Below, one piece after another: positions 1 to 64,000 of a stretch of DNA of 64,000 bases. The notes beneath the pieces were generated by a model. It saw nothing but the letters and a program-made list of their open reading frames with translations. It was not told where the DNA came from and made no database searches. The stretch lies in contig JBLDXI010000054.1 of the NCBI GenBank assembly GCA_047495785.1, positions 2,356,001-2,420,000 on the forward strand. Reading direction: 5' to 3'. Source of the stretch: Lepidodermella squamata. Taxonomy: Eukaryota; Animalia; Gastrotricha. Both the position numbers and the translations under genes were made by a program. How positions within the stretch are numbered: the first letter of the stretch is position 1; each line of letters opens with the position of its first letter.

Positions 1-160
1 AGAAGCCGCGGCTAATCTGCTGTACAAAACTGACGGCGCTCGGTCTGACCCAACGTGGCGCGATATGCTAAAAATGCTTCCTACAAAACTGCTTAAATCT
101 GTGACAAAAATCTACCAAATCGATTTTGAGTTATTCGGCTACAACGCAACATTATTTTGA
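1..160 (+). CDS. 3' end of carbohydrate sulfotransferase (Sulfotransfer_2/CHST-like), partial
   Basis: Frame starting at base 2 reads ...WRDMLKMLPTKLLKSVTKIYQIDFELFGYNATLF*, stop at 158-160. IYxxDFELFGY is the typical CHST8-14 C-terminal motif. Not in the ORF track. Confidence 0.8.
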   Translation, partial: EAAANLLYKTDGARSDPTWRDMLKMLPTKLLKSVTKIYQIDFELFGYNATLF

Positions 161-171
161 AAGGCTATTAT

Positions 172-1462
172 TCAACGAAGTAAATGCTTTCCAAAGTTAT
201 CAATGTCATAGCTGAAAACTTTAGCATCAAAGCCGTATATTCGTTTTATGCTTTTCAGCAGTTGATTTGGAACATTCTTCAGCAGCTCCTTCCAATTTTT
301 TTCATGGCTACGAGTTCGGGGTCCCAAAATTCTACGGATTTTTGCGTGATCATCGGCGCTAATATTGGTTCGCACTGATTTCAGGAATTTTCCGAGAATG
401 TATTGAGTTTCAGGATGCCATTTTTCCACATTTATCACATAATCATATTGAACGTGGCACGGGGCACATTGTAGATCGTAGGTGTACCCTAGCATAAATA
501 TTGGAATGAGTGAAATTCGTACATTTTTGACGGTAAAAACTCACAGTGAACATCTTGCCGCTTGGGGTATTCCACAATGTAACGGAGAAATTCCTCGAAA
601 GTCACTCCTGTTTCGTTTGCTAGATGCCTTTGTGAGCCTTTGCGGTATATTTTTTTTATTTTCGAGCCGACTAACTATGAACGGTAACTTGTGTAACTTT
701 CAGCTTTTCAACGTTGATTAAGCTTTTACCCAATTGTAATATTCATTGTGCCCCGTCAATTTATCATTCCATGCAGACTGAGAAAAACAGAAATATTGAG
801 AGGAAATGAGGGAAATATGTAGCTTATTTATACCACAAGGCGAATTAATGGGTGCCTGACCCAAGCGATTTTCGTGTAATTTGCCAACCGTTGTATTACT
901 CCTTCTTTTTCGTCGTAGAAGTATCTCAAATGTTTAAAAGTGGAGTTGCTCGGCCAAGCCGATGCGTTATGCATCGTCAAGTCAAGGGATGAAAGGCTGG
1001 GAAAAGATGAGTTTGGACCGAGAAAAAGTAAAAGCTGCTTTAGTTCCGATGACGCGACTTTGGGCATTCTAACAAAAAAAATCCATATCTGGTCAGATCG
1101 AGAATTTCGACTCACATGCAAAAAAGTAGCTTGTTCGCATCGTCCACGAAGATGGAGCTTTTGGGGCTTTCCTTTGACGTTATCTTGCGGTAAGCAATTT
1201 GATTCAATTCTGTCGGATTAACAGGAATCTGATAATGAATAGAGCATTGTTTTCTCGAGTTGATTGAGCGTTGTTTGAAAGATTCCTCCAATTTCTCAGA
1301 CGCTGAGTTGGCAAAGTTACCGAATAATGGCTGAGCTTTGCTATCGCCGGGAGCCTTGCTGAAGTCGAAAGTGTAAGTTACCCCATGGAGTACAATAAGT
1401 CCAGATAGTAAACTAGCTATCCAAAAGACTTTTCGAAAATCTGCGCTAGTAAACGCACACAT
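172..1462 (-). CDS. Carbohydrate sulfotransferase (Sulfotransfer_2/CHST-like), 5 exons
   Basis: Exons 1462-1116, 1068-834, 777-730, 674-545, 488-172, joined by GT-AG introns of 47, 56, 55 and 56 nt. The spliced protein has an N-terminal TM anchor, VDDANKLLFCIMPKVASS (5'-PSB), WVRHPLIRLVSAWNDKL (3'-PB), VTFEEFLRYI, DVHW..CAPCHVQYDY and IYGFDAKVFSY. Start ATG 1462 is inferred. Confidence 0.9.
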
Positions 1463-1915
1463 TAAGCTGTCAAAATGGCCGAAATGTTTAGGTTTGTTGT
1501 TGTGCACGTGCGTTGTGTTCGGAGTCACGACCAAGCCACTACTACGCACTATGCTGCGGTAAGCGTGACCACTGTTAGAGCCATCTCGCGAATGCTAGTG
1601 TATTCGGTTCATTCTTCGTGGCTCTGCCCCAAATGCTACAAGTGCCACAAAGTGCTGAGTTTGACTGCGGGTGAAAGCCGTACGGTCACTCCCGCATCTT
1701 TTTATTTCGACCATTTCGACCATCTGAGGCCTTAAAGGATTACGAGTTGCGATGATAGAAGATAGGAAATATCCCAAGGCTTATAGTTTGTTCAGCAATT
1801 TCCAAATGCGATTACATTTTTCATTTTTGAGATGAGCCCCTTTCCCGTAACACGTTACATTTCGTTTCAATTTAAATGGAATGGAAAGACAAATCTTCCA
1901 TAAATTTGTTACCCA

Positions 1916-1943
1916 ATTTATTTATTTATTTATTTATTTATTT
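1916..1943. repeat. (ATTT)n microsatellite
   Basis: About 7 tandem ATTT units visible. Confidence 0.8.
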
Positions 1944-2182
1944 CTTAATATAAATCTCTGTAGAAAATCACATCAATATAATAATTTGCATCTGGAATGA
2001 GGGGAAAATAAGAAGTGTTATGTATATATTCAAAGTAGCAGTACACCGCGATGCAGAGCATAGCACATCTTGCAGCTGGGATTCGTAGTCTTTGCTGGGT
2101 CAGATGATGTTTGATTTCACGCGAAAGGCATCTATTTCAAAACCGGTTTGAGCCATGGCAATTTGTCAGCCACCTTTCATCC

Positions 2183-3790
2183 CTACCATGGGTTGAAATC
2201 GAAGCCTCTGTACATAATTCGAGAGTTCCAATCTGTCGCCGTCAGCTTCACTCTCTCAACTATGTTCGGCTGATTTCGCCAGTAAGCATCCTGTCGTTCT
2301 TTCGGAACGTTCCAACCCGGGCCGTAGTGCGCCTCTAAATAGCCTTCAGGGTGGCAAGGTACGAGGTAAAGATCGCCGAGAAAAATGGCTGAACAGAGGG
2401 TTAGATCGCTCGGAAGTTCATAATGCAAAATCGCGTATTCCCAACTGACGAATCCTTGCACGTAATTGTACTTGACCTGAGGCTTCATATACAGGATGAA
2501 TATATCGATGCCAACTATTGGACCCACTCCGCCGAGTTGGATGTCGAATCTAACCTCAACACCATACTCCAAATCACCGAAAACTCGAGATGACATCATT
2601 TTCAGCGTCGAGTTCGATGGCGGATGGTGGTATTCTTCCTTAATTGGGAGGTAATTTTCATAAACGGTCTGGAAATTAATAAAAAATGACCGATAATAAG
2701 TTGTGGATGTAAGGTTTACCTTGACTATGTTTTCGTAAAAACTTTGATTCATTGCATAGCTCGGCAAGCTGAAGTCGATATCAACATCCGTCCAAACAAC
2801 AGAACAATTCCGGTACCAGCCAAGCATTGTCCCACCCTCGAGCGATAGAGGCATACCCGCAGATTCGTATAATTCATGAACACCCCAGGCATAAGGTGCG
2901 CCGAGGTCTGGCGTGTCCCCAACTAGAAACACATCCTCTGGTTTTTCGATCAGGGTGCCATTCTGACCGGGTTGCTTCTTCAAACAAGGCACAAATCGAC
3001 TGTGCCGTAGTGCATTGTAGGCGATTTTTGATAGGCTCGCCGCTGTCTCCACATTTTGGACATTCAAATTTTTCAGGAGTGACTTTTCGCTGAAAATTGA
3101 CGAGCAAATGCATGGTGGGCATTTGTTTGTCTTGAAAGCCGCTGGGTCCGTAAAATTGAAAGAATCTTTAGGCAGGCCGTAGCAGAAGTGGTATTTCTTA
3201 TAATTTGGCGGCGAGATTGAAAATAATTGAGCAATTAATAGAGATGTCCCGTTTTGAAAATTCACGTATAAATGCGTAAACGAGGTGTCGTAGCTTCGAT
3301 TTGAAGTCATCCTCTCGCAAATACTGCTCTCGGTTCCATTTTCACCGCGATAGCACATCAAAACCGTCAATTTTGGCGACGAAATTTGCTGGAGGAGGTT
3401 GTCAAGGAAGTAAAGCCCGAACTCGCTGTTGATCACAATTCCATAAGTCAAAAAATCTCGATCGTTCGAAAAGATCGAAGAGCCGTTCCAAGCTTCAGTT
3501 AACGAGGCCACTCCTAGGCTTATCAGGCCCAATTTAGCCGGGTTAAATTTGACGTAATATGGCGGTGTTGTTTGCTTAGTGACTACTGGCAATTCTGGAA
3601 ATTCCGTTGTGAATGATTTTACATCTGCTTTAGCCGGCTCTTGATTGACGGCTTTGATAATCGAAGTCGATATTTCTTCCGGGCTGATTTTGAATATGTA
3701 AAAGTAGGTCACAAAACCGACGAGAAGAACGGCAACCAGCATCGAAGAGTAAGCGCGCCATGTTAAAGATTTCGCCAGGTGGAATGACAT
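2183..3790 (-). CDS. LicD/fukutin-family phosphotransferase paralog 1 (type II membrane), 2 exons
   Basis: N-terminal TM; LEGGTMLGWYRNCSVVWTDVDIDF (LicD GGTLLG..R..DxD motif); GIDIF; LVPCHPEGYLEAHYGPGWNVP. A stop-free 51-nt intron at 2669-2719 (GTAAAC...TTTCCAG) lies at the same position as the paralog introns. Confidence 0.9.
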   Translation of the reverse strand: MSFHLAKSLTWRAYSSMLVAVLLVGFVTYFYIFKISPEEISTSIIKAVNQEPAKADVKSFTTEFPELPVVTKQTTPPYYVKFNPAKLGLISLGVASLTEAWNGSSIFSNDRDFLTYGIVINSEFGLYFLDNLLQQISSPKLTVLMCYRGENGTESSICERMTSNRSYDTSFTHLYVNFQNGTSLLIAQLFSISPPNYKKYHFCYGLPKDSFNFTDPAAFKTNKCPPCICSSIFSEKSLLKNLNVQNVETAASLSKIAYNALRHSRFVPCLKKQPGQNGTLIEKPEDVFLVGDTPDLGAPYAWGVHELYESAGMPLSLEGGTMLGWYRNCSVVWTDVDIDFSLPSYAMNQSFYENIVKVNLTSTTYYRSFFINFQTVYENYLPIKEEYHHPPSNSTLKMMSSRVFGDLEYGVEVRFDIQLGGVGPIVGIDIFILYMKPQVKYNYVQGFVSWEYAILHYELPSDLTLCSAIFLGDLYLVPCHPEGYLEAHYGPGWNVPKERQDAYWRNQPNIVERVKLTATDWNSRIMYRGFDFNPW

Positions 3791-4673
3791 GAGATTCCTG
3801 CCTGATATTGTTTAGGAAAATTTGTTAAAAACTCATTTTTCTATATAATTCGCGAAACATTGACTAAGGCACCGCCAAAACTCTCTTCATAAAACGTTAT
3901 TTCAACAAAAACTGTATTGAGATAACAATAACGCTCAGCGTATTTTAAGACATTTTTCTACCTCTGCGATACATTTTACGGTGCTCGGGGGACTAACAAA
4001 AGTGAATTTTCAAGCTTTTTGACAATGGCTGCTGTAATGCAGTGAAAGCAGGTCGAGCATTATACAGCAGTGAATGCTGCGTTTTTAGCCGCGTAATAAC
4101 AAGAGCAGTGAAGATTACATGCAATTTTGTTTTTAACCGCCATATGCTAAGGCGCCGTGGGTTTTTTGAATGTCGTCAAATTATATACCCAAAACGCCAA
4201 TGTAATAAATACTCTAATACCTGCTCCACAGCGCGCGCGCACACACAATGACACCGTTGGCGGTGTTCTCCACGCGCTCGTGATTAATATGCCTTGAGAA
4301 GCGCGCGCTGTCTGAAATTCAACGTAATCAGATCCCGCCGGATGTCGGATTATAACTACCGTTTGCATGTTGCATTCCCGCAGTAATTGGCTTGTCGCTT
4401 ATTGCGTATGCTATAATAGGGGTCTTTGAACATGCGTTAGAGGAGTTTTTCTATGAAATACTGAACAAAGTGTCTGACCACGATTCGAAGTTCGTCTTAG
4501 AAATAGCCAAAAAACCAGTGCAATAGGACTCAGTATGGAGACTTGCGACTCAAAGCAAACACTTCTCATTAGATTGGAGGTAATTTAAATCTACCTTTAG
4601 GCTGTTTGTCACACTGATTTTCTTTCGTAAACATGATTTTTTATTCAAAATAATATTAAATATAAAAATGTGA

Positions 4674-7210
4674 CTATTCAAATGAGCGGAACATGATGCG
4701 TTTCACCCAATCAGAATAAGGCATAGCAATTCGTTTGATGATATTCGGCTGATTATACCAGTAACCGTCCTTCCTCGTCGCTGGAACTCGCCAATCGGCA
4801 CCGTAATGGCTCTGGATGTACGCCCCAGGGTTGCATGGGACCAGGAATAATTGGCCCAAGAAAAAAGCCGAGCACTGCGCAGTGCCATTGCGTGGAATTT
4901 CGTAATGTAACAAAAATTTTGCATGGTCATAAAATCCGAGAATGTAACTGTAGTTGACGCGCTGAAGGCTTCTAGATCGTTCGTCGTTTATGAAGAACGG
5001 AAAGACATCGATACCCGTGGTCTGCTTTTTTGGATCATTTTCACGGTGAACGTCAAAGCGAACCTCGACACCTGATGTGAGATCGCCGAAAATTCTTGCG
5101 ACCTTCATCACAAGAGATGACTCAGCATTGTTGATTGGCACCACGCGATATCTCATAGCTAATCGCTCCTGATATGCAACCTAAAGATTACAGAAAAAAT
5201 GTAGAAATTATTGAAGTGTGTCCAGAAATTTTTCAATCATTAAGAAATTGTAACATCACGTGGAATAAGAAAAATTAGACTAATGCAATTACTGCGCAAC
5301 TTGACGTCTATGAATGAACGAGCGGAAGCATGGCTGATTGCTATAGCTGTCATTTAAAAGCTGCTCCGACATGACGACTTACTGCCGAAGACCTAAGTCC
5401 GTTCAAATGAGCTTCAAGTCCTGTTAATCTGTTCCAATCAATTATGCTCGATCATGTGCAACCAGGTTGCAGGGGCGGGCTGTCACAAGTAATTCGAATC
5501 ATACTGAGAAAACGCCCGATAAATAGACGCAAATCTAACTGTTCTTATCACTTCACTACATTCGATCTTTCCAACTGTTTTGACCGATTTAAATCTCTAG
5601 AAATCATGTACGGAATCAGCTTTGCTGCACTCATCACGTTCTGCGTTTTTGCGCTCAACAATGGTTTCCCGATTCGCAAGGCGAAGGATGCTTACGGTGA
5701 GAACATTGTTCCTATCTACGTGATCAGCCAGAACCTGCATGGACCTGCTAAGCCGATTGAGTTGGTAGCCAATGGGTCGTCGAACGGCCCGAAAGTTGTA
5801 CTGCAGCAAAGCACTGCCCAAGTTCGAGCGCAGAAGCGATTCGCGCCCATGGATGATATGAACCCTTTACTCGCTACTTCGAATCAACTATTCGCTCCTG
5901 TTGGTGAGCAGGAAATGTTTGCCTCGCCGTTGGGAACAACTGGGTTCAAGCTGGCCTACCTTCATGGCGACATGGCTCCCTTGCAATCAAACGCGATGTT
6001 CCGCGAATAGCTTTACAAAAGCAACATGCTGTCATACTAGAGACAATCAATGAATCTTTTATCAAATATTCTGAAACCACACTACCCTCCTATAAGTCTT
6101 TAATATCATTGATTACAAATCACAAATAGGAAACAGGTTTTCTACAGTTTAAATCTAATCTAAGATAGTAAATACATTTTTCGAATAAAATTCCACCTTA
6201 ACAGCGTATATTTCTGTTACCTTGACTAAATTTGAGTAGAAAGACTTGTTTAAGGCCCAGCTTGGCACAGCTAGGTCCATATCGATATCACCAGGGATAA
6301 TTGAGCAGTTACGGTACCAACCCAACAGGGTACCGCCCTCCAAGCTCACCACCATTCCGTTCTGTTCGAAAAGCTCCCGAACTGCCCATGCATGGTCGGC
6401 AGCAAATGATGGCGTCTCCCCGTTCACGAAAACATCTCTCGGCCGTTGGATCGCATTTGGTTGTTGAAGTGGCGTGCAAGGAATGAAACGGCTATGCTTA
6501 TATAACTCATTCGCTGTTTTTGCACGCCACGACAGGCCGGCCTCGTCCAGTCGAAGTAGATCAGCTGATTTCCGAATACCTTTCAAGCCGGAGTTTCGAG
6601 ACAGAGTCCTACCCGAGAAAATTGATGCGCAAAGGCAGGGAGGGCAAGTTTCGGAGCTCAGAGTTTTTAACAGGAAGAAACGATCTGGAAGCCCGTAGCA
6701 AAAATAAAACCGCCTTAAAGAATTGCCAACGGAATGCAGTCTTGCGATGAGAATTGTCTGATTCGTCAGTGGAAGTTTTACGTAAATATGGCTCAGCCTA
6801 TCAATCCGAGAAGGTGCTTTCAGAATTCTAAGGCACGAGTTGCCTGAAAGCCCCTTTCCATCTTGCTTATAGCACAGAACGATTTCAGGGTTGAGATTGG
6901 TGTCAAGCAATGCAATTCGGCTGAATTCATCCAGCAAGGAGTTGTCATCCGGGACTCCGATAATCAAAAAATCGCGATCTTCGCCAAAAATCGTGGCGTT
7001 TGCCCATTCTCTGCTGATTGACGGTTTACCCAGGATGAAGACAGAACTTTTCGAATCCGAAATATTTGTGTAAGGAATTTCGTGAATGGAGATTACTGGC
7101 GTCTCGTGACACAATATTGGAAGGTTGATTTGCGAGCAAAGGAAGTAAAAAATCGCGGTTATGTTGATGGCGACCAGGCCCCAAAAAAGGCGCCTCGATT
7201 TGAATACCAT
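4674..7210 (-). CDS. LicD/fukutin-family phosphotransferase paralog 2, 2 exons
   Basis: Exons 7210-6221 and 5180-4674 join in frame (NLVK|VAYQERLAMRY). Motifs LEGGTLLGWYRNCSIIPGDIDMDL and LVPCNPGAYIQSHYGADWRVP. Intron 5181-6220. Confidence 0.9.
5606..6010 (+). CDS. Small secreted protein/possible peptide precursor nested antisense in the LicD-2 intron
   Basis: 134-aa ORF MYGISFAALITFCVFALNNG... with a signal-peptide-like start and RK/KR dibasic sites. ATG is preceded by TCTCTAG-AAATC. Composition is coding-like within an otherwise AT-rich intron. Confidence 0.6.
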   Translation: MYGISFAALITFCVFALNNGFPIRKAKDAYGENIVPIYVISQNLHGPAKPIELVANGSSNGPKVVLQQSTAQVRAQKRFAPMDDMNPLLATSNQLFAPVGEQEMFASPLGTTGFKLAYLHGDMAPLQSNAMFRE

Positions 7211-8694
7211 GCGATATGCTCATCTATCCATAAATGAAAAATCTATGATAGGTAAACAAAGGTAAGCATGCATTTTTACTAGAAGATTGTTGTTCCTCTC
7301 ATTCAGGTAAAAAGCGAGCATAATCGTAAAACTGCTGGCAGCAGCAAACATCCGATGAAACTACTGGCAGGAAATTATGCCTCATTATTTCAAATCCGAG
7401 CCGAGTAATAAACGCGTCATTACCTCCTAGGTACTCAAGTCAAGAGCCAAAGTAGGGTATTTTGGAGAGCTGCTATAATAATAACAACAAAATAATGCTA
7501 TTTTTAGATTATTAGAAATGTAGTAAACGGCAATTTCATGCTCAAGGCATTAGTGGCGGAAGAGTTTTCAGTTCCTGTTCTTACGATTTTATAGCGATTA
7601 TATCTTATAGATAAAACTATAATTTTACTGAAAAATTATTTGAAAAAAAAAGAATTTTTATGAGGGATTTGGAATTATAATATAAACGTTATATTATGGT
7701 AAAATACGGGGGCAAAGATAGGTATCTTTTAGGTAGCTGACGGCTCATGATTGCCAGCTGAGAAAATAAAGTAAATTATTTGCCGGAGAACGTGAATTGT
7801 TGCGCACGAATAAATGCTAATTAATTCATAGAGGAACGATATAGAATATAACAGCATCTTTACATCTTATATACCGAACTCCAAAACCGGTTTTTTTTTA
7901 ATTAAAATGTGCTACGCGATAGAGGCAAAACAGCTGCGGGCTATAAAATTGGGATGAGTAATTTTATTAGCCAAGAAATCATTTTCGGAATGGCTGCTCG
8001 TACATATTTTTGCTAGTCGTACATATATATTTCTAAAATATTTCTGTTGAACTTTACAATTATATCGATTAATCAATTTTGATCGCACATGTTCCAAATT
8101 TTAACCATATGTGCATCGAGGCGTGACCAGCCTCCCATCAAAGTTTGGCATGTGAATACCCATTATTAGCCACCCTGAAACATGAAATTACCCGAAGTCG
8201 GTAATGTCAGGAACCATAACCAATGGGCGGGTTTGCAGGTTTGTAGAACCCTGTTAAAGGCATTTGCCGTAAAAAAATAAACTAGCCAGGATTGAAATTG
8301 AGTAATTGGCTGAAATTCTAAATTTTCATTCGAATATATGTACGAGCAGCAAAAATCGCGTACATATATATGCACGAGCAGAGTCATGAAAGTCAGAGAG
8401 TACTATATGTCGAGCAAAGTAAAATAATTTTTTAAATTTATTTATAGAAAATTTTGTTAACTTTAAAATAATGATTTTATTTCGTGTTTAAAGAAAACTC
8501 AGTAATGAAGAAATAGGATGCGAAACTGGTTCAAAGGTAAACATTCGCTATGTATTGGTCACCTTTCCGGCCTTTGTTATAGCGACAAAGGAGAGGTATA
8601 CTGCGTTCTCCACTTAAAGCACGCCAGGATGTAATAATTAGCGTGATAGACCGAAAGGGGCGGCTTACTCTGTTCGATTCACAGATATATACTA

Positions 8695-8839
8695 CACTGT
8701 AATAAATTGGGTGTTTACCCTTTTTCAATTTTTTGAGGGGTAAATGCTCTCACCTATTCCTTTGTGGTAATTCACTCCAGGTTAAATTTAGGGTAAATAC
8801 CCTTGGGTGGTAATTGACTGTGGCAATTGTTTTACAGTG
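8695..8839. mobile_element. CACTA/EnSpm-like MITE
   Basis: Termini CACTGTAATAAATTG and CAATTGTTTTACAGTG, flanked by TA on both sides, with internal short repeats GGGTAAAT and GTGGTAATT. Confidence 0.6.
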
Positions 8840-9145
8840 TAAACAATATTTTAAATAATTTGTCTCTCGTTACTTGATACAGCGTCCGGAGATGCTGCTG
8901 CATTTGAAGCCGAACTCGACAGATAGAGAGCGGATCGATATAAATTTGATAATGAAATACCTTGAATCGCGCGTCTCCTCATTTACTAGCGCGTCCCACT
9001 AGAGATTAATGCAATGACGTGAGAGCAGCGGCGGATCAAAAGATAATGAGGCTAAATAACAGCTAAAATTCTCAGATTATTACTAATTTCGGATTGCCCA
9101 AATATAAATCGCAATTTTTTGAAACTAGGTCACAAAATAAATTAA

Positions 9146-9583
9146 CCCTATCACGTCGGAATTTTTTTCAGCCAAGCAAAAAAATCGAATTTTTTAAATT
9201 TCCAGCAAGTTAAGGAAGGAATCGGAAAATCAGCAACCACATGCTATTATAAGGCCTGATGCGCATATTTCCCATCAGTTACTGATTTCACTGACATTTT
9301 CAATCCCGCTATTTTTTCAAATATAGATTCATCCGGATGAATTCATAGAAATCGTCAGCCAGGCTATTGTGCTATCAGTTTTTCATGGAATTTCGTAAAA
9401 ACAAAATGGGTAGTCAATTAGACCCTGTCGGACACGCCTGTGAAGTCAGATAGACCAGGAAAAATACCCAAGACATCGTTTTACTCGATTGAAAAAAAAT
9501 AAGAAAAACGTGCATCGGTTTGAAATTTTAAAGTTGATCGTATTCCAAGAGGGAAAGAGATCGTCCTTCCCGCCGTGAAAGGG
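9146..9583. mobile_element. piggyBac-like MITE (438 bp)
   Basis: TTAA at 9142-9145 and 9584-9587. Left TIR CCCTATCACGTCGG; right TIR reverse complement CCCTTTCACGGCGG. Confidence 0.75.
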
Positions 9584-9889
9584 TTAAAATAAATAACGCT
9601 AAAAAATACTGATTTTATTTTCACATCTCTTTCTCCGGTCATCACATCAAATATTGACTCACATTTTGAAAAAATTGTGCTCTCATTTCATTACTAATAT
9701 CGCATTTTGCAAACGCGGAGAAAAACCAAACAAAAAAACAGGAAAATTAATTATAGGACACTGGAAAAACGAACAAACAAGTAGTTATATAAGCACCGAT
9801 TTTTGCTAGTTCCTATATATACAATTTTTCCAGTATTCGATATATTTTGAAATTCATCCAAGGCACATATGGCTGAAAGGCGGTTTATT

Positions 9890-12633
9890 TCACTTCCACG
9901 GCTCGTATTCAAAGCCCTGGTACATGATGCGTGACGACCAATCTGCAGCTGTTAAAACAACGCGCCTGACGATATTCGGCTGATTGCGCCAGTAGCCGTC
10001 TTGCCGGTCTTGCGGCGTGTTCCACCCGCGGCCGTAGTGCGCGATTAAATACGACTCGGGGTCGCATGGCACGAGGTAGATGTCGCCGAGGAAAATCGTC
10101 GAGCAGAGCGTGAGATTTTTCGGCAGTTCGTAGTGCAGCATAGCGTGCTCCCAGGTGACAAAGCCTTGTACGAAGTTGTAGTCGACGCCGGGCTTGGCAA
10201 TGTACAGGATGAATACGTCGATGCCGACGGTTTTCGACTTGTTGCGGCGAACGTCGAAGCGCACCTCGACGCCGTAGTCCAAATCGCCGAATACGCGCGT
10301 TGATTTCAGTTCGAGGTTTGAATTCGATGGCGCGTGAACGTATTGCTTTCGAAGAGATTTCTTTTCCTTATACGACATCTGGCAAATAAAAATAAAATAA
10401 AAATAAAAATCCACTTTAATATTTTCTTAAATAAAGCATAAAATATTGCAGGTTCTATAAATTTCACAAATTCGCGCTAAATTTATGTAATAAAATATTG
10501 TGGTAAATCTTCATCGAGCTCCAAATCGTTATTTGAAGGGATAGCGAAAATTTGAAGGGATAGCAATATCGATAACTGCGAAAATTCGAGCGAAAATTAA
10601 GGCGTTTCTCATAGCAAAGGTGAAAAACCCAAAAAATTTTCTAAATTTGAATTTTAAAATTTTAAAATTTCTGAATTTTCCAAATTCACTAAATTTTCTT
10701 GTATTTGCATTTTGCATTATAATGTTCCACAATGATTTACCCTGAGCTTCTGATTTTTTTTATACCTGGTAGCATCTTCAAGGTAAAAGAATTTTCAATG
10801 TTAGCTTCGATAGCTTCGATGAAAAAATCACTGATTTTTAAAATCGATATCGATACTTGGCAGGCCGCAGTATATCTCAACTGCCCGCTCATAGCGCAAA
10901 ATACGCGTAAAAGCAATATTTATCGGTTACACCCATATGCCGTTATAATAAAAAAGACTCTATAGGGAGATTCTAAGGAAGACTGGAACCTCGAAAAACC
11001 AGAGAATTTCGGAGAAATCTAGTGCTGGATGGAACCATACATTTAGGGTTTCTACTTGGCACGCCCATTGAAGCTCGATTTAGCGGGAGCAGAGTCCAAA
11101 AGGACATACCGTATTTTTTCCAATAGTAGCCCATCCACTAATAATAGCCCATCAGTAATAGTAGCCCAGGGTTAAGGACTCAAGTCGGTTCGAAAACATC
11201 AAAAATGAAAGATTCGGCGAAAATTATTTTTTGAAATTTTCGAAATTTTTAGGTTGAAATTTTAGTAGCCGGGCTGCTATAGGAACAAATAAGGTATTGG
11301 GAAATATGTTCTTTGAAATAAATTAAATGAAGCGGAAAATTATAGCTGCAAAATTGTGTGCTACACATGTACTTCTTTTTGGCCTTTCAGGTAATGGCAT
11401 TTCAGGTATCAATTTTGGTGCTCAAATTGTATCGATTTTAGCATGAATTTGGATGAATTTCAGGATCATCATCCAAAAAAATTCAAAATCAGAATAAAAA
11501 TCGCTAAGAAATTGGTCCAACTTTGATAGCCTAGAATTAGTTATTCGAACTGCTAATTAAAATTTAGTAATATTCACCCTAATTAAATCTTCATAAAATC
11601 GTTGATTGATCGCGAAACTCGGCAGGCTGAAATCGACATCAACGTCGTTCCAGATGACTGAGCAGTTGCGATACCAGCCAAGCAGCGTACCACCCTCCAG
11701 CGACAACGGCATTTCAGCCGATTCAAACAGCTCGCGAACCGCCCAGGAGTTCGGAGCGCCCAAGTCAGGCGAATCGCCGACGAGAAATACATCCCTAGGC
11801 CGCTGAACAGCGCCCTCCTCCTGCATTTTTAGGCATGGAATAAAACGGCTGTGCCTTAGACGCCGGTTCGCAAAATCTGACAGCCCATCGTTTGATGCAT
11901 ATATCGACGGTAAATTGAGATTTTTCGACAAAAATCTACCGCTGAATACTGACTCGCAAAGACAGGGCGGGCAGTCGTTATTACTCCAAGCAGCAGAATT
12001 AGTTAAATTGACGACATCCCGCGGCAATCCGTAGCAAAAATAGTAGTGATTATGCCGGTCAGGGGAGACAAGAAAAATTTGGGAAACCAGCAATGACGAG
12101 CCGTTATTATAGCTGATAAACAGGTGGCTGAAAGATGATTCGTTGAAAAATTTCGTCGAAACATTGTTGCGGCAAAACGCGCTTTGAAGGCCGCCGTTTT
12201 TACGGCTAGGATAACACGCGTATACAACAACGATTTTGCTTTCATTAATTGCTTGGAAAATCGATTCTAAGAATAACTTCCCATTTTGGCTGGTCGGGAC
12301 GATTCCGATTGTTGTGAAATGTTGATTGCCACCGAATATTGTAGACCCGTTCCAGGCTGGTAAAAGTGACGGCTTGCCTAAAGCGACTAAACCCAACCCG
12401 TCACGCCTGATTGATTTCCGCTTGTCATTCGCCGAATCTTCACTAACTTCGGCCGAAGACGAAAATGACAGGAGTGAATACCACGAAGTCGATTCGGAAA
12501 TGATGCTGATACCAGTGCTAGGATGGTCTTGGATTTGGTAGCTGACGAAATAACTCAGTAGGGTGAATAATAGGACGAAGATGATAACGGGGAGATAGGC
12601 GCGCCATTTCGGTGAAGCTAGGCCACTCGCCAT
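9890..12633 (-). CDS. LicD/fukutin-family phosphotransferase paralog 3, 2 exons
   Basis: Exons 12633-11578 and 10378-9890 (DLIR|MSYKEK). Motif LEGGTLLGWYRNCSVIWNDVDVDF; C-terminal half closely similar to paralog 1. Intron 10379-11577. Confidence 0.9.
11109..11294. mobile_element. Tc1/mariner (Tc2-like, CCGTA-ended) MITE, copy 1
   Basis: TA target duplications. TIRs CCGTATTTTTTCCAATAGTAGCCC and reverse complement CCTTATTTGTTCCTATAGCAGCCC. Lies in the LicD-3 intron. Confidence 0.75.
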
Positions 12634-15600
12634 TCAACAACGTTAAATTCTCGTCATTTCAAAGCGTTTTAAAAAATTATAAATCTATATCGAAAACACA
12701 AATCGCTATATATATACAGCGTGTCCCATAATTAACTCAAACTGAGAAAATTAACGGAAAAGGGTTCAGTAACTCTAACAGAGACGGGGTCATGTCTCAT
12801 AGCCAGAAAAATATTTCAAAAATGTAGATTGACATTTTTTGACATTTTGTCCAACCGGGTAAAATACCGAAAATTACCGAATCGGTTACGATCGGGATTT
12901 CCCGGGTTTTCTCCGGAATTTCTTCCGGAATTTCCTTGGTAAAAAATATAAAAAAAAATAATAATAAATGGAAGATTATCCCCGTATGTTCAATTACAAA
13001 AAGAATTCTGCAAAATTAAAAAAATTAAAAAAATCCTACTACACAAAATTTAAACTGAGTGAGAACTGCCGCCTTAAAATTTCGATAAAAGTTGAAATAT
13101 TAGGAATTTCAAAGCCATTAGTAATCTTCAGTTTGCTGCAATATCTAAAGGGGATTCAAATTTTAATATGTCATATAAATTCGGATATTATAATTCCTCA
13201 TAATTAATTTTATAATAATTAAAAAATCCTCCTTAATAATTTAGATTTAATCAAATTCGTACGTAATCATTTGAGTGAAATGTCTATTTTTCACGATTTA
13301 ATTAGCTCTATGATTGATGAGCCGAGGCGGCTGAATCAACATCACTGCTGATTACTGAGGATGGAGTGAAAAAATTGAATGCGAGATCAAGGGCATAAAG
13401 TCCTACACTAAAAAGCGTATCATGAAAACAAGCTCCCTACACGTAGTATGCAGGTAAATTAATGTAAGGACGCCGGTATACGTAGCAGTACAGGATGTAT
13501 TCACCGCTGTTCCGCGACGTGATCATAGTAATAATAGTAAAGGCTAAAAAAGACGAGGGAAAAATCATTATGAAAGGCAACTGCTCATCTCCCTGGCAAC
13601 GCTTGACGGAACTCACACCTTTGATATACACGCTCGAACGGAAAAATACCATCATTAAATAATGGGACGACAATGTTATTTTCGATTGCTATTTTCCCGC
13701 TAGTAAATAAATTTTTTATTAAAAATGAAGCAAAATTAATAGGGAGAATCAAAACACGCAAGAATCTTGTCTGAATAGAAATTAAATGCCACATACACCT
13801 ATGGGACTGAATATGATACTATAATGCATTGAGTAGAGGGAATAAATTAATGGCTATAGAAATAAATGAAAGGGTAATAAAGTCGTCAGCGGCCTTGCAG
13901 AGAAAAATGAACCTCCTTATCCCTTAGCAGGATCAGCAATGATGTCCCACCACATGTTACCTACGTCACCAAAGCTAACCGCAGTTAATTTATTACTGAT
14001 TTTTATTCTCTATAATTTATGTTGGGAAAAATCAAAAAACGGCAAAAAGAAGAGAAATCGAAGCTTGTTTTTTGACTTGATGAGCGAAGCAGCTAAATTT
14101 TGGAGTGAAAATTCACGCCTTATCAGAGTGAAGCGTCACCTCAGCTATAAGGCGGGTAAAATGCGGTATCCGATTTCAAACATCAATAAATGCGTTAGAT
14201 CACATTTTCGTGAGGTAACACCTTCTCCTGATAATGAGGATGTGATGGCGGTCGGCTGATGATGATGATGATCAATTTTTATTTGCAATGTCATCCCGCA
14301 CTTTCATTTTATTACACGGTGCGCTGCCGCCGCACGCTCTCGGCTGTAGGTCATCTCGGCGAAAAATCTGACCTCTGAAGACCTGAAAATTGATGTAAAA
14401 ACTCATGGGGAATATTACCGATTAAAATGAATAAATTTTTCGGCTCATGTTTTTCCCCTTGGAATTTTTTAATTCAATTTCACAAATATGTCCCACACGG
14501 CGACTGAACGTTTGTCAAATGAGGTCCCTACGAAGCATTTGCGGTGTCACTCTGAGGTACAGGGAATGATTATATAAGGGAAAAATGCGAAACTCAAAAA
14601 TTATCTTCGAGAGTAGCAAAAGACATCAACTTAGGTGGTACGGTCGTATGGACCCCGAACGGCTGACTCACCGAGAACGGTATTGGAACGTGCCGGAGGG
14701 TTAGAAACGGCCTAGAAGCAGGCCTAAGCTAAGGTGGCTCGACTGAATTAAGAAAAATTTAGAGGATGCCGATGATCTAGGGAAGGACAGAAAACAGTGG
14801 AGGCTGCAAATTCTGGGTTGATGAATCTGATACTTCTCGTGGGATTTTGTATATTTTGTTTCATTGATGGAAAATGATTTCGGTTTGACTAGGATCAGTC
14901 CCCTAGACTGGTCCTCCTCCGACACGCGCTCTGTTTGCCAGGTCAGCACCGTGACCTGTCCGGCAGGGTGTGTACACCGGAGTGATTTTTATTCTCAGCA
15001 CGCCTGTTTTTTTGAGCTGACGAATAAAGAAAATGCTATGATATGTTATGTTAATTTCACAAATAAATTCAGATATTTTCGAAGATCGCCAGGTTTCGAT
15101 TTCCGTTCATTTCCATTTCGAAATTCAGCGTCGCAGAACAAGGGTTCTCAAACACGTGTTACCAGTTTTTCTCAGATCTTTTCCCGACAACAATAACTCG
15201 TAGGTGGAAAAAAGAACACAACACAGCGGAAAAAGATAAGATAACGCCACACGCGCGACTGGCCGCGGGAAAAATTCATTTACTCGCGCTGTGCTGTTAT
15301 TAGGTAACTTGAATCTTGAATGGTATAACACTACGTAGTATAATTCAACGACACTATATACTCGTGTATTATTATAATGATTATGCACTTGTGTCTTGCC
15401 TTTTACCGCCCGCTCGCCTTTTTGCGATAGCCACCAGCCGGCTGCTTTTATTACCGTTCGAGCACTTGCGATTATCCGCCATTATTATTACCCACACATG
15501 AGATGTTTTTCCTACCAACATTCCTGTGTGTAAAAAGCTAACTCAGCACCTAAGCCGAATAATAAAAAAATGAATATGTTTGTTACGTTTAATTTCTTTT

Positions 15601-18580
15601 AAAATTGCCGCGTGATAACACCTGAGAAGTGATGAGCTGATGACTCATCACGTGCTCGCCATTCTCACCCCCGAGTACTTGAACCCTGCTGCTTTTATTC
15701 ATTCTCTTCTACAACGTGTTGATTGTAAGCGCTCAGTGCTGGGCTTATTTCCTCATTACAAATTTTATTGCTGTTGGGTTTTTTCTTCCATTCAATCAAT
15801 GCACGTGGCGATCAACTGGCATGCCTTGTTGTGGCACGCGTTCAAGTGACGATGCATTTCGATAAAATACAGCTTTATTTTTCGCCCGATTTTCTGCTGC
15901 GATTTTAGTGATGTTGGAATGTAGGCTTTTCATGTTCCGTTTTTTAAGGTGGTTCTCTGTTGTTTTATATCCAATATTTCCTTCACATCGCTGAACCCAT
16001 GTTACATTGTTACATTGAGCCAGAAAAATTAATCCATATTTTAGGTATTTTCTAGTATTGGCTACCTTTTTATTGTTGGTTTTGGGTACTAGGTATGCCT
16101 AGGTATTCGTAATACTATGATTATGTGTTGGCCTTTCAGGCTTTACCGCCACATGTCAGATTTATTGCGATTAATATCAATCAGTTCAGCCGGATACAAT
16201 ATCCGTAATACCTCGGAGTAATTTTTCCATGTTTTCGTGTGGAAGCAATCACTCTATAAGGACCGAAATGCTTCGAAGCTTCGTTTTATCCCTATCAGCG
16301 ATATATTTATCAAGTAACGAATTTCTTGGCTTTCATCGCGAATGTGAAATTTTTCAGTTATCCACGTGTAGATGTCCAAAATTATTGCGGTTTGTTTAGT
16401 ATTTTCAGCTTATTTTAAACAATGACGTTCTTGCAATAAGATGAACAATAAAAGCCTGATGTTCATCTACGAGATGCACCGAAAATCTAGGCTTTTATAC
16501 TGCTGACTGTCTACCGCGCAGTCGACCGCCTTTGTCTCATTTGCAATACTACTCGTTTTCGGTATTTTCCTACAGCAAAAGGAATGGATTATTTTCATGC
16601 TTCCAAGTAAGTGTCAGAGCGGAAATTCGACGATTAAGGAGGATTTTTGTATTTGATGACCTGAATTTTATTGCTTTTATTGCTGCGTGATGTTTCGCGA
16701 CCTAGAAAACACGTCGATATAATTATCGCCGCTTTATTATAACACCACGTAGTAATGAACAGCAAAAACACTGGCTTATTTCTTGCACTTACGAATGCGT
16801 TTAATGAGGCGGTCGAAAATCTTTACCACACGATTTTTCTTAGAATAAATTTCATATACTTGGCAGGCTGTTACTACTATGCGTCGTGGAAAAAATCGTA
16901 AGAATAAACAACGCACCCAGGCACGAGAGCAGTTAGAACGATACCTTGTTGGCTTGTAAAAGTGGCAGGTAAAGTGTTGGAATGTTTGCTGCCTGCCTTA
17001 GTCGTGGTTGTTTTCATTACCCTAATACTCACATTACTAGCCGTGTCGCTCGTCCTCTGCCTGCTATAGTATACACTCATCGACGGCAGTATTAACCCTA
17101 TGCCAGGCTCTGCTGTGTTGATAGTAAGGTAGTAGTAATCCTCATCATTATCGCCATTGCTTCATGCCTTGTACTGCCTTGTAATAGGCGGACGCCGTAA
17201 ACTGTGACATGGATCTGTACTATACTCGGCCATATAACGTTACCACGTGGTGTAACTTCCCTTGGCTTCTGTAGTGATAGATTACTATTAGTAGTAGTAA
17301 TATTAGAACAAATAGCTGGCCACTACTACTTGTTCCAGTAATAGCAGCCTCGCATCTTCTATGGGAGTGCTTTCTAGGCTATTCGGGCAAATTCGAGATA
17401 CTTATATTTTACAGTTCTTTTTGGAACTGGTAAAATTCACGCGTACTCTCGCTAGACCAGCCACTATTTTAGTTACTTAACCCTTCTGTAATTTTCTCGA
17501 TTTTTGGCATAGGTTGAAAAAATTGGAAAAGTCCTCCTTAATAAATTGTTAGCAAATTTCCCACTGTTCGCTAAATTGATTTTATCGCTTTAACAAGTGA
17601 AAAGCGGTGTTGGCCGAATTTTCTGAATTTCGCGAACAGGTTTCTGGCTTCAAATACGGCGAATCTTGGCTTTCCTAATTTAGTGCACCATCTCTCCTTG
17701 GATATTTTAAATTTTAAAAAGTTCGACCTCAAGAATGCTCTCATCCGCACCTTACTCATTCAGACGAACGCACAGGCGCTCTAAAAATTTATCCTAATTT
17801 TTAAATATTAAGCCTTGTCATAAATACCTCAACAGCATCGATAATAGCATTTAACAATAGCAATTTAATTTAGGTTGATGCGGTTTATTAGCTTGGGAAA
17901 AAACTGTGCGCGAACTTTCGTACCTTGCGCCGTAAACTTTGAACGCCATTTTCTCAACAACCCTGATGGCTATTATTTTCGTTTTGATATCGTTCGATTC
18001 CTCGTTAATTGATTAGTTGAATGTGACCCTTTCACTTGTTAATGGGTCAATTACACTCAAAAACTCATAGGGAAAGAACATTTTTGTTTAGATGATGACG
18101 TTGAAATTGCATCACCGCGTCGAATTGCTTGTTTTTCACGCTTGAAGACTTTTGTGTTAGATTTCACACACAACCCTGGTATAACCGCGCACTCACAAGG
18201 GATTAAAACTAGCCTCGCTTCCGTCCTAGTTGCGGCTAAGTAAACATGATCCATGGTACGTGAATGACGATCAAGAGCGGGATTACGCCACACCATGTGC
18301 AACATTACTGCGACAACCACACACACACATGTCGTGAATGTTCACGTGAAAAGTCGGCTCTTTGTTTACTTTACCGTCTAGTTTTTACCTGTCAGCACTT
18401 GTCTAGAAATTTATCCAAGTTCACGGACAGGATTATCAAATCTCGGACATAATTTTTATCCAAATTTTTCAAGATTTTTTGTAGAATTTTTCAAAGATTT
18501 TCCGCCCTTTTCCCGAGTTATTTTTCTGATAATTTTTATATACTTGTTGTTTAGATTTGTTGTTTGCCGTTTTATAAAAA

Positions 18581-20897
18581 ATGGTTAATACTTTTAGAAC
18601 GCCGACATGGGCGCTTGTCGCGTTTGTTTTCCTAGTCGCCTTCAGCGTCTTCTCGTCAGTTTCAGCTCAAGACAACAGCGTTCACGACAAAATCGGCGAT
18701 GAGTCACCACCGACCGGCAATGACACGGCCGATGCGCCGGTTGATAAATTCAGGTCGAACTGGACGGATGATAGGAAATTGTCGTGGAAAGATTTCGTTT
18801 TCCCGATTGCTTGCGGCATCGCTGGTCCGTGCATTTTCGCCTTTGTGATCGCCGCCGCCATTTACCAGCCGCATCACACGAAGCAGCGCGAAGAGAAGAA
18901 GGTGAGAACGACAATTTCATCATTTTTTTGCGTGGGATTACACCTTTGATCTTTAATCCAACATAGATGATATAGGGTTAGACAAGCATCATCTTCGGCT
19001 TATTATAATTTTTTGACTTGAAGACAATAGAAATTACTTGAAATTGATGTAGAAAAGACTGAAAATTACCAAAATACCAGAAATTAGCCCCAAATTAATT
19101 TTTTTTCAGGCAAGGGAATTAGAGTAATCTAGCGATTCATACATGATTCATGGAATTTTTATGAACATTTCGTGCAATTCTCCGGAGGTGTCCGTAAAAT
19201 CACGGGTCAGAGTTTTCGCTTACATTTTTAGTGGATTTGTTATTATAATTTTGTTGGTCCAAAGTCCAAAGGTTTTAGTAGATTTTTTCAACCAGAACTT
19301 TATCATTTTGGATCCTATATCTGGGATTTTCGCTATCAGTAGTATTTTGGGTGAAGAGAATGGAATGCCGACCCTGTTAATCCGTGTAGAATGTTGGATT
19401 TTTTATACGAATACTCCAATTATCCAAAATGCGATTATGCCAGACTTCGGATTATCTGTGTCGCTGAAAATAGGAATGAATATCCGGAAATTTAATGTTT
19501 AGGAAATATCCCTTAACAGAAAATTAGGGAAAGCTAAGAAGAGGGTGGGAAGGGGGCACTAGTTTTGAAAAGCCTTCGAATGAAAGCTCGTATGGCATAA
19601 CAAATTCAGTGAAAATTCATGGGCTCTATTTTTGCTTTGAAAAATGAAATATTCAACATTCTGAGGATTCGAATAAATAATTATAATATATTTTCATACA
19701 AATTTAGTAGAGACCTGAATTAAATAGGCAATTATGGCAATTTTTAATGGGTCTTACTTTTAGCGGAACCAAATTTTGTCACTTTTTGAAGCTTTCAAGA
19801 TTGTCAAGATTTATCAGCATAATTTGAAAAAAATCATCATTAAATTCAGCGTAAAATTCTGTAAAAGACGCATTCTTCACTATAGAATTCATGCATTGCC
19901 TCAATTTCATAGCAATATTCAAAAAGCGACCTTTCGCTTACCTAAAATTAGGTTCCGCAAAATGCCGATTTGGTTCCGGTAAAAGATATTCTGATTTTTA
20001 ATATACTTAAAATCTCAAGACATTGACGATTTCGGTGTCGTTTGGAACCGCTCAGAAGATGCGTCTCGATTTCGAGTCAGCGGCACAGTTTTTAACCGGT
20101 GTCAAATGACTCACAAGCGAATCGAAACAACCTTCCAGAATTTCTCCCAACCTTTTAGGCCTTGGAACTCTTTAAATTAAATTGAAACTCCTCTACGTCA
20201 CCGTCTATTGCTTTATGCGGTTGAAATTCGATAGAAATTCTAAGCTAATCAGCTTTTCAAAAAGGTTCAGCTGTCATTCTAACGACCTTTTTGGGATTAG
20301 CGGAACATTTCTGAATTATTACCACCCGAAATCTCGAAATGTCTCTGCTGGTCAAAATAATTGACCCAGAACCCGTTGGACCCATGTTTTATAGAATCCG
20401 AAGTCATTATTCGCTCTGATCTAATGAGGAAAATTTTTGTCACACGGACCAGGCCAGTTGGACCTATAGGTTGATATAACTCCGTTAACAGATTTTCTAA
20501 AAAATGAGTTTCCCATATTTTTCCTATAGCAGCCTACAATTTCAAACTCGAAATTCTGAAAAATTCGAAAGTTACTTTGGGGAATCGCTCATTTTTAATG
20601 TTTTCGAACCGACTTGACCCAGTTAAGGATGGGCGATTAATAGCGACTGGGCTTACTATTGGAACAAATACGGTATTTCAGCGATGCTTTTTTTACGTAT
20701 ATAATAATCTCTAGACTAGAGGCTCCGCTTTTTTTAATATTTGTCTGTTTTAATTTCAGCGTTACGAAGACGCGCTGGAGCAGAAGAAGCGTTCCGACTC
20801 TCAAACCGAAAAATTCCGCCTGCTACAACAGCAAATATCGATAACTCACGCGCCGCGCGATTCCGACTCGAAGAGGAGTAGCGTTAGCAATGTTTAA
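18581..20897 (+). CDS. Small type I membrane protein, paralog A (uncharacterised), 2 exons
   Basis: Exons 18581-18901 and 20760-20897 join in frame. Signal peptide, SVHDKIGDE, TM IACGIAGPCIFAFVIAAAIY, basic tail ending KRSSVSNV*. Confidence 0.75.
20513..20673. mobile_element. Tc2-like MITE, copy 2 (inverted relative to copy 1)
   Basis: Ends GGAACAAATACGG-TA. Shares internal TCAAGTCGGTTCGAAAACAT(C/T)AAAAATGA with 11109-11294. Confidence 0.7.
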
Positions 20898-23463
20898 ACA
20901 AAATAGATCATCACAAATAAATAGCCGAACGAAGAAGCAGCCGACGACGACGATTTGATCCTCTTCTTGATATATATGTAGGCGTTTGATGACTTTGATG
21001 ACTGATGAAAATTCACCTCATCTTTGAGCGAAAAAAAACCGGGTGTGTATTACTCTTCCATGTTTACGCAATTTTTTCGAATCATGATTCCACAGTTTTG
21101 TTCGGTTGGCTGGAGAGATGATGATGATGTCCTCGCATAATTTAGAACAACTACTGCTTTTTTCTCTCGAATAATCTACCTTGAAAATGTTCCGAATCTG
21201 GCGCTAGTATTTTTGTGTTTTTTTTTGTGTTTCGAAGAAGAAGAAAATTTATTATTAGCATTAACCAATTATATAAATAATAATATGTTATCATCAGTCT
21301 TTTCTGACACAAGGTGAAATTAGTGTTTTCAATTTAAAAAAAATGAATTTAACGTCCAATATTCTTCCCTTTGTTGCTACTCCTGCCATCCTGAAAAAAC
21401 CTGGAGTATTATTTTTGTGATTCGACGTTTGTAAATATAAGTCAGCGCAATAATATTTTTCGTTATATATAAATATATTAGCCTCATCGTTTAGTTCATC
21501 ATCTTCTTCTTCTTCTTTACCATCTTCTTCGTTGCTGCTTTGTTAAGGATTGATTGATATTAACTAGTGCCAATTTGGAGCGCGTGCTTTTTGTTGGAGG
21601 ACCGTAATATAGTTCTGTGAATCAACGAAAAGGGAAGATGAGATAATTTTTTTAATTAAAAAAATGAAAATGATGACAAGATTGTTTATGAATTTTTTTA
21701 TCCAGGCCGTCGGAAATAAGCAGGTAATTTGTTTATTATTATTATGTGAAAAATGCTTGCTATATGTATCAAAGAGCTTCCGTAATTGGCTGCTAATTTA
21801 TATAGCCGATGGTTCCGGTATAAATTGCTTGCATATAATACTCTCCAGACATGATGATAAAATGAACGCGATTCGGTACGTGACATTTCGCATTGAGACC
21901 AGCGCACTTTTTTCTACATCCGTGGTCATTGAAATGAGAGGGAGAGAGAGCAGCCCAGGTACATGACATTTCACAAAGGCGAGTGAGCTTCAATGGGCTA
22001 TTGATCACCTGTGCTGCGCTTGCTGAAAAAGTAGAGAATATATGCGCCAATTATCTCGGCTTGCACAAATGCCATCTGATGGGTATACTGCATAGTAAAA
22101 ATTTAGTGCCGTAGGCGCAAAAAAAGTATGGAGACCGTGAAAAATTTCCGACTTGAGGTGAGTTCCTAATGATTTTCCTCATTGTAGAACCGGCTGTTTT
22201 TTTTAGTATAACACGCTCACATGATTACATGTGCTTTTACACTCGTCTTTCGCATATAATGACTAGATTTAAAATGAAAGATGTTTTAGCCACAGGTTAG
22301 GCATTAATACCTTGACGTCATTGAAGTGAGTACCAGATGACGTAATTGGTAGCAAATTTTTAGATCTTTTGTTATATTTAGATGTATATCGAGGTTAATT
22401 GGCCAAGTTGGGTAATTCCAAATTTACATCAATTAATTTTAAATTTTTCGAATTTCAGTTATTTATCTAGGTTTTATTAATTAATTAATTTTGTAGTATC
22501 TAAGGGGTTTTGAGCAATTTTTTCTTTATAACTCACAGCTCTGCACTGCCTGATTCCCACGAGATTGCTAAAAGGCGGATTATTTCTTCGCTGCGAGTGG
22601 CAAAAAATTCCGTCTAGTACTTTGGCGCATCCGATTATATGTAGCACGGCTATATATCGTAAAAAACCGCTTCTCAATGTCCCAGTTGTCTTTTCGGCCT
22701 CTGAAGGCTCTATCAGCCAAAAACCCGCCGAGTTTTTTCCGGATTTGACAAACTGAGGCGAATGTTGAGCTGGCGAGTGTATTTTTCAGTGAGTAACATC
22801 TATCACTCAGGCTCATCGCGCGGTCTCTCATTAAAATTCAGCGGCGAGTGAAAAACGTGCGATGCTATCTGCTGCTATCTAAATGATGTGCACTTTCCGC
22901 CCTGATCTAACACAACCAACGCGCCGCGCTCTCGCGCACAGAAAAAAAAACCGGCCCTTAATATTACGTATAGCGATGAGGCCAAATATCATGACAACAA
23001 CAACGCTGTTACTGCTACATATAAATTAAATTTCGGAAAAACCACCTCTCGATTATACATGCTATGGCTACTCACCGCCGGCCGGTTGGTGGTGGAAAAT
23101 TCCGCGTGCAGGACACGCAGCAAAACAACTATGTATCCGCATGAAAAATAAGCTCAGGCGATTAAACAACTTTTGAACCGGTTTACAATTAGGCAATTTA
23201 AAAATCAATTTCGACAGTAATTTTTATTAAGGCGGCATATTTTTTTTGCGGCGCGTCATATCGTTTTTTTCGCAATCAATAATTTTGCGCGAGAAATATA
23301 ATAATAACAGTAATCACGCCAAATTTTCGCCCTACTGGTCTAGCATAAATTTTTCACGCCCCAGTGATTAATCATCCAATCAGTTTTTTTTATATGCTGA
23401 AATATTATACTCACCTAAAACAAGAACTAGTAGTTTTTATTCGATCAGAGACATTTTTTGAGC

Positions 23464-23922
23464 TTAAATAATCATTTCGTCATCATTCGCCATTGCTTCA
23501 GGTAAAGCTAACCGATTATTACACGGAATAATGAATACAGTTACCAGCATCACAACGAAAAATAGGAAGAAGTAAGCTCCCCATAGAACTGTTTCTGGTC
23601 CAATGGCAAAAAAATTGTCGTGCCCGCCGGCGTCGAACTCGCCATGGTTGGGTCGAATGGCTACCCTAGGCACGATGATGTACTTTTCAATTGATTTGTC
23701 GTAGATGCCAGTGCCGTTTCGAGCCGTGTACAACACATGTTCGGCTATGGTATAATTCTGATCGCTCAAAACGAATCGATTCATAGCTGCTGAGTTGGTT
23801 AGATTGGAAGTCAAAGGCCAGCTTTTGTAGCTGCTCTGGTATGATACTTTTATATAAGGCGATGAGTCAGCCGATCGCCGCCAGCTCAACGCGATGATGA
23901 TTCCAATATTTCGCCACCACAT
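23464..23922 (-). CDS. Orphan single-pass membrane protein (intronless ORF)
   Basis: MWWRNIGIIIALSW start, three N-glycosylation sequons (NLT, NYT, NGT) and a strong C-terminal TM VLWGAYFFLFFVVMLVTVFII. No family recognised. Confidence 0.55.
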   Translation of the reverse strand: MWWRNIGIIIALSWRRSADSSPYIKVSYQSSYKSWPLTSNLTNSAAMNRFVLSDQNYTIAEHVLYTARNGTGIYDKSIEKYIIVPRVAIRPNHGEFDAGGHDNFFAIGPETVLWGAYFFLFFVVMLVTVFIIPCNNRLALPEAMANDDEMII

Positions 23923-24136
23923 AGTTGGCACGGATATTCGGGAAATCCTGTCTTCGTCACCCTATAGCATTATACTTATGATTATATTGATTTCCTTTTT
24001 TTACACGTATACACCAATTTTTATTATTATAGGTAAATAGTTGTTATATTTATATTGTGACTCGACTGCTGCGTGTTGTTTACTAATCCTTACCTCACGA
24101 GCTCAGTCATCTGAATCCACGCCAGGAACAAGAAAA

Positions 24137-25353
24137 ATGTTTGCCAGGCCTAGTGGCGCTTTTGTTCTCGCCTCAGGTAAAACTTTCATTTATTAGCAAA
24201 GGAACTAAATTTGCTAGTCCAAAATAGATTCTTTCAATGCTGAAAAATAGCAAAAATTGGGTCATCAACAAATAAAAATTAATTAGTTCAACATCGTAAT
24301 TCAAAATCGAAATTTAATTTGCAAACTTCAATTACTGAGCAGGACTTTTGAGCAACGATAAAAGGGCAAAATTGGATTAATAATTTCAATTATTTTCTGC
24401 AGTGACATTTAAGCAACGACATTTGCGCATTGAGAAAGGACCACCGAAAATAGAGCAAATAAAAATAAAAATAAAGTTTAAAACGGACTAAAAAAAATCC
24501 ACAAATTTAGCAAAATAATTCACAATTTTATTTTTTAATTGCTCTTTCGTCTTTGCTCAATTGTCGCCTTAATTATAACCTTGTTTTCCGTTTTACTTTA
24601 AAGTCCTTGCTCATTTCTCTCAATTAGCTTGTTAGAATTTAATTCTGAAATTTTTTATAATTTTTAACGTGAATTTCAACTTTCAAATTTTAGTTTTCGC
24701 GTTGTGTTTAATTGGCGTGGCGGTTGCCAATCCGGTCGAATCAACGACCTCATCTGTTCACACGAAGGTTGGCGATGAGGCCGCTGGTGATAGCAAGCCG
24801 GCGGTGGTAGGCGATGCCGACTCGAAAGACCGCGGCTGCTCATCTAGCCCGTACAAGGATAAGCCGTGCGGCCTCGAGACATTCCCCGGCTTTTTTGACT
24901 GGGTTAAAGATACGCGCAAATACGAATGGATCTACATGGCTTTCTGCATTACTCTTGGTAGTTGCATTTTCTTATTCGTCATTTCTGCTGCCATCTACAA
25001 CGCGAGTACCTACAAGAAGAAACAGGCCGCCAAGCTTCGGGTAACAATTTTTTTAATTTTAAACTTAATTTAAAAAATTTTAAATTTATTTTAAAAAAAT
25101 TTAAATTTATTTTAAAAAAATTTAAATTTATAAAAAAAATTAAATTTGAATTTATAATGAAAAATTTCAAATTAACTAGTATCCTGAATTTTATTTTAAT
25201 TTTTTTATTAATTTTTCGCAGCACATTCGTGAAGAAGACGAGCGAGCCCGTGCGGCGACAATTCACAGTACAGAACGCCGCGGTTCGCACCTTGCTCAAC
25301 CCCGCCGCTCGTCGCTCAGCGTCGCCATTCAGGAACCAAGACCGAAAAGCTAG
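24137..25353 (+). CDS. Small type I membrane protein, paralog B (uncharacterised), 3 exons
   Basis: Exons 24137-24176, 24694-25040, 25222-25353. Signal MFARPSGAFVLASVFALCLIGVAVA, SVHTKVGDE, TM FCITLGSCIFLFVISAAIY, tail with RRGS and RRSS. Confidence 0.8.
25066..25150. repeat. AT-only ~21-nt tandem repeat in intron
   Basis: About 3-4 copies of TTAAAAAAATTTAAATTTATT. Confidence 0.7.
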
Positions 25354-26035
25354 AAAAGCCAGCCTTAGACGATTGCCTTTTAGATTATTCGAAACATCAG
25401 CAAGTTACATACAACTAAACAAATCAATCGCCGCATCTTCCTGTTTCATTCATTTCATTCATTCTTCATTCAGCACACGCACTTGTCCGACTGCCATCAG
25501 ATACTTAATAATACACAACAACAAAAATGAATGAACTTTCATGTCCCAAAAAAAATTGTGCCCGTGAGATGATGAGTTATTATATAGTTTTCTGTCAAAT
25601 TTTAATCGTAATTTTAACAGAAGATTTGTAAATATGCTACAATATACAACATTATTGTAAATCGAGAAAGCGATGTCATTAAAGACTGAAGAGAAATTTG
25701 TCAATTTTTTTGCGGAACCGGTTTTGATCAAGGGAACCAATAATCAATAATCAATCAATAACTTTTTATTTTATTCGAAAAAAAGAAACTGTGGAATAGA
25801 TAAGCGGTTATTATAAAAGGTCTTAATTTATCGCGCAAGGGGTCGATATAATTAGTCGCTTCCTGGTTCTTACCTCATTGGCGGTTACTTCATGCGACAT
25901 ATGCCATCACCCTTCGAGCCAGTTATTAACGTTCGCCCCTCGCACTTGATTATATAACGCCCATATGGCAAGGCGCTGAATTCAGCCGGTACCAGTCATT
26001 TAATTTTGTGTGTGACCTATTTAACTGCATCAATA

Positions 26036-26440
26036 ATGTTTTCGGCTTATTATTACTTGTTTTTCGTTGTTTTGCTGACCGTTTTCTGGCTGAAAGCTGA
26101 CTGTGAGCTTGTTGTTTACAACGCAACAGCGCCGTCAGATTTGCACTGCTGGGAATGCCAGGGTAGGTGGGAGGAGTGCCGGAATACGCGCCACTACCCG
26201 TCGGAGAAATCGCTGGCTAAAATTGCGGCCTGTGCCGCTGATCAATACTACTGCGCTACGTTGATTTTCGGCGATATCGAACGAACAGTTCAGACTTATT
26301 GCACGGCAACCTGCACGCCGATAGCCCTGAAACACCTGCGCATAGCCTGCTGCCAAACCCAGATGTGCAACTGCATTGTTGCGGATGGCGAAACGCCGGA
26401 AGACTGCATACTGTCGACCTCACGAAAAACTGGCTACTAA
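26036..26440 (+). CDS. Secreted Ly6/uPAR (three-finger, quiver-like) protein
   Basis: Signal peptide MFSAYYYLFFVVLLTVFWLKADC; CWEC...C...C...CCQTQMCN LU cysteine pattern. No convincing GT donor before the stop. Confidence 0.75.
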   Translation: MFSAYYYLFFVVLLTVFWLKADCELVVYNATAPSDLHCWECQGRWEECRNTRHYPSEKSLAKIAACAADQYYCATLIFGDIERTVQTYCTATCTPIALKHLRIACCQTQMCNCIVADGETPEDCILSTSRKTGY

Positions 26441-27183
26441 ATTGAATTTTTTCCAATAAAAATGTCCTTAACGTATTGTTAGGCAAAACCAGACTTTTTA
26501 AAATGCGTTTAGTATAATATTTTTCCTGGGTTTTATTTCAATTCCTAGTTTTAGCCGGCCAGGTAAGTCCAGACAGTACGGAAATCAGAGGCAAATCATC
26601 TTTCTTTCAGCAGAAATCAGTGGTAACTCGGCAGTTTTCGATGATCCAGAATCAGGCCTTCAATGCTGGAATTGTCAAGGAAGTCCTGAAGAATGCGGGA
26701 ATGGGGATGTTTTCACCGATCACCACAGCTGAAAGATTTTTCAAAGCGGAGAGGTTTAAATATTCAGGTTTATACTCACTATATATGCGGCATTTTTCCG
26801 AAAATCAGGACTCCTGAAAAGCGAAAGCAGCCATTATATTATCCTTTCATCATCCGGAAATGTACTTTTGATATTTTACTTTTAAGTCTCTTCCTTATTC
26901 GAACAATATACGTATGAGCTACAGAATTGAAGGAATTAATTCTACATGAAAGCCGTGTTACACTAGTCGCTGTTTTGAGGTCTGAAAGCGACCTGAGGTC
27001 ATGCGGTCGAATGCGTAGCGCGCTTTCTGCGTTGCTCCTCGCAACAGAGGCGCGTTTAACCTTTGAAAGGTGACACGCTTTGAGGCGCACCCGCGCTATT
27101 ACCCAACCATCGATGCGCGTGTTACAGAAACGCAAAGTTGCACCCAGTTGTAAATACGAGATTTCGGTTGCCGCAAGCGGAAA

Positions 27184-29467
27184 ATGCTTACCCTTACAGA
27201 TTTTATATTACCTATTACAATCCTTACAACAAAATGCATCGCACAAGGTTAGGCTGGAGGGAATTGATTTTTTTTAAGGCGGTTTATCATTGATTTTTAT
27301 AGAGAGAATTCCGTATCGAGGTAACAATTGGCCGTGGCCCGCCAATTCAGTTACACCGTCGCCCGTCCGCCTTGGTATCGCGTGCTACGAATGCTACGGC
27401 TCGTTGGAATCATGCGCGACAGATCGAAGGAATTTGATCGGAGGCCCGAAAATGAGGAGATGCCTGCCGGATCAGCAATGCTTGGTAAGCACCGCATTCT
27501 TTGTTGTTTACCAACTTGACCATCAATAGTTTGCGTTTCAGTTCCGTAAAGATCCTTACTCTGTTTCTGTGGCACTGAATTGCTCGGCTGACTGTGTTCC
27601 AACCGCCATCACATTCTGCTGCGCTACGGAGCTGTGCAACTGCATCGGCCCATCTGGATGCCCAGCCGCGGTACCTAAATCAATCTCTACAACCACCACA
27701 AAGCGATACGAGCCTCCCCAAGAGTACGACATTGATCCATATCGACCTCATTTAGTAAGGATAAGCCACTTTAGAAATTTTCCAATCATTTGTTTTAATT
27801 TTCTTTTAGACTACATCACGCCTATTCCAGCATGATGAGGAGAGTTACGACGGACGAGTGGCAGTGTTTGTCGACCACTTCCCGACAACGCCTTATTACC
27901 TGGAGACTACGACACCTCGTTTTCATTTCGTGCACCCGCCTGTTTCTTTTGTTAAGATAGCGGCGAAATCGTTGTCACTCGAGCATGCTGAGGATGTTAT
28001 CCCGACTCACCCTCCAGTTCGTCGAACGCAGCATCGACTGATCAATCAAATAATTATGGCAGCGGCTTCTGAGATTAACAAATCATCCGAATTTGCTGGT
28101 CTTCACTGCTGGAACTGTCAGGGCAGACCGGAGGATTGTCGCATTTCGCAGCAAGAAAATTCTGCCGAGATAACAGCTTGTGCCCCTCATGAGCCGTTTT
28201 GCTCTATAGTGGAATTCGGCGAGACAATGAAGACGGTTAATATGTACTGCGCTGAATCTTGCAGTGTCCTATCGAATAAGCGATTGAAAATCTCATGCTG
28301 TCAAACTTCACTGTGTAACTGCTTGCCGGAAGAGGGAGAAGGGGACTGCCAATTTCTGACCGCGCCGAATAATGCTTTTGTCGATGCTGGTTATCATCCG
28401 CCGGTTGAAACAACTCCGATTGGTTTTACCACTGCGACGGACTATGACTGGGGTTTCGTTGAAGTGACGACACCAAGTACAACCACTACAACTATAAGAA
28501 CCATTCCAACTACAACAACTAAGACGACAACAACTTCAACTACTACGAGGACTACGACCACTACTACGGAAACGACAACCACTCCCACGACAACTTCAAC
28601 TACTACGGAGGCAACTACGACCACAACGACACCCACAACAAGCACTTCAACTACGACTGAGCCTACAACCACCTCAACAACAACCACGTCGACTCCAACT
28701 ACTACTACAACTGAGCCGACTACTGTGACTTCTACTGCCAGTACTACTAGTACTTCTACTATTACAACACCTACTACCACTACTGCTGAGGAGCCAGATA
28801 CGCCGTCAACCCAGGCAATTGTTACTTTAACAGTACCCTATGAAATCATTACCGTGGCATCAAGGGCACCTGGTGGCGAAGTGGGTAAGGAATCTACGCC
28901 TTATGGAGATATGGCTGTTACACGAGAACCGTTTGTAGACTTGGAATTAACTACAGCTGGAACCGCTACAGTGCTACCAGTATTCAGTGAAGAGAATAAC
29001 AACGTCTCAGTTCAAGAACAACCTCACGTCGCCTCTTGTAAGCAATTTTTTATTTCGAGACGTTCGAATTTTTTAATTAATTTTATTTCAGCGGCCTCTT
29101 TCGGTGTGCGGCATTGCTACTTCTGCTATCATTGTCCGGTGGTTTCGCTGCCTACCGATCCAAACACCCAGGCAATAGAATGTCCTGAGGATAAGCGAAT
29201 AGCATGTGTGGTAAGCGCAAATTTGATAAATATTTACTTTGTTGTGACTTTTTCTCTGAACAGAAAGCGGAAGCCAATTTCGTAACTTTGACTCGAATCG
29301 ATCGATACTGCTCTGACATTTGCCCGACAGATACAGATTTAGTTAAGTATCACTGTTGTGATGATGATTTATGCAATAAGGGCAGCAGAAAGGTTCATTC
29401 GATTAATGTTATCATGCTATCTGTGTTTTTTATTATCGTCTCTAAGGTGAATAGCTCTTCTTTATAA
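27184..29467 (+). CDS. Multi-LU (3 Ly6/uPAR domains) Thr-rich mucin-like protein, probably GPI-anchored, 6 exons
   Basis: Exons 27184-27247, 27303-27484, 27542-27754, 27810-29037, 29092-29210, 29264-29467 are phase-compatible. LU domains end CCATELCN, CCQTSLCN and CCDDDLCN. Poly-Thr stalk and hydrophobic C-terminus. Confidence 0.8.
28465..28790 (+). repeat. Coding Thr-rich (ACN)n mucin repeat
   Basis: Dense ACA/ACT/ACG/ACC triplets encoding TTTTS/TEPTT-type repeats. Confidence 0.85.
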
Positions 29468-30450
29468 AATAAATATTGATCTTTTATTACAACCGAGGTA
29501 GTCGTTGACGTCAATGAGACTCGACCCGAAGAGACGCTGAGACAATTTCAGCTGAGTTCACTTATTCCGACTCGGTGTTAGTGATGAATGAATGAGATGG
29601 AGAGTCGGCCAGGTGTGCGGAAAATCATGACACGATTAGCATGATCATTTAACAGGAAATGCACTTTCAAAGGTGCCGGTTTTGAATAAAAAAAGTGCGG
29701 TGGAAAGTGCTGCCTGTTTCATCTGTTAATTCAAACGTTCTTTCCGTGCATGCATTGTGTTTCATCATGAAATCCTTTTAGCATAGGCAGCTTATACTAG
29801 CAGAAACAGACATTTGTCAAGGAGACCTTGCTCAGGCATGCTACATTCATTGACTGGTAATCACTTATCTGCAAGAAACCAAGATACAGTTGTCCAGAGC
29901 AGAAAATAGTTATCTGCTCTAAATCTATTCCGTATTAAAATATATTTCGATAAGAGGACAAGCGCATTTCAATATTACGAGCACATTTATGACTTCCAGC
30001 TTCTTTGCTGCTTCATTGCTGAATTTTCTTAGCAACAGAGTCTGCTCAGTCTGCCGACGATCCGGAACGATGTTGCGCAATCAAGCCACTGAAGGGTAAA
30101 ATTAATTCGAATTTCGTCTTAGTTGGTAAACTTTTCGTTATAATTGATAACATTATTAATACGTGGGAACGCTGCCACTTCAAAAAGTACACTAGCTGCT
30201 AATCATTGCCCTAATTACCGTCGCGTCTAATGAGGGCAAAGGATTTCTCGCCCAAAATTTATTTTGCCTAAACGCTGCGGCAAAAATTGTTTTTAACCAT
30301 GAAAAATATAAACATTTGTTTACATCTATTATTATTTTGTTACTAATTTTTTTGTTTACTTATAAATTGTAAAAACCTCAAATAAGCGATAAAGAATGAA
30401 AACGACGAAATTCCAGCATGACCTTCGCAACTGCCACGTTAGGGTGTTAC

Positions 30451-30510
30451 GGGGTAGTGGCTGAACAAAGGTAGAAGGTGGGCGGCCGTGGGCTTCGATC
30501 CCAACCGCAA
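30451..30510 (+). mobile_element. Possible degenerate tRNA-derived SINE head
   Basis: A-box-like TGGCTGAACAAAGG and B-box-like GGCTTCGATCCC. No complete cloverleaf. Confidence 0.25.
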
Positions 30511-31146
30511 TTTTGTTTGTGGTAAACGATCTCGGACAACCGATGCACCCAACCGAGCACTTTACTTCTTACCTGCCTAAACTTCTTAATCCTTGCGTTT
30601 TACTTTGGAAGGCTTCTATCTTGTTTGCTTTACATGTAAACATAGTGCGATCTTTGACCTTTTGAAAGTCGTTCCAAAATCGAACATCATACGCCCTGGT
30701 ATTTTTAAACAGGTTGTGTCGATTCTGCTAGTGAATCAATTTTAATTCAGTCGCCGACTTTTCTGGCTCGTTTATACTATGTTTACAACTTGCAAGGTCT
30801 CGTTATTACTGTTTACTGTATATATGTCCCGTACATTCTCGTCCATGTATTGCGGACATCGGTTATGCTGCAATCCTTCAATTTGATCATAATATTTGGC
30901 TCTTCTAAATAGTGATTAGCTTGATTAACCGAGCTAGCGGTAAGCCTTTTAACAGATTAGCGCTCGAGGATCTGAGGGAAATTGAAATATCAGTATCACT
31001 CATCACCGACTTCTTTATGTTACGTTATCGCAGTTTGTGATGTAGCTGGTGGTCAGCGTTCTCGTTACCTTGGTTTAATATTTTTGCTACCTTGATTCGA
31101 TTTAAATTTCATAGGTAGAAATTGAAGTGTAATTAGACATATCCGA

Positions 31147-31416
31147 ATGTCTGCTGCAAGCAATCCTTCCCATATCTTGCCTTTGGAACTGGTTGACAAG
31201 TGTATTGGGTCCCGAATCCATGTTGTGATGAAAAACGATAAAGAAATTGTCGGAACCTTGCTCGGCTTCGACGATTATGTTAACATGGTGTTAGAAGATG
31301 TTACCGAATTCGAAATGACTACGGAAGGCCGCAGGATCACCAAACTTGATCAGATTCTGTTGAACGGTAACAACATCACGATGCTGGTTCCTGGAAGCGA
31401 AGGACCTGAAGTTTGA
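31147..31416 (+). CDS. LSM5: U6 snRNA-associated Sm-like protein LSm5 (intronless)
   Basis: [44 protein letters not shown]...[17 protein letters not shown] is near-identical to metazoan LSm5. Confidence 0.97.
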
Positions 31417-31508
31417 ATAACATTTCTTTTGTCACTTGAGTTCATTTGAGGATTAACATGCGGATCTCTTGTATTGAAACCTCTTGCTTTCTTCTAGATT
31501 TTATTAAA

Positions 31509-34500
31509 ATGCATCATCCCCGGTTCGGTGCAAACGGGGGTGGTTTTAACAGTAATATAAATCTTAATCCGCGCACATTGACCAATCCTCCCGGAGGATT
31601 TCTATCTTCAGAGGCCATTACGGCACTAACTCGTCAGTTGGGCGCCGATGCTGTTGCGGCATTACAGCAGCAGCATTTGCCATTCGTTTCTCAACCAAAT
31701 TTGCTGTCCCTCCCGCCTACGATATCGTCATCAGCCCGCTCACTCCCGCGACCGGATCTTACCGGGTTCGGTGGTATGAGGCCTGGCGTGTTTCCTATTA
31801 ATCAACCAGGCGTACCTGTGCCTTCAACTCATTCAGCACCGAGTCCGCTATGGAATCCGGCCTTGGATCATTCGCGAACCAGGCTAAGTCAGCCAAATAT
31901 TCCCGCTCAACCCCAGAATTGGGAAAGACAACCCAGGCAACAACCTCCCCAGTCGCAAGCCCCGCGCTCTAACCAAGAGATGCCTCTTGATTTGACCAAA
32001 AAAGCTGCCCCGACACCTCCCAGACCAGCAGTGACTCCGCAAGCTCAGCCTTCGGTTTGTTCAGCGAAACTATAATTACAATTGATTAATTAATGTGGTT
32101 TTATTTCGAATATAGGCGCCATCGTCATCCGATGCTGAGGCCCCGCTCGATTTTTCGACCAAGCCCCGCGCCAAAACTCTTGCCTCGACGCCGCTGCCTA
32201 ACAGCAGCAGTTACGCACCCCCGCCGCAATCACCTGCATCCTCAAATAGCCGAAACGTTCCGCTCAACAGCAATAGCAATAATAGCAGTAGCTCACTGTT
32301 GACTTTCGACCAATCGCTTTCAGCTCAACCTCATTCCTTCAAATCTCAGCAAGACCGAGGTAAACACCTCATTTTAACAAAAATGCTAATTTAAGGAGGA
32401 TTTTTTGGTTCTGTAGATGCGCTTATTCAAAGACAAGGCTCGATGATGGCTGGCCGCCCCCAAGTGCCATTCGGCTCCGCTGGTCCGATGCCTCGCGATA
32501 GCTCAAATCAATCGTCTGTGACCAGTAGTAATAACAATAATAATAATGTTGATAACGGAACCCCGCGACCGCAAAGCGATCAGCAACAGCAAAACTTCCA
32601 GCCCTCGAAACCGCCTGTTCCTTGCCATTCAGATACTCCGCAAGCACCGCTTCTTCCCGTTTCCACGTCTCCTTTTCACTGGTACACCTATACCAATGAG
32701 ACGCGGTGTCAAGTTGTGCCAGAGGAGGCATTCCAACACATTTCCGATCTCCTGATGCCCATCGTTCAAATTAATTCAGTGTTCGATTTCGTGTACAACA
32801 ACACGTCGTTCTACTGGCCGTGCCTAGTGTGCGCCGTCTCGCGAAATACCATGCAAATCCGGTACATCGGCGCCGAACCGGGCCACAAACGCGAGGGCGG
32901 CCGGTTTTGGGTCGATGCCGGCGACCAGCGCATGAAACCGCGCGGCTTCGGCCAGAAGAACAAATTATCGATGAAATTACCGCACGGTTACGAGTTATTA
33001 AGCGGCGTAACCGCGAAGGACGTCGTTCAAATGACGCTAGACTTACAGCCGTTATCTAACGTGTTAATTCAACAAAAAGCGACATGTTGCGCTGATTTAT
33101 TCGAACCGAGCCGCCTGGTGGAAATTCAAGACGTTTGCGACGCCCGCGTTTTCTGGTTCGCCCGGGTGATTCGGAATCACTGCGGCAGGTTATGTCTTCA
33201 CTACGTGACAGCCCCGGAGCATGACAACGCGCCGGCTATCGGGGCTAGCCCGCATTTACGAGCTTTCAACCCGCAGCCGGCGCCGATTTGGATGTTCGCG
33301 ACCAGTCGCCGGTTGCGGCCGGTCGGCTGGGCGCGGGATAACGACTGCGTCTACAAGGCGCCGGCCGGGGTTCGGATAGTCGGTTCGCCGTTCATGATAT
33401 CGCGTTCTGTCCTTGAATGTGCGCAGTTGCGCGTGAATCAGCTCGCGTTTCAAACGCGCAATTACGACGCTCCGGTCCGCCATACGTTCTGCTCGGGTGA
33501 CAAAATCGATTGGCTGCACCCGTCGCGGCTGTTTTTCTGCGCCGCCACGATTCGACGCGTTGTCGACGGCGAGCAGTTTGTCATTTCTTCAACCAACGGA
33601 AGTGACCAGTCCACCGGGTACGTGACGTCGTTAGGCGACGGCGAGTGCTTCCCGCCTGGTTTCGCCGCGCAAAACAGCCTCGCCTACCGCAATGAAGCGG
33701 GTCAAATATCTCAAACCGACCTGAATTCCACCTTAACAAGCACTGAAGAGCCGTCGTTTTTCGCGGTTGGTCGGAAGCTGGAGATCGTTATGCCGAATGC
33801 GCCGGAGTTGATAACAATAGCGACGGTAGTCAAGGTTGTGCGTAATCTGGTTGTTGTCGTTGAGGTGGATGCGTCCAAGGCGCAGTTCATCCTCCCAGCA
33901 TCGTCCCCTGATCTGTTACCGGTTGGCTTTGCAGAAATGTCTAAACATTCGATGACCCTACTTCCGCCTCTTCAGCAGCGCAAAAAGGTAAACAAAATCC
34001 CGTTGGAATGACTGAATTTAATTTGAAAATAATTGAAAAATTTCATTATCTCAAACTGAAAATCGGTTAGACTCGAATGCTTGAATATCCTGGAAAATGT
34101 CTCTAAAAAGACCAATGAAATGGAACGATAAAGCGTGCCCCATCGCTCGAGTTGAACTTTTTATTGACAATTTATTTACGAGAGTCGTTAAGTATTCGCG
34201 AGTTCATTGAAGAAATTGAAAAATTACCGTAGAAAAGCGATGAAACCTGCTATATTTTTCTTATCCGGGATAACCAAATTTATCGTAATTTATTCATTTT
34301 TCTTTCTAATTTCATGTTTAAATACCGTCCTCGTGACATCGGACTTTTTTCCGGCCGCCCTAAGAAGAAATCGCTTCAGATTTTGGGAATTTCTTCAATT
34401 ATTCTACTTATGCTAAAAAGTCCATTTGCTTTTCTTCTGTCATTGGAGGGTTTTAACTTTAAGATCCATTCGTGAACATATTAGGGCTGGGGAATATTTG

Positions 34501-37384
34501 TTGCTTTGAACCAGTTACAAAAAGCCGGACATCCGATTTTCGTCATTCGAAGTGCCTTCTTGATGATTCACAGTCCTAGGGATATGATGCGATGCCTTCC
34601 TGCGCGGGTGGAAAAACCTGGGGAAAATGGACGTTTTAGATTATATAATCGAAGAAATCCACCCTAAAAGTTAGCCACTCATCTTATTTTCCCTGTCGAA
34701 CATGCAGTTTTGGCCCTTGATAATGTAGTGTATTATGGATTGTTGATTTTATCGGTAGGACTGGTAATATTGGCATCTATTTTGTATATTTCAGCCCATA
34801 CATTCCTTGCCTATTCAGGTCTTTAAAAATCGAAATTTAGCCGAGTTTTTTTTATGACTAAGAATAATGCGGAATTTAATTTATTGGCTTTCTCGGATTC
34901 TTTACGCACGCATTTGATTTGATAAGTGGCTCACAATCTAGTTTTTCTTGATATCAATAGCTAAATCCGGCCTATTCAAGTGCGTCTCAAATATCAATCA
35001 AATACCATCAATGTAATACTACACTTTTGAGGTTGAATTTGCAATTGCGAAAAATACTAAGTTTGCTATTATCAAAGCAGAGTTTCAAAAAAAATTAAGA
35101 AGGATTTATATGAAATGAATTTAAAATTATTTTTCTTTTGCAGCAAGTTGCGGTTGTTCAACCAGAAATTATCGGCCAACCGTCCAGTTTGGCGAAATTC
35201 GCGCCTGGAGACCAGTCCCGCGGCGATAGCAATGGCCGGCGGCCGTTCACTGTGATATCATCGCCTCCCCACGACGCGCCCGCTTCCTCCGAACAAGCCA
35301 CCCTGCTCTTCTCGACCAAATGCTTCTGCGGGAAAATGTTCAGCAAGTCGAAAGTCGCGCTGTTGCCGCCGAAAATCGGCCCGGGCGACGTGCTGGCCGT
35401 GCTCAAAGAGGCGCTCGCCTACCTGCTCAACACCGCCTACCGGCCGTCGCAAGTTCTCAAAATCCTGCACGTGAAAACCGCGAAATTCTGCAAACGCGAA
35501 TCTAGCGGCTACTCGGCTCAACAACTGAAAACCCGGTCCGGGTCGAAAATGTATAAAGCAACCACGGTTCTGTGCACAAACCGGGCGAATCTGCCCGGGT
35601 ATCTACGCAAAATCGCGCACACCCTCGGCTTCTGCCCGGGCCTGCTCTACGCGTCCTACCCGTCCGGCGAGAAACAGGTCGAGCGGCCGGGTTGTACGAC
35701 TATGTGCCGGAAAATTGTCGCGAAACCGATCACGACGAGGCGGGCAGCGGCGGCGGCTGCTGCCTCGGCCGCGGCGCCGTCGTCGACGAACCACGACCGG
35801 CCGTCGAAGATGCTCTCAGTCGTTGTTCCGAGTATTTTGGCGCCGGATTCGCGGCGTAATGCTCACCATGATAGCAGCGGGGCGCCGTCGTCTGGCGCGA
35901 CGTCCGAGTCGCGGTCGCCTCGATCGGCCTCGCCTGCGACTATGGAGCAGCTGGTCGGCAATTTGCCGCTGTCTACGAATCCGTTGAGGTGGAGCGTGGA
36001 CGATGTGTCGCGGTTCATGCAGTACCACGAATGCGGGGATGTTGCGCAGTCACTCGCTGATCAGGTAAACTGACATTCCGATTCTAATTGACGGAAATTG
36101 AATCATCTAATTAAATTTGGCTGAAAATTCCGTACAGTGTATCTCATAATCAACTTAGCTATGGACAATACACGGAACTCTATCAAAAAGTTCAGAATAA
36201 AGTGAATATAATGTCCGATGCAGGGGGTTTAAGTGCCTAAATTTTGGAAAATTTATTTAGTCAATTTAATTCTTACACTAGGTCTAAACACATTAAAAAG
36301 TTTAATTAAAGAAAAGGCTAGAATTTTGAGTTATTCGTATCCGAATGTAGGATGTATTCAGTATTCATTAATCTAGACGTCAAGCTTTTAAAATTTGAAA
36401 CATTTTAAGGTGGATACATTTTTGCAGAATTCTCGCCACTAGATTTTTTCTTCGATTTTTGCGATTCTGGAAAACATCGTTAATTTTTCTAAATTTGGCT
36501 AGAAAATCGGCTGTGTAAACTAGTTATAGACAATGCGAAGAGTACCTATTGCGTGATGGTCAGTGCTCGCTAGTTACAGGTATCAAATTCAATTAGCCTA
36601 TTGCTGACGCATTTTAAGGATGACATGTTCCAAGTCCTTACTTTTCCCTTATCCTTGTCAACCCTAATACGCGTGCATCCTTCCTGCATTCTAGTTCTTA
36701 TTAATTAGCATGATCGCATTTTTCGCGAAAATTAAGACAAAATCTTATTCAGATCGAGTGACATTTGAAATCTGTATCCCACACGCCTTTGACGTCAAGG
36801 CATGACACTTAGTCTAGAGGTGATGAGTCATTTGGATAATTCAATAAAAATCATGACGTGATTCGGGTCATCAGAAAAAAATCGCATCTTACTGGCATTC
36901 CTATCCTTTTAGATGTGCAAATTTAGAAATTCGTAGCGATTTTATTGCGCCTCAGCCGCCTTAATATCTAGCTCATTTTTGAAGTAGCATAAGCTGTCTC
37001 ATTCATGGGAAATTTAGTTACGAGTTATATCGATCACGCGCGCTTATCAATTTGTCCACCTTAATTATCCTGATTTACCTTGATGTTTGATTCAATTAGG
37101 AAATCGACGGTCCTAGCCTGCTGCTGTTGAATCTAGCGGTAATTCAGGACTACCTGCCGCTGCGAATGGGCCCGGCTCTCAAATTGTGCCGTCTTCTCGA
37201 GCGGCTTCACATCGCCTTCCGGCAACAACTCGATCTCGCTCGCGACTACTTCCTAACGTCATCGTCGAACGGCCTCATCATCCCGCACGATGCCGACCTG
37301 TTCGGCCTTGCTGACATGGACGAGTCGAATAATAACAATAACAACAACGACGCGAGTCGTGGTGAAAATGGCATGGAAGTTTGA
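31509..37384 (+). CDS. SFMBT: Scm-like with MBT domains protein (SFMBT1/2 type: MBT repeats, SLED, SAM), 5 exons
   Basis: Exons 31509-32054, 32116-32359, 32417-33987, 35144-36064, 37100-37384. Divergent MBT repeats (PVGWA, FPPGFA, LPVGFA), SLED (LPPKIGPGDVLAVLKEAL..LLNTAYRPSQVL) and SAM (WSVDDV..QEIDGPSLLLL..LRMGPALKLC). Confidence 0.85.
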
Positions 37385-38491
37385 TTCATAAACGTGGCCT
37401 CCTTAAAATTTCTTAGCTGTAGCTAGAAAGTGAAATTTTGTTCCAATTTTTCTGCAATTTTTACAAAAAATCGTCTCGTGTTATCTTCATCTCCCCTTGA
37501 CACCAAGCATACACTCGGTCACATTGCAAAAAAATCATCCGCTCTTTCGACTTGATGTTTCATTCTTGTATCACTCTTTGCTGGCGTGCTGATCGAGTAC
37601 GGTGTCACTCTATTTGAATTTCCGCGCCCTTCGAATTCGTGCCAGTTGGTTGCCATTTGCGTAAAAATCTGCGTATTTTTTAGCCCACAAGCGTCTATGA
37701 GAATAAGGGCCGAATTCGTGAATATCCGGGCTTTTCTACATTTGTACATAAAAGTATATAGATGAACGTATTATATTCGAGAAATTATCTATATATAAAT
37801 AAATATATATAGAGAAGCATCTTAACAAATACTTGGTAAAAAATGACTTTATCCTATACAAATTTATTATATGTCTGTTAAAATTTATGGTTTATGGGCT
37901 GTCTGTTCCTACTAATTTGCTCTACTTATTAACCGTGAGATGATGGAAACAAAAAAATCGCTGCTTTAATTACCTGATGTTGAGGAAACATGCAAACAAA
38001 GTGATGATTGATTTCTGAAAAAATATTCCCTGTTTTTTTCTTTTCTTCTTCTCTTCTCGTAATCGCCTGCTACAGGCGTTTTATATATATTTTAATGCTT
38101 TCCGGCTGCGTTGGTTCCGCGTCGCAAAATTCATCGGTTTTTAACCGGACTAAAATAGAGCTTGTGGGTGTTTTGTTGATGTTGTTTGTGTGCGTTATTT
38201 CTCGCTTTCTTTCTCTATCTCTCTCATCCTTTTTTCTGTCGTCACAATTGTTACTCGCAAAAAAAACTGATGATGATATTAGATATCAATTCCAGAAAAA
38301 AATAATATGTGGAACTCAAAAATGTGGAAGATCCAAATGACTTCGACCATCAATTATTATAAAAAGAAGAAAATAATTATTAATTGAGATGTTAATTTTT
38401 TCTTATTTTTTAGGTTGTATTTTTAGTTGATTTTTTTTCAATTTTTATGCGCATTAATTGGTGCGTTTTGCATGCCATGTGCTAAGGCGGC

Positions 38492-39839
38492 ATGTCGTCG
38501 ACGTCGCTGAGATCGTCGAAACGGCCGCGCCTGTCGGCCGAATCGTCGCCGGTCGGGTGGAACTGTGCGGCTTGCACGTTTCTCAATCCACTCAATGCTT
38601 TCAAGTGTCAAATGTGTGATAACCGCAAGGGTACATCGACTAGGTGAGTCCGAATCGAAAATTGAAAAATATCGTGAAAAAAATTATTTTCGATTTTTTT
38701 CTTCAGAATATCTAGCACGGTGGACAGTGGAGCTATTGAGATTCAACGTTCTATCCAGGAGCAAATCGAACGGACTACAAAACGGAGTCACCCAAACGGC
38801 CGGCGGTCTGATAGCGCTGCCGGGCATAGTGATTCTCATAGTCATTCAAATCGCCGTCAGGTTTGTGAAAAAATACATAAAAATGCTACTAAAATTTGAG
38901 AAAATCATATTTTTACGATTGGAAATTGGGGTTTTGGGGGATTCGCGAAATGTTGTTATTCCAGACCATTTGCCTTAAAATTAAACAATTTCGCCAGTAA
39001 GTCTTACCACGTCGGCATAGAGAAAAAAAATTTTTCTCTATGCACGTCGGGTTAATGCGATTATTCTAGCAAAAATTGTGAATATCTGACGGGATCTCTC
39101 ATCTCGAAAACCCCTAACAGGGAAGAATGAAAATTCTTTAAAAATATGAATTTTTAAGGCGGATTATTTTGTAATTAATTTAGACCCGTATTTTGTGAAA
39201 TTTTGTCATATTTCCTAATTTTTGTATGATTTTTCTAATTTTTATGAATTTATCTAGAACAATGCTAGAAATGATGACGACTCGGTGGATGAGTCGTGGC
39301 GGCTTCTCGGTGACACGTCCTCCTCGTCGCTTTCAGGCGCCTCGTCAGGCCCTTCCGAAAATCCAAAACCCGAAAATGGCAATCGGCTGAACCGCTCAAG
39401 ACGCCTATCGCCAACGCCTAGTCCCTCGCCTCAACCGCCGCCAGCGCCGCCTCAAAATAGCAGCAGTAACTCCGCGTCGAAACCGCAAACCTCGAGCGCG
39501 AAAAACGGGTCTTCGAAAAAGTCTTCGACAACACCGAAAAACGGGACTTCAGCGAAAAAACAGCCGCTGGCGGATGATGGCGAAAGTCACGTGCCGGCCT
39601 CGTCGGCATCTTCGTGCTGCAATTCTGTAATCTCAACGAGCGAACAACAAAAGCGAAAATCTAACGGTCACACAACGGCGGTGAAGATGAACGGCAAATC
39701 TTCGCTCACATCACCGCCGTCGAATTCGAGATCGGCGAAATGGCCGCAGTTGAAAAACGTGAAGCGCGAATCGGCGCGGGAAACCACTGTCACGGTCCGC
39801 GGCGTTACCGTAATTTTCACCGATTTCGACCCCGTGTAG
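38492..39839 (+). CDS. RYBP: RYBP/YAF2 Polycomb (ncPRC1) subunit, 3 exons
   Basis: Exons 38492-38643, 38707-38860, 39258-39839. RanBP2-type zinc finger WNCAACTFLNPLNAFKCQMCDNRKGTSTR; C-terminal RING1-binding LKNVKRESARETTVTVRGVTVIFTDF. Confidence 0.92.
39016..39042. mobile_element. 27-bp hAT-like micro-element (TIRs only) with 8-bp TSD
   Basis: CACGTCGG|CATAGAGAAAAA-AAA-TTTTTCTCTATG|CACGTCGG: a perfect 12-bp inverted repeat flanked by a perfect 8-bp direct repeat. Confidence 0.7.
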
Positions 39840-39898
39840 CCTCGCATATTTTCGTTTGCTATATATAGAAATATTTTATTCTCTTGTGTTTCGGGAAA

Positions 39899-39998
39899 AT
39901 TCAAAGTGCATGCCATTCTCCCTTTAAACTATCTGTGTTTAGTTCAAATAAATTTATGTCACGTGGCATAAAAAAATTTCAAGGCATGCACTTTGAAT
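39899..39998. repeat. Perfect 16-bp inverted repeat in RYBP 3' region
   Basis: ATTCAAAGTGCATGCC (39899-39914) and GGCATGCACTTTGAAT (39983-39998). Confidence 0.8.
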
Positions 39999-40709
39999 AT
40001 GCATTTGTTTGGCCACGACAAAAATCTTTTTGGTTCTCAGCATCGCTATCATAATGAAACTTTGTTATTTGTGTATAATATGTAATAGTTTAGCGACTTG
40101 TTGATAATTAATATTAAAATAATTACTGCATCGCTAAATTATCATTTTTTAATCCAATGATGCGGTTTGGTGTACCTCTTTTCGCTTTTTACCTTGTTAC
40201 TTTCGAGTTTGGCCATGATCGTTTTGTTTGTTATAAATAATAATATACTCTGTTTTACGTCGCGCGCCTTGTTAGATATGCAGTTATCTGTTATTATCCT
40301 GCGGGTAACAATCAGCAAAAAAATTGTTTCACCCAGTATTTCGTATTATTATTATTGTTATACTTATTCTTTTGTGTGCGTTTCATCATCATCATTTGCA
40401 GAAGAGATGTGGCAAAAAGCAAAAGCATTGTTGATATACTTACATAATACTTGTTTCATTTTTATTCATCGAAATCGTATGATTGAAAAACTCGGTTTCT
40501 TGTTAATATTATTATCATATAGCACTATGATGGAAAAAGGCAGCTGCAAAGCGCACACACACATCGGGGTTGTCCGTATATGGGCAAGATTTTTTATGAC
40601 TCGAAATAAATTAACTGAAGAATGAGAAAAATATTGTGATAGAAAAAAATTATGGCAAAGTTGAGGTAGCAATTTCGAACAAAATTGAAGAAAAATTAAG
40701 GTGGATTTT

Positions 40710-42921
40710 TCACTTTTTCTTTCCTTTTTTCGCAGCGGTCGGGCGATCATGAGCAGTTGCTAAACGAAAAAAAATCATGAAAAATTGAAAAAATTGAATG
40801 TAAGCCTACCTTTCTTTGGCTGACTGCTTGCGATGCTGCTAGTTCGCGAATCAGGGCGCGATTCAGCCGGAGGAACTGCGTGTTTTTCCGAGGTTTTCTT
40901 CGAAGCGTGTTTACCCGAAGCCGGTCTGTCTTTCCCGCTCGCTTCCACCTTCAAGTGATCTGTTTTCGTCGATTTTTTCGATACTTTTACCGAAATTGTA
41001 GGAGCCGCGTCGGTGACTGACGGCTGCGGGCTAGGCGCTGCTTCTTCCTGCGGCTGCGTATTTTCTATATCCCAATTATCCTTCGCCTCCTCCTGCACGA
41101 TGGTCGGGGGAGGAGCGGGCGGTTGCGGGGTAGTCTCCGCCTCTTCCTTCTCAACCACAAAAGTTTGCGAATTTGTCATTTTCGGGGCTTCTTCCTGAGG
41201 AGCTGCAGCTGGTTCTTCAACCGTAACAACCAGCTCCGGGGCGGGTTGGTAGATAGGCGGCGGCGCTTGCTCCTCCTGGAGCTCATTAGCCGGCTTAATT
41301 TCAACTTCTTGATCTTGCAGTAATTCCGCGATTAGGCCCTCATTTGAAACGTGAAGGCAGTGCAGGTCGTTTTCGTCGGGTGGCGGGGCGACCGGGTCGC
41401 AGGAGACGCGGCTCTGTTGCGGGGTGATCATGCCCGAAGCAACAGCCGAGTCTTGCTGCACTTCACTGCTCGGTGGCTGCTGTGCAGGCGCGGCTTCTTC
41501 GTTGACTTGCTGAGGTGCAGCTTCTTCGCTGATTTGCTGAGGCGCCGCGGCTGTTTCTTGTTCTTCTTCGGCTGCTGCTGCGGGCGCCTCTTCGTCGCGA
41601 AAGGGCTGCACGATCATGAGCAAATCTGCGCTAGGTTGTGGCGTTTCTTCTTCGACTTGCGGCGCTTCTTGAGCTGGCTCTGGCTGCGGCTCTTCTTCTG
41701 TGGGTTTTTCGATCTCAGAAACATCGGGCACTTCGCCTAAATAGCCGTGAAGCGCAGACTTGCAGCGTCTCGTCTTGCTTTTTAGCTCATTTTCCACTTG
41801 GTCAATAGTCAGCGAACTGTAAAAATTGAGGCAAGGATAACAAAATTTATTTAATAAGTTCATTTATCAGATTTTGAACTGGAAATATAAGGTTAGGTAA
41901 TCACACTTATATCAGAAAATTCTTTTGCTGGCTCACTTAAAAAATCAAGATTTTTGAATTTTGTAGATAATTTATTTAAAATTTTATAGTAACTTTTACG
42001 ATATTTTTTCCCTTTGATATTTTCGGTGTTCGGTTAATTTTTCAATAAATTTTAATTTATTCCTAATATTAAAATTTAAAATTTTATTTTTCAATTTTTA
42101 TCATCCTCTTAACTTCTTTATTTAGGATCTAAGTTATAGAGGGATGGTTATGATTTTTTCTTACCCAAGCAATCGTAGAATGCGATACTCGTCATTTTCG
42201 TGCAATTTCGCGATTTCTTGCTTGAGTAAGTTGAGCCTCGCCTTCAGCTGGGCTGGGTCTTCCTGAGCGTAGAGAAGCTTGAACCGCTTGATAGCTTCAA
42301 ACTCATCGATGTCCCCCAGTTTTTCCTGCAGAATTTGCTTCTCACTTCGCCCGCTTTTTCTTGAAATTTGACTGATAATCGAATGCAAAAGCGGATCCGC
42401 GACTTCCGGCGGGACATCCACGCTGATTTCAAGCGCGACCACCGGCTCTTCCAACGTAGTTTGCTGCGTTAGCTCACTTTCTATGCCAGTTGTCTCATCA
42501 CTGGCTGGGATTTCTTCCTTTGGCTCCTCTTCATCTTTCGCCGCTGCCTCCTCCTGCCCTTCCTCGCATGCTGGTGCCTCTTCTTCTTGTTCGGTTTTCG
42601 TAACCTCAACCTCGCCATCCACCTTGACGAAATCGCTGTCTTCATTCGTAGGCGCGACTTCTTCCTCGCTATTCTTCGGCCCATCTGCGTCTTCTTGCTC
42701 GTTTTCAGCTGCGGTGCTAGTCCCTGCAATATCAGCAGTGCTCTGCGAATTTGTCACCTCATTTAGTTGCGTTTGATCGTCAGTTTGCTCGTCCTGATTT
42801 TCCGGTTCTGTTATTGCCGTGACTAGTGTGTGAATTTTTCGGGCGAAATTTTAACATAATTTTTTCTATGCGTTGAAACAATGAACTTACCAGGTACTGG
42901 CTTGCCTTGGCCGCAGCCCAT
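40710..42921 (-). CDS. Acidic Glu/Pro-rich protein with N-terminal MGC acylation motif (uncharacterised), 4 exons
   Basis: Exons 42921-42891, 42822-42165, 41816-40810, 40759-40710 are phase-compatible. Starts MGCGQGKPV, has a central helical segment and ends AAKKGKKK*. Confidence 0.8.
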
Positions 42922-43417
42922 TTGCTAGTAGAAAAATCGAAAAATCAGGCGTTGGAAAAACGGTGAGAATGAGAATTTTTGGTGTTGGTCAGTGTTGTGA
43001 GTGACCTGCATGCGCTCGCGCGCCGCTTTTCGCTAATTAGGCGTGTCAATTATTTTTGTGTTATTTTGGCGTGGATACACCCGGCTTTTTCTGATTTGCA
43101 CCCGAGCTACACAGTCGCCGCTCTAATGAGCCACTAAGAACTATGAAGACAACAAAATCTCCCTAGTAACACACCAAGAATGAACGGAGAAAAAAGTTTA
43201 AGGTGGATTTTTTCTAATTTTTTTTTAAATTAATTATTTATTTAATTGATTTATTTGAATTTGAATTTAATATACTTTGCCAATTTTAGATCGTTAAGTT
43301 GATAATTATTGAATCAAGCGGTGATTGGATCGTCTTTTGGAACTTGCTACGGCCCGTCCGTAGCGTTACACTTCGTTGTATTTGTGTTTCTCCGTTTCTA
43401 TCTGGGCATTCCTAGCT

Positions 43418-46400
43418 ATGGAACATCAAGCCAATAATAACCATATATCGACTCGTTCAGCATCTCGTAACACCCTGCTCAATGGCGTGGCGACTCAGGA
43501 TATGAACCTAGGCGTTTCACCGCCTAAAGCGCTTCGAGCCGGCCCGAGACTGCCGAACGACGACACAAAATCACCGCCGCCGCCTCACTACATCGTCAAT
43601 TATTCGGTGAATTACGACGATTTAGAGTTCTACGAACACCTGGGCTCGGGCCGTTACGGTTCAGTGAGCAGGGCTTTGCTAAAAAGTCGAAATATCATTG
43701 TAGCCGTGAAGAAGGTTGAAAGTCTCGGCCAGGAGGTTCACATTCTCTCGCAGCTAAGTCATCGAAATATCGTGCGGTTCTACGGGGTTTACTCGAATGT
43801 CATGCAAACATCCATGTCTCGGCAACTCCAGTTCGGCATTATCACAGAATATTGCGATAACGGCTCGTTGTACGACCTACTCAAGCGTATCAGGCCGCAG
43901 TTGCGTAGCGATGACATCGACAGTGATAGCGGCGGGACTGAAAATGGGTTGAATTTCGCCAATATCGTGCAATGGGCGGCTGATATTGCGAGGGGTATGA
44001 ATTATTTGCACTCGGAAGCGCCCGTTCAAATCATCCATCGCGATTTGAAGTCGACAAATGTGCTGCTGTCACGTGATTGGATGTGTAAAATCTGTGATTT
44101 CGGCTCGAGCCGTGCGCGAAATCGAGATAACAGTATCATCTCGGTTGCGGGCACGCCGGCCTGGATGGCGCCTGAGTTGATACGCGGCGAGGCGAATTTT
44201 AGCAGTGGCTGTGATACGTGGTCGTTTGGCGTTGTGCTGTGGGAATTGTTGACGTGCGAGCAGCCGTTCAAGGGCCTTGATCAATTTCAAATCATGTTTG
44301 TGGTCGGCAGCCGTTCTGAACACCCTCCTATTCCCGTGAGTTATCAATAAATATTTCTCCAAAAATTTGATATTCAACGGTGTCGAATATCATGAGAAAA
44401 ATCGGAATTATTTAGGAATAGAAATATTCAAAAAATGTTAAGGTGGGCATTTTATTTTCGAAGTTTTGAAATATTTATTGCTAATTAAAAGTTTCAAATT
44501 TTCGATTGAAAATCAAAGATTAGGAAGGAATATTTTCATCCCAAAAATTATAACTTTTAAAATCGCTAAAATTTCGAATAATTTTGTTAAATCATGATTA
44601 AACCGTGCTCTCCAAGTGGATCAGGCCTTTTGCCGAAAATCACATAGAGTTTAATGGTAATTTATGCAAATTTTTTTATAATTGATCATAAAATTCTCAG
44701 AAAAGTTCAGAATATTTGGGGTAATCAATCATTTAAGATTTGGTTCCGCTTAAAATAGGACCTATAAATTAATTATTTTTACTCAATTTCCTTTGCATTT
44801 TCTCTTAAAAATATTTTTTATTTTTTCTTCAGGGTTCTTGTCCGCCTAGTTTTCAAGATTTGTTAATGCGTTGCTGGTCAAAAGATTCGTCCGCGCGGCC
44901 AATTTTCTCCGAAATCTTAGTCGAACTGGCTAGGATGTTATCCGATGACGAGCTGCCGTCAGAACTCGCTAATTTCACGTCGACAGCTGCACGTATCCAG
45001 TGGCTGGGCGAGGTCGAGACGGAACTGGCGCGTGTTAAACTGCTCGAGCAGAGTTTGGAAGAGCGGGAGCATGTTGTAGCTGAGCGAGAACGCAAGTTGG
45101 CCGAGGAGAAGAAAATGATTGCTGAACAACTGTCGAGACTGGCGCCGTCTTCAAGCCACGGCCACTTGTCCTCTGCAGCTTTTTCGCCCATCGATCGATT
45201 AGATGTAAGAAACTGAACATATTTTCTCAAAATGTAGAATAAATCCACCGAAGTTTTTTGTTTGAATTGAGGAAATTATCAAGAGTCTAATAATTCTGAT
45301 GAAATATCCGAGTTCTGAGTTTTCTGAGTTTTCCGAAGTTGGCAGCCGCCTGCGGGCGTCAATGTATGAAGATTAAACAAGAAATTCGAAATCGTTTTAT
45401 TAAAAAGGAAATACTGAATTAAGTGACACATTTATCATCGGAAACAATGCGAAAGTGACCTAATAATCAGTGTAAATTTTCGCAGACGTGAAGTTACACT
45501 TGTCGGCTATCCTTTCAAGTTAGTCGAAGAAAGCAGGCCGTCTAGAAAAGGAATGTTATGGCCAAATTGTCAAAGTTAAATTTTATTTCCATTCTTGCGG
45601 CGATTCCATTTCTTTACTCCTGTCTTGCCATCCCAGGTTTAGTATTCTGGTAGTTTCTTGTAGGTCAATTGGCGAGCGAAATCGTTAGTTCGGCAAAGTT
45701 TGAAAAATGCCGTTGAATTCGTGTCCTCAGGATTTTGTAGGTCTTCGATATTGCTACCTTCTTTGAAGGTTACTCTCTGAAAATGGATATAAACATGGCA
45801 AGTCGGCAGACAGTCGGATATTCGCCGAGCATATGGCGGCACGATCATGTCCCTTATAGACATATTTGTATAGGTATTTGACACTTCCGACGGTTCAAAG
45901 AGCGTCACAATTCCTATGACAGTTGTATTTTTTCGAAAGATAGGGATTACGCGAAACAACCCTTTTTTTTTATCAAGGCGAAGGGTTTGCTTGCTCACTG
46001 TTTTCTCGACACAGCGATCGTTGTCAGGGCGCTTGTATGGAGGGTAGCTGTTGAATCTTGAGAAGTCTTGGGAAAATTTTCGAACATTTACCATCAACCA
46101 TGCATGGACAACTCGGATGAACATGTCCACATGGTCCATTGAACATTCGGCGCGTCACAGTAGCATGTAATTCAGGATGACTTTCGGGATCGGGAATTTC
46201 AGCCGAGATAGTTTTATCGATATCTTCGGTGTTCTCAGTTTATCCGTTCAAAATGAGTTGAAGATGTGAGGGATGCCGCGCTTTTGAAATTCGATTACAT
46301 AAATGTAGCATATGACTTTTCCAAAAAATTTATACTTATTCAATGACGTCGAATATTATGAGAAAAATCGGAATTTTAGAAATATTCAAAAATCATTAAG

Positions 46401-49400
46401 GTGGAGAATTTATTTTCGAAATTTTGATATTTTTTATTGAAATTTGATATATTTTTAGGTTTTGAACTGGACTGAAGCTGATGTAGCTCGATGGGTTCGC
46501 CAACTCGATCAACTCAATCATTTCCATGGCCTTGGAAAGTACGCTAATCTGTTCGAAGCTAACCACATCAGCGGCCGGCGGTTACTGCTGCTATCGAAAA
46601 ACGACTTCCACGCAATGGGAATTACGAGCTTCGGCCACCAGAAGCAATTCTTGGACGAGATTCACTTTTTGAGAATTGCCTCGCAAATGGTCGTCGACTT
46701 CCCGCCGCTGCAAATAACGTCTCAGATCTCGCAGTTGAGCAACAGCAACAATAACGCAACTATTATGAGCACGTCCCTGAACGGGACTGACGCAGTTTTT
46801 CAGGTCGGGGGTGAATCTGAGGGCGATGAGTCATCGCTGAGTAGCCCCAGCACTCCGATACCTGAAATGTCGATTTCAATCGGTATTCCGAACGCCTACA
46901 GCACCATAAACAGCTCAACAACTGGTATTCATACTCCTCTGAGTGTTAACGTATCGAATAGCAACAGCTTTATTGTTATTGAAAACCGCGAGTTTAACGT
47001 GAATTTAGCCGTTGGTATGTACACCTTCCCGACTACTGTGTTGAACGACGCTGGCCAGGTGAATGATTCGTTGGAATATCGCGTGTTTCTCGATGGGCAC
47101 GTTTCCTTCAATCCAACGTCGGTTTCGTCGCCGGATGACGCGATTGCGATTACTGATGTTGATTTGACGCTTGATATTGCTGACATTTTCTCGTCTGTTC
47201 TCGTCATTTTCGACCCGGAACTGCCGTCGGAACGGAAGGTTTACGCTGCGACCGGGGCGAGTGAGTCGAATCCGAATATTCATGAAACTACAGCGCCTTA
47301 TATTGCCAAAGGTGAGTAATCTATTGAAATTCAAAATTATCTATTCAAAATTACCACGAAGCTTCCTTTGAAATTCCGAACTCTCGAAATTTTTCAACAT
47401 TTTCAAAGCAAAGTTATAACAAAATTTTGCATAGTCGCGGTTGTTATTTTTCTTGAATTGAAACTTGGTACAAATCATGTTTTCGGCAGATCTTAAATTT
47501 AGCCTCGAGAAATCAGGGTAAATAAGATTGATCTGGCGAAAAATAACACAGAGAGTATTTTTTATTCTAATATTCGAGGATTCTACTAAATTTTTCGAAC
47601 GTTCGGTAAAAATCCCTATAAATTGTTACGTTTTATGGATAATTGTTATATCAACAAACGGGTTTTCCGCGCTTTCGTCATTTTAATGGCACGTTTGAGC
47701 AAGATGTATAAATAATGGGAAAATATCATCGACGAAGCAATAATGGAAAACAATTAAGAGCATCTTTAACAATAGTTTAGTCATTCAAGATCTTCTATCA
47801 CCTGTACACAAGATGATTACTTAGAAGACAATTTAGTCGGCGAACGGAATGCTCCTTGAAATTTCAATGAGAAAAGAAAAAACGACTAGAAAAGAGTGAG
47901 GCTCAAGGTCTTCTACATCCGATACGACATGTTCCAGAAGTTTAATATTAGCTCGCAGATAGCATAGGATTTTTTTTTATTTTAACAATTGAGTAGAAGA
48001 GATGAAGAGAAAATAAGAAGGAAAAATGACAGGGTTGTACTTGTGCCGCTGGTAGATGCAAGATCCATGGCGATAACAGGCTCATAGTGATTGCCGGTTA
48101 GACGCACGCCCATCGCCAGTCAGCGGTGACACACCGTCCATAGCAGTGAAAGCGCTGTGTTTTTTCCTCGAGCCGTAAACGTTGACCAGGTTGAAGAATA
48201 CCTCAACAGCCTTCGCCATGGAATTAGCAATTCGAAGGAAGCCGAATGAACCAAGTGCCAATTTCTTCTTCGCCTTCTTAAATGATGGTGCCTTCTTCGT
48301 CAGGAGTCGGGAAAGGTCTTTAATCAGATGATTGAGGCAGAGGAACACAAGCTTCATTGATTTGGCCGTCGGATCTGATTGATCGATACATAACCGAGAG
48401 ATACTTTGGCTGATAGTTCGGCAAATTTTGATCAACAATAATCTTCCCACGTCGTAAACAAACATGCGCAACTTCAGAAACTCGGTCCAGTTCTTGTGTA
48501 TGACCTTTAGACGAGAACCGAGATAAGCTCGCAGATAGTTGTTTAATAAACCGTCGCATAAATTCTTTGACGTCGAATAAAGCCAACGCGAGGCAAAAGT
48601 TGCTTTGGTAACAACTTGGAGGCTATCGCTTTCACAGTACTTTACAAAATTCTCGACGCAACTTGCGTGTCATTTTTGAGACCGCCGAGATCGCTGTTCT
48701 TTACATCATTCATGGCTGAAAAATATTAAGAATTAGAAGATATTCAATCGTATTTTAGGCTTCTGCTGATCCAGCGAATTATGATGCATTATCCAGGATG
48801 ATGTAAATAACAAATACCGGTCAAGTCTGGACATTTAGAAGGGCACAGTAATGTTGTCCAAGTATTCAACGGTGTCCTTTTTAAGAATTGAAGTTGTTCA
48901 CGACATTCGATAGTTCAATTTTAGCTTGCGCATATTACTTTTTGATTGGTGCTTTTTTCAATTTTTTTCCCGAGTTTCAGACGGGCGATTTTAGTCTGAT
49001 CTGACCCTTAGCATGATTCACGTTGCCAACTTTCGGGTAAAGCTGATTACTTCGCTTTTCTTCGGCATCCTTCAGAAAAGCTACGTAGTCACCTACTGGC
49101 TGTACATTCCTGGGAACGCAGTAAACTTTAGATCCACGAGCGAGTTTTTTTTGCTACGGATGGCAAACATGGTGGTATCTACAGTACCAGCTTCCATTCC
49201 AGCATCCTCGTAGAAGCCGAACAAATTTGAAGCGATGCCCTTCTTGGTAGTAGATCGATCTTGTTTCGATGTCAATCTGCGCTGTTCTTTGGTCTTGATC
49301 CTCGTTTTTTAATGTTTTTAAATCAGCTAAAAACTGGGAGCGAAAAATTTCACAATTTTCTTCAATTTTTGCTGTTACAATTAGTCCCAGTTCTTGAATA

Positions 49401-51171
49401 TGGCGTACGTAGCATGGACTGATTTAGATGAAAATAGCAACCCTTGAATATGGCATTCGGAATGCACGGAAGACCTGCCGATATAGATCAGTGCTTCTAT
49501 TCGTCGTTAGAACGAAAGCCTCCGGCAAAGATGAGCCCAATTGCGCGTGAATAGTGGATATTTTCATGCAACTTGAAAATCCACAAATGAAGTTTGTTTA
49601 AATTCGAAGCTATTGAACTCCATGGATAGGGTTTCAGCATATTTTTAGTAGATGTTGTTTAGGAGGCGTTTCTATTTCATCGTCTCTTGGTTCTCGAACT
49701 CATTAAGGTTCAAGTAAAACAACTTCGTCATGAGTCAGCAATAACATAAGCAGCCGTTTTTCAGCGGGTGGCAGATCTGCAGGCACGACTGCTTTGCCAT
49801 CAATAGTTCGCAGGAGTGGGGAGGAGTGAATCATTTGTGAAAACGAATTGAACATTTGAAGTAATGTTTCGATAACCCTAACCCTAAACCCTAACCCTTA
49901 CCTTACATCTCACGCCTTGGTCTGTCTTGCAAAATAAAGCCTCCATGAAATTACACATGTGCCACTCCGATTTCCAAACATGAATTTTCTCACAAAGTTC
50001 TCTGAAACTCGGCGCGATTTTTATATATTTCCTATTTTCCAATTTTTCGGAATGAATTTTGATTTCGTATTATTTTTTCTTAGAAACTGCTCCTTCGAAT
50101 TCGCAACAATCATTTTCATTGATCGAAATCGAAATCACTCTCAGACAACCCTACTGCTGCCGAACAAAACCGCCCGCTCGAGATTCGACCGGCGCCTCTT
50201 GTACCTCACCGACCCGGCAGCTATCCCGAACCAACAGCCCTACGAAGCCAATCCCATTCCGCGTGACCGAAGAGCCAGCCAAGGCCGATATCAAACGCGA
50301 ACATTCGCAATCGTTCGACTATATCGGCGTAATTCGAAAACGCTTGCCCGCTAATTTTAACGCGCCAATTACGACATGGGCGGAAAGTGTCACCCAGTTA
50401 TCGACCCGGTCGGTGATCGGCGACGACCCGGGTCTGTTGAATAACGGCGTTCATTTCCAAATCAACTCGCCCGATGACGGGTCAATGTCGCTGTCATCCA
50501 ACTGCACGGCCAGGTCGATTAAACTCGGCCAGCGGGTGTCGGTACCCCACGGCAGCCCGCGGCACCCGAGCATCGCCAGTATAACCAGCCCGGTTAACGA
50601 AAACGACCCGGTTCAATTCTTTTCCGACGCGAGGCGAAATAGTGTTAGCAGTAATTTGGTCTCACCCATCGAAAACCGGCCTAGCACCCCGGCGTCGGCG
50701 TTGATTGGCCAGCAGGTTAAGGCGGCTGGCGAGCAGCACAGCCGGTTCGGCGGGTTATACTCACCCGGGTCGACCGGGTCGCTGACCAACTCGCCGGTTA
50801 AAACCTACGCATCAGTCGCGGCTACGGCAAAGCCCCCGCCGAGTTTGACCGTCACTTACCAAACGACTTTCCACGGCCACCATCCGAACAGTACCCACCA
50901 CCACCACCCGCACCGGCCTAACGGCGGGCATTACCTACGGCATCATGCGAATGGCGAAAATTCGGTATCTCCGGCGTTTCGTCACGCAATTAAAAACACG
51001 CAGCGGCAACATAATAGGACAAACAGCGCGTCGAGCGGTGGAAGTGGCGGTGGTAATGAGCGGCAACAGCACCCAAATGGCCGGCAGTTCTTCAAGCCAG
51101 GGGGCGGAGCTGGCCGCGGCGGGTCAAACCAGGCCAATAATACTACGAATAATAAATCGGAAAAGCAGTGA
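43418..51171 (+). CDS. MAP3K20: MAP3K20/ZAK-like mixed-lineage kinase (kinase, zipper, SAM, C-terminal extension), 4 exons
   Basis: Exons 43418-44335, 44833-45204, 46459-47311, 50084-51171. Motifs GSGRYG, VAVKK, YLHSEAPVQIIHRDLKS, KICDFG and GTPAWMAPE; coiled coil; SAM WTEADVARWV..NHISGRRLLLL. Confidence 0.88.
45400..46330 (-). mobile_element. Degenerate Helitron Rep fragment in ZAK intron 2
   Basis: Minus-strand translation with stops and frameshifts: FGKVICYIYVIEFQKRGIPH, IDKTISAEIPDPESHPELH, GPCGHVHPSCPCMVDGKCSK, YPPYKRPDN, TAFFKLC..DFARQLTY. These are hallmark Helitron Rep motifs. Confidence 0.85.
47650..49970 (-). mobile_element. Possible decayed MULE (NOF/FB-like) element in ZAK intron 3
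   Basis: Broken minus-strand ORFs including FVYDVGRLLL...VFLCLNHLIK (D...CxxH, MULE-like), and CCCTAA repeats near one end. Boundaries are uncertain. Confidence 0.3.
49873..49898. repeat. Short interstitial (CCCTAA)n telomere-like repeat
   Basis: TAACCCTAACCCTAAACCCTAACCCT; a shorter GGTTAGGGTTAGGGTT lies near 56796. Confidence 0.6.
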
Positions 51172-52092
51172 TGATAGACAATAAAAAAAATCGATTTTTT
51201 TTCTATGCCGCCTCGTGTCATTTTCTGTCGCCCGGCGTGGTTGGTCTGTATTTTTTGCATTACTATAGTAATATAGCTCAATCTGCCACGTGGCGACAAT
51301 GAGAGAAAAACATACAACAAAGCCTTTATTATTATTTATCTATCGTTTTTCGTTCTATAAAACAACTTAGAAAATGTTTGTATACTCAAAAAATTCCTCC
51401 TTAAACATATGAGACACCATAATATTCCAAAAATTTGAGAATATATTTTAAGGCATTCCACCATACGTTATTGCCCTCGTTTTCTATATAACATTTTGCA
51501 GTTCTACCTCTATGTTTAACATCTTGCGTCGTATTTCGCTGCCTTTTAATGTAGTCTAGTTGTGATTATAGTGACGAGTTACAGGCAATCCTTGACATTC
51601 GAGTTGTTGCTATATATATATTGTTATTACTAAGTGACATTGCGTTCTCATCATTAATGCTGAGGAATTATTTCAAGTCTTGTCATCATTTCTTCCGTTG
51701 AAAAAACAATTGTGTAATTATTATTATTATCATTATTCAAGAAAACTCTGCTAATCGAATGTGAGTTGAGTGAATTGTTCTCTCCCGATGATTATTGATT
51801 TTTCTTGTATTTTTTGTGTGTGCTGATTTAAATGACGACTAACCCGATATTGCTGACCGAAATTCTTGTTATGTTTGAGCGCGTTTCGCATCATTTATTT
51901 CGTGGTTGTTTTTACCTATATATAACATGCTTTAACGAGAAACGTGCGCCGCTGAAATATAGTCAAAAAAATTATAATAGTAATTATATATTAATATGCA
52001 TCTAAAAAAATCCAAAAAATAATTTTACGACGAGAAATGAAAATATTGAAATTAATTTTTTCTTCAATTTTTTTAGGTGGATTTTTTAAATA

Positions 52093-55000
52093 ATGTCTAA
52101 AACGCCGGGTTCTGCTGGCAATGTGAATAAGCCGTTTAAAAAGCCGACCATGGTCCAGGATTCACCTGTTATCCCATCGAAAAACACACTTCCTGCAGGT
52201 CGGCGGCCCATAGCACCCCCAGCTAAGGCGCCGTCTGCTCTAGCGAGGCAAGAAATGCCCCCTCCACCAGTTCCTAGCCGAGATGTTGCCTCCCCGTCGC
52301 AAAATCGGTCTGAAAATCAGCCACCTCATCACCAAATCGCTGTATCGAAAAAATCGGATGATAATCAGAAGATTACTAGTCAAAACAACCGAGCGAAAGA
52401 GCGAGAAATCATGCCCCCTCCACCTCCTCCAGCTCAAATTTTGTCGCAGCAAATGACCCCATCAGTCAGACGACGCCAATCCGCTATCAATATCGACGTT
52501 CCACCGCCGATTGGCGCCTGGAAATCGAATACAAAAGTCGGGAAGGCTGTTTTCGAGTGCGGCGTGACGTTGTACCCGGATCGCCAAACTGAATGCGCAG
52601 TCGAGGGCAGTTTATTCCGCCGTGAATTTGCGAAAAAAATCGCGTCTGGCGAAATTTTGGTCGATGAAGTTGTGGCGTTCACGGAAGATTTCATCCAAGA
52701 TCGAACTCAGTTACTTCAAGCGTTAACTCCGTCGATTTTGCTGCGAAATGACGAAGATGGTGACAACGATGCGTCTCACCCGGAACAGCAGCACAGCTTT
52801 TTGCGGTTGTTACTCAGCGTCGAGGCGTTGCAGCAAGATATTTCTGATACTTTGCTGCTGAAATTGATTGATATTGCTGATCCGAATAACAGTACCTACA
52901 ACGCGGCGTTGGTTGGTGTTGATTTGCCGTTCATGATTGTATCTCAGTTCAAATGGCTCGAGCACATTGCGAGGCCGGATAAAATGATTGCCTCATTTCT
53001 CGACGCGATCTCACTAGATGACCGCAAGGTAACTAATTTTCTGCTTTTTTTCTTGTAAATTTTAATGAGAATTTTAACAATGCTTAATATTTTGAAATTA
53101 TTTTGTGAACATGTAAAAAAATATTTCATTTGAAAATATTGGAAAATATTTCTACGGTTCTACTATATTTGCGCAAGCATACCTATCAAGACATTTGAAG
53201 GGAAATTCCGTGAGTGTGTACTAATTTATCGATCCCTGTTGCATACAACAGGTATACAGGCATACAACTGTATAATAGGTAACTGATTGTTGCACAGATT
53301 AAAGTAGATAATCGCCCTAAATGGCATAGTTATTTAGAAAATTCGGCGCGCGTCATATAATTTGTCAGTGATCAGTGCTAAGAGCGATAAAATTCATTCA
53401 TTTCTATCATTTCCATAGAAGTGGAATATGACGACACGGAGAAGACGCAAATAAATCATAGCCGTTATTCACGTGAACAAAAACAAGCTATAAATAGATC
53501 GGAAAAATGCCGATTGGACGGTGATAAAGTGCACATGGAAAAGATGTCGTATAGGCGTATCTTGGTCTAAGTCTACGTTTATTTACACAAGTTCAAAGGT
53601 TATTACACCTTGAAATGATTATCCACACTGTTAACGACCACACTTGGTTTGGAGATAGGCGAGCTATTCACGAACGAAGTGATAAAGATGAGAAAATGAG
53701 CTTCTTATGTTCCATCCCTGATATTTCACATGTTATATCATGTCACATAACCTTTATGTGCCGGCTGCCAACCCTATATCCTTTTAACATGAATAAAGCA
53801 AAAGATAAGAGTGTAAATTCTATACATGAGGACTTTCTGTCTTATTATTCTGACTTATACTTCAGAATACAGAAACTTACAGAAGTGAGCATACTCTCTA
53901 TTCCACCTTCATCTTGTAAACTCATTCAACCCCTCATATAATTGTACATCTCAGTATTGCTTACGCTTAATGCATTGATTTTTACCATAGAAGTTGCGCG
54001 CTTATATAACAAATTTTAGTATTATAAACTACAACGCATAGTTTTCTTTGGGAAATGGATAACGAGACGAGACAACAGTTGGCAGAATTGGAAAGATTAT
54101 TGAAGAGTCAACATGAAAACGAAGAAACCGTCAAAGTTAATGTGATAACGGCTGGTCACACAGGTGTAGGCAAGTCCACGTTAATAAACGCCATATTCGG
54201 CTCCAAAGTAGCTCTTACCTCTGGCTGCAAACCGATGACGCAAGGTATTGAAGAACACGTGCTTGGACCTATGCACTTTTTCGACACGAAAGGGCTGGAG
54301 TTAGCAACCTGCAAAGTAATCAAGGAACAACTGATAACGCACATTCGCAAAAGGAACAGCAGTAAGGATGCCAACGAGCATATGCACATCGCATATTACT
54401 GCATTGATGAGCAAGGATGTCGATTGCAGGATATGGATAAAGATATAATACAGACGATGGTCGATGAAGGGGTAGTAGTAATAATGGTGGTAACAAAGTC
54501 ATTTAGCGATGAGGAGACGGAGCTATCAAAATCATTAGTGAAACATTTCCCCTCTTTGACGTTGGTTCGAGTTAACAGCTTGGACAAGAAAATGAGGGGC
54601 GACTGCATTATTCCACCTTATGGCGTTGACATAGTAGTACAAGAGACGGCAAAATGCATTCCTGAAGCCCAACAGATCGCTTTCGTTGCGGCACAGGTAG
54701 CTTGCGTTAAGAGCAAAAAATTCGCATGTGGACTTATTATCGCTGCATCTTGTACTGCCGCAGGTGCATTTGCTGCCACGCCGATACCGTTTCTGGATTT
54801 GGCTGCAACGCCTCCTGCGATAATGGCAATGTTCGCATCGATGAATGAGGTTTTTGATGTGCAAATGGATGTAAAGTCAAACTTCCAACTATTTAAAGGC
54901 ATTATTTTTAGTTATTTTTCATCCTCAGGGGCGCGGCTTACTGCGTTGCTTGTTGGTGAAGTATTACAACTTATTCCGGGGCTAGGTAGTATTTTGGGGG

Positions 55001-58000
55001 GTGCTATAACAGGTTCAACAGTGTTAGCAACAGTCGCTGTAATTGGCAACAATTACTTGCAGTCTCTTATTGAAACTTACATTGAAAACAACAGGAGTCC
55101 GCCATCTGCAGATGCTGTTATAGCACGCTTTCAACGTCACTGGGAAGACGTAAATAAAGTTAAGAATGAAGGGCAAACATAATTGGAGTGAGTTGAATAC
55201 TAAACTGTATGATTGTGTTGATATTTATGGCTTGCAACTACCTATTCTGTTGTGAACATTGATTTACCTGCATCTGCATTCTCCTCTTCCTTTCGAACAA
55301 AACCACATGATATTGATTTCAGAAAATGATAACCCATATTTGACGATGAATAAAGGGATGAACTATAATTACTTGCGAAGATTAACTGACGCGAAAATTA
55401 ATAAAATAAGAGAAAAATTAGAAATGTTTCTTATCATTTAAAAAAGTTCTTGCTAAAGTGTCTTATCAGTTTCAAAGGTTGCTATACATTTCTATAATAA
55501 TAATATGGATGATCAGTTTTTGTGTGTAAATACTGCAGGGGCGGCGCCCTGGCCAGAATGTGTGTAATTGCTTAGGTCGAAAAGTATTGCAGCCCGCTAA
55601 CCGCTGTAAGCAGTCCATGCATTTCTGATATACCGCACCCTGCAAAATGTCCGGATCTTTCGGCAATATAATGCAACAACAAAATTCGACGAGTCAGCTA
55701 TTTTTTTACTTTTTTGAAATGTTCCGAAAACTTGGTACCTAATTATCGAAAATAATGCAGCATTTACAAATATAAATTAACTGACATTTTTAGAATTATC
55801 CTACAAAAGCGCGGAATATTTAAAATTTAGATTATAATTTTTCAGGTAATCAGTAAAGAGCTTATTTCAGCTCTTCCTGAAATTTTCGGCGACGCCCAGC
55901 ACCCTCAAATCGTGGAAAAATTGCGGCATCTCCTCGACGACCCTAGATCACCCTACCTCGCCGATGTTCTCGATACATTTTCCAACCTAAATCTCGAACC
56001 AGAAATCGTCGAACGGCTTCGATTGAAAACTCTAGACGCCGTCAAGGCAATGCGAGTAGAAAACATCCCAGCCGCCTTAAAATTCGTGCTATCAACTGTC
56101 ACGGCTGAAAACGCGTTCGAGCTCGTTGGGCGGGTTCGAAATCAGTTGGAACATATCGACGATGAAGACTACTGCTCAACGTTTTCAAACGAACAAATTC
56201 AGTCTCTATTCAAGTTGGTCTTTCACGAAATTAAGGCGGCTTTACTGCTGAATAGTTGCCAGCTGAGTAATTGGACGAAAATGTACACGCAACAGCCGCC
56301 GCCTGGTACGCCGGATGAAATCCTGCATGGCACCTACGAAATTCACCCGTTTGATTTTTCAATGCTGGTCATTCTGCACGCGATTTCGTTCCGCAAAAAG
56401 GCGATTGAAACCGTGTTGAAAACGCGTCGCCGAGCTGGCTTGTTGACTGACAAAACGATTCAGCACGCGTTCAAGCGCTACCACGAGGTGATGGGTGAGC
56501 ATTTGCGGTCTGTCGTGGCGATTGCGGATTCGTGCGTTCGCAATACGGACAACACGATTTGCTCGCTTGGCCGGCTGGTCTACACGCAGGCGTTTTGCGA
56601 ATTCGACAACATTTGCGTCCGGCAAGATATTGTTGCCAATTTGGTCACTCACGTGTTCTCATTGCCTATAGGGTAGGTCAAATTTATAATATTTAACTAA
56701 AATGTATCCTCCTTAAAAATTTGAAAGGGAAAATCGTACGCCGGTACCAATTTTCATTTGATTCAATACCTAACCGTTTTATTCGTTATTCAAGTGGTTA
56801 GGGTTAGGGTTGAAGGCTGGGTTTTAAAATTTGGGATTTGGAACTGATTGTTTGGAGATAATTTGGTACTGAATTCAATAATTTTGTAATGATTTCACTA
56901 AATCCCATTGGAAATCCCTCAGCGTCTTATAAAATGTTGAATTACTAGCGACATTTCTCACCTCAGAATACCCCAGAAAATATCGACTGAGTGTAAGAAA
57001 TTTCTTTCTGAAATTTTTCCGATTATTGATTGATACACAAATTCGAAGTTTTCCAGCGCGCATTTTCTAGAATTCGCATTTTTTTCTTTTAAACAATTGA
57101 AAGTGATTTTGTTCCTTTTAATTTATACAAAATATTTCCCTGATATTTTACAAAAATTTATATGACTGATTTTTATTTAAAAAATACATCTAATGAGTGC
57201 TTAACTTTACTTCCCTTTTGAGTAATTTTTTCGCAAATAATGAATCAAGTATATGGGACCATAGAGATCAGATTTAATCTTATCCCCATGTATGGGACAC
57301 AGGTACGGGAAATACTGTAATAATAGTTCAAAAAGAGCTCCGAAGCCTTCAAAACACGCTCGTGTGCTCACTCCGCACGTGAGCATTTGATCGATTTCAT
57401 GAAATCCGAGCATTCTCTATAGTAGCAATATGGTAATGATACTCAGGTTTTTGCCGCTTATAAGAAGATAGATATTCTGTACTTGACGAAACCCCCTTAG
57501 TATTTGAAATGAACCGACCAATTTTACACTGTCTAGTCCATAACGAGAAAAATAACTTGGCATTTAAATGTGTTTAATCAGTTACAAGCATATTTATTTT
57601 AAGAAATTTACGCAAATTTGTAGTTTCTGACGCAAAATCGTGTAGCTGCTGATGCAACACATCATAATTTATTTACACACCGTCCTAGCGTGTAATTTTT
57701 TTCGGTGATTCACAGGGCTCGTAAATAATTTGTTTCTTATCTGCAGGTCCTCAAACTGTGCAATGGATATACTACTGGCTCTATCAGAAGAACGGCCCGA
57801 ATTGCTGGTTTCATTCCGCGTTTTCGTCCGAAACATGCTCGACGTTCTCGATAACTTGCAGCTTACCGATGTCCGAAAACTGTACCGAATTCTGGCAAAT
57901 CTCGCCTTTGCCGATTCAGTGACGCTGTCAAGCAACGAACGCGGCCGATTCAAAGACGACTTGTACATGATAATTCGTAAACAACTCGCATTTACCGGGC

Positions 58001-61000
58001 CTGAGAACGCGAAATTCCGCCAATTCGGCGTGCTAGCCGCCGCGATGCTAGCCCGCGGCATCGGCCAATGGGCCAAACGCAACCCGGACGAAGACGGTAC
58101 GAATTCAACCGTCGACCAGCCATCGACCAGTTCCGGGTCTGGGATTTCGAACGAAATCACCGAATTATTCCACCTGGTTCAACGATCCGTGACGTCAACT
58201 GACCCGAATAAAGCCCGGGACGTGACTTCGCTCGGTCTTTTCTACGATGAGCTGTCGATTTTGGTGAGATCAGGGTGTCTACCGGTTGATACGGTCGCCT
58301 GGTTGTCGGAGCAGCTGCCGAATATGTTTGTCAAAGATTTTCTCAACGAATCGACGCCCCAGGTCAAAATCGATAAATTAGTCTCGCAGGACCAGTTTGC
58401 ATTGGGCGAGGAAGAGTACCAGGCGATTATGATTTTTCCAGTCGCGGCCGGTGCCATTGTTCAACCGAACCGAAAAACTGCCGATATCTACCACCTGTGC
58501 CCGTTATTTCGCCTTCTCGCCTGCTGCTGCGAGGTGATCAATGGCGGAATCGATATTCTAGGCAGTCAACTCGTTTGCCCGATTAATTTCCCGGCTTTGA
58601 AGGCGCTGTCTCGATTAAGGAAGATGAAAGTTATGTCGCTGAATGAGCAGTACGCGGTTTGCGAGGCCCTACTCGCCCTGGTTAACTGGTTTCGCGAGAC
58701 CCTGTCCATCTATGGCCGGTCACCTGATCACGAAATCCGGGGTCATTGTTTGAAACGACTCCACGATTTGATCCCGATCGCGACTGAGCTGGAGGAATAT
58801 CACAAATCCTGCCCGAGTTGGGTGCCTCGTTATATTACCTCTTCGGTTTTTACCAGTCAATCAACCGGGGGTCGCGGGAGGCCGGCCGGGGCGAAACCCG
58901 CGAAATCGGGTAAAACCGGGGCGAAAAAACCGAAATTGGCCGCAGTCCCGACTCAACCCCTCGGCACCCAAGTCGCTGGGACCCAGGGTGTCGGGTTGAC
59001 CCAGGCTGGCCATAGCACGTCGACGTCAATCACAAATTTTACTGTCATGTCGAAATTCCGCATCGCCTTTCGTGAGTTGAGTTTGGAATCATTGCAGTTG
59101 ATTGCCGGCGATCTCGGGTTGAAAGAAGCTAGTTCGTCCCTGCTTCAAATGTCAGCCTCATCCGCTAATTCGACCTTCTCCTCAGTTTTCACACCCCTCG
59201 AGGCGTTGTACCTGGTCGAAGATTTGATTGATAAGTTGAAGTACAAGCTTATCAGGGCGGGTTCAAAGGCGTTCGGCGCGTTTGCTGGGTCGAATTTTTC
59301 GGGTCAAACCTCGGAAATTGTTCACCGGTCTTTGGACGAAAAATCGCTGGATGAAGTCCTTGAAACTATTGTCGACCTAGTCGGGCCAATGTGTAGCCTC
59401 GCCCAGGGTTGTTTTGCTATGGTCAGGCAGGTTTTGGACGAATCTGATGGGATGGTTGAAAGGCTGGACGAACGAGCTGAATGGACGTCTGGCCTTCGGT
59501 TGTACGGGCTCATTTTCGACTGTTTCGGCATGTTGCTGGTCAACGTGCCGACTCTGAAGCCGGATTTGACGAAGCGACTTGTTTTCAACATTGCGAATTC
59601 GCCGGTTTCGAACGGCGATGAAATTTCGCATACGCCATCGGCTAATACGGACTATATTAGTGAGGCGTTCAAGTTTTTGGCCCAATTTTCGCCGTGTCTA
59701 CCGACTCTACTCATCTCTGGGTCTTACTTGAAGATGATGGAGGCGTTGCTGGCTCTTTGCAAGCGAGGAACACCGGTTCGATCAAATTTATCGACCAGAA
59801 TTTGTGAGTCATTTATTAAATTAGATTTGATTTAAATTTATTATTTTATTAAATTTTTAAGCTGGATTTTTTATTTGTTAAATTTTTAATTATTGACTTA
59901 AATATCTTTTTATTTATATTTATTTTCAGATGAAATCTGCGAATCGCTCCTGAAAAGTGACTGGACTGATGCGGAAACTGAGCCCGGTTGTTCGTCCTAT
60001 AAAGTTATTTCGCAAATTTTCCAAGCTTATCTCATCTACAACCCTGAAAAACTGCACGATTCACTGCGCGAATTTCTCGACGGCCCTGTCGGCGAGTTGA
60101 CCGGCCCCGGAGCTGGTAGAGACACGGTTTCAACGCGTTTCCGCAGTCTTTCAAGGTAATGTTTTTGTTGAAATTTATTATTCCTTTTATTTAATGTCAA
60201 TTTTCAGAAAAACTTTCCCGGCTTTTTACGAAGTGATGTTGACTCAGCTGATTCGGCTAGCCCAGACCACGCCGTCGCGTATAGCCGACGATGACGACGA
60301 TGAGACGAGTTCGCAGGGCAGCCAGGCGCAGCGTAGTCAGGCGTTATTCCCGCCGCAAAACTCGACCACTGATCTCGGATTTTTATCACAGCGCCACCAC
60401 ATGGTACCAGACGGCCAGAAATTCGGCTATCGCGAGTTGTTGCAAGCTTGGGACGATCTCGGCTGTGTTTTTCGCGACACGGTTGAACTAGTCCGAGTTT
60501 TCAGCGGCCGTAGTTGCCTAGTTTCAGTCATTAAGGTAGATTTTTTTCAAATCAGAAAATTCCTCCTTAAAAATTATATTTTTTTCAGCATGGGCGTAAT
60601 TTTTTGGAAATTTTTGCGAAACGTGGTATGCCGTTGTTGGACGTTGCTTTCAAGGGCAATCAAACGCAAGTTCGCGAGATTTTGTCCGTTGTTCAGAAGG
60701 GTACGCGAGTGCTTCACATCGTTTGCTCTGAGTCGAAAGCGCACAAAGACGTGGCTGTAATTTCGATGGTGCCGCGGTTGAAGAAAACGCTCGAGTGCTT
60801 CATTTACCGCGTCAAGCAAATGCTGACGGTTAACGGGTGCCTTGAAGCGTTTTTTTGCGGTGTCTTGAAGTCGAGAAATATCAAGGGTGAAGAAATTTCG
60901 TCGCAAAATCCGTACAAGCCTGAGGAGGACGAGGAAGATGAGGGCGACGAAGAATCGAAGCCGAAATCGAAGGGTAAAAAGCGAAAAAGTGAGGCGAAAC

Positions 61001-61473
61001 CGAAAAAATCTTCTAAGAAATCGAAGGGTGGGGAAGATGGGGAAGGAGACGAAGCCGAAGAGGGCGAAGAAGAGTCCGGCCCGGGCGAAGACGAGGTTTG
61101 CTATTTTTTACATCTCTCCATCTTCAAATCAAAAAATCTTTTTTTTTCTCGAATTTTGAAATTTTTCACGCTTTTACAATATTTTAAGGAGGATGGCGAG
61201 ACATTGGGTGAGGAAGATACAGAAAATGAAGATGAAGACGAAAATACTGTCACTGAGGGTAGTGATAATGACGATGAAACACCCGATTCGGTTGAATACG
61301 AGTCAGTTCGATCGACCACGTCGTCGGTAGCCCGGCAGAAGAAGAAACCGGTTAAACGTCACTCTTACAGTACGGCCTATGATGAAGATGAAGAAACTGA
61401 AGATGTTGATGACGGCAATGAAGAAGCCGATGACGATGAGGAAGTCGAAGAATACGAAGAAGACGATGAATGA
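52093..61473 (+). CDS. FANCD2: Fanconi anemia group D2 protein, 7 exons
   Basis: Exons 52093-53028, 55846-56672, 57747-59803, 59930-60155, 60208-60535, 60589-61095, 61189-61473. Motifs ISALPEIFGDAQH, DDLYMIIRKQL (monoubiquitinated Lys motif), LVNWFRE and VPRLKKTLE..NGCLEAFFCGVLKSRNIKGEEI; acidic tail. Confidence 0.93.
54003..54028 (+). promoter_or_regulatory. Candidate TATA boxes upstream of nested GTPase
   Basis: TATATAA near 54003 and TATAAA near 54023, 30-50 nt before ATG 54055. The context is AT-rich, so support is weak. Confidence 0.3.
54055..55182 (+). CDS. Bacterial-type Era/YcjF-like GTPase with DUF697-like C-terminus, nested in FANCD2 intron 1
   Basis: Intact, intronless 375-aa ORF. 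G1 GHTGVGKSTLINAIFG, G2 PMTQ, G3 DTKGLE, HIAYYCI, G4 TKS, AFVAAQ, ATPIPFLD and Gly-rich hydrophobic IPGLGSILGGAI. Confidence 0.85.
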   Translation: MDNETRQQLAELERLLKSQHENEETVKVNVITAGHTGVGKSTLINAIFGSKVALTSGCKPMTQGIEEHVLGPMHFFDTKGLELATCKVIKEQLITHIRKRNSSKDANEHMHIAYYCIDEQGCRLQDMDKDIIQTMVDEGVVVIMVVTKSFSDEETELSKSLVKHFPSLTLVRVNSLDKKMRGDCIIPPYGVDIVVQETAKCIPEAQQIAFVAAQVACVKSKKFACGLIIAASCTAAGAFAATPIPFLDLAATPPAIMAMFASMNEVFDVQMDVKSNFQLFKGIIFSYFSSSGARLTALLVGEVLQLIPGLGSILGGAITGSTVLATVAVIGNNYLQSLIETYIENNRSPPSADAVIARFQRHWEDVNKVKNEGQT

Positions 61474-61765
61474 GGGTGAATTTTAGGATTTCCATAACTT
61501 GTTGCTCTACCTTAAAATTTCAAATGATCTTTTGCCAAAATATGAATTGTCGAATCTCAAAGTCCGGTGTTCCTTCGAGAGGGTAACTGATTGTAATAGT
61601 CTGAATTTTATCTTAACGACGCTTTCTACTTTGCTATACGCTGTTGATTAACTTACCTATACGGCTCAACAAACTTGTCTTATATCGAAGATTTCTGATA
61701 TTAATCATCTTTATATTATTGCTGTTTAGATTCTTATATTTGTAAATAATTTTATAATTGAAAAT

Positions 61766-64000
61766 ATGGACCCAGAAGATGATGCCGATATGGATACTGA
61801 TATGGATGAAAACGACGGCTCTTTCAATGACTACTACACTAATGATGATTATGGTATTAACCTTTTTTCAAATTTGTAATTTAATTTGTAATTTTTTTAA
61901 CTAATTAATTGAATTTCAATTTTTAATGAAAATTAGTTTCTTTATTTTCTTTGATTTTTCTCTAATTTTCTTTGATTTTTTTAATTTTTTAGATGAGGTT
62001 GCTTCTACTGAAATAATCCCACAAGAGAAGGACATCGAAGCATTCGATGCGAAACGCCTCGAGAAAGCCGATGTCGTGCAATTGGTAACAAACGCCGTGA
62101 AAGACCTAACTGCCACCCTTTCAATCTCCCCCTCATTCGCTAAACTACTGCTGTACCTGCTATCGTGGGACAAGGCCGCTATTGTCTCTCGATTCACCTC
62201 AAACCGCCTTAAATTCCTCGAAGAATGCCGGCTAAGACCTGACCAAAACGCCGCGAATCCGCAGATTTTGATGCAGAGCAAACAACCGTGCCCGGTCTGC
62301 CTCGACCCGGCTACCCAGGGCCATTTAGACCCGGCCAACGACAGCTGTAACCACGCGTTCTGCGCAACATGTTGGGGCGAGCATTTTCGAATTCAAATGA
62401 CGTCATCGGGGTCTATCGAGATCGAATGCATGGCCGATGGGTGCCGCGTCCTCATGCTTGAAGACTTCATTCTACGCCACTTGCCGAGCCAAAACGAACG
62501 CAGCGAGTATTCAGATATAGTTTTCAAATCGCTATGCCGGCGAAATCCGATGCTGAGCCGATGCCCGGGTGGGAATTGTTCGGCTATCTACTCGACCTCG
62601 GAAACGTCCGAGCGGTTGAATAACTCGAGTCTAGGTCGGGTTATCTGCGAGCTGTGCTCGACTAAATTTTGTTTTCGATGCTGTGCCGACTACCACGCGC
62701 CGACTTCATGCCGCGATATCGCCATGTGGCTGCTGAAATGTCGCGACGAGTCAGAAACGCTGAACTACCTGCGTGCGAATACGAAGGACTGCCCGAAATG
62801 TGCGGCGATTATTGAGAAGAACGGCGGGTGTAATCACATGAGTTGTACGCGGTGTAAGCACAACTTTTGCTGGGTGTGCCTCGGCGACTGGCAGGCGCAT
62901 AACAATTCGTACGAGTGCAACCGTTACCGCCCGTCCGAGGCGACGGATGGCAATGTTGCGCGAGAGGCGCTACTGCGGTATTTGTTCTATTTCGAGCGCT
63001 GGGACAACCACTCGAGGTCGCTAGCGAAGGAGGCGGCGATGCTGGAGAGGATTGATAAGCGAATTGATGAGCTGATCAGTATGGGCGACCAGGGTACGTG
63101 GATCGACTGGCGGCCGGTTCGCGAGGCGACTGCGGGGCTGCTGCGGGCGCGCTACACTTTACAATACACCTACCCTCATGCATATCTTCTCAAGGTAAAA
63201 TTACAAAATTGACATTTTCAGTAGTTTCTAGCTTGAATTGTTTTAATTCGGTACAATTTTTCAAAATTTTCCAAGATTAGGGGCTTAGTTACTCAACTTC
63301 TCTAAAATATGGTTTATAGCTTTTAATCCTTTGAATCTCAATTTTCATCTGACCTAACCGATATATCCCATTATCATGCATCTTTTGCGCTATTACAAGT
63401 TACAGATTACAAGTTGGACTTCAGCCTACTTGGCCGATATCGATTTTTTAAATCAGTGATTTTTCCGATATCAGCAGTCTTGGAAGCCAACAATGAAAAA
63501 TATTTTACATACCTTATGGTACCAGGTAGCTAAAATATTTGAGAGAAGTATTTGAAACTTGAAAGAATGATCGGGAAAAGTTGGTGCTGGAGCCTCAATT
63601 TTATACGAAGACAAATTAGTTGGACCCTTATTTTTCACTAGTGGCTAGAATCGCTCTGCTAGGGATTTTAACTTTCCCTTATTTTTGGCCATTTTTCTTG
63701 CTGAATCCTAATTATTTAGTGGAATCCACCTTAATAGTGCTAATAATCAGCATTAAGTAGCCTTCGTAACTGGGAACTCCCATGCTTATTTTCTCTTTTT
63801 TATTGATCGAATATTTATTCGATTTATTGACCACATTTTATTAATTTTACATAATTTTACCCAGGATGACACTGTAAAGGCGCTATTCGAAAACAGTCAA
63901 GCTAGACTGGAACTCGAGGTCGAAAACCTGTCGCACTTGCTGGAGCGTTTCGATTTCGGAGACCGCGCTTCCATCGTCGCGAAAGCTACTATTGTCGAGA
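61766..64000 (+). CDS. ARIH2: Ariadne-2 RBR E3 ubiquitin ligase, 3'-partial
   Basis: Exons 61766-61853, 61993-63194, 63865 to window end. Acidic N-terminus, RING1-IBR-RING2 (TKDCPKCAAIIEKNGGCNHMSC), AREALLRYLFYFERWDNH, GTWIDW and ARLELEVENLS. Confidence 0.92.

Follow-up and report, generated by a model that had tools for sequence, protein, structure and literature searches.

A nine-letter word, TTAAGGHGG (where H is A, C or T), is about 20-fold more frequent than expected by chance in the stretch of Lepidodermella squamata DNA examined here, a window of 64 kb. The word is sharply defined, is found on both strands and in coding as well as non-coding DNA, and is lineage specific. We think it probable, at roughly 55%, that TTAAGGHGG is the word by which an abundant, sequence-specific protein recognises double-stranded DNA, and that it is kept in the genome of this lineage either by selection or by a bias in repair or conversion.

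A sharply defined word in large excess over chance

We identified 29 exact TTAAGGNGG sites in the window. These comprise the 28 listed in a previous sequence-only reading of this DNA, every one of which is an exact match, together with a site at 50717 (+) that had been overlooked. Dinucleotide shuffles give an expectation of 1.53 sites (standard deviation 1.3, maximum 6), bearing out the claimed enrichment over about 2 expected, and 29 or more were seen in 0 of 100 shuffles. The A, C and T variants are present in 9, 10 and 10 copies, respectively, against 0.26–1.5 expected for each under Markov models of order 1 to 5. The excess in the window thus persists up to order 5, and the shuffles and Markov models together rule out chance or base composition as the source of the word. 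Contigs from an independent 2024 DNA run (X2) span the sites at 36405, 36956, 37056, 39154 and 40696 and report no difference inside the word, indicating that it is not an artefact of the assembly.

Several lines of evidence indicate that the word is sharp. Each of 24 single-base variants is present in 0–5 copies, compared with 29 for TTAAGGHGG itself, and one-mismatch sites as a class are at background in the window (36 observed versus approximately 33 expected). Six near-matches reported earlier are indeed genuine one-mismatch sites, but they belong to this class that shows no enrichment. As had been noticed, G is never found at the free position; none of the 29 sites carries it (P ~0.001 by arithmetic from a G frequency of 0.21). 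Such specificity, combined with the exclusion of G, points to direct base readout and to active maintenance of the word. In short, a sharp word is strongly over-represented, and similarly so inside coding sequence (see below), as would be expected of a word that is driven or selected.

With regard to context, the base immediately after the word is A in 17 of the 29 sites and each of the following six positions is T in 15–19 of them, in agreement with the frequent ATTTT continuation described from sequence. This A-rich upstream and T-rich downstream context is weak, is stronger at sense-oriented sites (T 0.45 versus 0.33), and in part may simply reflect intron composition. Outside the core, none of the positions up to 80 nt away in either direction rose above the 99.9% null for information content, and neither k-mer contrast nor positional information revealed a partner motif near the word. 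Rfam and tRNA scans of the window identified no known RNA genes at the sites. Our literature search found no paper on the word, its exact and degenerate strings turning up only in primers and unrelated contexts; the term 'motif' never appears in the L. squamata genome paper.

The word is indifferent to strand, reading frame and gene feature

Both strands carry the word, as proposed (14 sites on the plus strand and 15 on the minus strand), with about one site in every 2.2 kb. The earlier suggestion of a regular spacing of about 2 kb does not hold, as gaps between sites range from 100 to 6359 nt with a coefficient of variation of 0.88, versus 0.95 for random placement. The sites lie in coding exons, introns, a 3' UTR and intergenic DNA.

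Among the coding copies, TTAAGGCGG at 6710..6718 (−) lies in sense orientation in a probable coding exon (open frame 6158–7219), where it specifies Leu-Arg-Arg, and TTAAGGCGG at 50717..50725 (+) lies in sense orientation in a coding exon (open frame 50056–51168; Val-Lys-Ala-Ala). A coding exon of an Scm-like MBT/SLED gene carries TTAAGGTGG at 33728..33736 (−) in antisense, across codons for Ser-Thr-Leu-Thr. A single FANCD2 exon holds two copies, TTAAGGCGG at 56072..56080 (−), antisense in the conserved peptide Pro-Ala-Ala-Leu-Lys-Phe, and TTAAGGCGG at 56231..56239 (+), sense, encoding Ile-Lys-Ala-Ala where a related species has Leu-Lys-Ser-Ser. Towards the C terminus, where its coding sequence is weakly conserved, FANCD2 contains TTAAGGAGG at 61184..61192 (+), again in sense, and a coding exon of ARIH2 (ariadne-2) contains TTAAGGCGG at 62204..62212 (−), antisense, in a stretch that is variable among animals.

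At least 12 of the 29 sites are intronic, several of them within very short introns. Contigs of one RNA-like run provided the RNA evidence for intron joints and yielded neither transcript ends nor small RNAs. A 1035-nt intron (36063–37097; RNA joint 36062>37098) holds the word in both orientations, TTAAGGTGG at 36405..36413 (+) being sense and both TTAAGGCGG at 36956..36964 (−) and TTAAGGTGG at 37056..37064 (−) antisense, and a 397-nt intron (38859–39255; RNA joint 38858>39256) holds TTAAGGCGG at 39154..39162 (+) in sense. Three introns previously described as short are indeed so by splice-site reading: one of about 55 nt with TTAAGGCGG at 27274..27282 (+, sense), one of about 57 nt directly before an MBT exon with TTAAGGAGG at 32391..32399 (+, sense), and a FANCD2 intron of 53 nt (60536–60588) with TTAAGGAGG at 60562..60570 (−, antisense). 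To these can be added an apparent 61-nt intron, inferred from splice sites, in a minus-strand LicD-like gene, with TTAAGGTGG at 6193..6201 (−, sense). Four copies occupy introns that are absent in the related species: TTAAGGTGG at 44438..44446 (+) in a kinase-SAM gene intron (~44342–44835), TTAAGGTGG at 46396..46404 (+) in an intron at ~45160–46458, where it is part of a duplicate of the block at 44438, TTAAGGAGG at 56708..56716 (−), antisense in a FANCD2 intron (~56674–57750), and TTAAGGTGG at 63726..63734 (−), antisense in an ARIH2 intron (~63222–63861).

The 3' UTR copy, TTAAGGAGG at 37398..37406 (−), is antisense and lies 17 nt past the stop codon of the Scm-like gene. Two copies 159 nt apart, TTAAGGCGG at 13069..13077 (−) and TTAAGGAGG at 13228..13236 (−), are in AT-rich non-coding DNA, and TTAAGGTGG at 15944..15952 (+), TTAAGGAGG at 17533..17541 (−) and TTAAGGCGG at 23227..23235 (+) are also non-coding, as is TTAAGGAGG at 16634..16642 (+), which is intronic by appearance. 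In non-coding DNA near genes, TTAAGGTGG at 43198..43206 (+) lies about 180 nt upstream of a kinase open frame, TTAAGGAGG at 51396..51404 (−) is intergenic between an unnamed gene and FANCD2, and TTAAGGTGG at 40696..40704 (+) follows an open frame ending at 40625 by about 70 nt, with convergent genes on either side. At this last site the X2 contigs leave the word intact yet show three differences within the 16 nt upstream.

The word is similarly enriched in conserved coding blocks (5 copies versus 0.20 expected) and in the rest of the DNA (15 versus 0.43). Relative to host genes, about 18 sites are sense and 11 antisense, an excess that is not significant (two-sided P ~0.27 by arithmetic). All of these measurements fit the idea of a protein reading a signal at the DNA level, but the regular spacing that had been attached to that idea is refuted and there is no tie to gene or domain borders. 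In place of the border location or regular spacing that would mark an insulator or architectural element, the window shows random placement and similar enrichment across features. An insulator, condensin or pairing role therefore stays a guess.

Copies arise in place and are specific to the lineage

A related species, represented solely by contigs from metagenomes, is collinear with 36 kb of the window. Its 21 kb of collinear DNA contain no copy of the word, whereas the counterpart in the window contains 20. The exonic copies at 56072, 56231 and 62204 align with the relative codon for codon and without gaps, and the word at 56072 is produced purely by synonymous codon differences from the relative's FANCD2. 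Conservation of the word at orthologous introns, a check suggested in the sequence-only reading, was not seen for the intron at 60536–60588, whose 66-nt counterpart in the relative has no copy. Because the coding alignments are gap-free, a copy is built from synonymous codons and the relative lacks the word, we conclude that substitution creates the copies in situ and that they are actively maintained.

Ranking k-mers in the 21 kb at hand from the relative did not identify a counterpart word; the highest-ranked were copies of box C/D snoRNAs or weak five-copy candidates, such as ACCTGGTA at exon-intron junctions. As for further relatives, the window's proteins had no entry in the protein collection searched, and a scan of JGI metagenomes returned only ARIH2 at 33% identity.

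An all-against-all BLAST of the 150-nt flanks on each side of every site, an alignment proposed earlier as a check for extension into terminal inverted repeats, yielded one truly homologous pair, 44438 and 46396 (controls gave 0–3 pairs). These two sites share a homologous block of about 130 nt that represents a duplicated intron block, and the remaining matches were physical overlaps or low-complexity sequence.

A proposed protein-recognised word and its alternatives

How might such a word be read and kept? We infer a protein reader, which we consider almost certain, and infer also what its binding would do. The word would act at the level of DNA, regardless of the direction of transcription, reading frame or gene feature. 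Copies would be created by point substitution where they stand, rather than being inserted, and would then be actively held exact, either since the genome benefits from each bound site, as it might from an anchor point in chromatin organisation, or since repair or gene conversion favours the word. As to the type of protein, our guess is a zinc-coordinating one of the C2H2 or THAP class. Counting against this proposal, we know of no animal transcription-factor or insulator motif that is as dense as about one site per 2.2 kb while favouring neither promoters nor borders. Moreover, the load imposed by selection at tens of thousands of sites would be heavy, and this favours the variant in which the word is driven over the one in which each site is functional.

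The alternative that fares best, although we regard it as distinctly less probable than the proposal above, is molecular drive in the absence of host function, whereby a sequence-specific step of break repair or gene conversion favours the word. A bound protein might, for example, shield its allele from breaks, such that heterozygous sites are converted towards the word and it spreads genome-wide. Drive and the protein-recognition proposal share a protein reader and differ only in why copies persist. Random placement, near-parity between coding and non-coding DNA, the lack of a one-mismatch halo and confinement to a lineage are the statistical marks by which driven words, bacterial uptake sequences among them, are known; the sites in the window display each of these, including a collinear relative that lacks the word, and their coding copies are built from synonymous codons or at tolerant residues. 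Against drive, we know of no comparable system in animals. L. squamata is regarded as largely parthenogenetic, a mode that restricts drive at meiosis while leaving room for mitotic conversion between homologues. In its strongest form, this would be a self-propagating word that point substitution has carried to perhaps 50,000 places, within genes as well, while the host gains nothing; that version seems to us a little more doubtful again.

Considerably less probable is that the word supplies many small non-coding RNAs with a promoter or terminator, one per unit, comparable to the motif upstream of nematode 21U piRNAs (the Ruby motif), with the T-run past the word serving as spacer or terminator. 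The Ruby motif is a word of 8 letters found on both strands in thousands of solitary copies within introns and intergenic DNA, in an AT-rich context; it lies at a fixed distance from the small-RNA start and avoids exons. TTAAGGHGG resembles it in being sharp, dispersed as solitary copies on both strands, often intronic and often followed by a T-run. Unlike the Ruby motif, however, it shows no fixed start site and no significant information within 80 nt on either side, conserved coding exons are as enriched as other DNA, the Rfam and tRNA scans of the window were empty, and the piRNAs of L. squamata are reported to be conventional, derived from clusters and of the ping-pong type (PMC6468455).

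An element acting in pre-mRNA, for instance by enhancing splicing from within introns or by recruiting an RNA-binding protein, is more improbable still. The many intronic sites, some in very short introns, and the slight sense excess would suit it, but that excess is not significant, the intron at 36063–37097 carries the word in both orientations, and copies also turn up on both strands of coding exons, in a 3' UTR and between genes. Finally, we effectively dismiss the proposal that the word is what remains of a TTAA-targeting DNA transposon or MITE (Kolobok or piggyBac type), whether as relic termini or as footprints of excision, since, for all that the word starts with TTAA, flanks are unique and homology stops at the word, decayed copies are missing around the 29 exact ones, the copies at 56072, 56231 and 62204 match orthologous codons one for one with no insertion, copies fit inside introns of 53–61 nt, and the sole close inverted pair (56072/56231) falls in a conserved FANCD2 exon.

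Comparison with known recognition words

The proposed protein-recognised word resembles, in its statistics, the bacterial uptake signal sequences (Haemophilus USS, Neisseria DUS) and Chi, which are sharp, strongly over-represented words of 8–10 letters that occur about once per 1–5 kb, enter coding sequence frequently via codon choice and are lineage specific. USS and DUS are found on both strands and USS flanks are AT-rich, while Chi has a replication-linked strand skew. Their readers are DNA-uptake or RecBCD-type machinery, which is missing in animals, and the likeness is statistical and not mechanistic. Animal architectural and pioneer-factor motifs, those of CTCF, BEAF-32 and Zelda (CAGGTAG), are likewise short and orientation-free, with many genomic sites and readers of zinc-finger type. 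They cluster at promoters, enhancers or borders of domains, allow degenerate variants and have far fewer sites per kb, whereas TTAAGGHGG is placed at random about once per 2.2 kb, is equally enriched in coding exons and has variants that are not enriched.

Sites bound by the THAP domain of the Drosophila P-element transposase include TAAGTGTA, TAAGTGGA and TAAGGGTT (PMC3698922) as well as GTTAAGTGGA (bioRxiv 10.1101/2021.02.01.429122), and like the word they join an A/T-rich TAA to a G-rich part. Against the THAP core (TAAG[T/G]G or TNNGGGCA), TAAGG is shared, but the published sites continue with G as their sixth base, whereas the word never has G at the corresponding position. The P-element sites also lie just inside the ends of the element, whereas the word is solitary in unique DNA. 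The THAP lead is only a partial match to published sites.

Implications for gastrotrich biology

The word could serve as a signature that distinguishes resident DNA of the species from contaminant or recently acquired DNA. If it is a binding site, then a very abundant new DNA-binding factor marks the whole genome about once per 2 kb, genes included, in a barely studied phylum. Should a bias in conversion or repair be what maintains it, the word would instead be, to our knowledge, the first animal case of a short word spreading by drive, and would give direct access to repair bias in a small animal in which sex plays little part.

Motif abundance and sharpness

The 64-kb window contains 29 exact matches to TTAAGGNGG, a nine-letter word in which H is A, C or T; 14 lie on the plus and 15 on the minus strand. 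Dinucleotide-preserving shuffles of the window give an expectation of 1.53 and a maximum of 6. All 28 coordinates recorded in the sequence-only reading were correct, and a 29th site, at 50717 on the plus strand, had been overlooked. When set against a higher-order Markov background, the excess persists through order 5 for all three variants, with window expectations of 0.26–1.5 under orders 1–5, and no other word of this length is strongly over-represented in the window. Together, these properties exclude chance. Extrapolating from the density in the window, we estimate roughly 55,000 copies genome-wide; the published assembly of L. squamata is 122 Mb with a GC content of 43% (PMC11660948), in agreement with the base composition seen in the window. 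A literature search did not recover the degenerate word, and exact strings turned up only in primers and unrelated contexts.

The core of the motif is extremely sharp. Its variable base is A at 9 sites, C at 10 and T at 10, and the earlier observation that this base is never G holds at all 29. Each of the 24 single-base variants at the eight fixed positions has 0–5 copies in the window, and sites with at most one mismatch number 65 (29 of them exact) versus 34.5 expected, which leaves the one-mismatch class at background. Outside the core we found only weak context: the three bases 5' of the motif are mainly A or T, the first base 3' is A at 17 of 29 sites and is followed by a T-rich run, and there is mild A-richness over about 70 nt upstream and mild T-richness over about 50 nt downstream. 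The downstream T-richness is greater at sites that are sense rather than antisense to the host gene, and may thus be due in part to intron composition. Out to 80 nt in both directions no position was significant, and no partner k-mer was found near the motif.

Contigs from an independent 2024 DNA run (X2) contain five of the sites, all unchanged; that at 40696 is intact, though the 16 nt upstream differ at three places. Both X2 and a public RNA-like run (X1) have one extra A after 40420, so the window probably carries a one-base homopolymer error there. A single RNA contig (38468-40528) covers the open frame of an RYBP-like gene (39285-39839) together with a portion of the open frame 40167-40625.

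Genomic context of the sites

The context of most sites was assigned from RNA-derived contigs, homology and synteny, with intron joints taken from X1. Seven sites, some sense and some antisense to the gene, fall within coding exons (6710, 33728, 50717, 56072, 56231, 61184 and 62204), one lies in a 3' UTR (37398, 17 nt past the stop codon) and twelve lie in introns of 53 nt to 1.3 kb, while the other nine are non-coding sites without a feature class, whose strand relation was judged from neighbouring open frames. With respect to their host genes, about 18 sites are sense and 11 antisense, not a significant bias, and three copies in both orientations share a single 1035-nt intron. Neighbouring sites are 100 to 6359 nt apart, and these gaps have a coefficient of variation of 0.88, versus 0.95 under random placement. 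The gaps thus fit random placement, and the suggested spacing of one site every ~2 kb describes a mean rather than a period. Two pairs, 13069/13228 (same orientation) and 56072/56231 (inverted), are each exactly 159 nt apart, probably by coincidence (random chance ~9% by rough estimate).

Comparison with a collinear relative

ENA metagenome contigs are the sole source for a related species, whose ARIH2 is 62% identical to that of the window. Gene order is fully collinear between window positions 28095-64000 and 146-20605 of the relative's sequence L004, the window being ~1.75 times longer, and comprises Scm-like MBT/SLED, RYBP-like, a minus-strand gene, kinase-SAM, an unnamed gene, FANCD2 and ARIH2. 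In this comparison of one window with one relative, the relative's matching 21 kb contains no exact copy of the motif, with near-matches at background, versus 20 copies in the window. Conserved coding blocks within the alignable part (13.8 kb, GC 0.52) contain 5 sites versus 0.20 expected, and the rest of that part (22.1 kb, GC 0.38) contains 15 versus 0.43; the excess is thus similar in magnitude whether the DNA is coding or non-coding.

Several introns of the window are missing in the relative (~33985-35236, 44342-44835, 45160-46458, 56674-57750 and 63222-63861). The 2.8-kb FANCD2 intron at 53038-55842 hosts an intact bacterial-type GTPase-DUF697 gene (54055-55182); the flanking codons are contiguous in the relative (L004 ~14478-14489), with no counterpart intron, and both the intron and its nested gene are therefore lineage-specific. 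The kinase-SAM gene is separated from the gene that follows by 2.8 kb (47281-50094, with a minus-strand open frame at 48082-48471) where the relative has ~30-70 nt, and this stretch may be an insertion. Neither 2.8-kb stretch was found to contain a copy of the motif. The gene of open frame 50056-51168, whose position is conserved in the relative, has no Pfam matches; seven occurrences of the octamer CGACCCGG and its complement at 50210-50781 in its GC-rich exon reflect a repetitive peptide. Next after ARIH2 in the relative is a snoRNA host gene, and a box C/D snoRNA occurs in numerous copies 3' of ARIH2 (L001 11700-12500 and L003 3100-6600, two further sequences of the relative), each with a TGATGA box, a shared guide and CTGA.

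Elsewhere in the window, paralogous genes without Pfam matches (2183-5156 and 9890-12633, minus strand) flank a LicD-like gene and share segments ~70% identical (2709-2936 with 11567-11794; 4675-4774 with 9906-10005). The open frame 26006-26440 has a weak three-finger/Ly6-type match (Toxin_TOLIP). Repeats of a cysteine-rich segment, at 26347, 27616 and 28295, suggest that 26006-28330 contains a small tandem family of Ly6/uPAR-like genes.

Origin and nature of the word

No gaps interrupt the alignment of exonic copies with the codons of the relative. At 56072 both species share the peptide Pro-Ala-Ala-Leu-Lys-Phe and the word is owed solely to synonymous codons, the copy at 62204 sits at residues variable among animals, and in an orthologous short intron the word is present in the window and absent from the relative. 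These observations indicate that, in this lineage, substitution creates the copies where they stand. The proposal that they are relic termini of a TTAA-targeting transposon was not borne out: when the 150 nt to either side of every site were compared all against all, one truly homologous pair emerged, 44438/46396, a duplicated intron block of ~130 nt, the remaining matches being low complexity or physical overlap of adjacent sites. Unique flanks, the gap-free exonic alignment and the lack of a halo of decayed copies exclude transposon debris. Because that halo is missing, something must keep the copies exact. Taken together, the properties of the word also argue against an RNA-level element, and likewise against a composite promoter of fixed architecture. 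The piRNAs of L. squamata are conventional cluster piRNAs (PMC6468455).

We propose that the word would be read on double-stranded DNA by a putative, highly specific protein. Published sites of the P-element transposase THAP domain (TAAGTGTA, TAAGTGGA and TAAGGGTT; PMC3698922) have TAAG and a G-rich part in common with the word but differ from it exactly where the word excludes G, a mismatch that makes a THAP-type reader only a lead. Such a word would be maintained genome-wide, either because selection acts on a function such as chromatin anchoring, replication or cohesion, or because repair or conversion is biased towards it; given the random placement, the sheer density and an enrichment that is equal in exons, we lean towards a process that is agnostic to position.

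Follow-up and report, generated by a model that had tools for sequence, protein, structure and literature searches.

A bacterial-type GTPase-DUF697 gene nested in a FANCD2 intron of the gastrotrich Lepidodermella squamata

How did an intact gene of bacterial type come to lie within an intron of a conserved animal DNA-repair gene, and what might it do there? The question is raised by a stretch of 64,000 nt from Lepidodermella squamata (contig JBLDXI010000054.1; the window), in which an intron of a FANCD2 homolog houses an open reading frame (ORF) for a GTPase-DUF697 protein on the same strand (Table 1). The first-pass annotation had reported an intact GTPase-DUF697 gene nested in this intron, and that observation is confirmed here. 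We consider it probable that the gene is an old bacterial acquisition that now belongs to the animal nuclear genome, has its own sense transcript within the FANCD2 intron, and encodes a membrane-acting GTPase.

The FANCD2 intron and its inner block

The intron (53029-55845, GT..AG, phase 0) has the junctions CAAG/GTAACT at the donor and TTTCAG/GTAATC at the acceptor, and AGGTAA is present at both of its ends. As had been claimed, the flanking exons lie on the strand of the GTPase ORF and join in frame, because the FANCD2 residues of a relative, uninterrupted at this point (..DDLR/VVSRELIS..), match those of the window exons across the joint (..DDRK/VISKELIS..). In the relative (L006/L007), FANCD2-ARIH2 synteny is kept, but both the intron and the GTPase are missing at the insertion point. 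Contigs came from runs of three studies. X1 is a host DNA run that may be the window's own assembly sample and is thus not independent, while X2 and X3 are runs of two older studies that are only presumed to be RNA and showed neither a poly(A) tail nor strandedness. No FANCD2 splice joint across 53029-55845 was seen in any of the three.

Table 1. Features of the FANCD2 locus (window coordinates)
Feature	Position	Strand	Evidence
FANCD2 exon upstream of intron, ends ..SLDDRK	52093-53028	+	Pfam FancD2 (PF14631) 6.5e-12; tblastn 49% identity to relative L006 4714-5331; GT donor at 53029
FANCD2 intron with nested gene	53029-55845	+	Junction sequences; relative's FANCD2 contiguous at 5331/5332
Host-like AT-rich 5' intron edge	53029-53169	+	GC 0.19, 14 A/T runs per kb; X2 contigs 53026-53166 and 53137-53299 lead into block
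Inner block of differing composition	53170-55690 (limits approximate)	+	GC 0.39, 0.8 A/T runs per kb
Short multi-copy stretch in block (host dispersed repeat)	53370-53430 (limits approximate)		X1 summed depth 855 in bin 53248-53428
Transcript-like contig span	53973-55350	+	X2, 1454 nt, depth 107.7, no mismatch; X3 pieces end at 55356
Intronless ORF, 375 aa, GTPase-DUF697 protein	54055-55182	+	ATG start, no internal stop; AlphaFold2 mean pLDDT 85.7
G domain MMR_HSR1, residues 30-148	54142-54498	+	P-loop GHTGVGKS 34-41, DTKG 77-80, TKSFSD 147-152
DUF697 region, residues 223-335	54721-55059	+	Two hydrophobic Ala/Gly-rich segments, ~222-247 and 295-332; PIPF motif (hydropathy scan)
First AATAAA past stop codon	55349-55354	+	At 3' end of transcript-like contigs, 55350 (X2) / 55356 (X3)
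Host-like AT-rich 3' intron edge with acceptor TTTCAG	55691-55845	+	GC 0.25, 13 A/T runs per kb; X1 contig bridges
Next FANCD2 exon, starts VISKELISALPEIFGD	55846-56676	+	Pfam FancD2 6.5e-30; 65% identity to L006 5332-6153

Within the intron, AT-rich edges enclose an inner block that consists of the ORF with 885 nt upstream and 508 nt downstream. That this block of about 2.5 kb is poor in long A/T runs had been noted earlier, and counts of runs of 6 or more bases bear this out against both edges (Table 1). A search for a carrier element, which the annotation had proposed, found none: the block is without terminal repeats and without a second copy in the window, and its flanks have no Pfam, Rfam or plasmid match and no bacterial gene remnant. 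Sigma-70 and terminator signals occur in the block at chance level only. At the multi-copy stretch, 6-8 X1 contigs reach depths of 988-3137 at 53386 and 53403, whereas the remainder of the block lies at 48. Contig depth at the block is 41-48 vs ~82-99 where alleles collapse, a difference that suggests that 53170-55690 is present on one haplotype only (hemizygous).

An intact and apparently transcribed GTPase gene

The ORF is far longer than the longest others of the intron (375 codons vs 108-109), and its GC3 of 0.42, compared with 0.50-0.63 in most host exons, agrees with the reported preference for A/T-ending codons. Two Pfam domains exceed their gathering cut-offs, MMR_HSR1 at residues 30-148 (41.6 bits; cut-off 21.9) and, C-terminal to it, DUF697 (PF05128) at residues 223-335 (31.1 bits; cut-off 27.7; 2.3e-7), in the order found in bacterial GTPase-DUF697 proteins, which upholds the architecture assigned at first. 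In the AlphaFold2 model, the C-terminal part is predicted to form helices at 191-240, 247-266, 273-291, and 311-344. The closest solved folds (Foldseek, VIA-align) are EngB, Toc33/34, Era, septins, and GIMAP, with Z scores for the G domain of 19.0 for EngB, 18.7 for Toc33, and 17 for septins. A suggested likeness to the animal IRG immunity GTPases is not supported: Pfam's IIGP model (PF05049) does not match the protein (E cut-off 0.01), and neither Foldseek nor VIA-align places an IRG structure in its top 50, the only hint being two unlabelled Atlas clusters, with IIGP matches in 21-44% of their members, that align at TM 0.59-0.64. Among the defence models of PADLOC, none matched over most of its length, the only matches, weak and N-terminal, being LeoBC (1.3e-5, residues 3-76) and LeoA (9e-4, residues 14-146).

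The gene appears to be expressed from its own transcript. Transcript-like contigs in X2 and X3 are confined to ~53973-55356, with X3 holding 54233-55356 only (depth 2-7). Although expression can be gauged only poorly from contig depth, X2 reaches 107.7 on the transcript-like contig vs 1-12 on FANCD2 exons and zero over 55420-55781. TATA-like and AATAAA signals had been said to flank the ORF. AATAAA is frequent in the window (164 copies), with another downstream of the ORF at 55400, and the copy at 55349 is meaningful only because the transcript-like contigs stop at 55350 and 55356. The TATA-like site at ~54001-54010 falls inside a transcript-like contig that reaches 53973 on its 5' side, so that it is at most a putative promoter element.

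Is the product still of use to its host? The protein retains each of the 26 family-invariant columns, those of the P-loop, DTxGLE, TK, and PIPF motifs included, whereas only 25 of 41 near-invariant residues remain, compared with at least 36 in every other row of the alignment. By this measure, the window protein is the most derived sampled member of its family, and the loss at the other 16 positions, among them two glycines of the switch-I stretch (G56S, G58C), could reflect relaxed constraint rather than new function. It is thus conceivable, though we judge it unlikely, that the gene is a passenger in decay, transferred long ago and still open and transcribed, but with an ancestral activity that selection no longer maintains. 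The altered residues would fit such a state, as would the apparent presence/absence between haplotypes and a GC3 that is low and near the local non-coding level. Decay is at odds, however, with an ORF of this length, with the intact invariant set (P-loop, DxxG, and TKxxxD motifs included), with a confident predicted fold over the whole length, and with an X2 depth above that of neighbouring genes.

A bacterial family with few eukaryote-like members

Searched exhaustively, a set of 1.84 billion representative proteins yielded ~2,500 relatives (2486 matches), none above 37% identity. Those with a recorded source are nearly all bacterial and belong to at least six phyla, the named matches coming from Spirochaetota, Bacteroidota, Chloroflexota, Bacillota, Actinomycetota, and Planctomycetota, and each of the ten nearest Atlas clusters listed is 93-100% bacterial. 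Alignments to bacterial members are collinear and full-length, with E values down to 4.6e-54 and 83-97% coverage for nearly all matches listed. The bacterial proteins (MMR_HSR1 + PF05128, named 'YcjF family protein' or 'GTP-binding DUF697 domain-containing protein') share the domains, their order, and the length (355-400 aa) of the window protein, which differs from them in its identity of at most 37%, in a 4-residue insert in DUF697, and in its altered near-invariant residues; the window gene also lies in an animal nuclear intron and has transcript ends of eukaryotic type. The bacterial genes are without conserved neighbours, although one relative adjoins WYL and type I-E cas genes. No experiment on any GTPase-DUF697 protein, bacterial ones included, was found in the literature.

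The only named animals in the family among the best matches are the bdelloid rotifers Adineta vaga and A. ricciae; fungi, plants, and further animals are not represented by name there. Their 'G domain-containing' proteins (e.g. CAF1395984.1, I4U23_011577) come from animal genes without introns and share the architecture of the window protein, to which they are 34% identical; of the 41 near-invariant residues they retain 37-38. The A. vaga copy, a single exon on chromosome CP075492.1, has no overlapping gene call on record (in a sparse table) and, unlike the window gene, does not look nested. In an unrooted tree, the window protein is sister to an orphan metagenomic protein, P0149 (100/98); three changes (W114Y, K305Q, and E125Q) and the 4-residue insert are common to both. 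This pair joins the Adineta clade (93/82), a grouping of long branches that could be due to attraction. P0149 is probably eukaryotic, and another eukaryote-like copy, P0134, lies on AT-rich, gene-sparse contigs. Eukaryote-like rows make up only a few tips of the tree, nested among bacterial ones, and none of them has an intron. A topology test also allows one clade for all the eukaryote-like rows (p-AU 0.24), and they may thus stem from one transfer or from several. The 120 best matches of an ARIH2 search hold no rotifer, so that host phylogeny does not back common ancestry with the Adineta copies.

A family so overwhelmingly bacterial, together with a gene integrated in animal DNA, makes bacterial ancestry by horizontal transfer, as first proposed, the best reading. 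That the acquisition was fresh and private to this animal, as was implied, is not upheld. A recent direct transfer from a bacterium into the FANCD2 intron, with the 2.5-kb block as the donor fragment, is quite unlikely in our estimation, although it would explain why the block is sharply unlike the intron edges in composition, is found at single-haplotype depth, and is absent from the relative, and why the ORF is intronless with a GC3 below that of host exons. Against it, nothing above 37% identity is found among ~15 billion proteins, no member of the family is more derived than the window protein, the tree groups it with other eukaryote-like copies, the flanks are free of bacterial gene remnants and of sigma-70 and terminator signals beyond chance, a host dispersed repeat is found inside the block, and eukaryote-type transcript ends are already present. 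An old acquisition followed by fast divergence fits better, because P0149 is the sister and the Adineta copies come next.

An alternative is that the family is eukaryotic, was inherited vertically, and was lost in most animals. Copies in Adineta, P0134, and probably P0149, and the single clade that the topology test tolerates, are in keeping with this, but among ~2,500 relatives the named sources are nearly all bacterial, the eukaryote-like rows are nested among bacterial tips and all lack introns, and other named animals, fungi or plants are missing from the best matches. Vertical descent is thus very improbable.

The contigs also place the gene within the animal genome. Two X1 contigs (52944-53510 and 53481-55905) together bridge both junctions without a mismatch and at haploid depth, the second joining the block, the AT-rich 3' edge, and the exon, while three X2 contigs (52961-53051, 53026-53166, and 53137-53299) link exon, intron, and block on the left without a mismatch; X2 is of a different study and year from X1, and its bridging covers the left junction only. 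Contigs thus span both junctions at host haploid depth, where the annotation had asked for long reads. Bacterial contamination or a chimeric assembly, with the ORF outside the animal genome, is hardly credible and was rejected on these contigs, on a sequence that is identical across the runs of three studies, and on flanks that are non-coding, AT-rich, and unlike bacterial DNA, even though X1, the best DNA run, may be the assembly's own sample.

Proposed history, function and significance

In the old-acquisition reading, the gene would descend from the bacterial stand-alone GTPase-DUF697 family (NCBI 'YcjF family protein'). The transfer was probably old and followed by fast divergence, rather than being a fresh bacterial insertion at FANCD2, and the ~2.5-kb block would have reached the intron later or been lost from the other haplotype. 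With its GTP motifs intact, the N-terminal G domain, of TRAFAC class and EngB/Toc34/septin-like, would serve as a nucleotide switch that probably dimerises. The two hydrophobic helical hairpins predicted for DUF697 may tether the protein to a membrane, and it is from this tether that action at a membrane is proposed; the role there would most plausibly be one in stress, maintenance or remodelling, which is our best guess.

Toc33/34, GIMAP/AIG1, and septins have a G-domain fold like that of the window protein, and in Toc34 and several GIMAPs the G domain is followed by a hydrophobic membrane anchor, as predicted here. However, the Septin, AIG1, Toc, and IIGP models either fail to match the protein or do so weakly and over the first part of the G domain only, and the C-terminal DUF697 is without a solved counterpart. 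Another known system is the YcjX-YcjF pair of E. coli, whose genes nearly always lie side by side and have been linked to sigma-32 and Psp membrane stress operons (PMC3041696). There, a P-loop NTPase is paired with a DUF697 inner-membrane protein, whereas the window protein fuses NTPase and DUF697 in one chain. The NTPase family of YcjX differs from MMR_HSR1, and YcjF-named NCBIfam models have no match to the window protein at an E of 0.01 or below; a likeness in function may be drawn by analogy.

A bolder and doubtful extension is that a rotifer-like lineage acquired a bacterial family of membrane GTPases at an early stage, and that this family then evolved fast as an animal membrane-defence or repair GTPase, parallel to GIMAP and IRG, with the copy described here being a presence/absence polymorphism that created or greatly enlarged the FANCD2 intron. 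An intron made or enlarged by insertion is proposed because the relative lacks it and AGGTAA is found at both of its ends. If this were true, sense-strand polyadenylation signals in the intron could truncate FANCD2 transcripts from that allele.

As in other acquisitions of bacterial genes by bdelloids and micro-invertebrates, an intronless bacterial-type gene is found among intron-bearing animal genes and is apparently expressed; unlike them, it is sense-nested in an intron of a conserved DNA-repair gene and is apparently hemizygous. The case is sound but unsurprising and leaves knowledge of gene transfer into such animals unchanged. It is nonetheless a clean, well-anchored one, in which a bacterial-type gene is resident, and apparently expressed, in an animal, and it adds an uncharacterised family of DUF697 membrane GTPases to the genes known to have entered micro-invertebrates, at least once. 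Because of its nesting in FANCD2, its possible presence on one haplotype, and the missing intron in the relative, the locus amounts to a modest natural experiment on the way in which introns come to house foreign DNA and perhaps grow through it. Ultimately, as bdelloid rotifers hold the family too, an animal system could help show what GTPase-DUF697 proteins do.

The FANCD2 locus and its syntenic relative

A horizontal, bacterial ancestry of the nested GTPase-DUF697 gene and its true integration into the host genome are well supported, as its relatives are overwhelmingly bacterial and assembled contigs span its junctions. The intact, intronless ORF within a FANCD2 intron that the first-pass annotation described is confirmed: FancD2 pieces flank it, and the exons join in frame, the window reading ..DDRK/VISKELIS.. 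where the uninterrupted FANCD2 of a metagenomic relative reads ..DDLR/VVSRELIS... Two compositional claims hold as well. The inner block (53170-55690; GC 0.39) carries 0.8 long A/T runs per kb as opposed to 13-14 per kb in the intron edges, which have a GC of 0.19 (53029-53169) and 0.25 (55691-55845), and the nested ORF prefers A/T-ending codons, with a GC3 of 0.42 compared with 0.50-0.63 for most host exons.

Features of the nested gene and its surroundings in the window
Feature	Position	Strand	Basis or remark
GTPase-DUF697 ORF, intronless, 375 aa	54055-55182	+	ORF scan
FancD2 homolog pieces (ORFs)	52093-53058, 55912-56676, 57730-59835	+	Pfam; same strand as nested gene
Ariadne-2 (ARIH2) gene			Next after FancD2 homolog
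Host intron	53029-55845	+	Junctions CAAG/GTAACT and TTTCAG/GTAATC

The FANCD2-ARIH2 locus of the metagenomic relative (L006-L008) keeps the gene order unknown gene, FANCD2, ARIH2, with identities to the window, by exon, of 62-86% for ARIH2 and 46-65% for FANCD2. Both of the window's first two FANCD2 introns, the host intron and the next, are missing in the relative, and its 12-kb locus contains no GTPase. The window ARIH2 has 43-45% identity to its arthropod, annelid and mollusc counterparts, and there are no rotifers among its 120 best matches. AGGTAA occurs at either end of the host intron (53027-53032 and 55844-55849; CAAG/GTAACT ... TTCAG/GTAATC), the site in the relative being 5331/5332 of L006. 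Judged from sequence, this pair and the absence of the intron in the relative would fit the gain of an intron at a proto-splice site, or else a chance match combined with loss of the intron from the relative.

The second FANCD2 intron (~56674-57745) harbors a very high-copy repeat at 56727-56862, with a summed depth of ~27,000 in sequencing run X1 vs ~50-100 nearby. Its loose ends and inserted letters look telomere-like (AACCCTAACCC, GGTTAGGATTAGATTAGGGTTAGG), and many differing "skip" joints suggest variable tandem units. Elsewhere in the window, a 351-aa ORF (6155-7210, minus strand) has a short LicD-family match (PF04991, 1.6e-5, residues 281-316).

A bacterial family with eukaryote-like members

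Pfam identifies an MMR_HSR1 G domain (residues 30-148; 41.6 bits vs a cut-off of 21.9) and a DUF697 domain (residues 223-335; 31.1 bits vs a cut-off of 27.7), and with the family motifs also kept, the proposed bacterial GTPase+DUF697 architecture is upheld. A word-index search returned 1102 matches with top identities of 31-37%; nearly all of those listed cover 83-97% of the query, are 353-404 aa long and have the same two domains, and the named sources include Flavobacteriia, Gemmataceae and Chloroflexaceae along with two bdelloid rotifers (Adineta ricciae and A. vaga). Because the transfer claim hinges on which relatives exist, 1.84 billion representatives were searched exhaustively with HMMER; none of the 2486 matches exceeds 37% identity. 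The ten nearest Atlas clusters shown are all 93-100% bacterial. When one genome per prokaryotic species was scanned, relatives turned up, at identities of no more than 34%, in Spirochaetota, Bacteroidota, Chloroflexota, Bacillota, Actinomycetota and Planctomycetota, and with identity at most 34-37% over these six phyla, no bacterial group stands out as donor. Three IMG/VR contigs carry relatives at 29-30% identity, no nearer than the bacterial ones, and the gene-call collection holds no record of the exact window protein. In an alignment of 42 sequences, the window protein keeps all 26 invariant columns, including the P-loop, DTxGLE, the TK of G4 and PIPF, while it keeps 25 of 41 near-invariant residues vs at least 36 in every other row. 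By this alignment, no other sampled member is as derived.

A first quick tree, built with closely related bacterial matches, set the window protein on a branch 4.4 substitutions per site long; it was uninformative and was replaced by a tree of 50%-identity representatives under a site-heterogeneous model. In the latter, the window protein is paired at 100/98 with P0149, an orphan metagenomic protein, and the pair joins the Adineta clade at 93/82. Both proteins have a 4-residue insert, W114Y, E125Q and K305Q, and their pairing is thus more than branch attraction. P0149 is encoded on a 1.4-kb ENA metagenome contig whose non-coding flanks have a GC of 0.34-0.36 vs 0.46 for the ORF. No further members of this subclade were found, the P0149 word search returning itself alone and a JGI metagenome scan returning none. 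The one close relative is 34% identical, which is saturated for dN/dS. The A. vaga copy, on chromosome CP075492.1, consists of one exon. P0134, a tandem double GTPase-DUF697 protein of 764 aa, is encoded beside a large LRR protein (L001-L004, 6001-8295) on extremely AT-rich, gene-sparse, eukaryote-like contigs, with an identical protein in 27 metagenome blocks, and may represent another eukaryotic uptake of the family. The AU test does not reject a grouping of every eukaryote-like row in one clade (p-AU 0.24), so fewer or more transfers both fit.

Haplotypes, possible movement and integration of the block

A run search for the locus gave three holders from three studies, X1 (DNA-like, 2024), X2 (2015) and X3 (2014). 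Two-allele sites in X1 have a depth of ~47-50 per allele (e.g., 55875 and 56478-56520) and collapsed stretches ~82-99. The nested gene is one 2425-nt contig at depth 48 with no bubble, a nearby exon has 8 differences in 470 nt, and no second allele of the nested gene was seen among the X1 contigs. The simplest reading of this contig depth, given that contigs cannot prove absence, is that the block lies on a single haplotype.

Three points are in favor of recent movement of the block: its composition changes sharply at the borders, its depth is that of a single haplotype, and the relative lacks it. Searches for a carrier element (repeats, copies, Pfam, Rfam and plasmids) found none: the block has no terminal direct or inverted repeats above chance-size matches, neither block nor protein has a second copy within the window, the small ORFs of the block flanks belong to no Pfam family, no Rfam or plasmid DNA match was obtained, and PHROGs gave just a weak match of unknown function. 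That the movement was a fresh bacterial transfer into this very spot is argued against by several observations. The exhaustive search returned no close homologue, the window protein is extremely derived, and the tree ties it to other eukaryote-like copies. Furthermore, the block flanks are without bacterial gene remnants or signals, with sigma-70-like sites at chance level and no terminator after the stop codon, and a stretch at ~53370-53430 is multi-copy in host DNA (depth up to ~3100 vs 48). The proposed course of events would instead begin with an old acquisition, after which the gene either changed its place in the genome or was lost from one of the haplotypes.

Bacterial contamination as the source of the ORF is practically excluded, as X1 contigs (52944-53510 and 53481-55905) cross both junctions with zero mismatch, from exon to intron and from block through intron edge to the next exon, and error-free contigs of the independent study X2 (52961-53051, 53026-53166 and 53137-53299) walk the left side, starting in the FANCD2 exon, crossing the intron edge and ending in the block. 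X1 is not independent, since it may be the sample from which the window was assembled. The first-pass annotation had called for reads spanning the junctions, and contaminant misassembly is not borne out.

Expression and candidate function

An X2 contig of 1454 nt, at depth 107.7, lies exactly over 53973-55350, while X2 depth elsewhere is 1-12 on FANCD2 exons and none over 55420-55781. X3 contributes only three pieces, all between 54233 and 55356. This gene-by-gene depth pattern is the kind that RNA yields. The nested gene is probably expressed, although the RNA nature of X2 and X3 is a guess, contig depth is crude, and strand and poly(A) tail are unseen. The claimed AATAAA signal is present at 55349; since the window holds 164 copies, it is unremarkable alone and matters solely because the transcript-like contigs end there. 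No FANCD2 splice joint over the host intron was seen in the run contigs. In the low-depth X2 contigs over 52483-56019 there are ten "opposite strands" joints with offsets of ~74-122 nt; these look like a fold-back or library artefact, and because of them the 5' end of the transcript-like contig cannot be placed from its first 76 nt. Just upstream of FANCD2, a 370-aa ORF without a Pfam family (50059-51171, plus strand) has a counterpart of 38% identity at the corresponding place in the relative's locus. Its transcript may be an X2 contig of 1.5 kb (depth 56.7), likewise gene-sized, that enters from upstream.

In a confident AlphaFold2 model (mean pLDDT 85.7), a TRAFAC G domain takes up residues 26-190, and the solved folds nearest to it are EngB (Z 19.0), Toc33 (Z 18.7), septins (Z ~17), Era and GIMAP. 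Several proteins of these types work via nucleotide-dependent dimerization. Residues 191-372 are modeled as long helices, with hydrophobic Ala/Gly-rich segments at 222-247 and 295-332, and the structure search found no solved structure covering this region. The suggested resemblance to IRG immunity GTPases is not supported: the IIGP model of Pfam has no match, the 50 best matches of either structure search include no IRG structure, and the sole hint is two unlabelled Atlas clusters with IIGP matches in a minority of members. The likeness to IRG is that of TRAFAC GTPases generally.

A literature search found no study of any GTPase-DUF697 protein. The nearest functional lead is YcjF-YcjX of E. 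coli, where the YcjF gene adjoins that of the NTPase YcjX, within a sigma-32 unit that is frequently associated with psp membrane-stress operons (PMC3041696). Over 26 loci, the bacterial relatives have no conserved neighbour, and PADLOC gave weak matches alone (LeoBC, LeoA), confined to the N-terminal portion of the G domain. In a bacterial MAG (GCA_002313795.1, locus L005, 2406-13734), two adjacent GTPase-DUF697 paralogues (577 and 384 aa) have a WYL-domain gene on one side and, on the other, an HTH gene that is followed by type I-E cas3/cse1. This setting, which resembles a defence island, was seen once only. From the G-domain fold, the hydrophobic helices and the YcjF lead, we infer for the most part, by model and analogy, that the window protein could be GTP-switched and membrane-embedded, with a role in membrane stress or remodelling, and we rate this proposal at about even odds. 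The protein might also serve in defence, but that part of the earlier interpretation is not supported.

Bacterial genes in HGT-rich micro-invertebrates are already known, and the GTPase-DUF697 family is present, undescribed, in bdelloid rotifers. The points of interest in the present case are the nesting within FANCD2, the possible hemizygosity of the block, and an intron that is missing in the relative.
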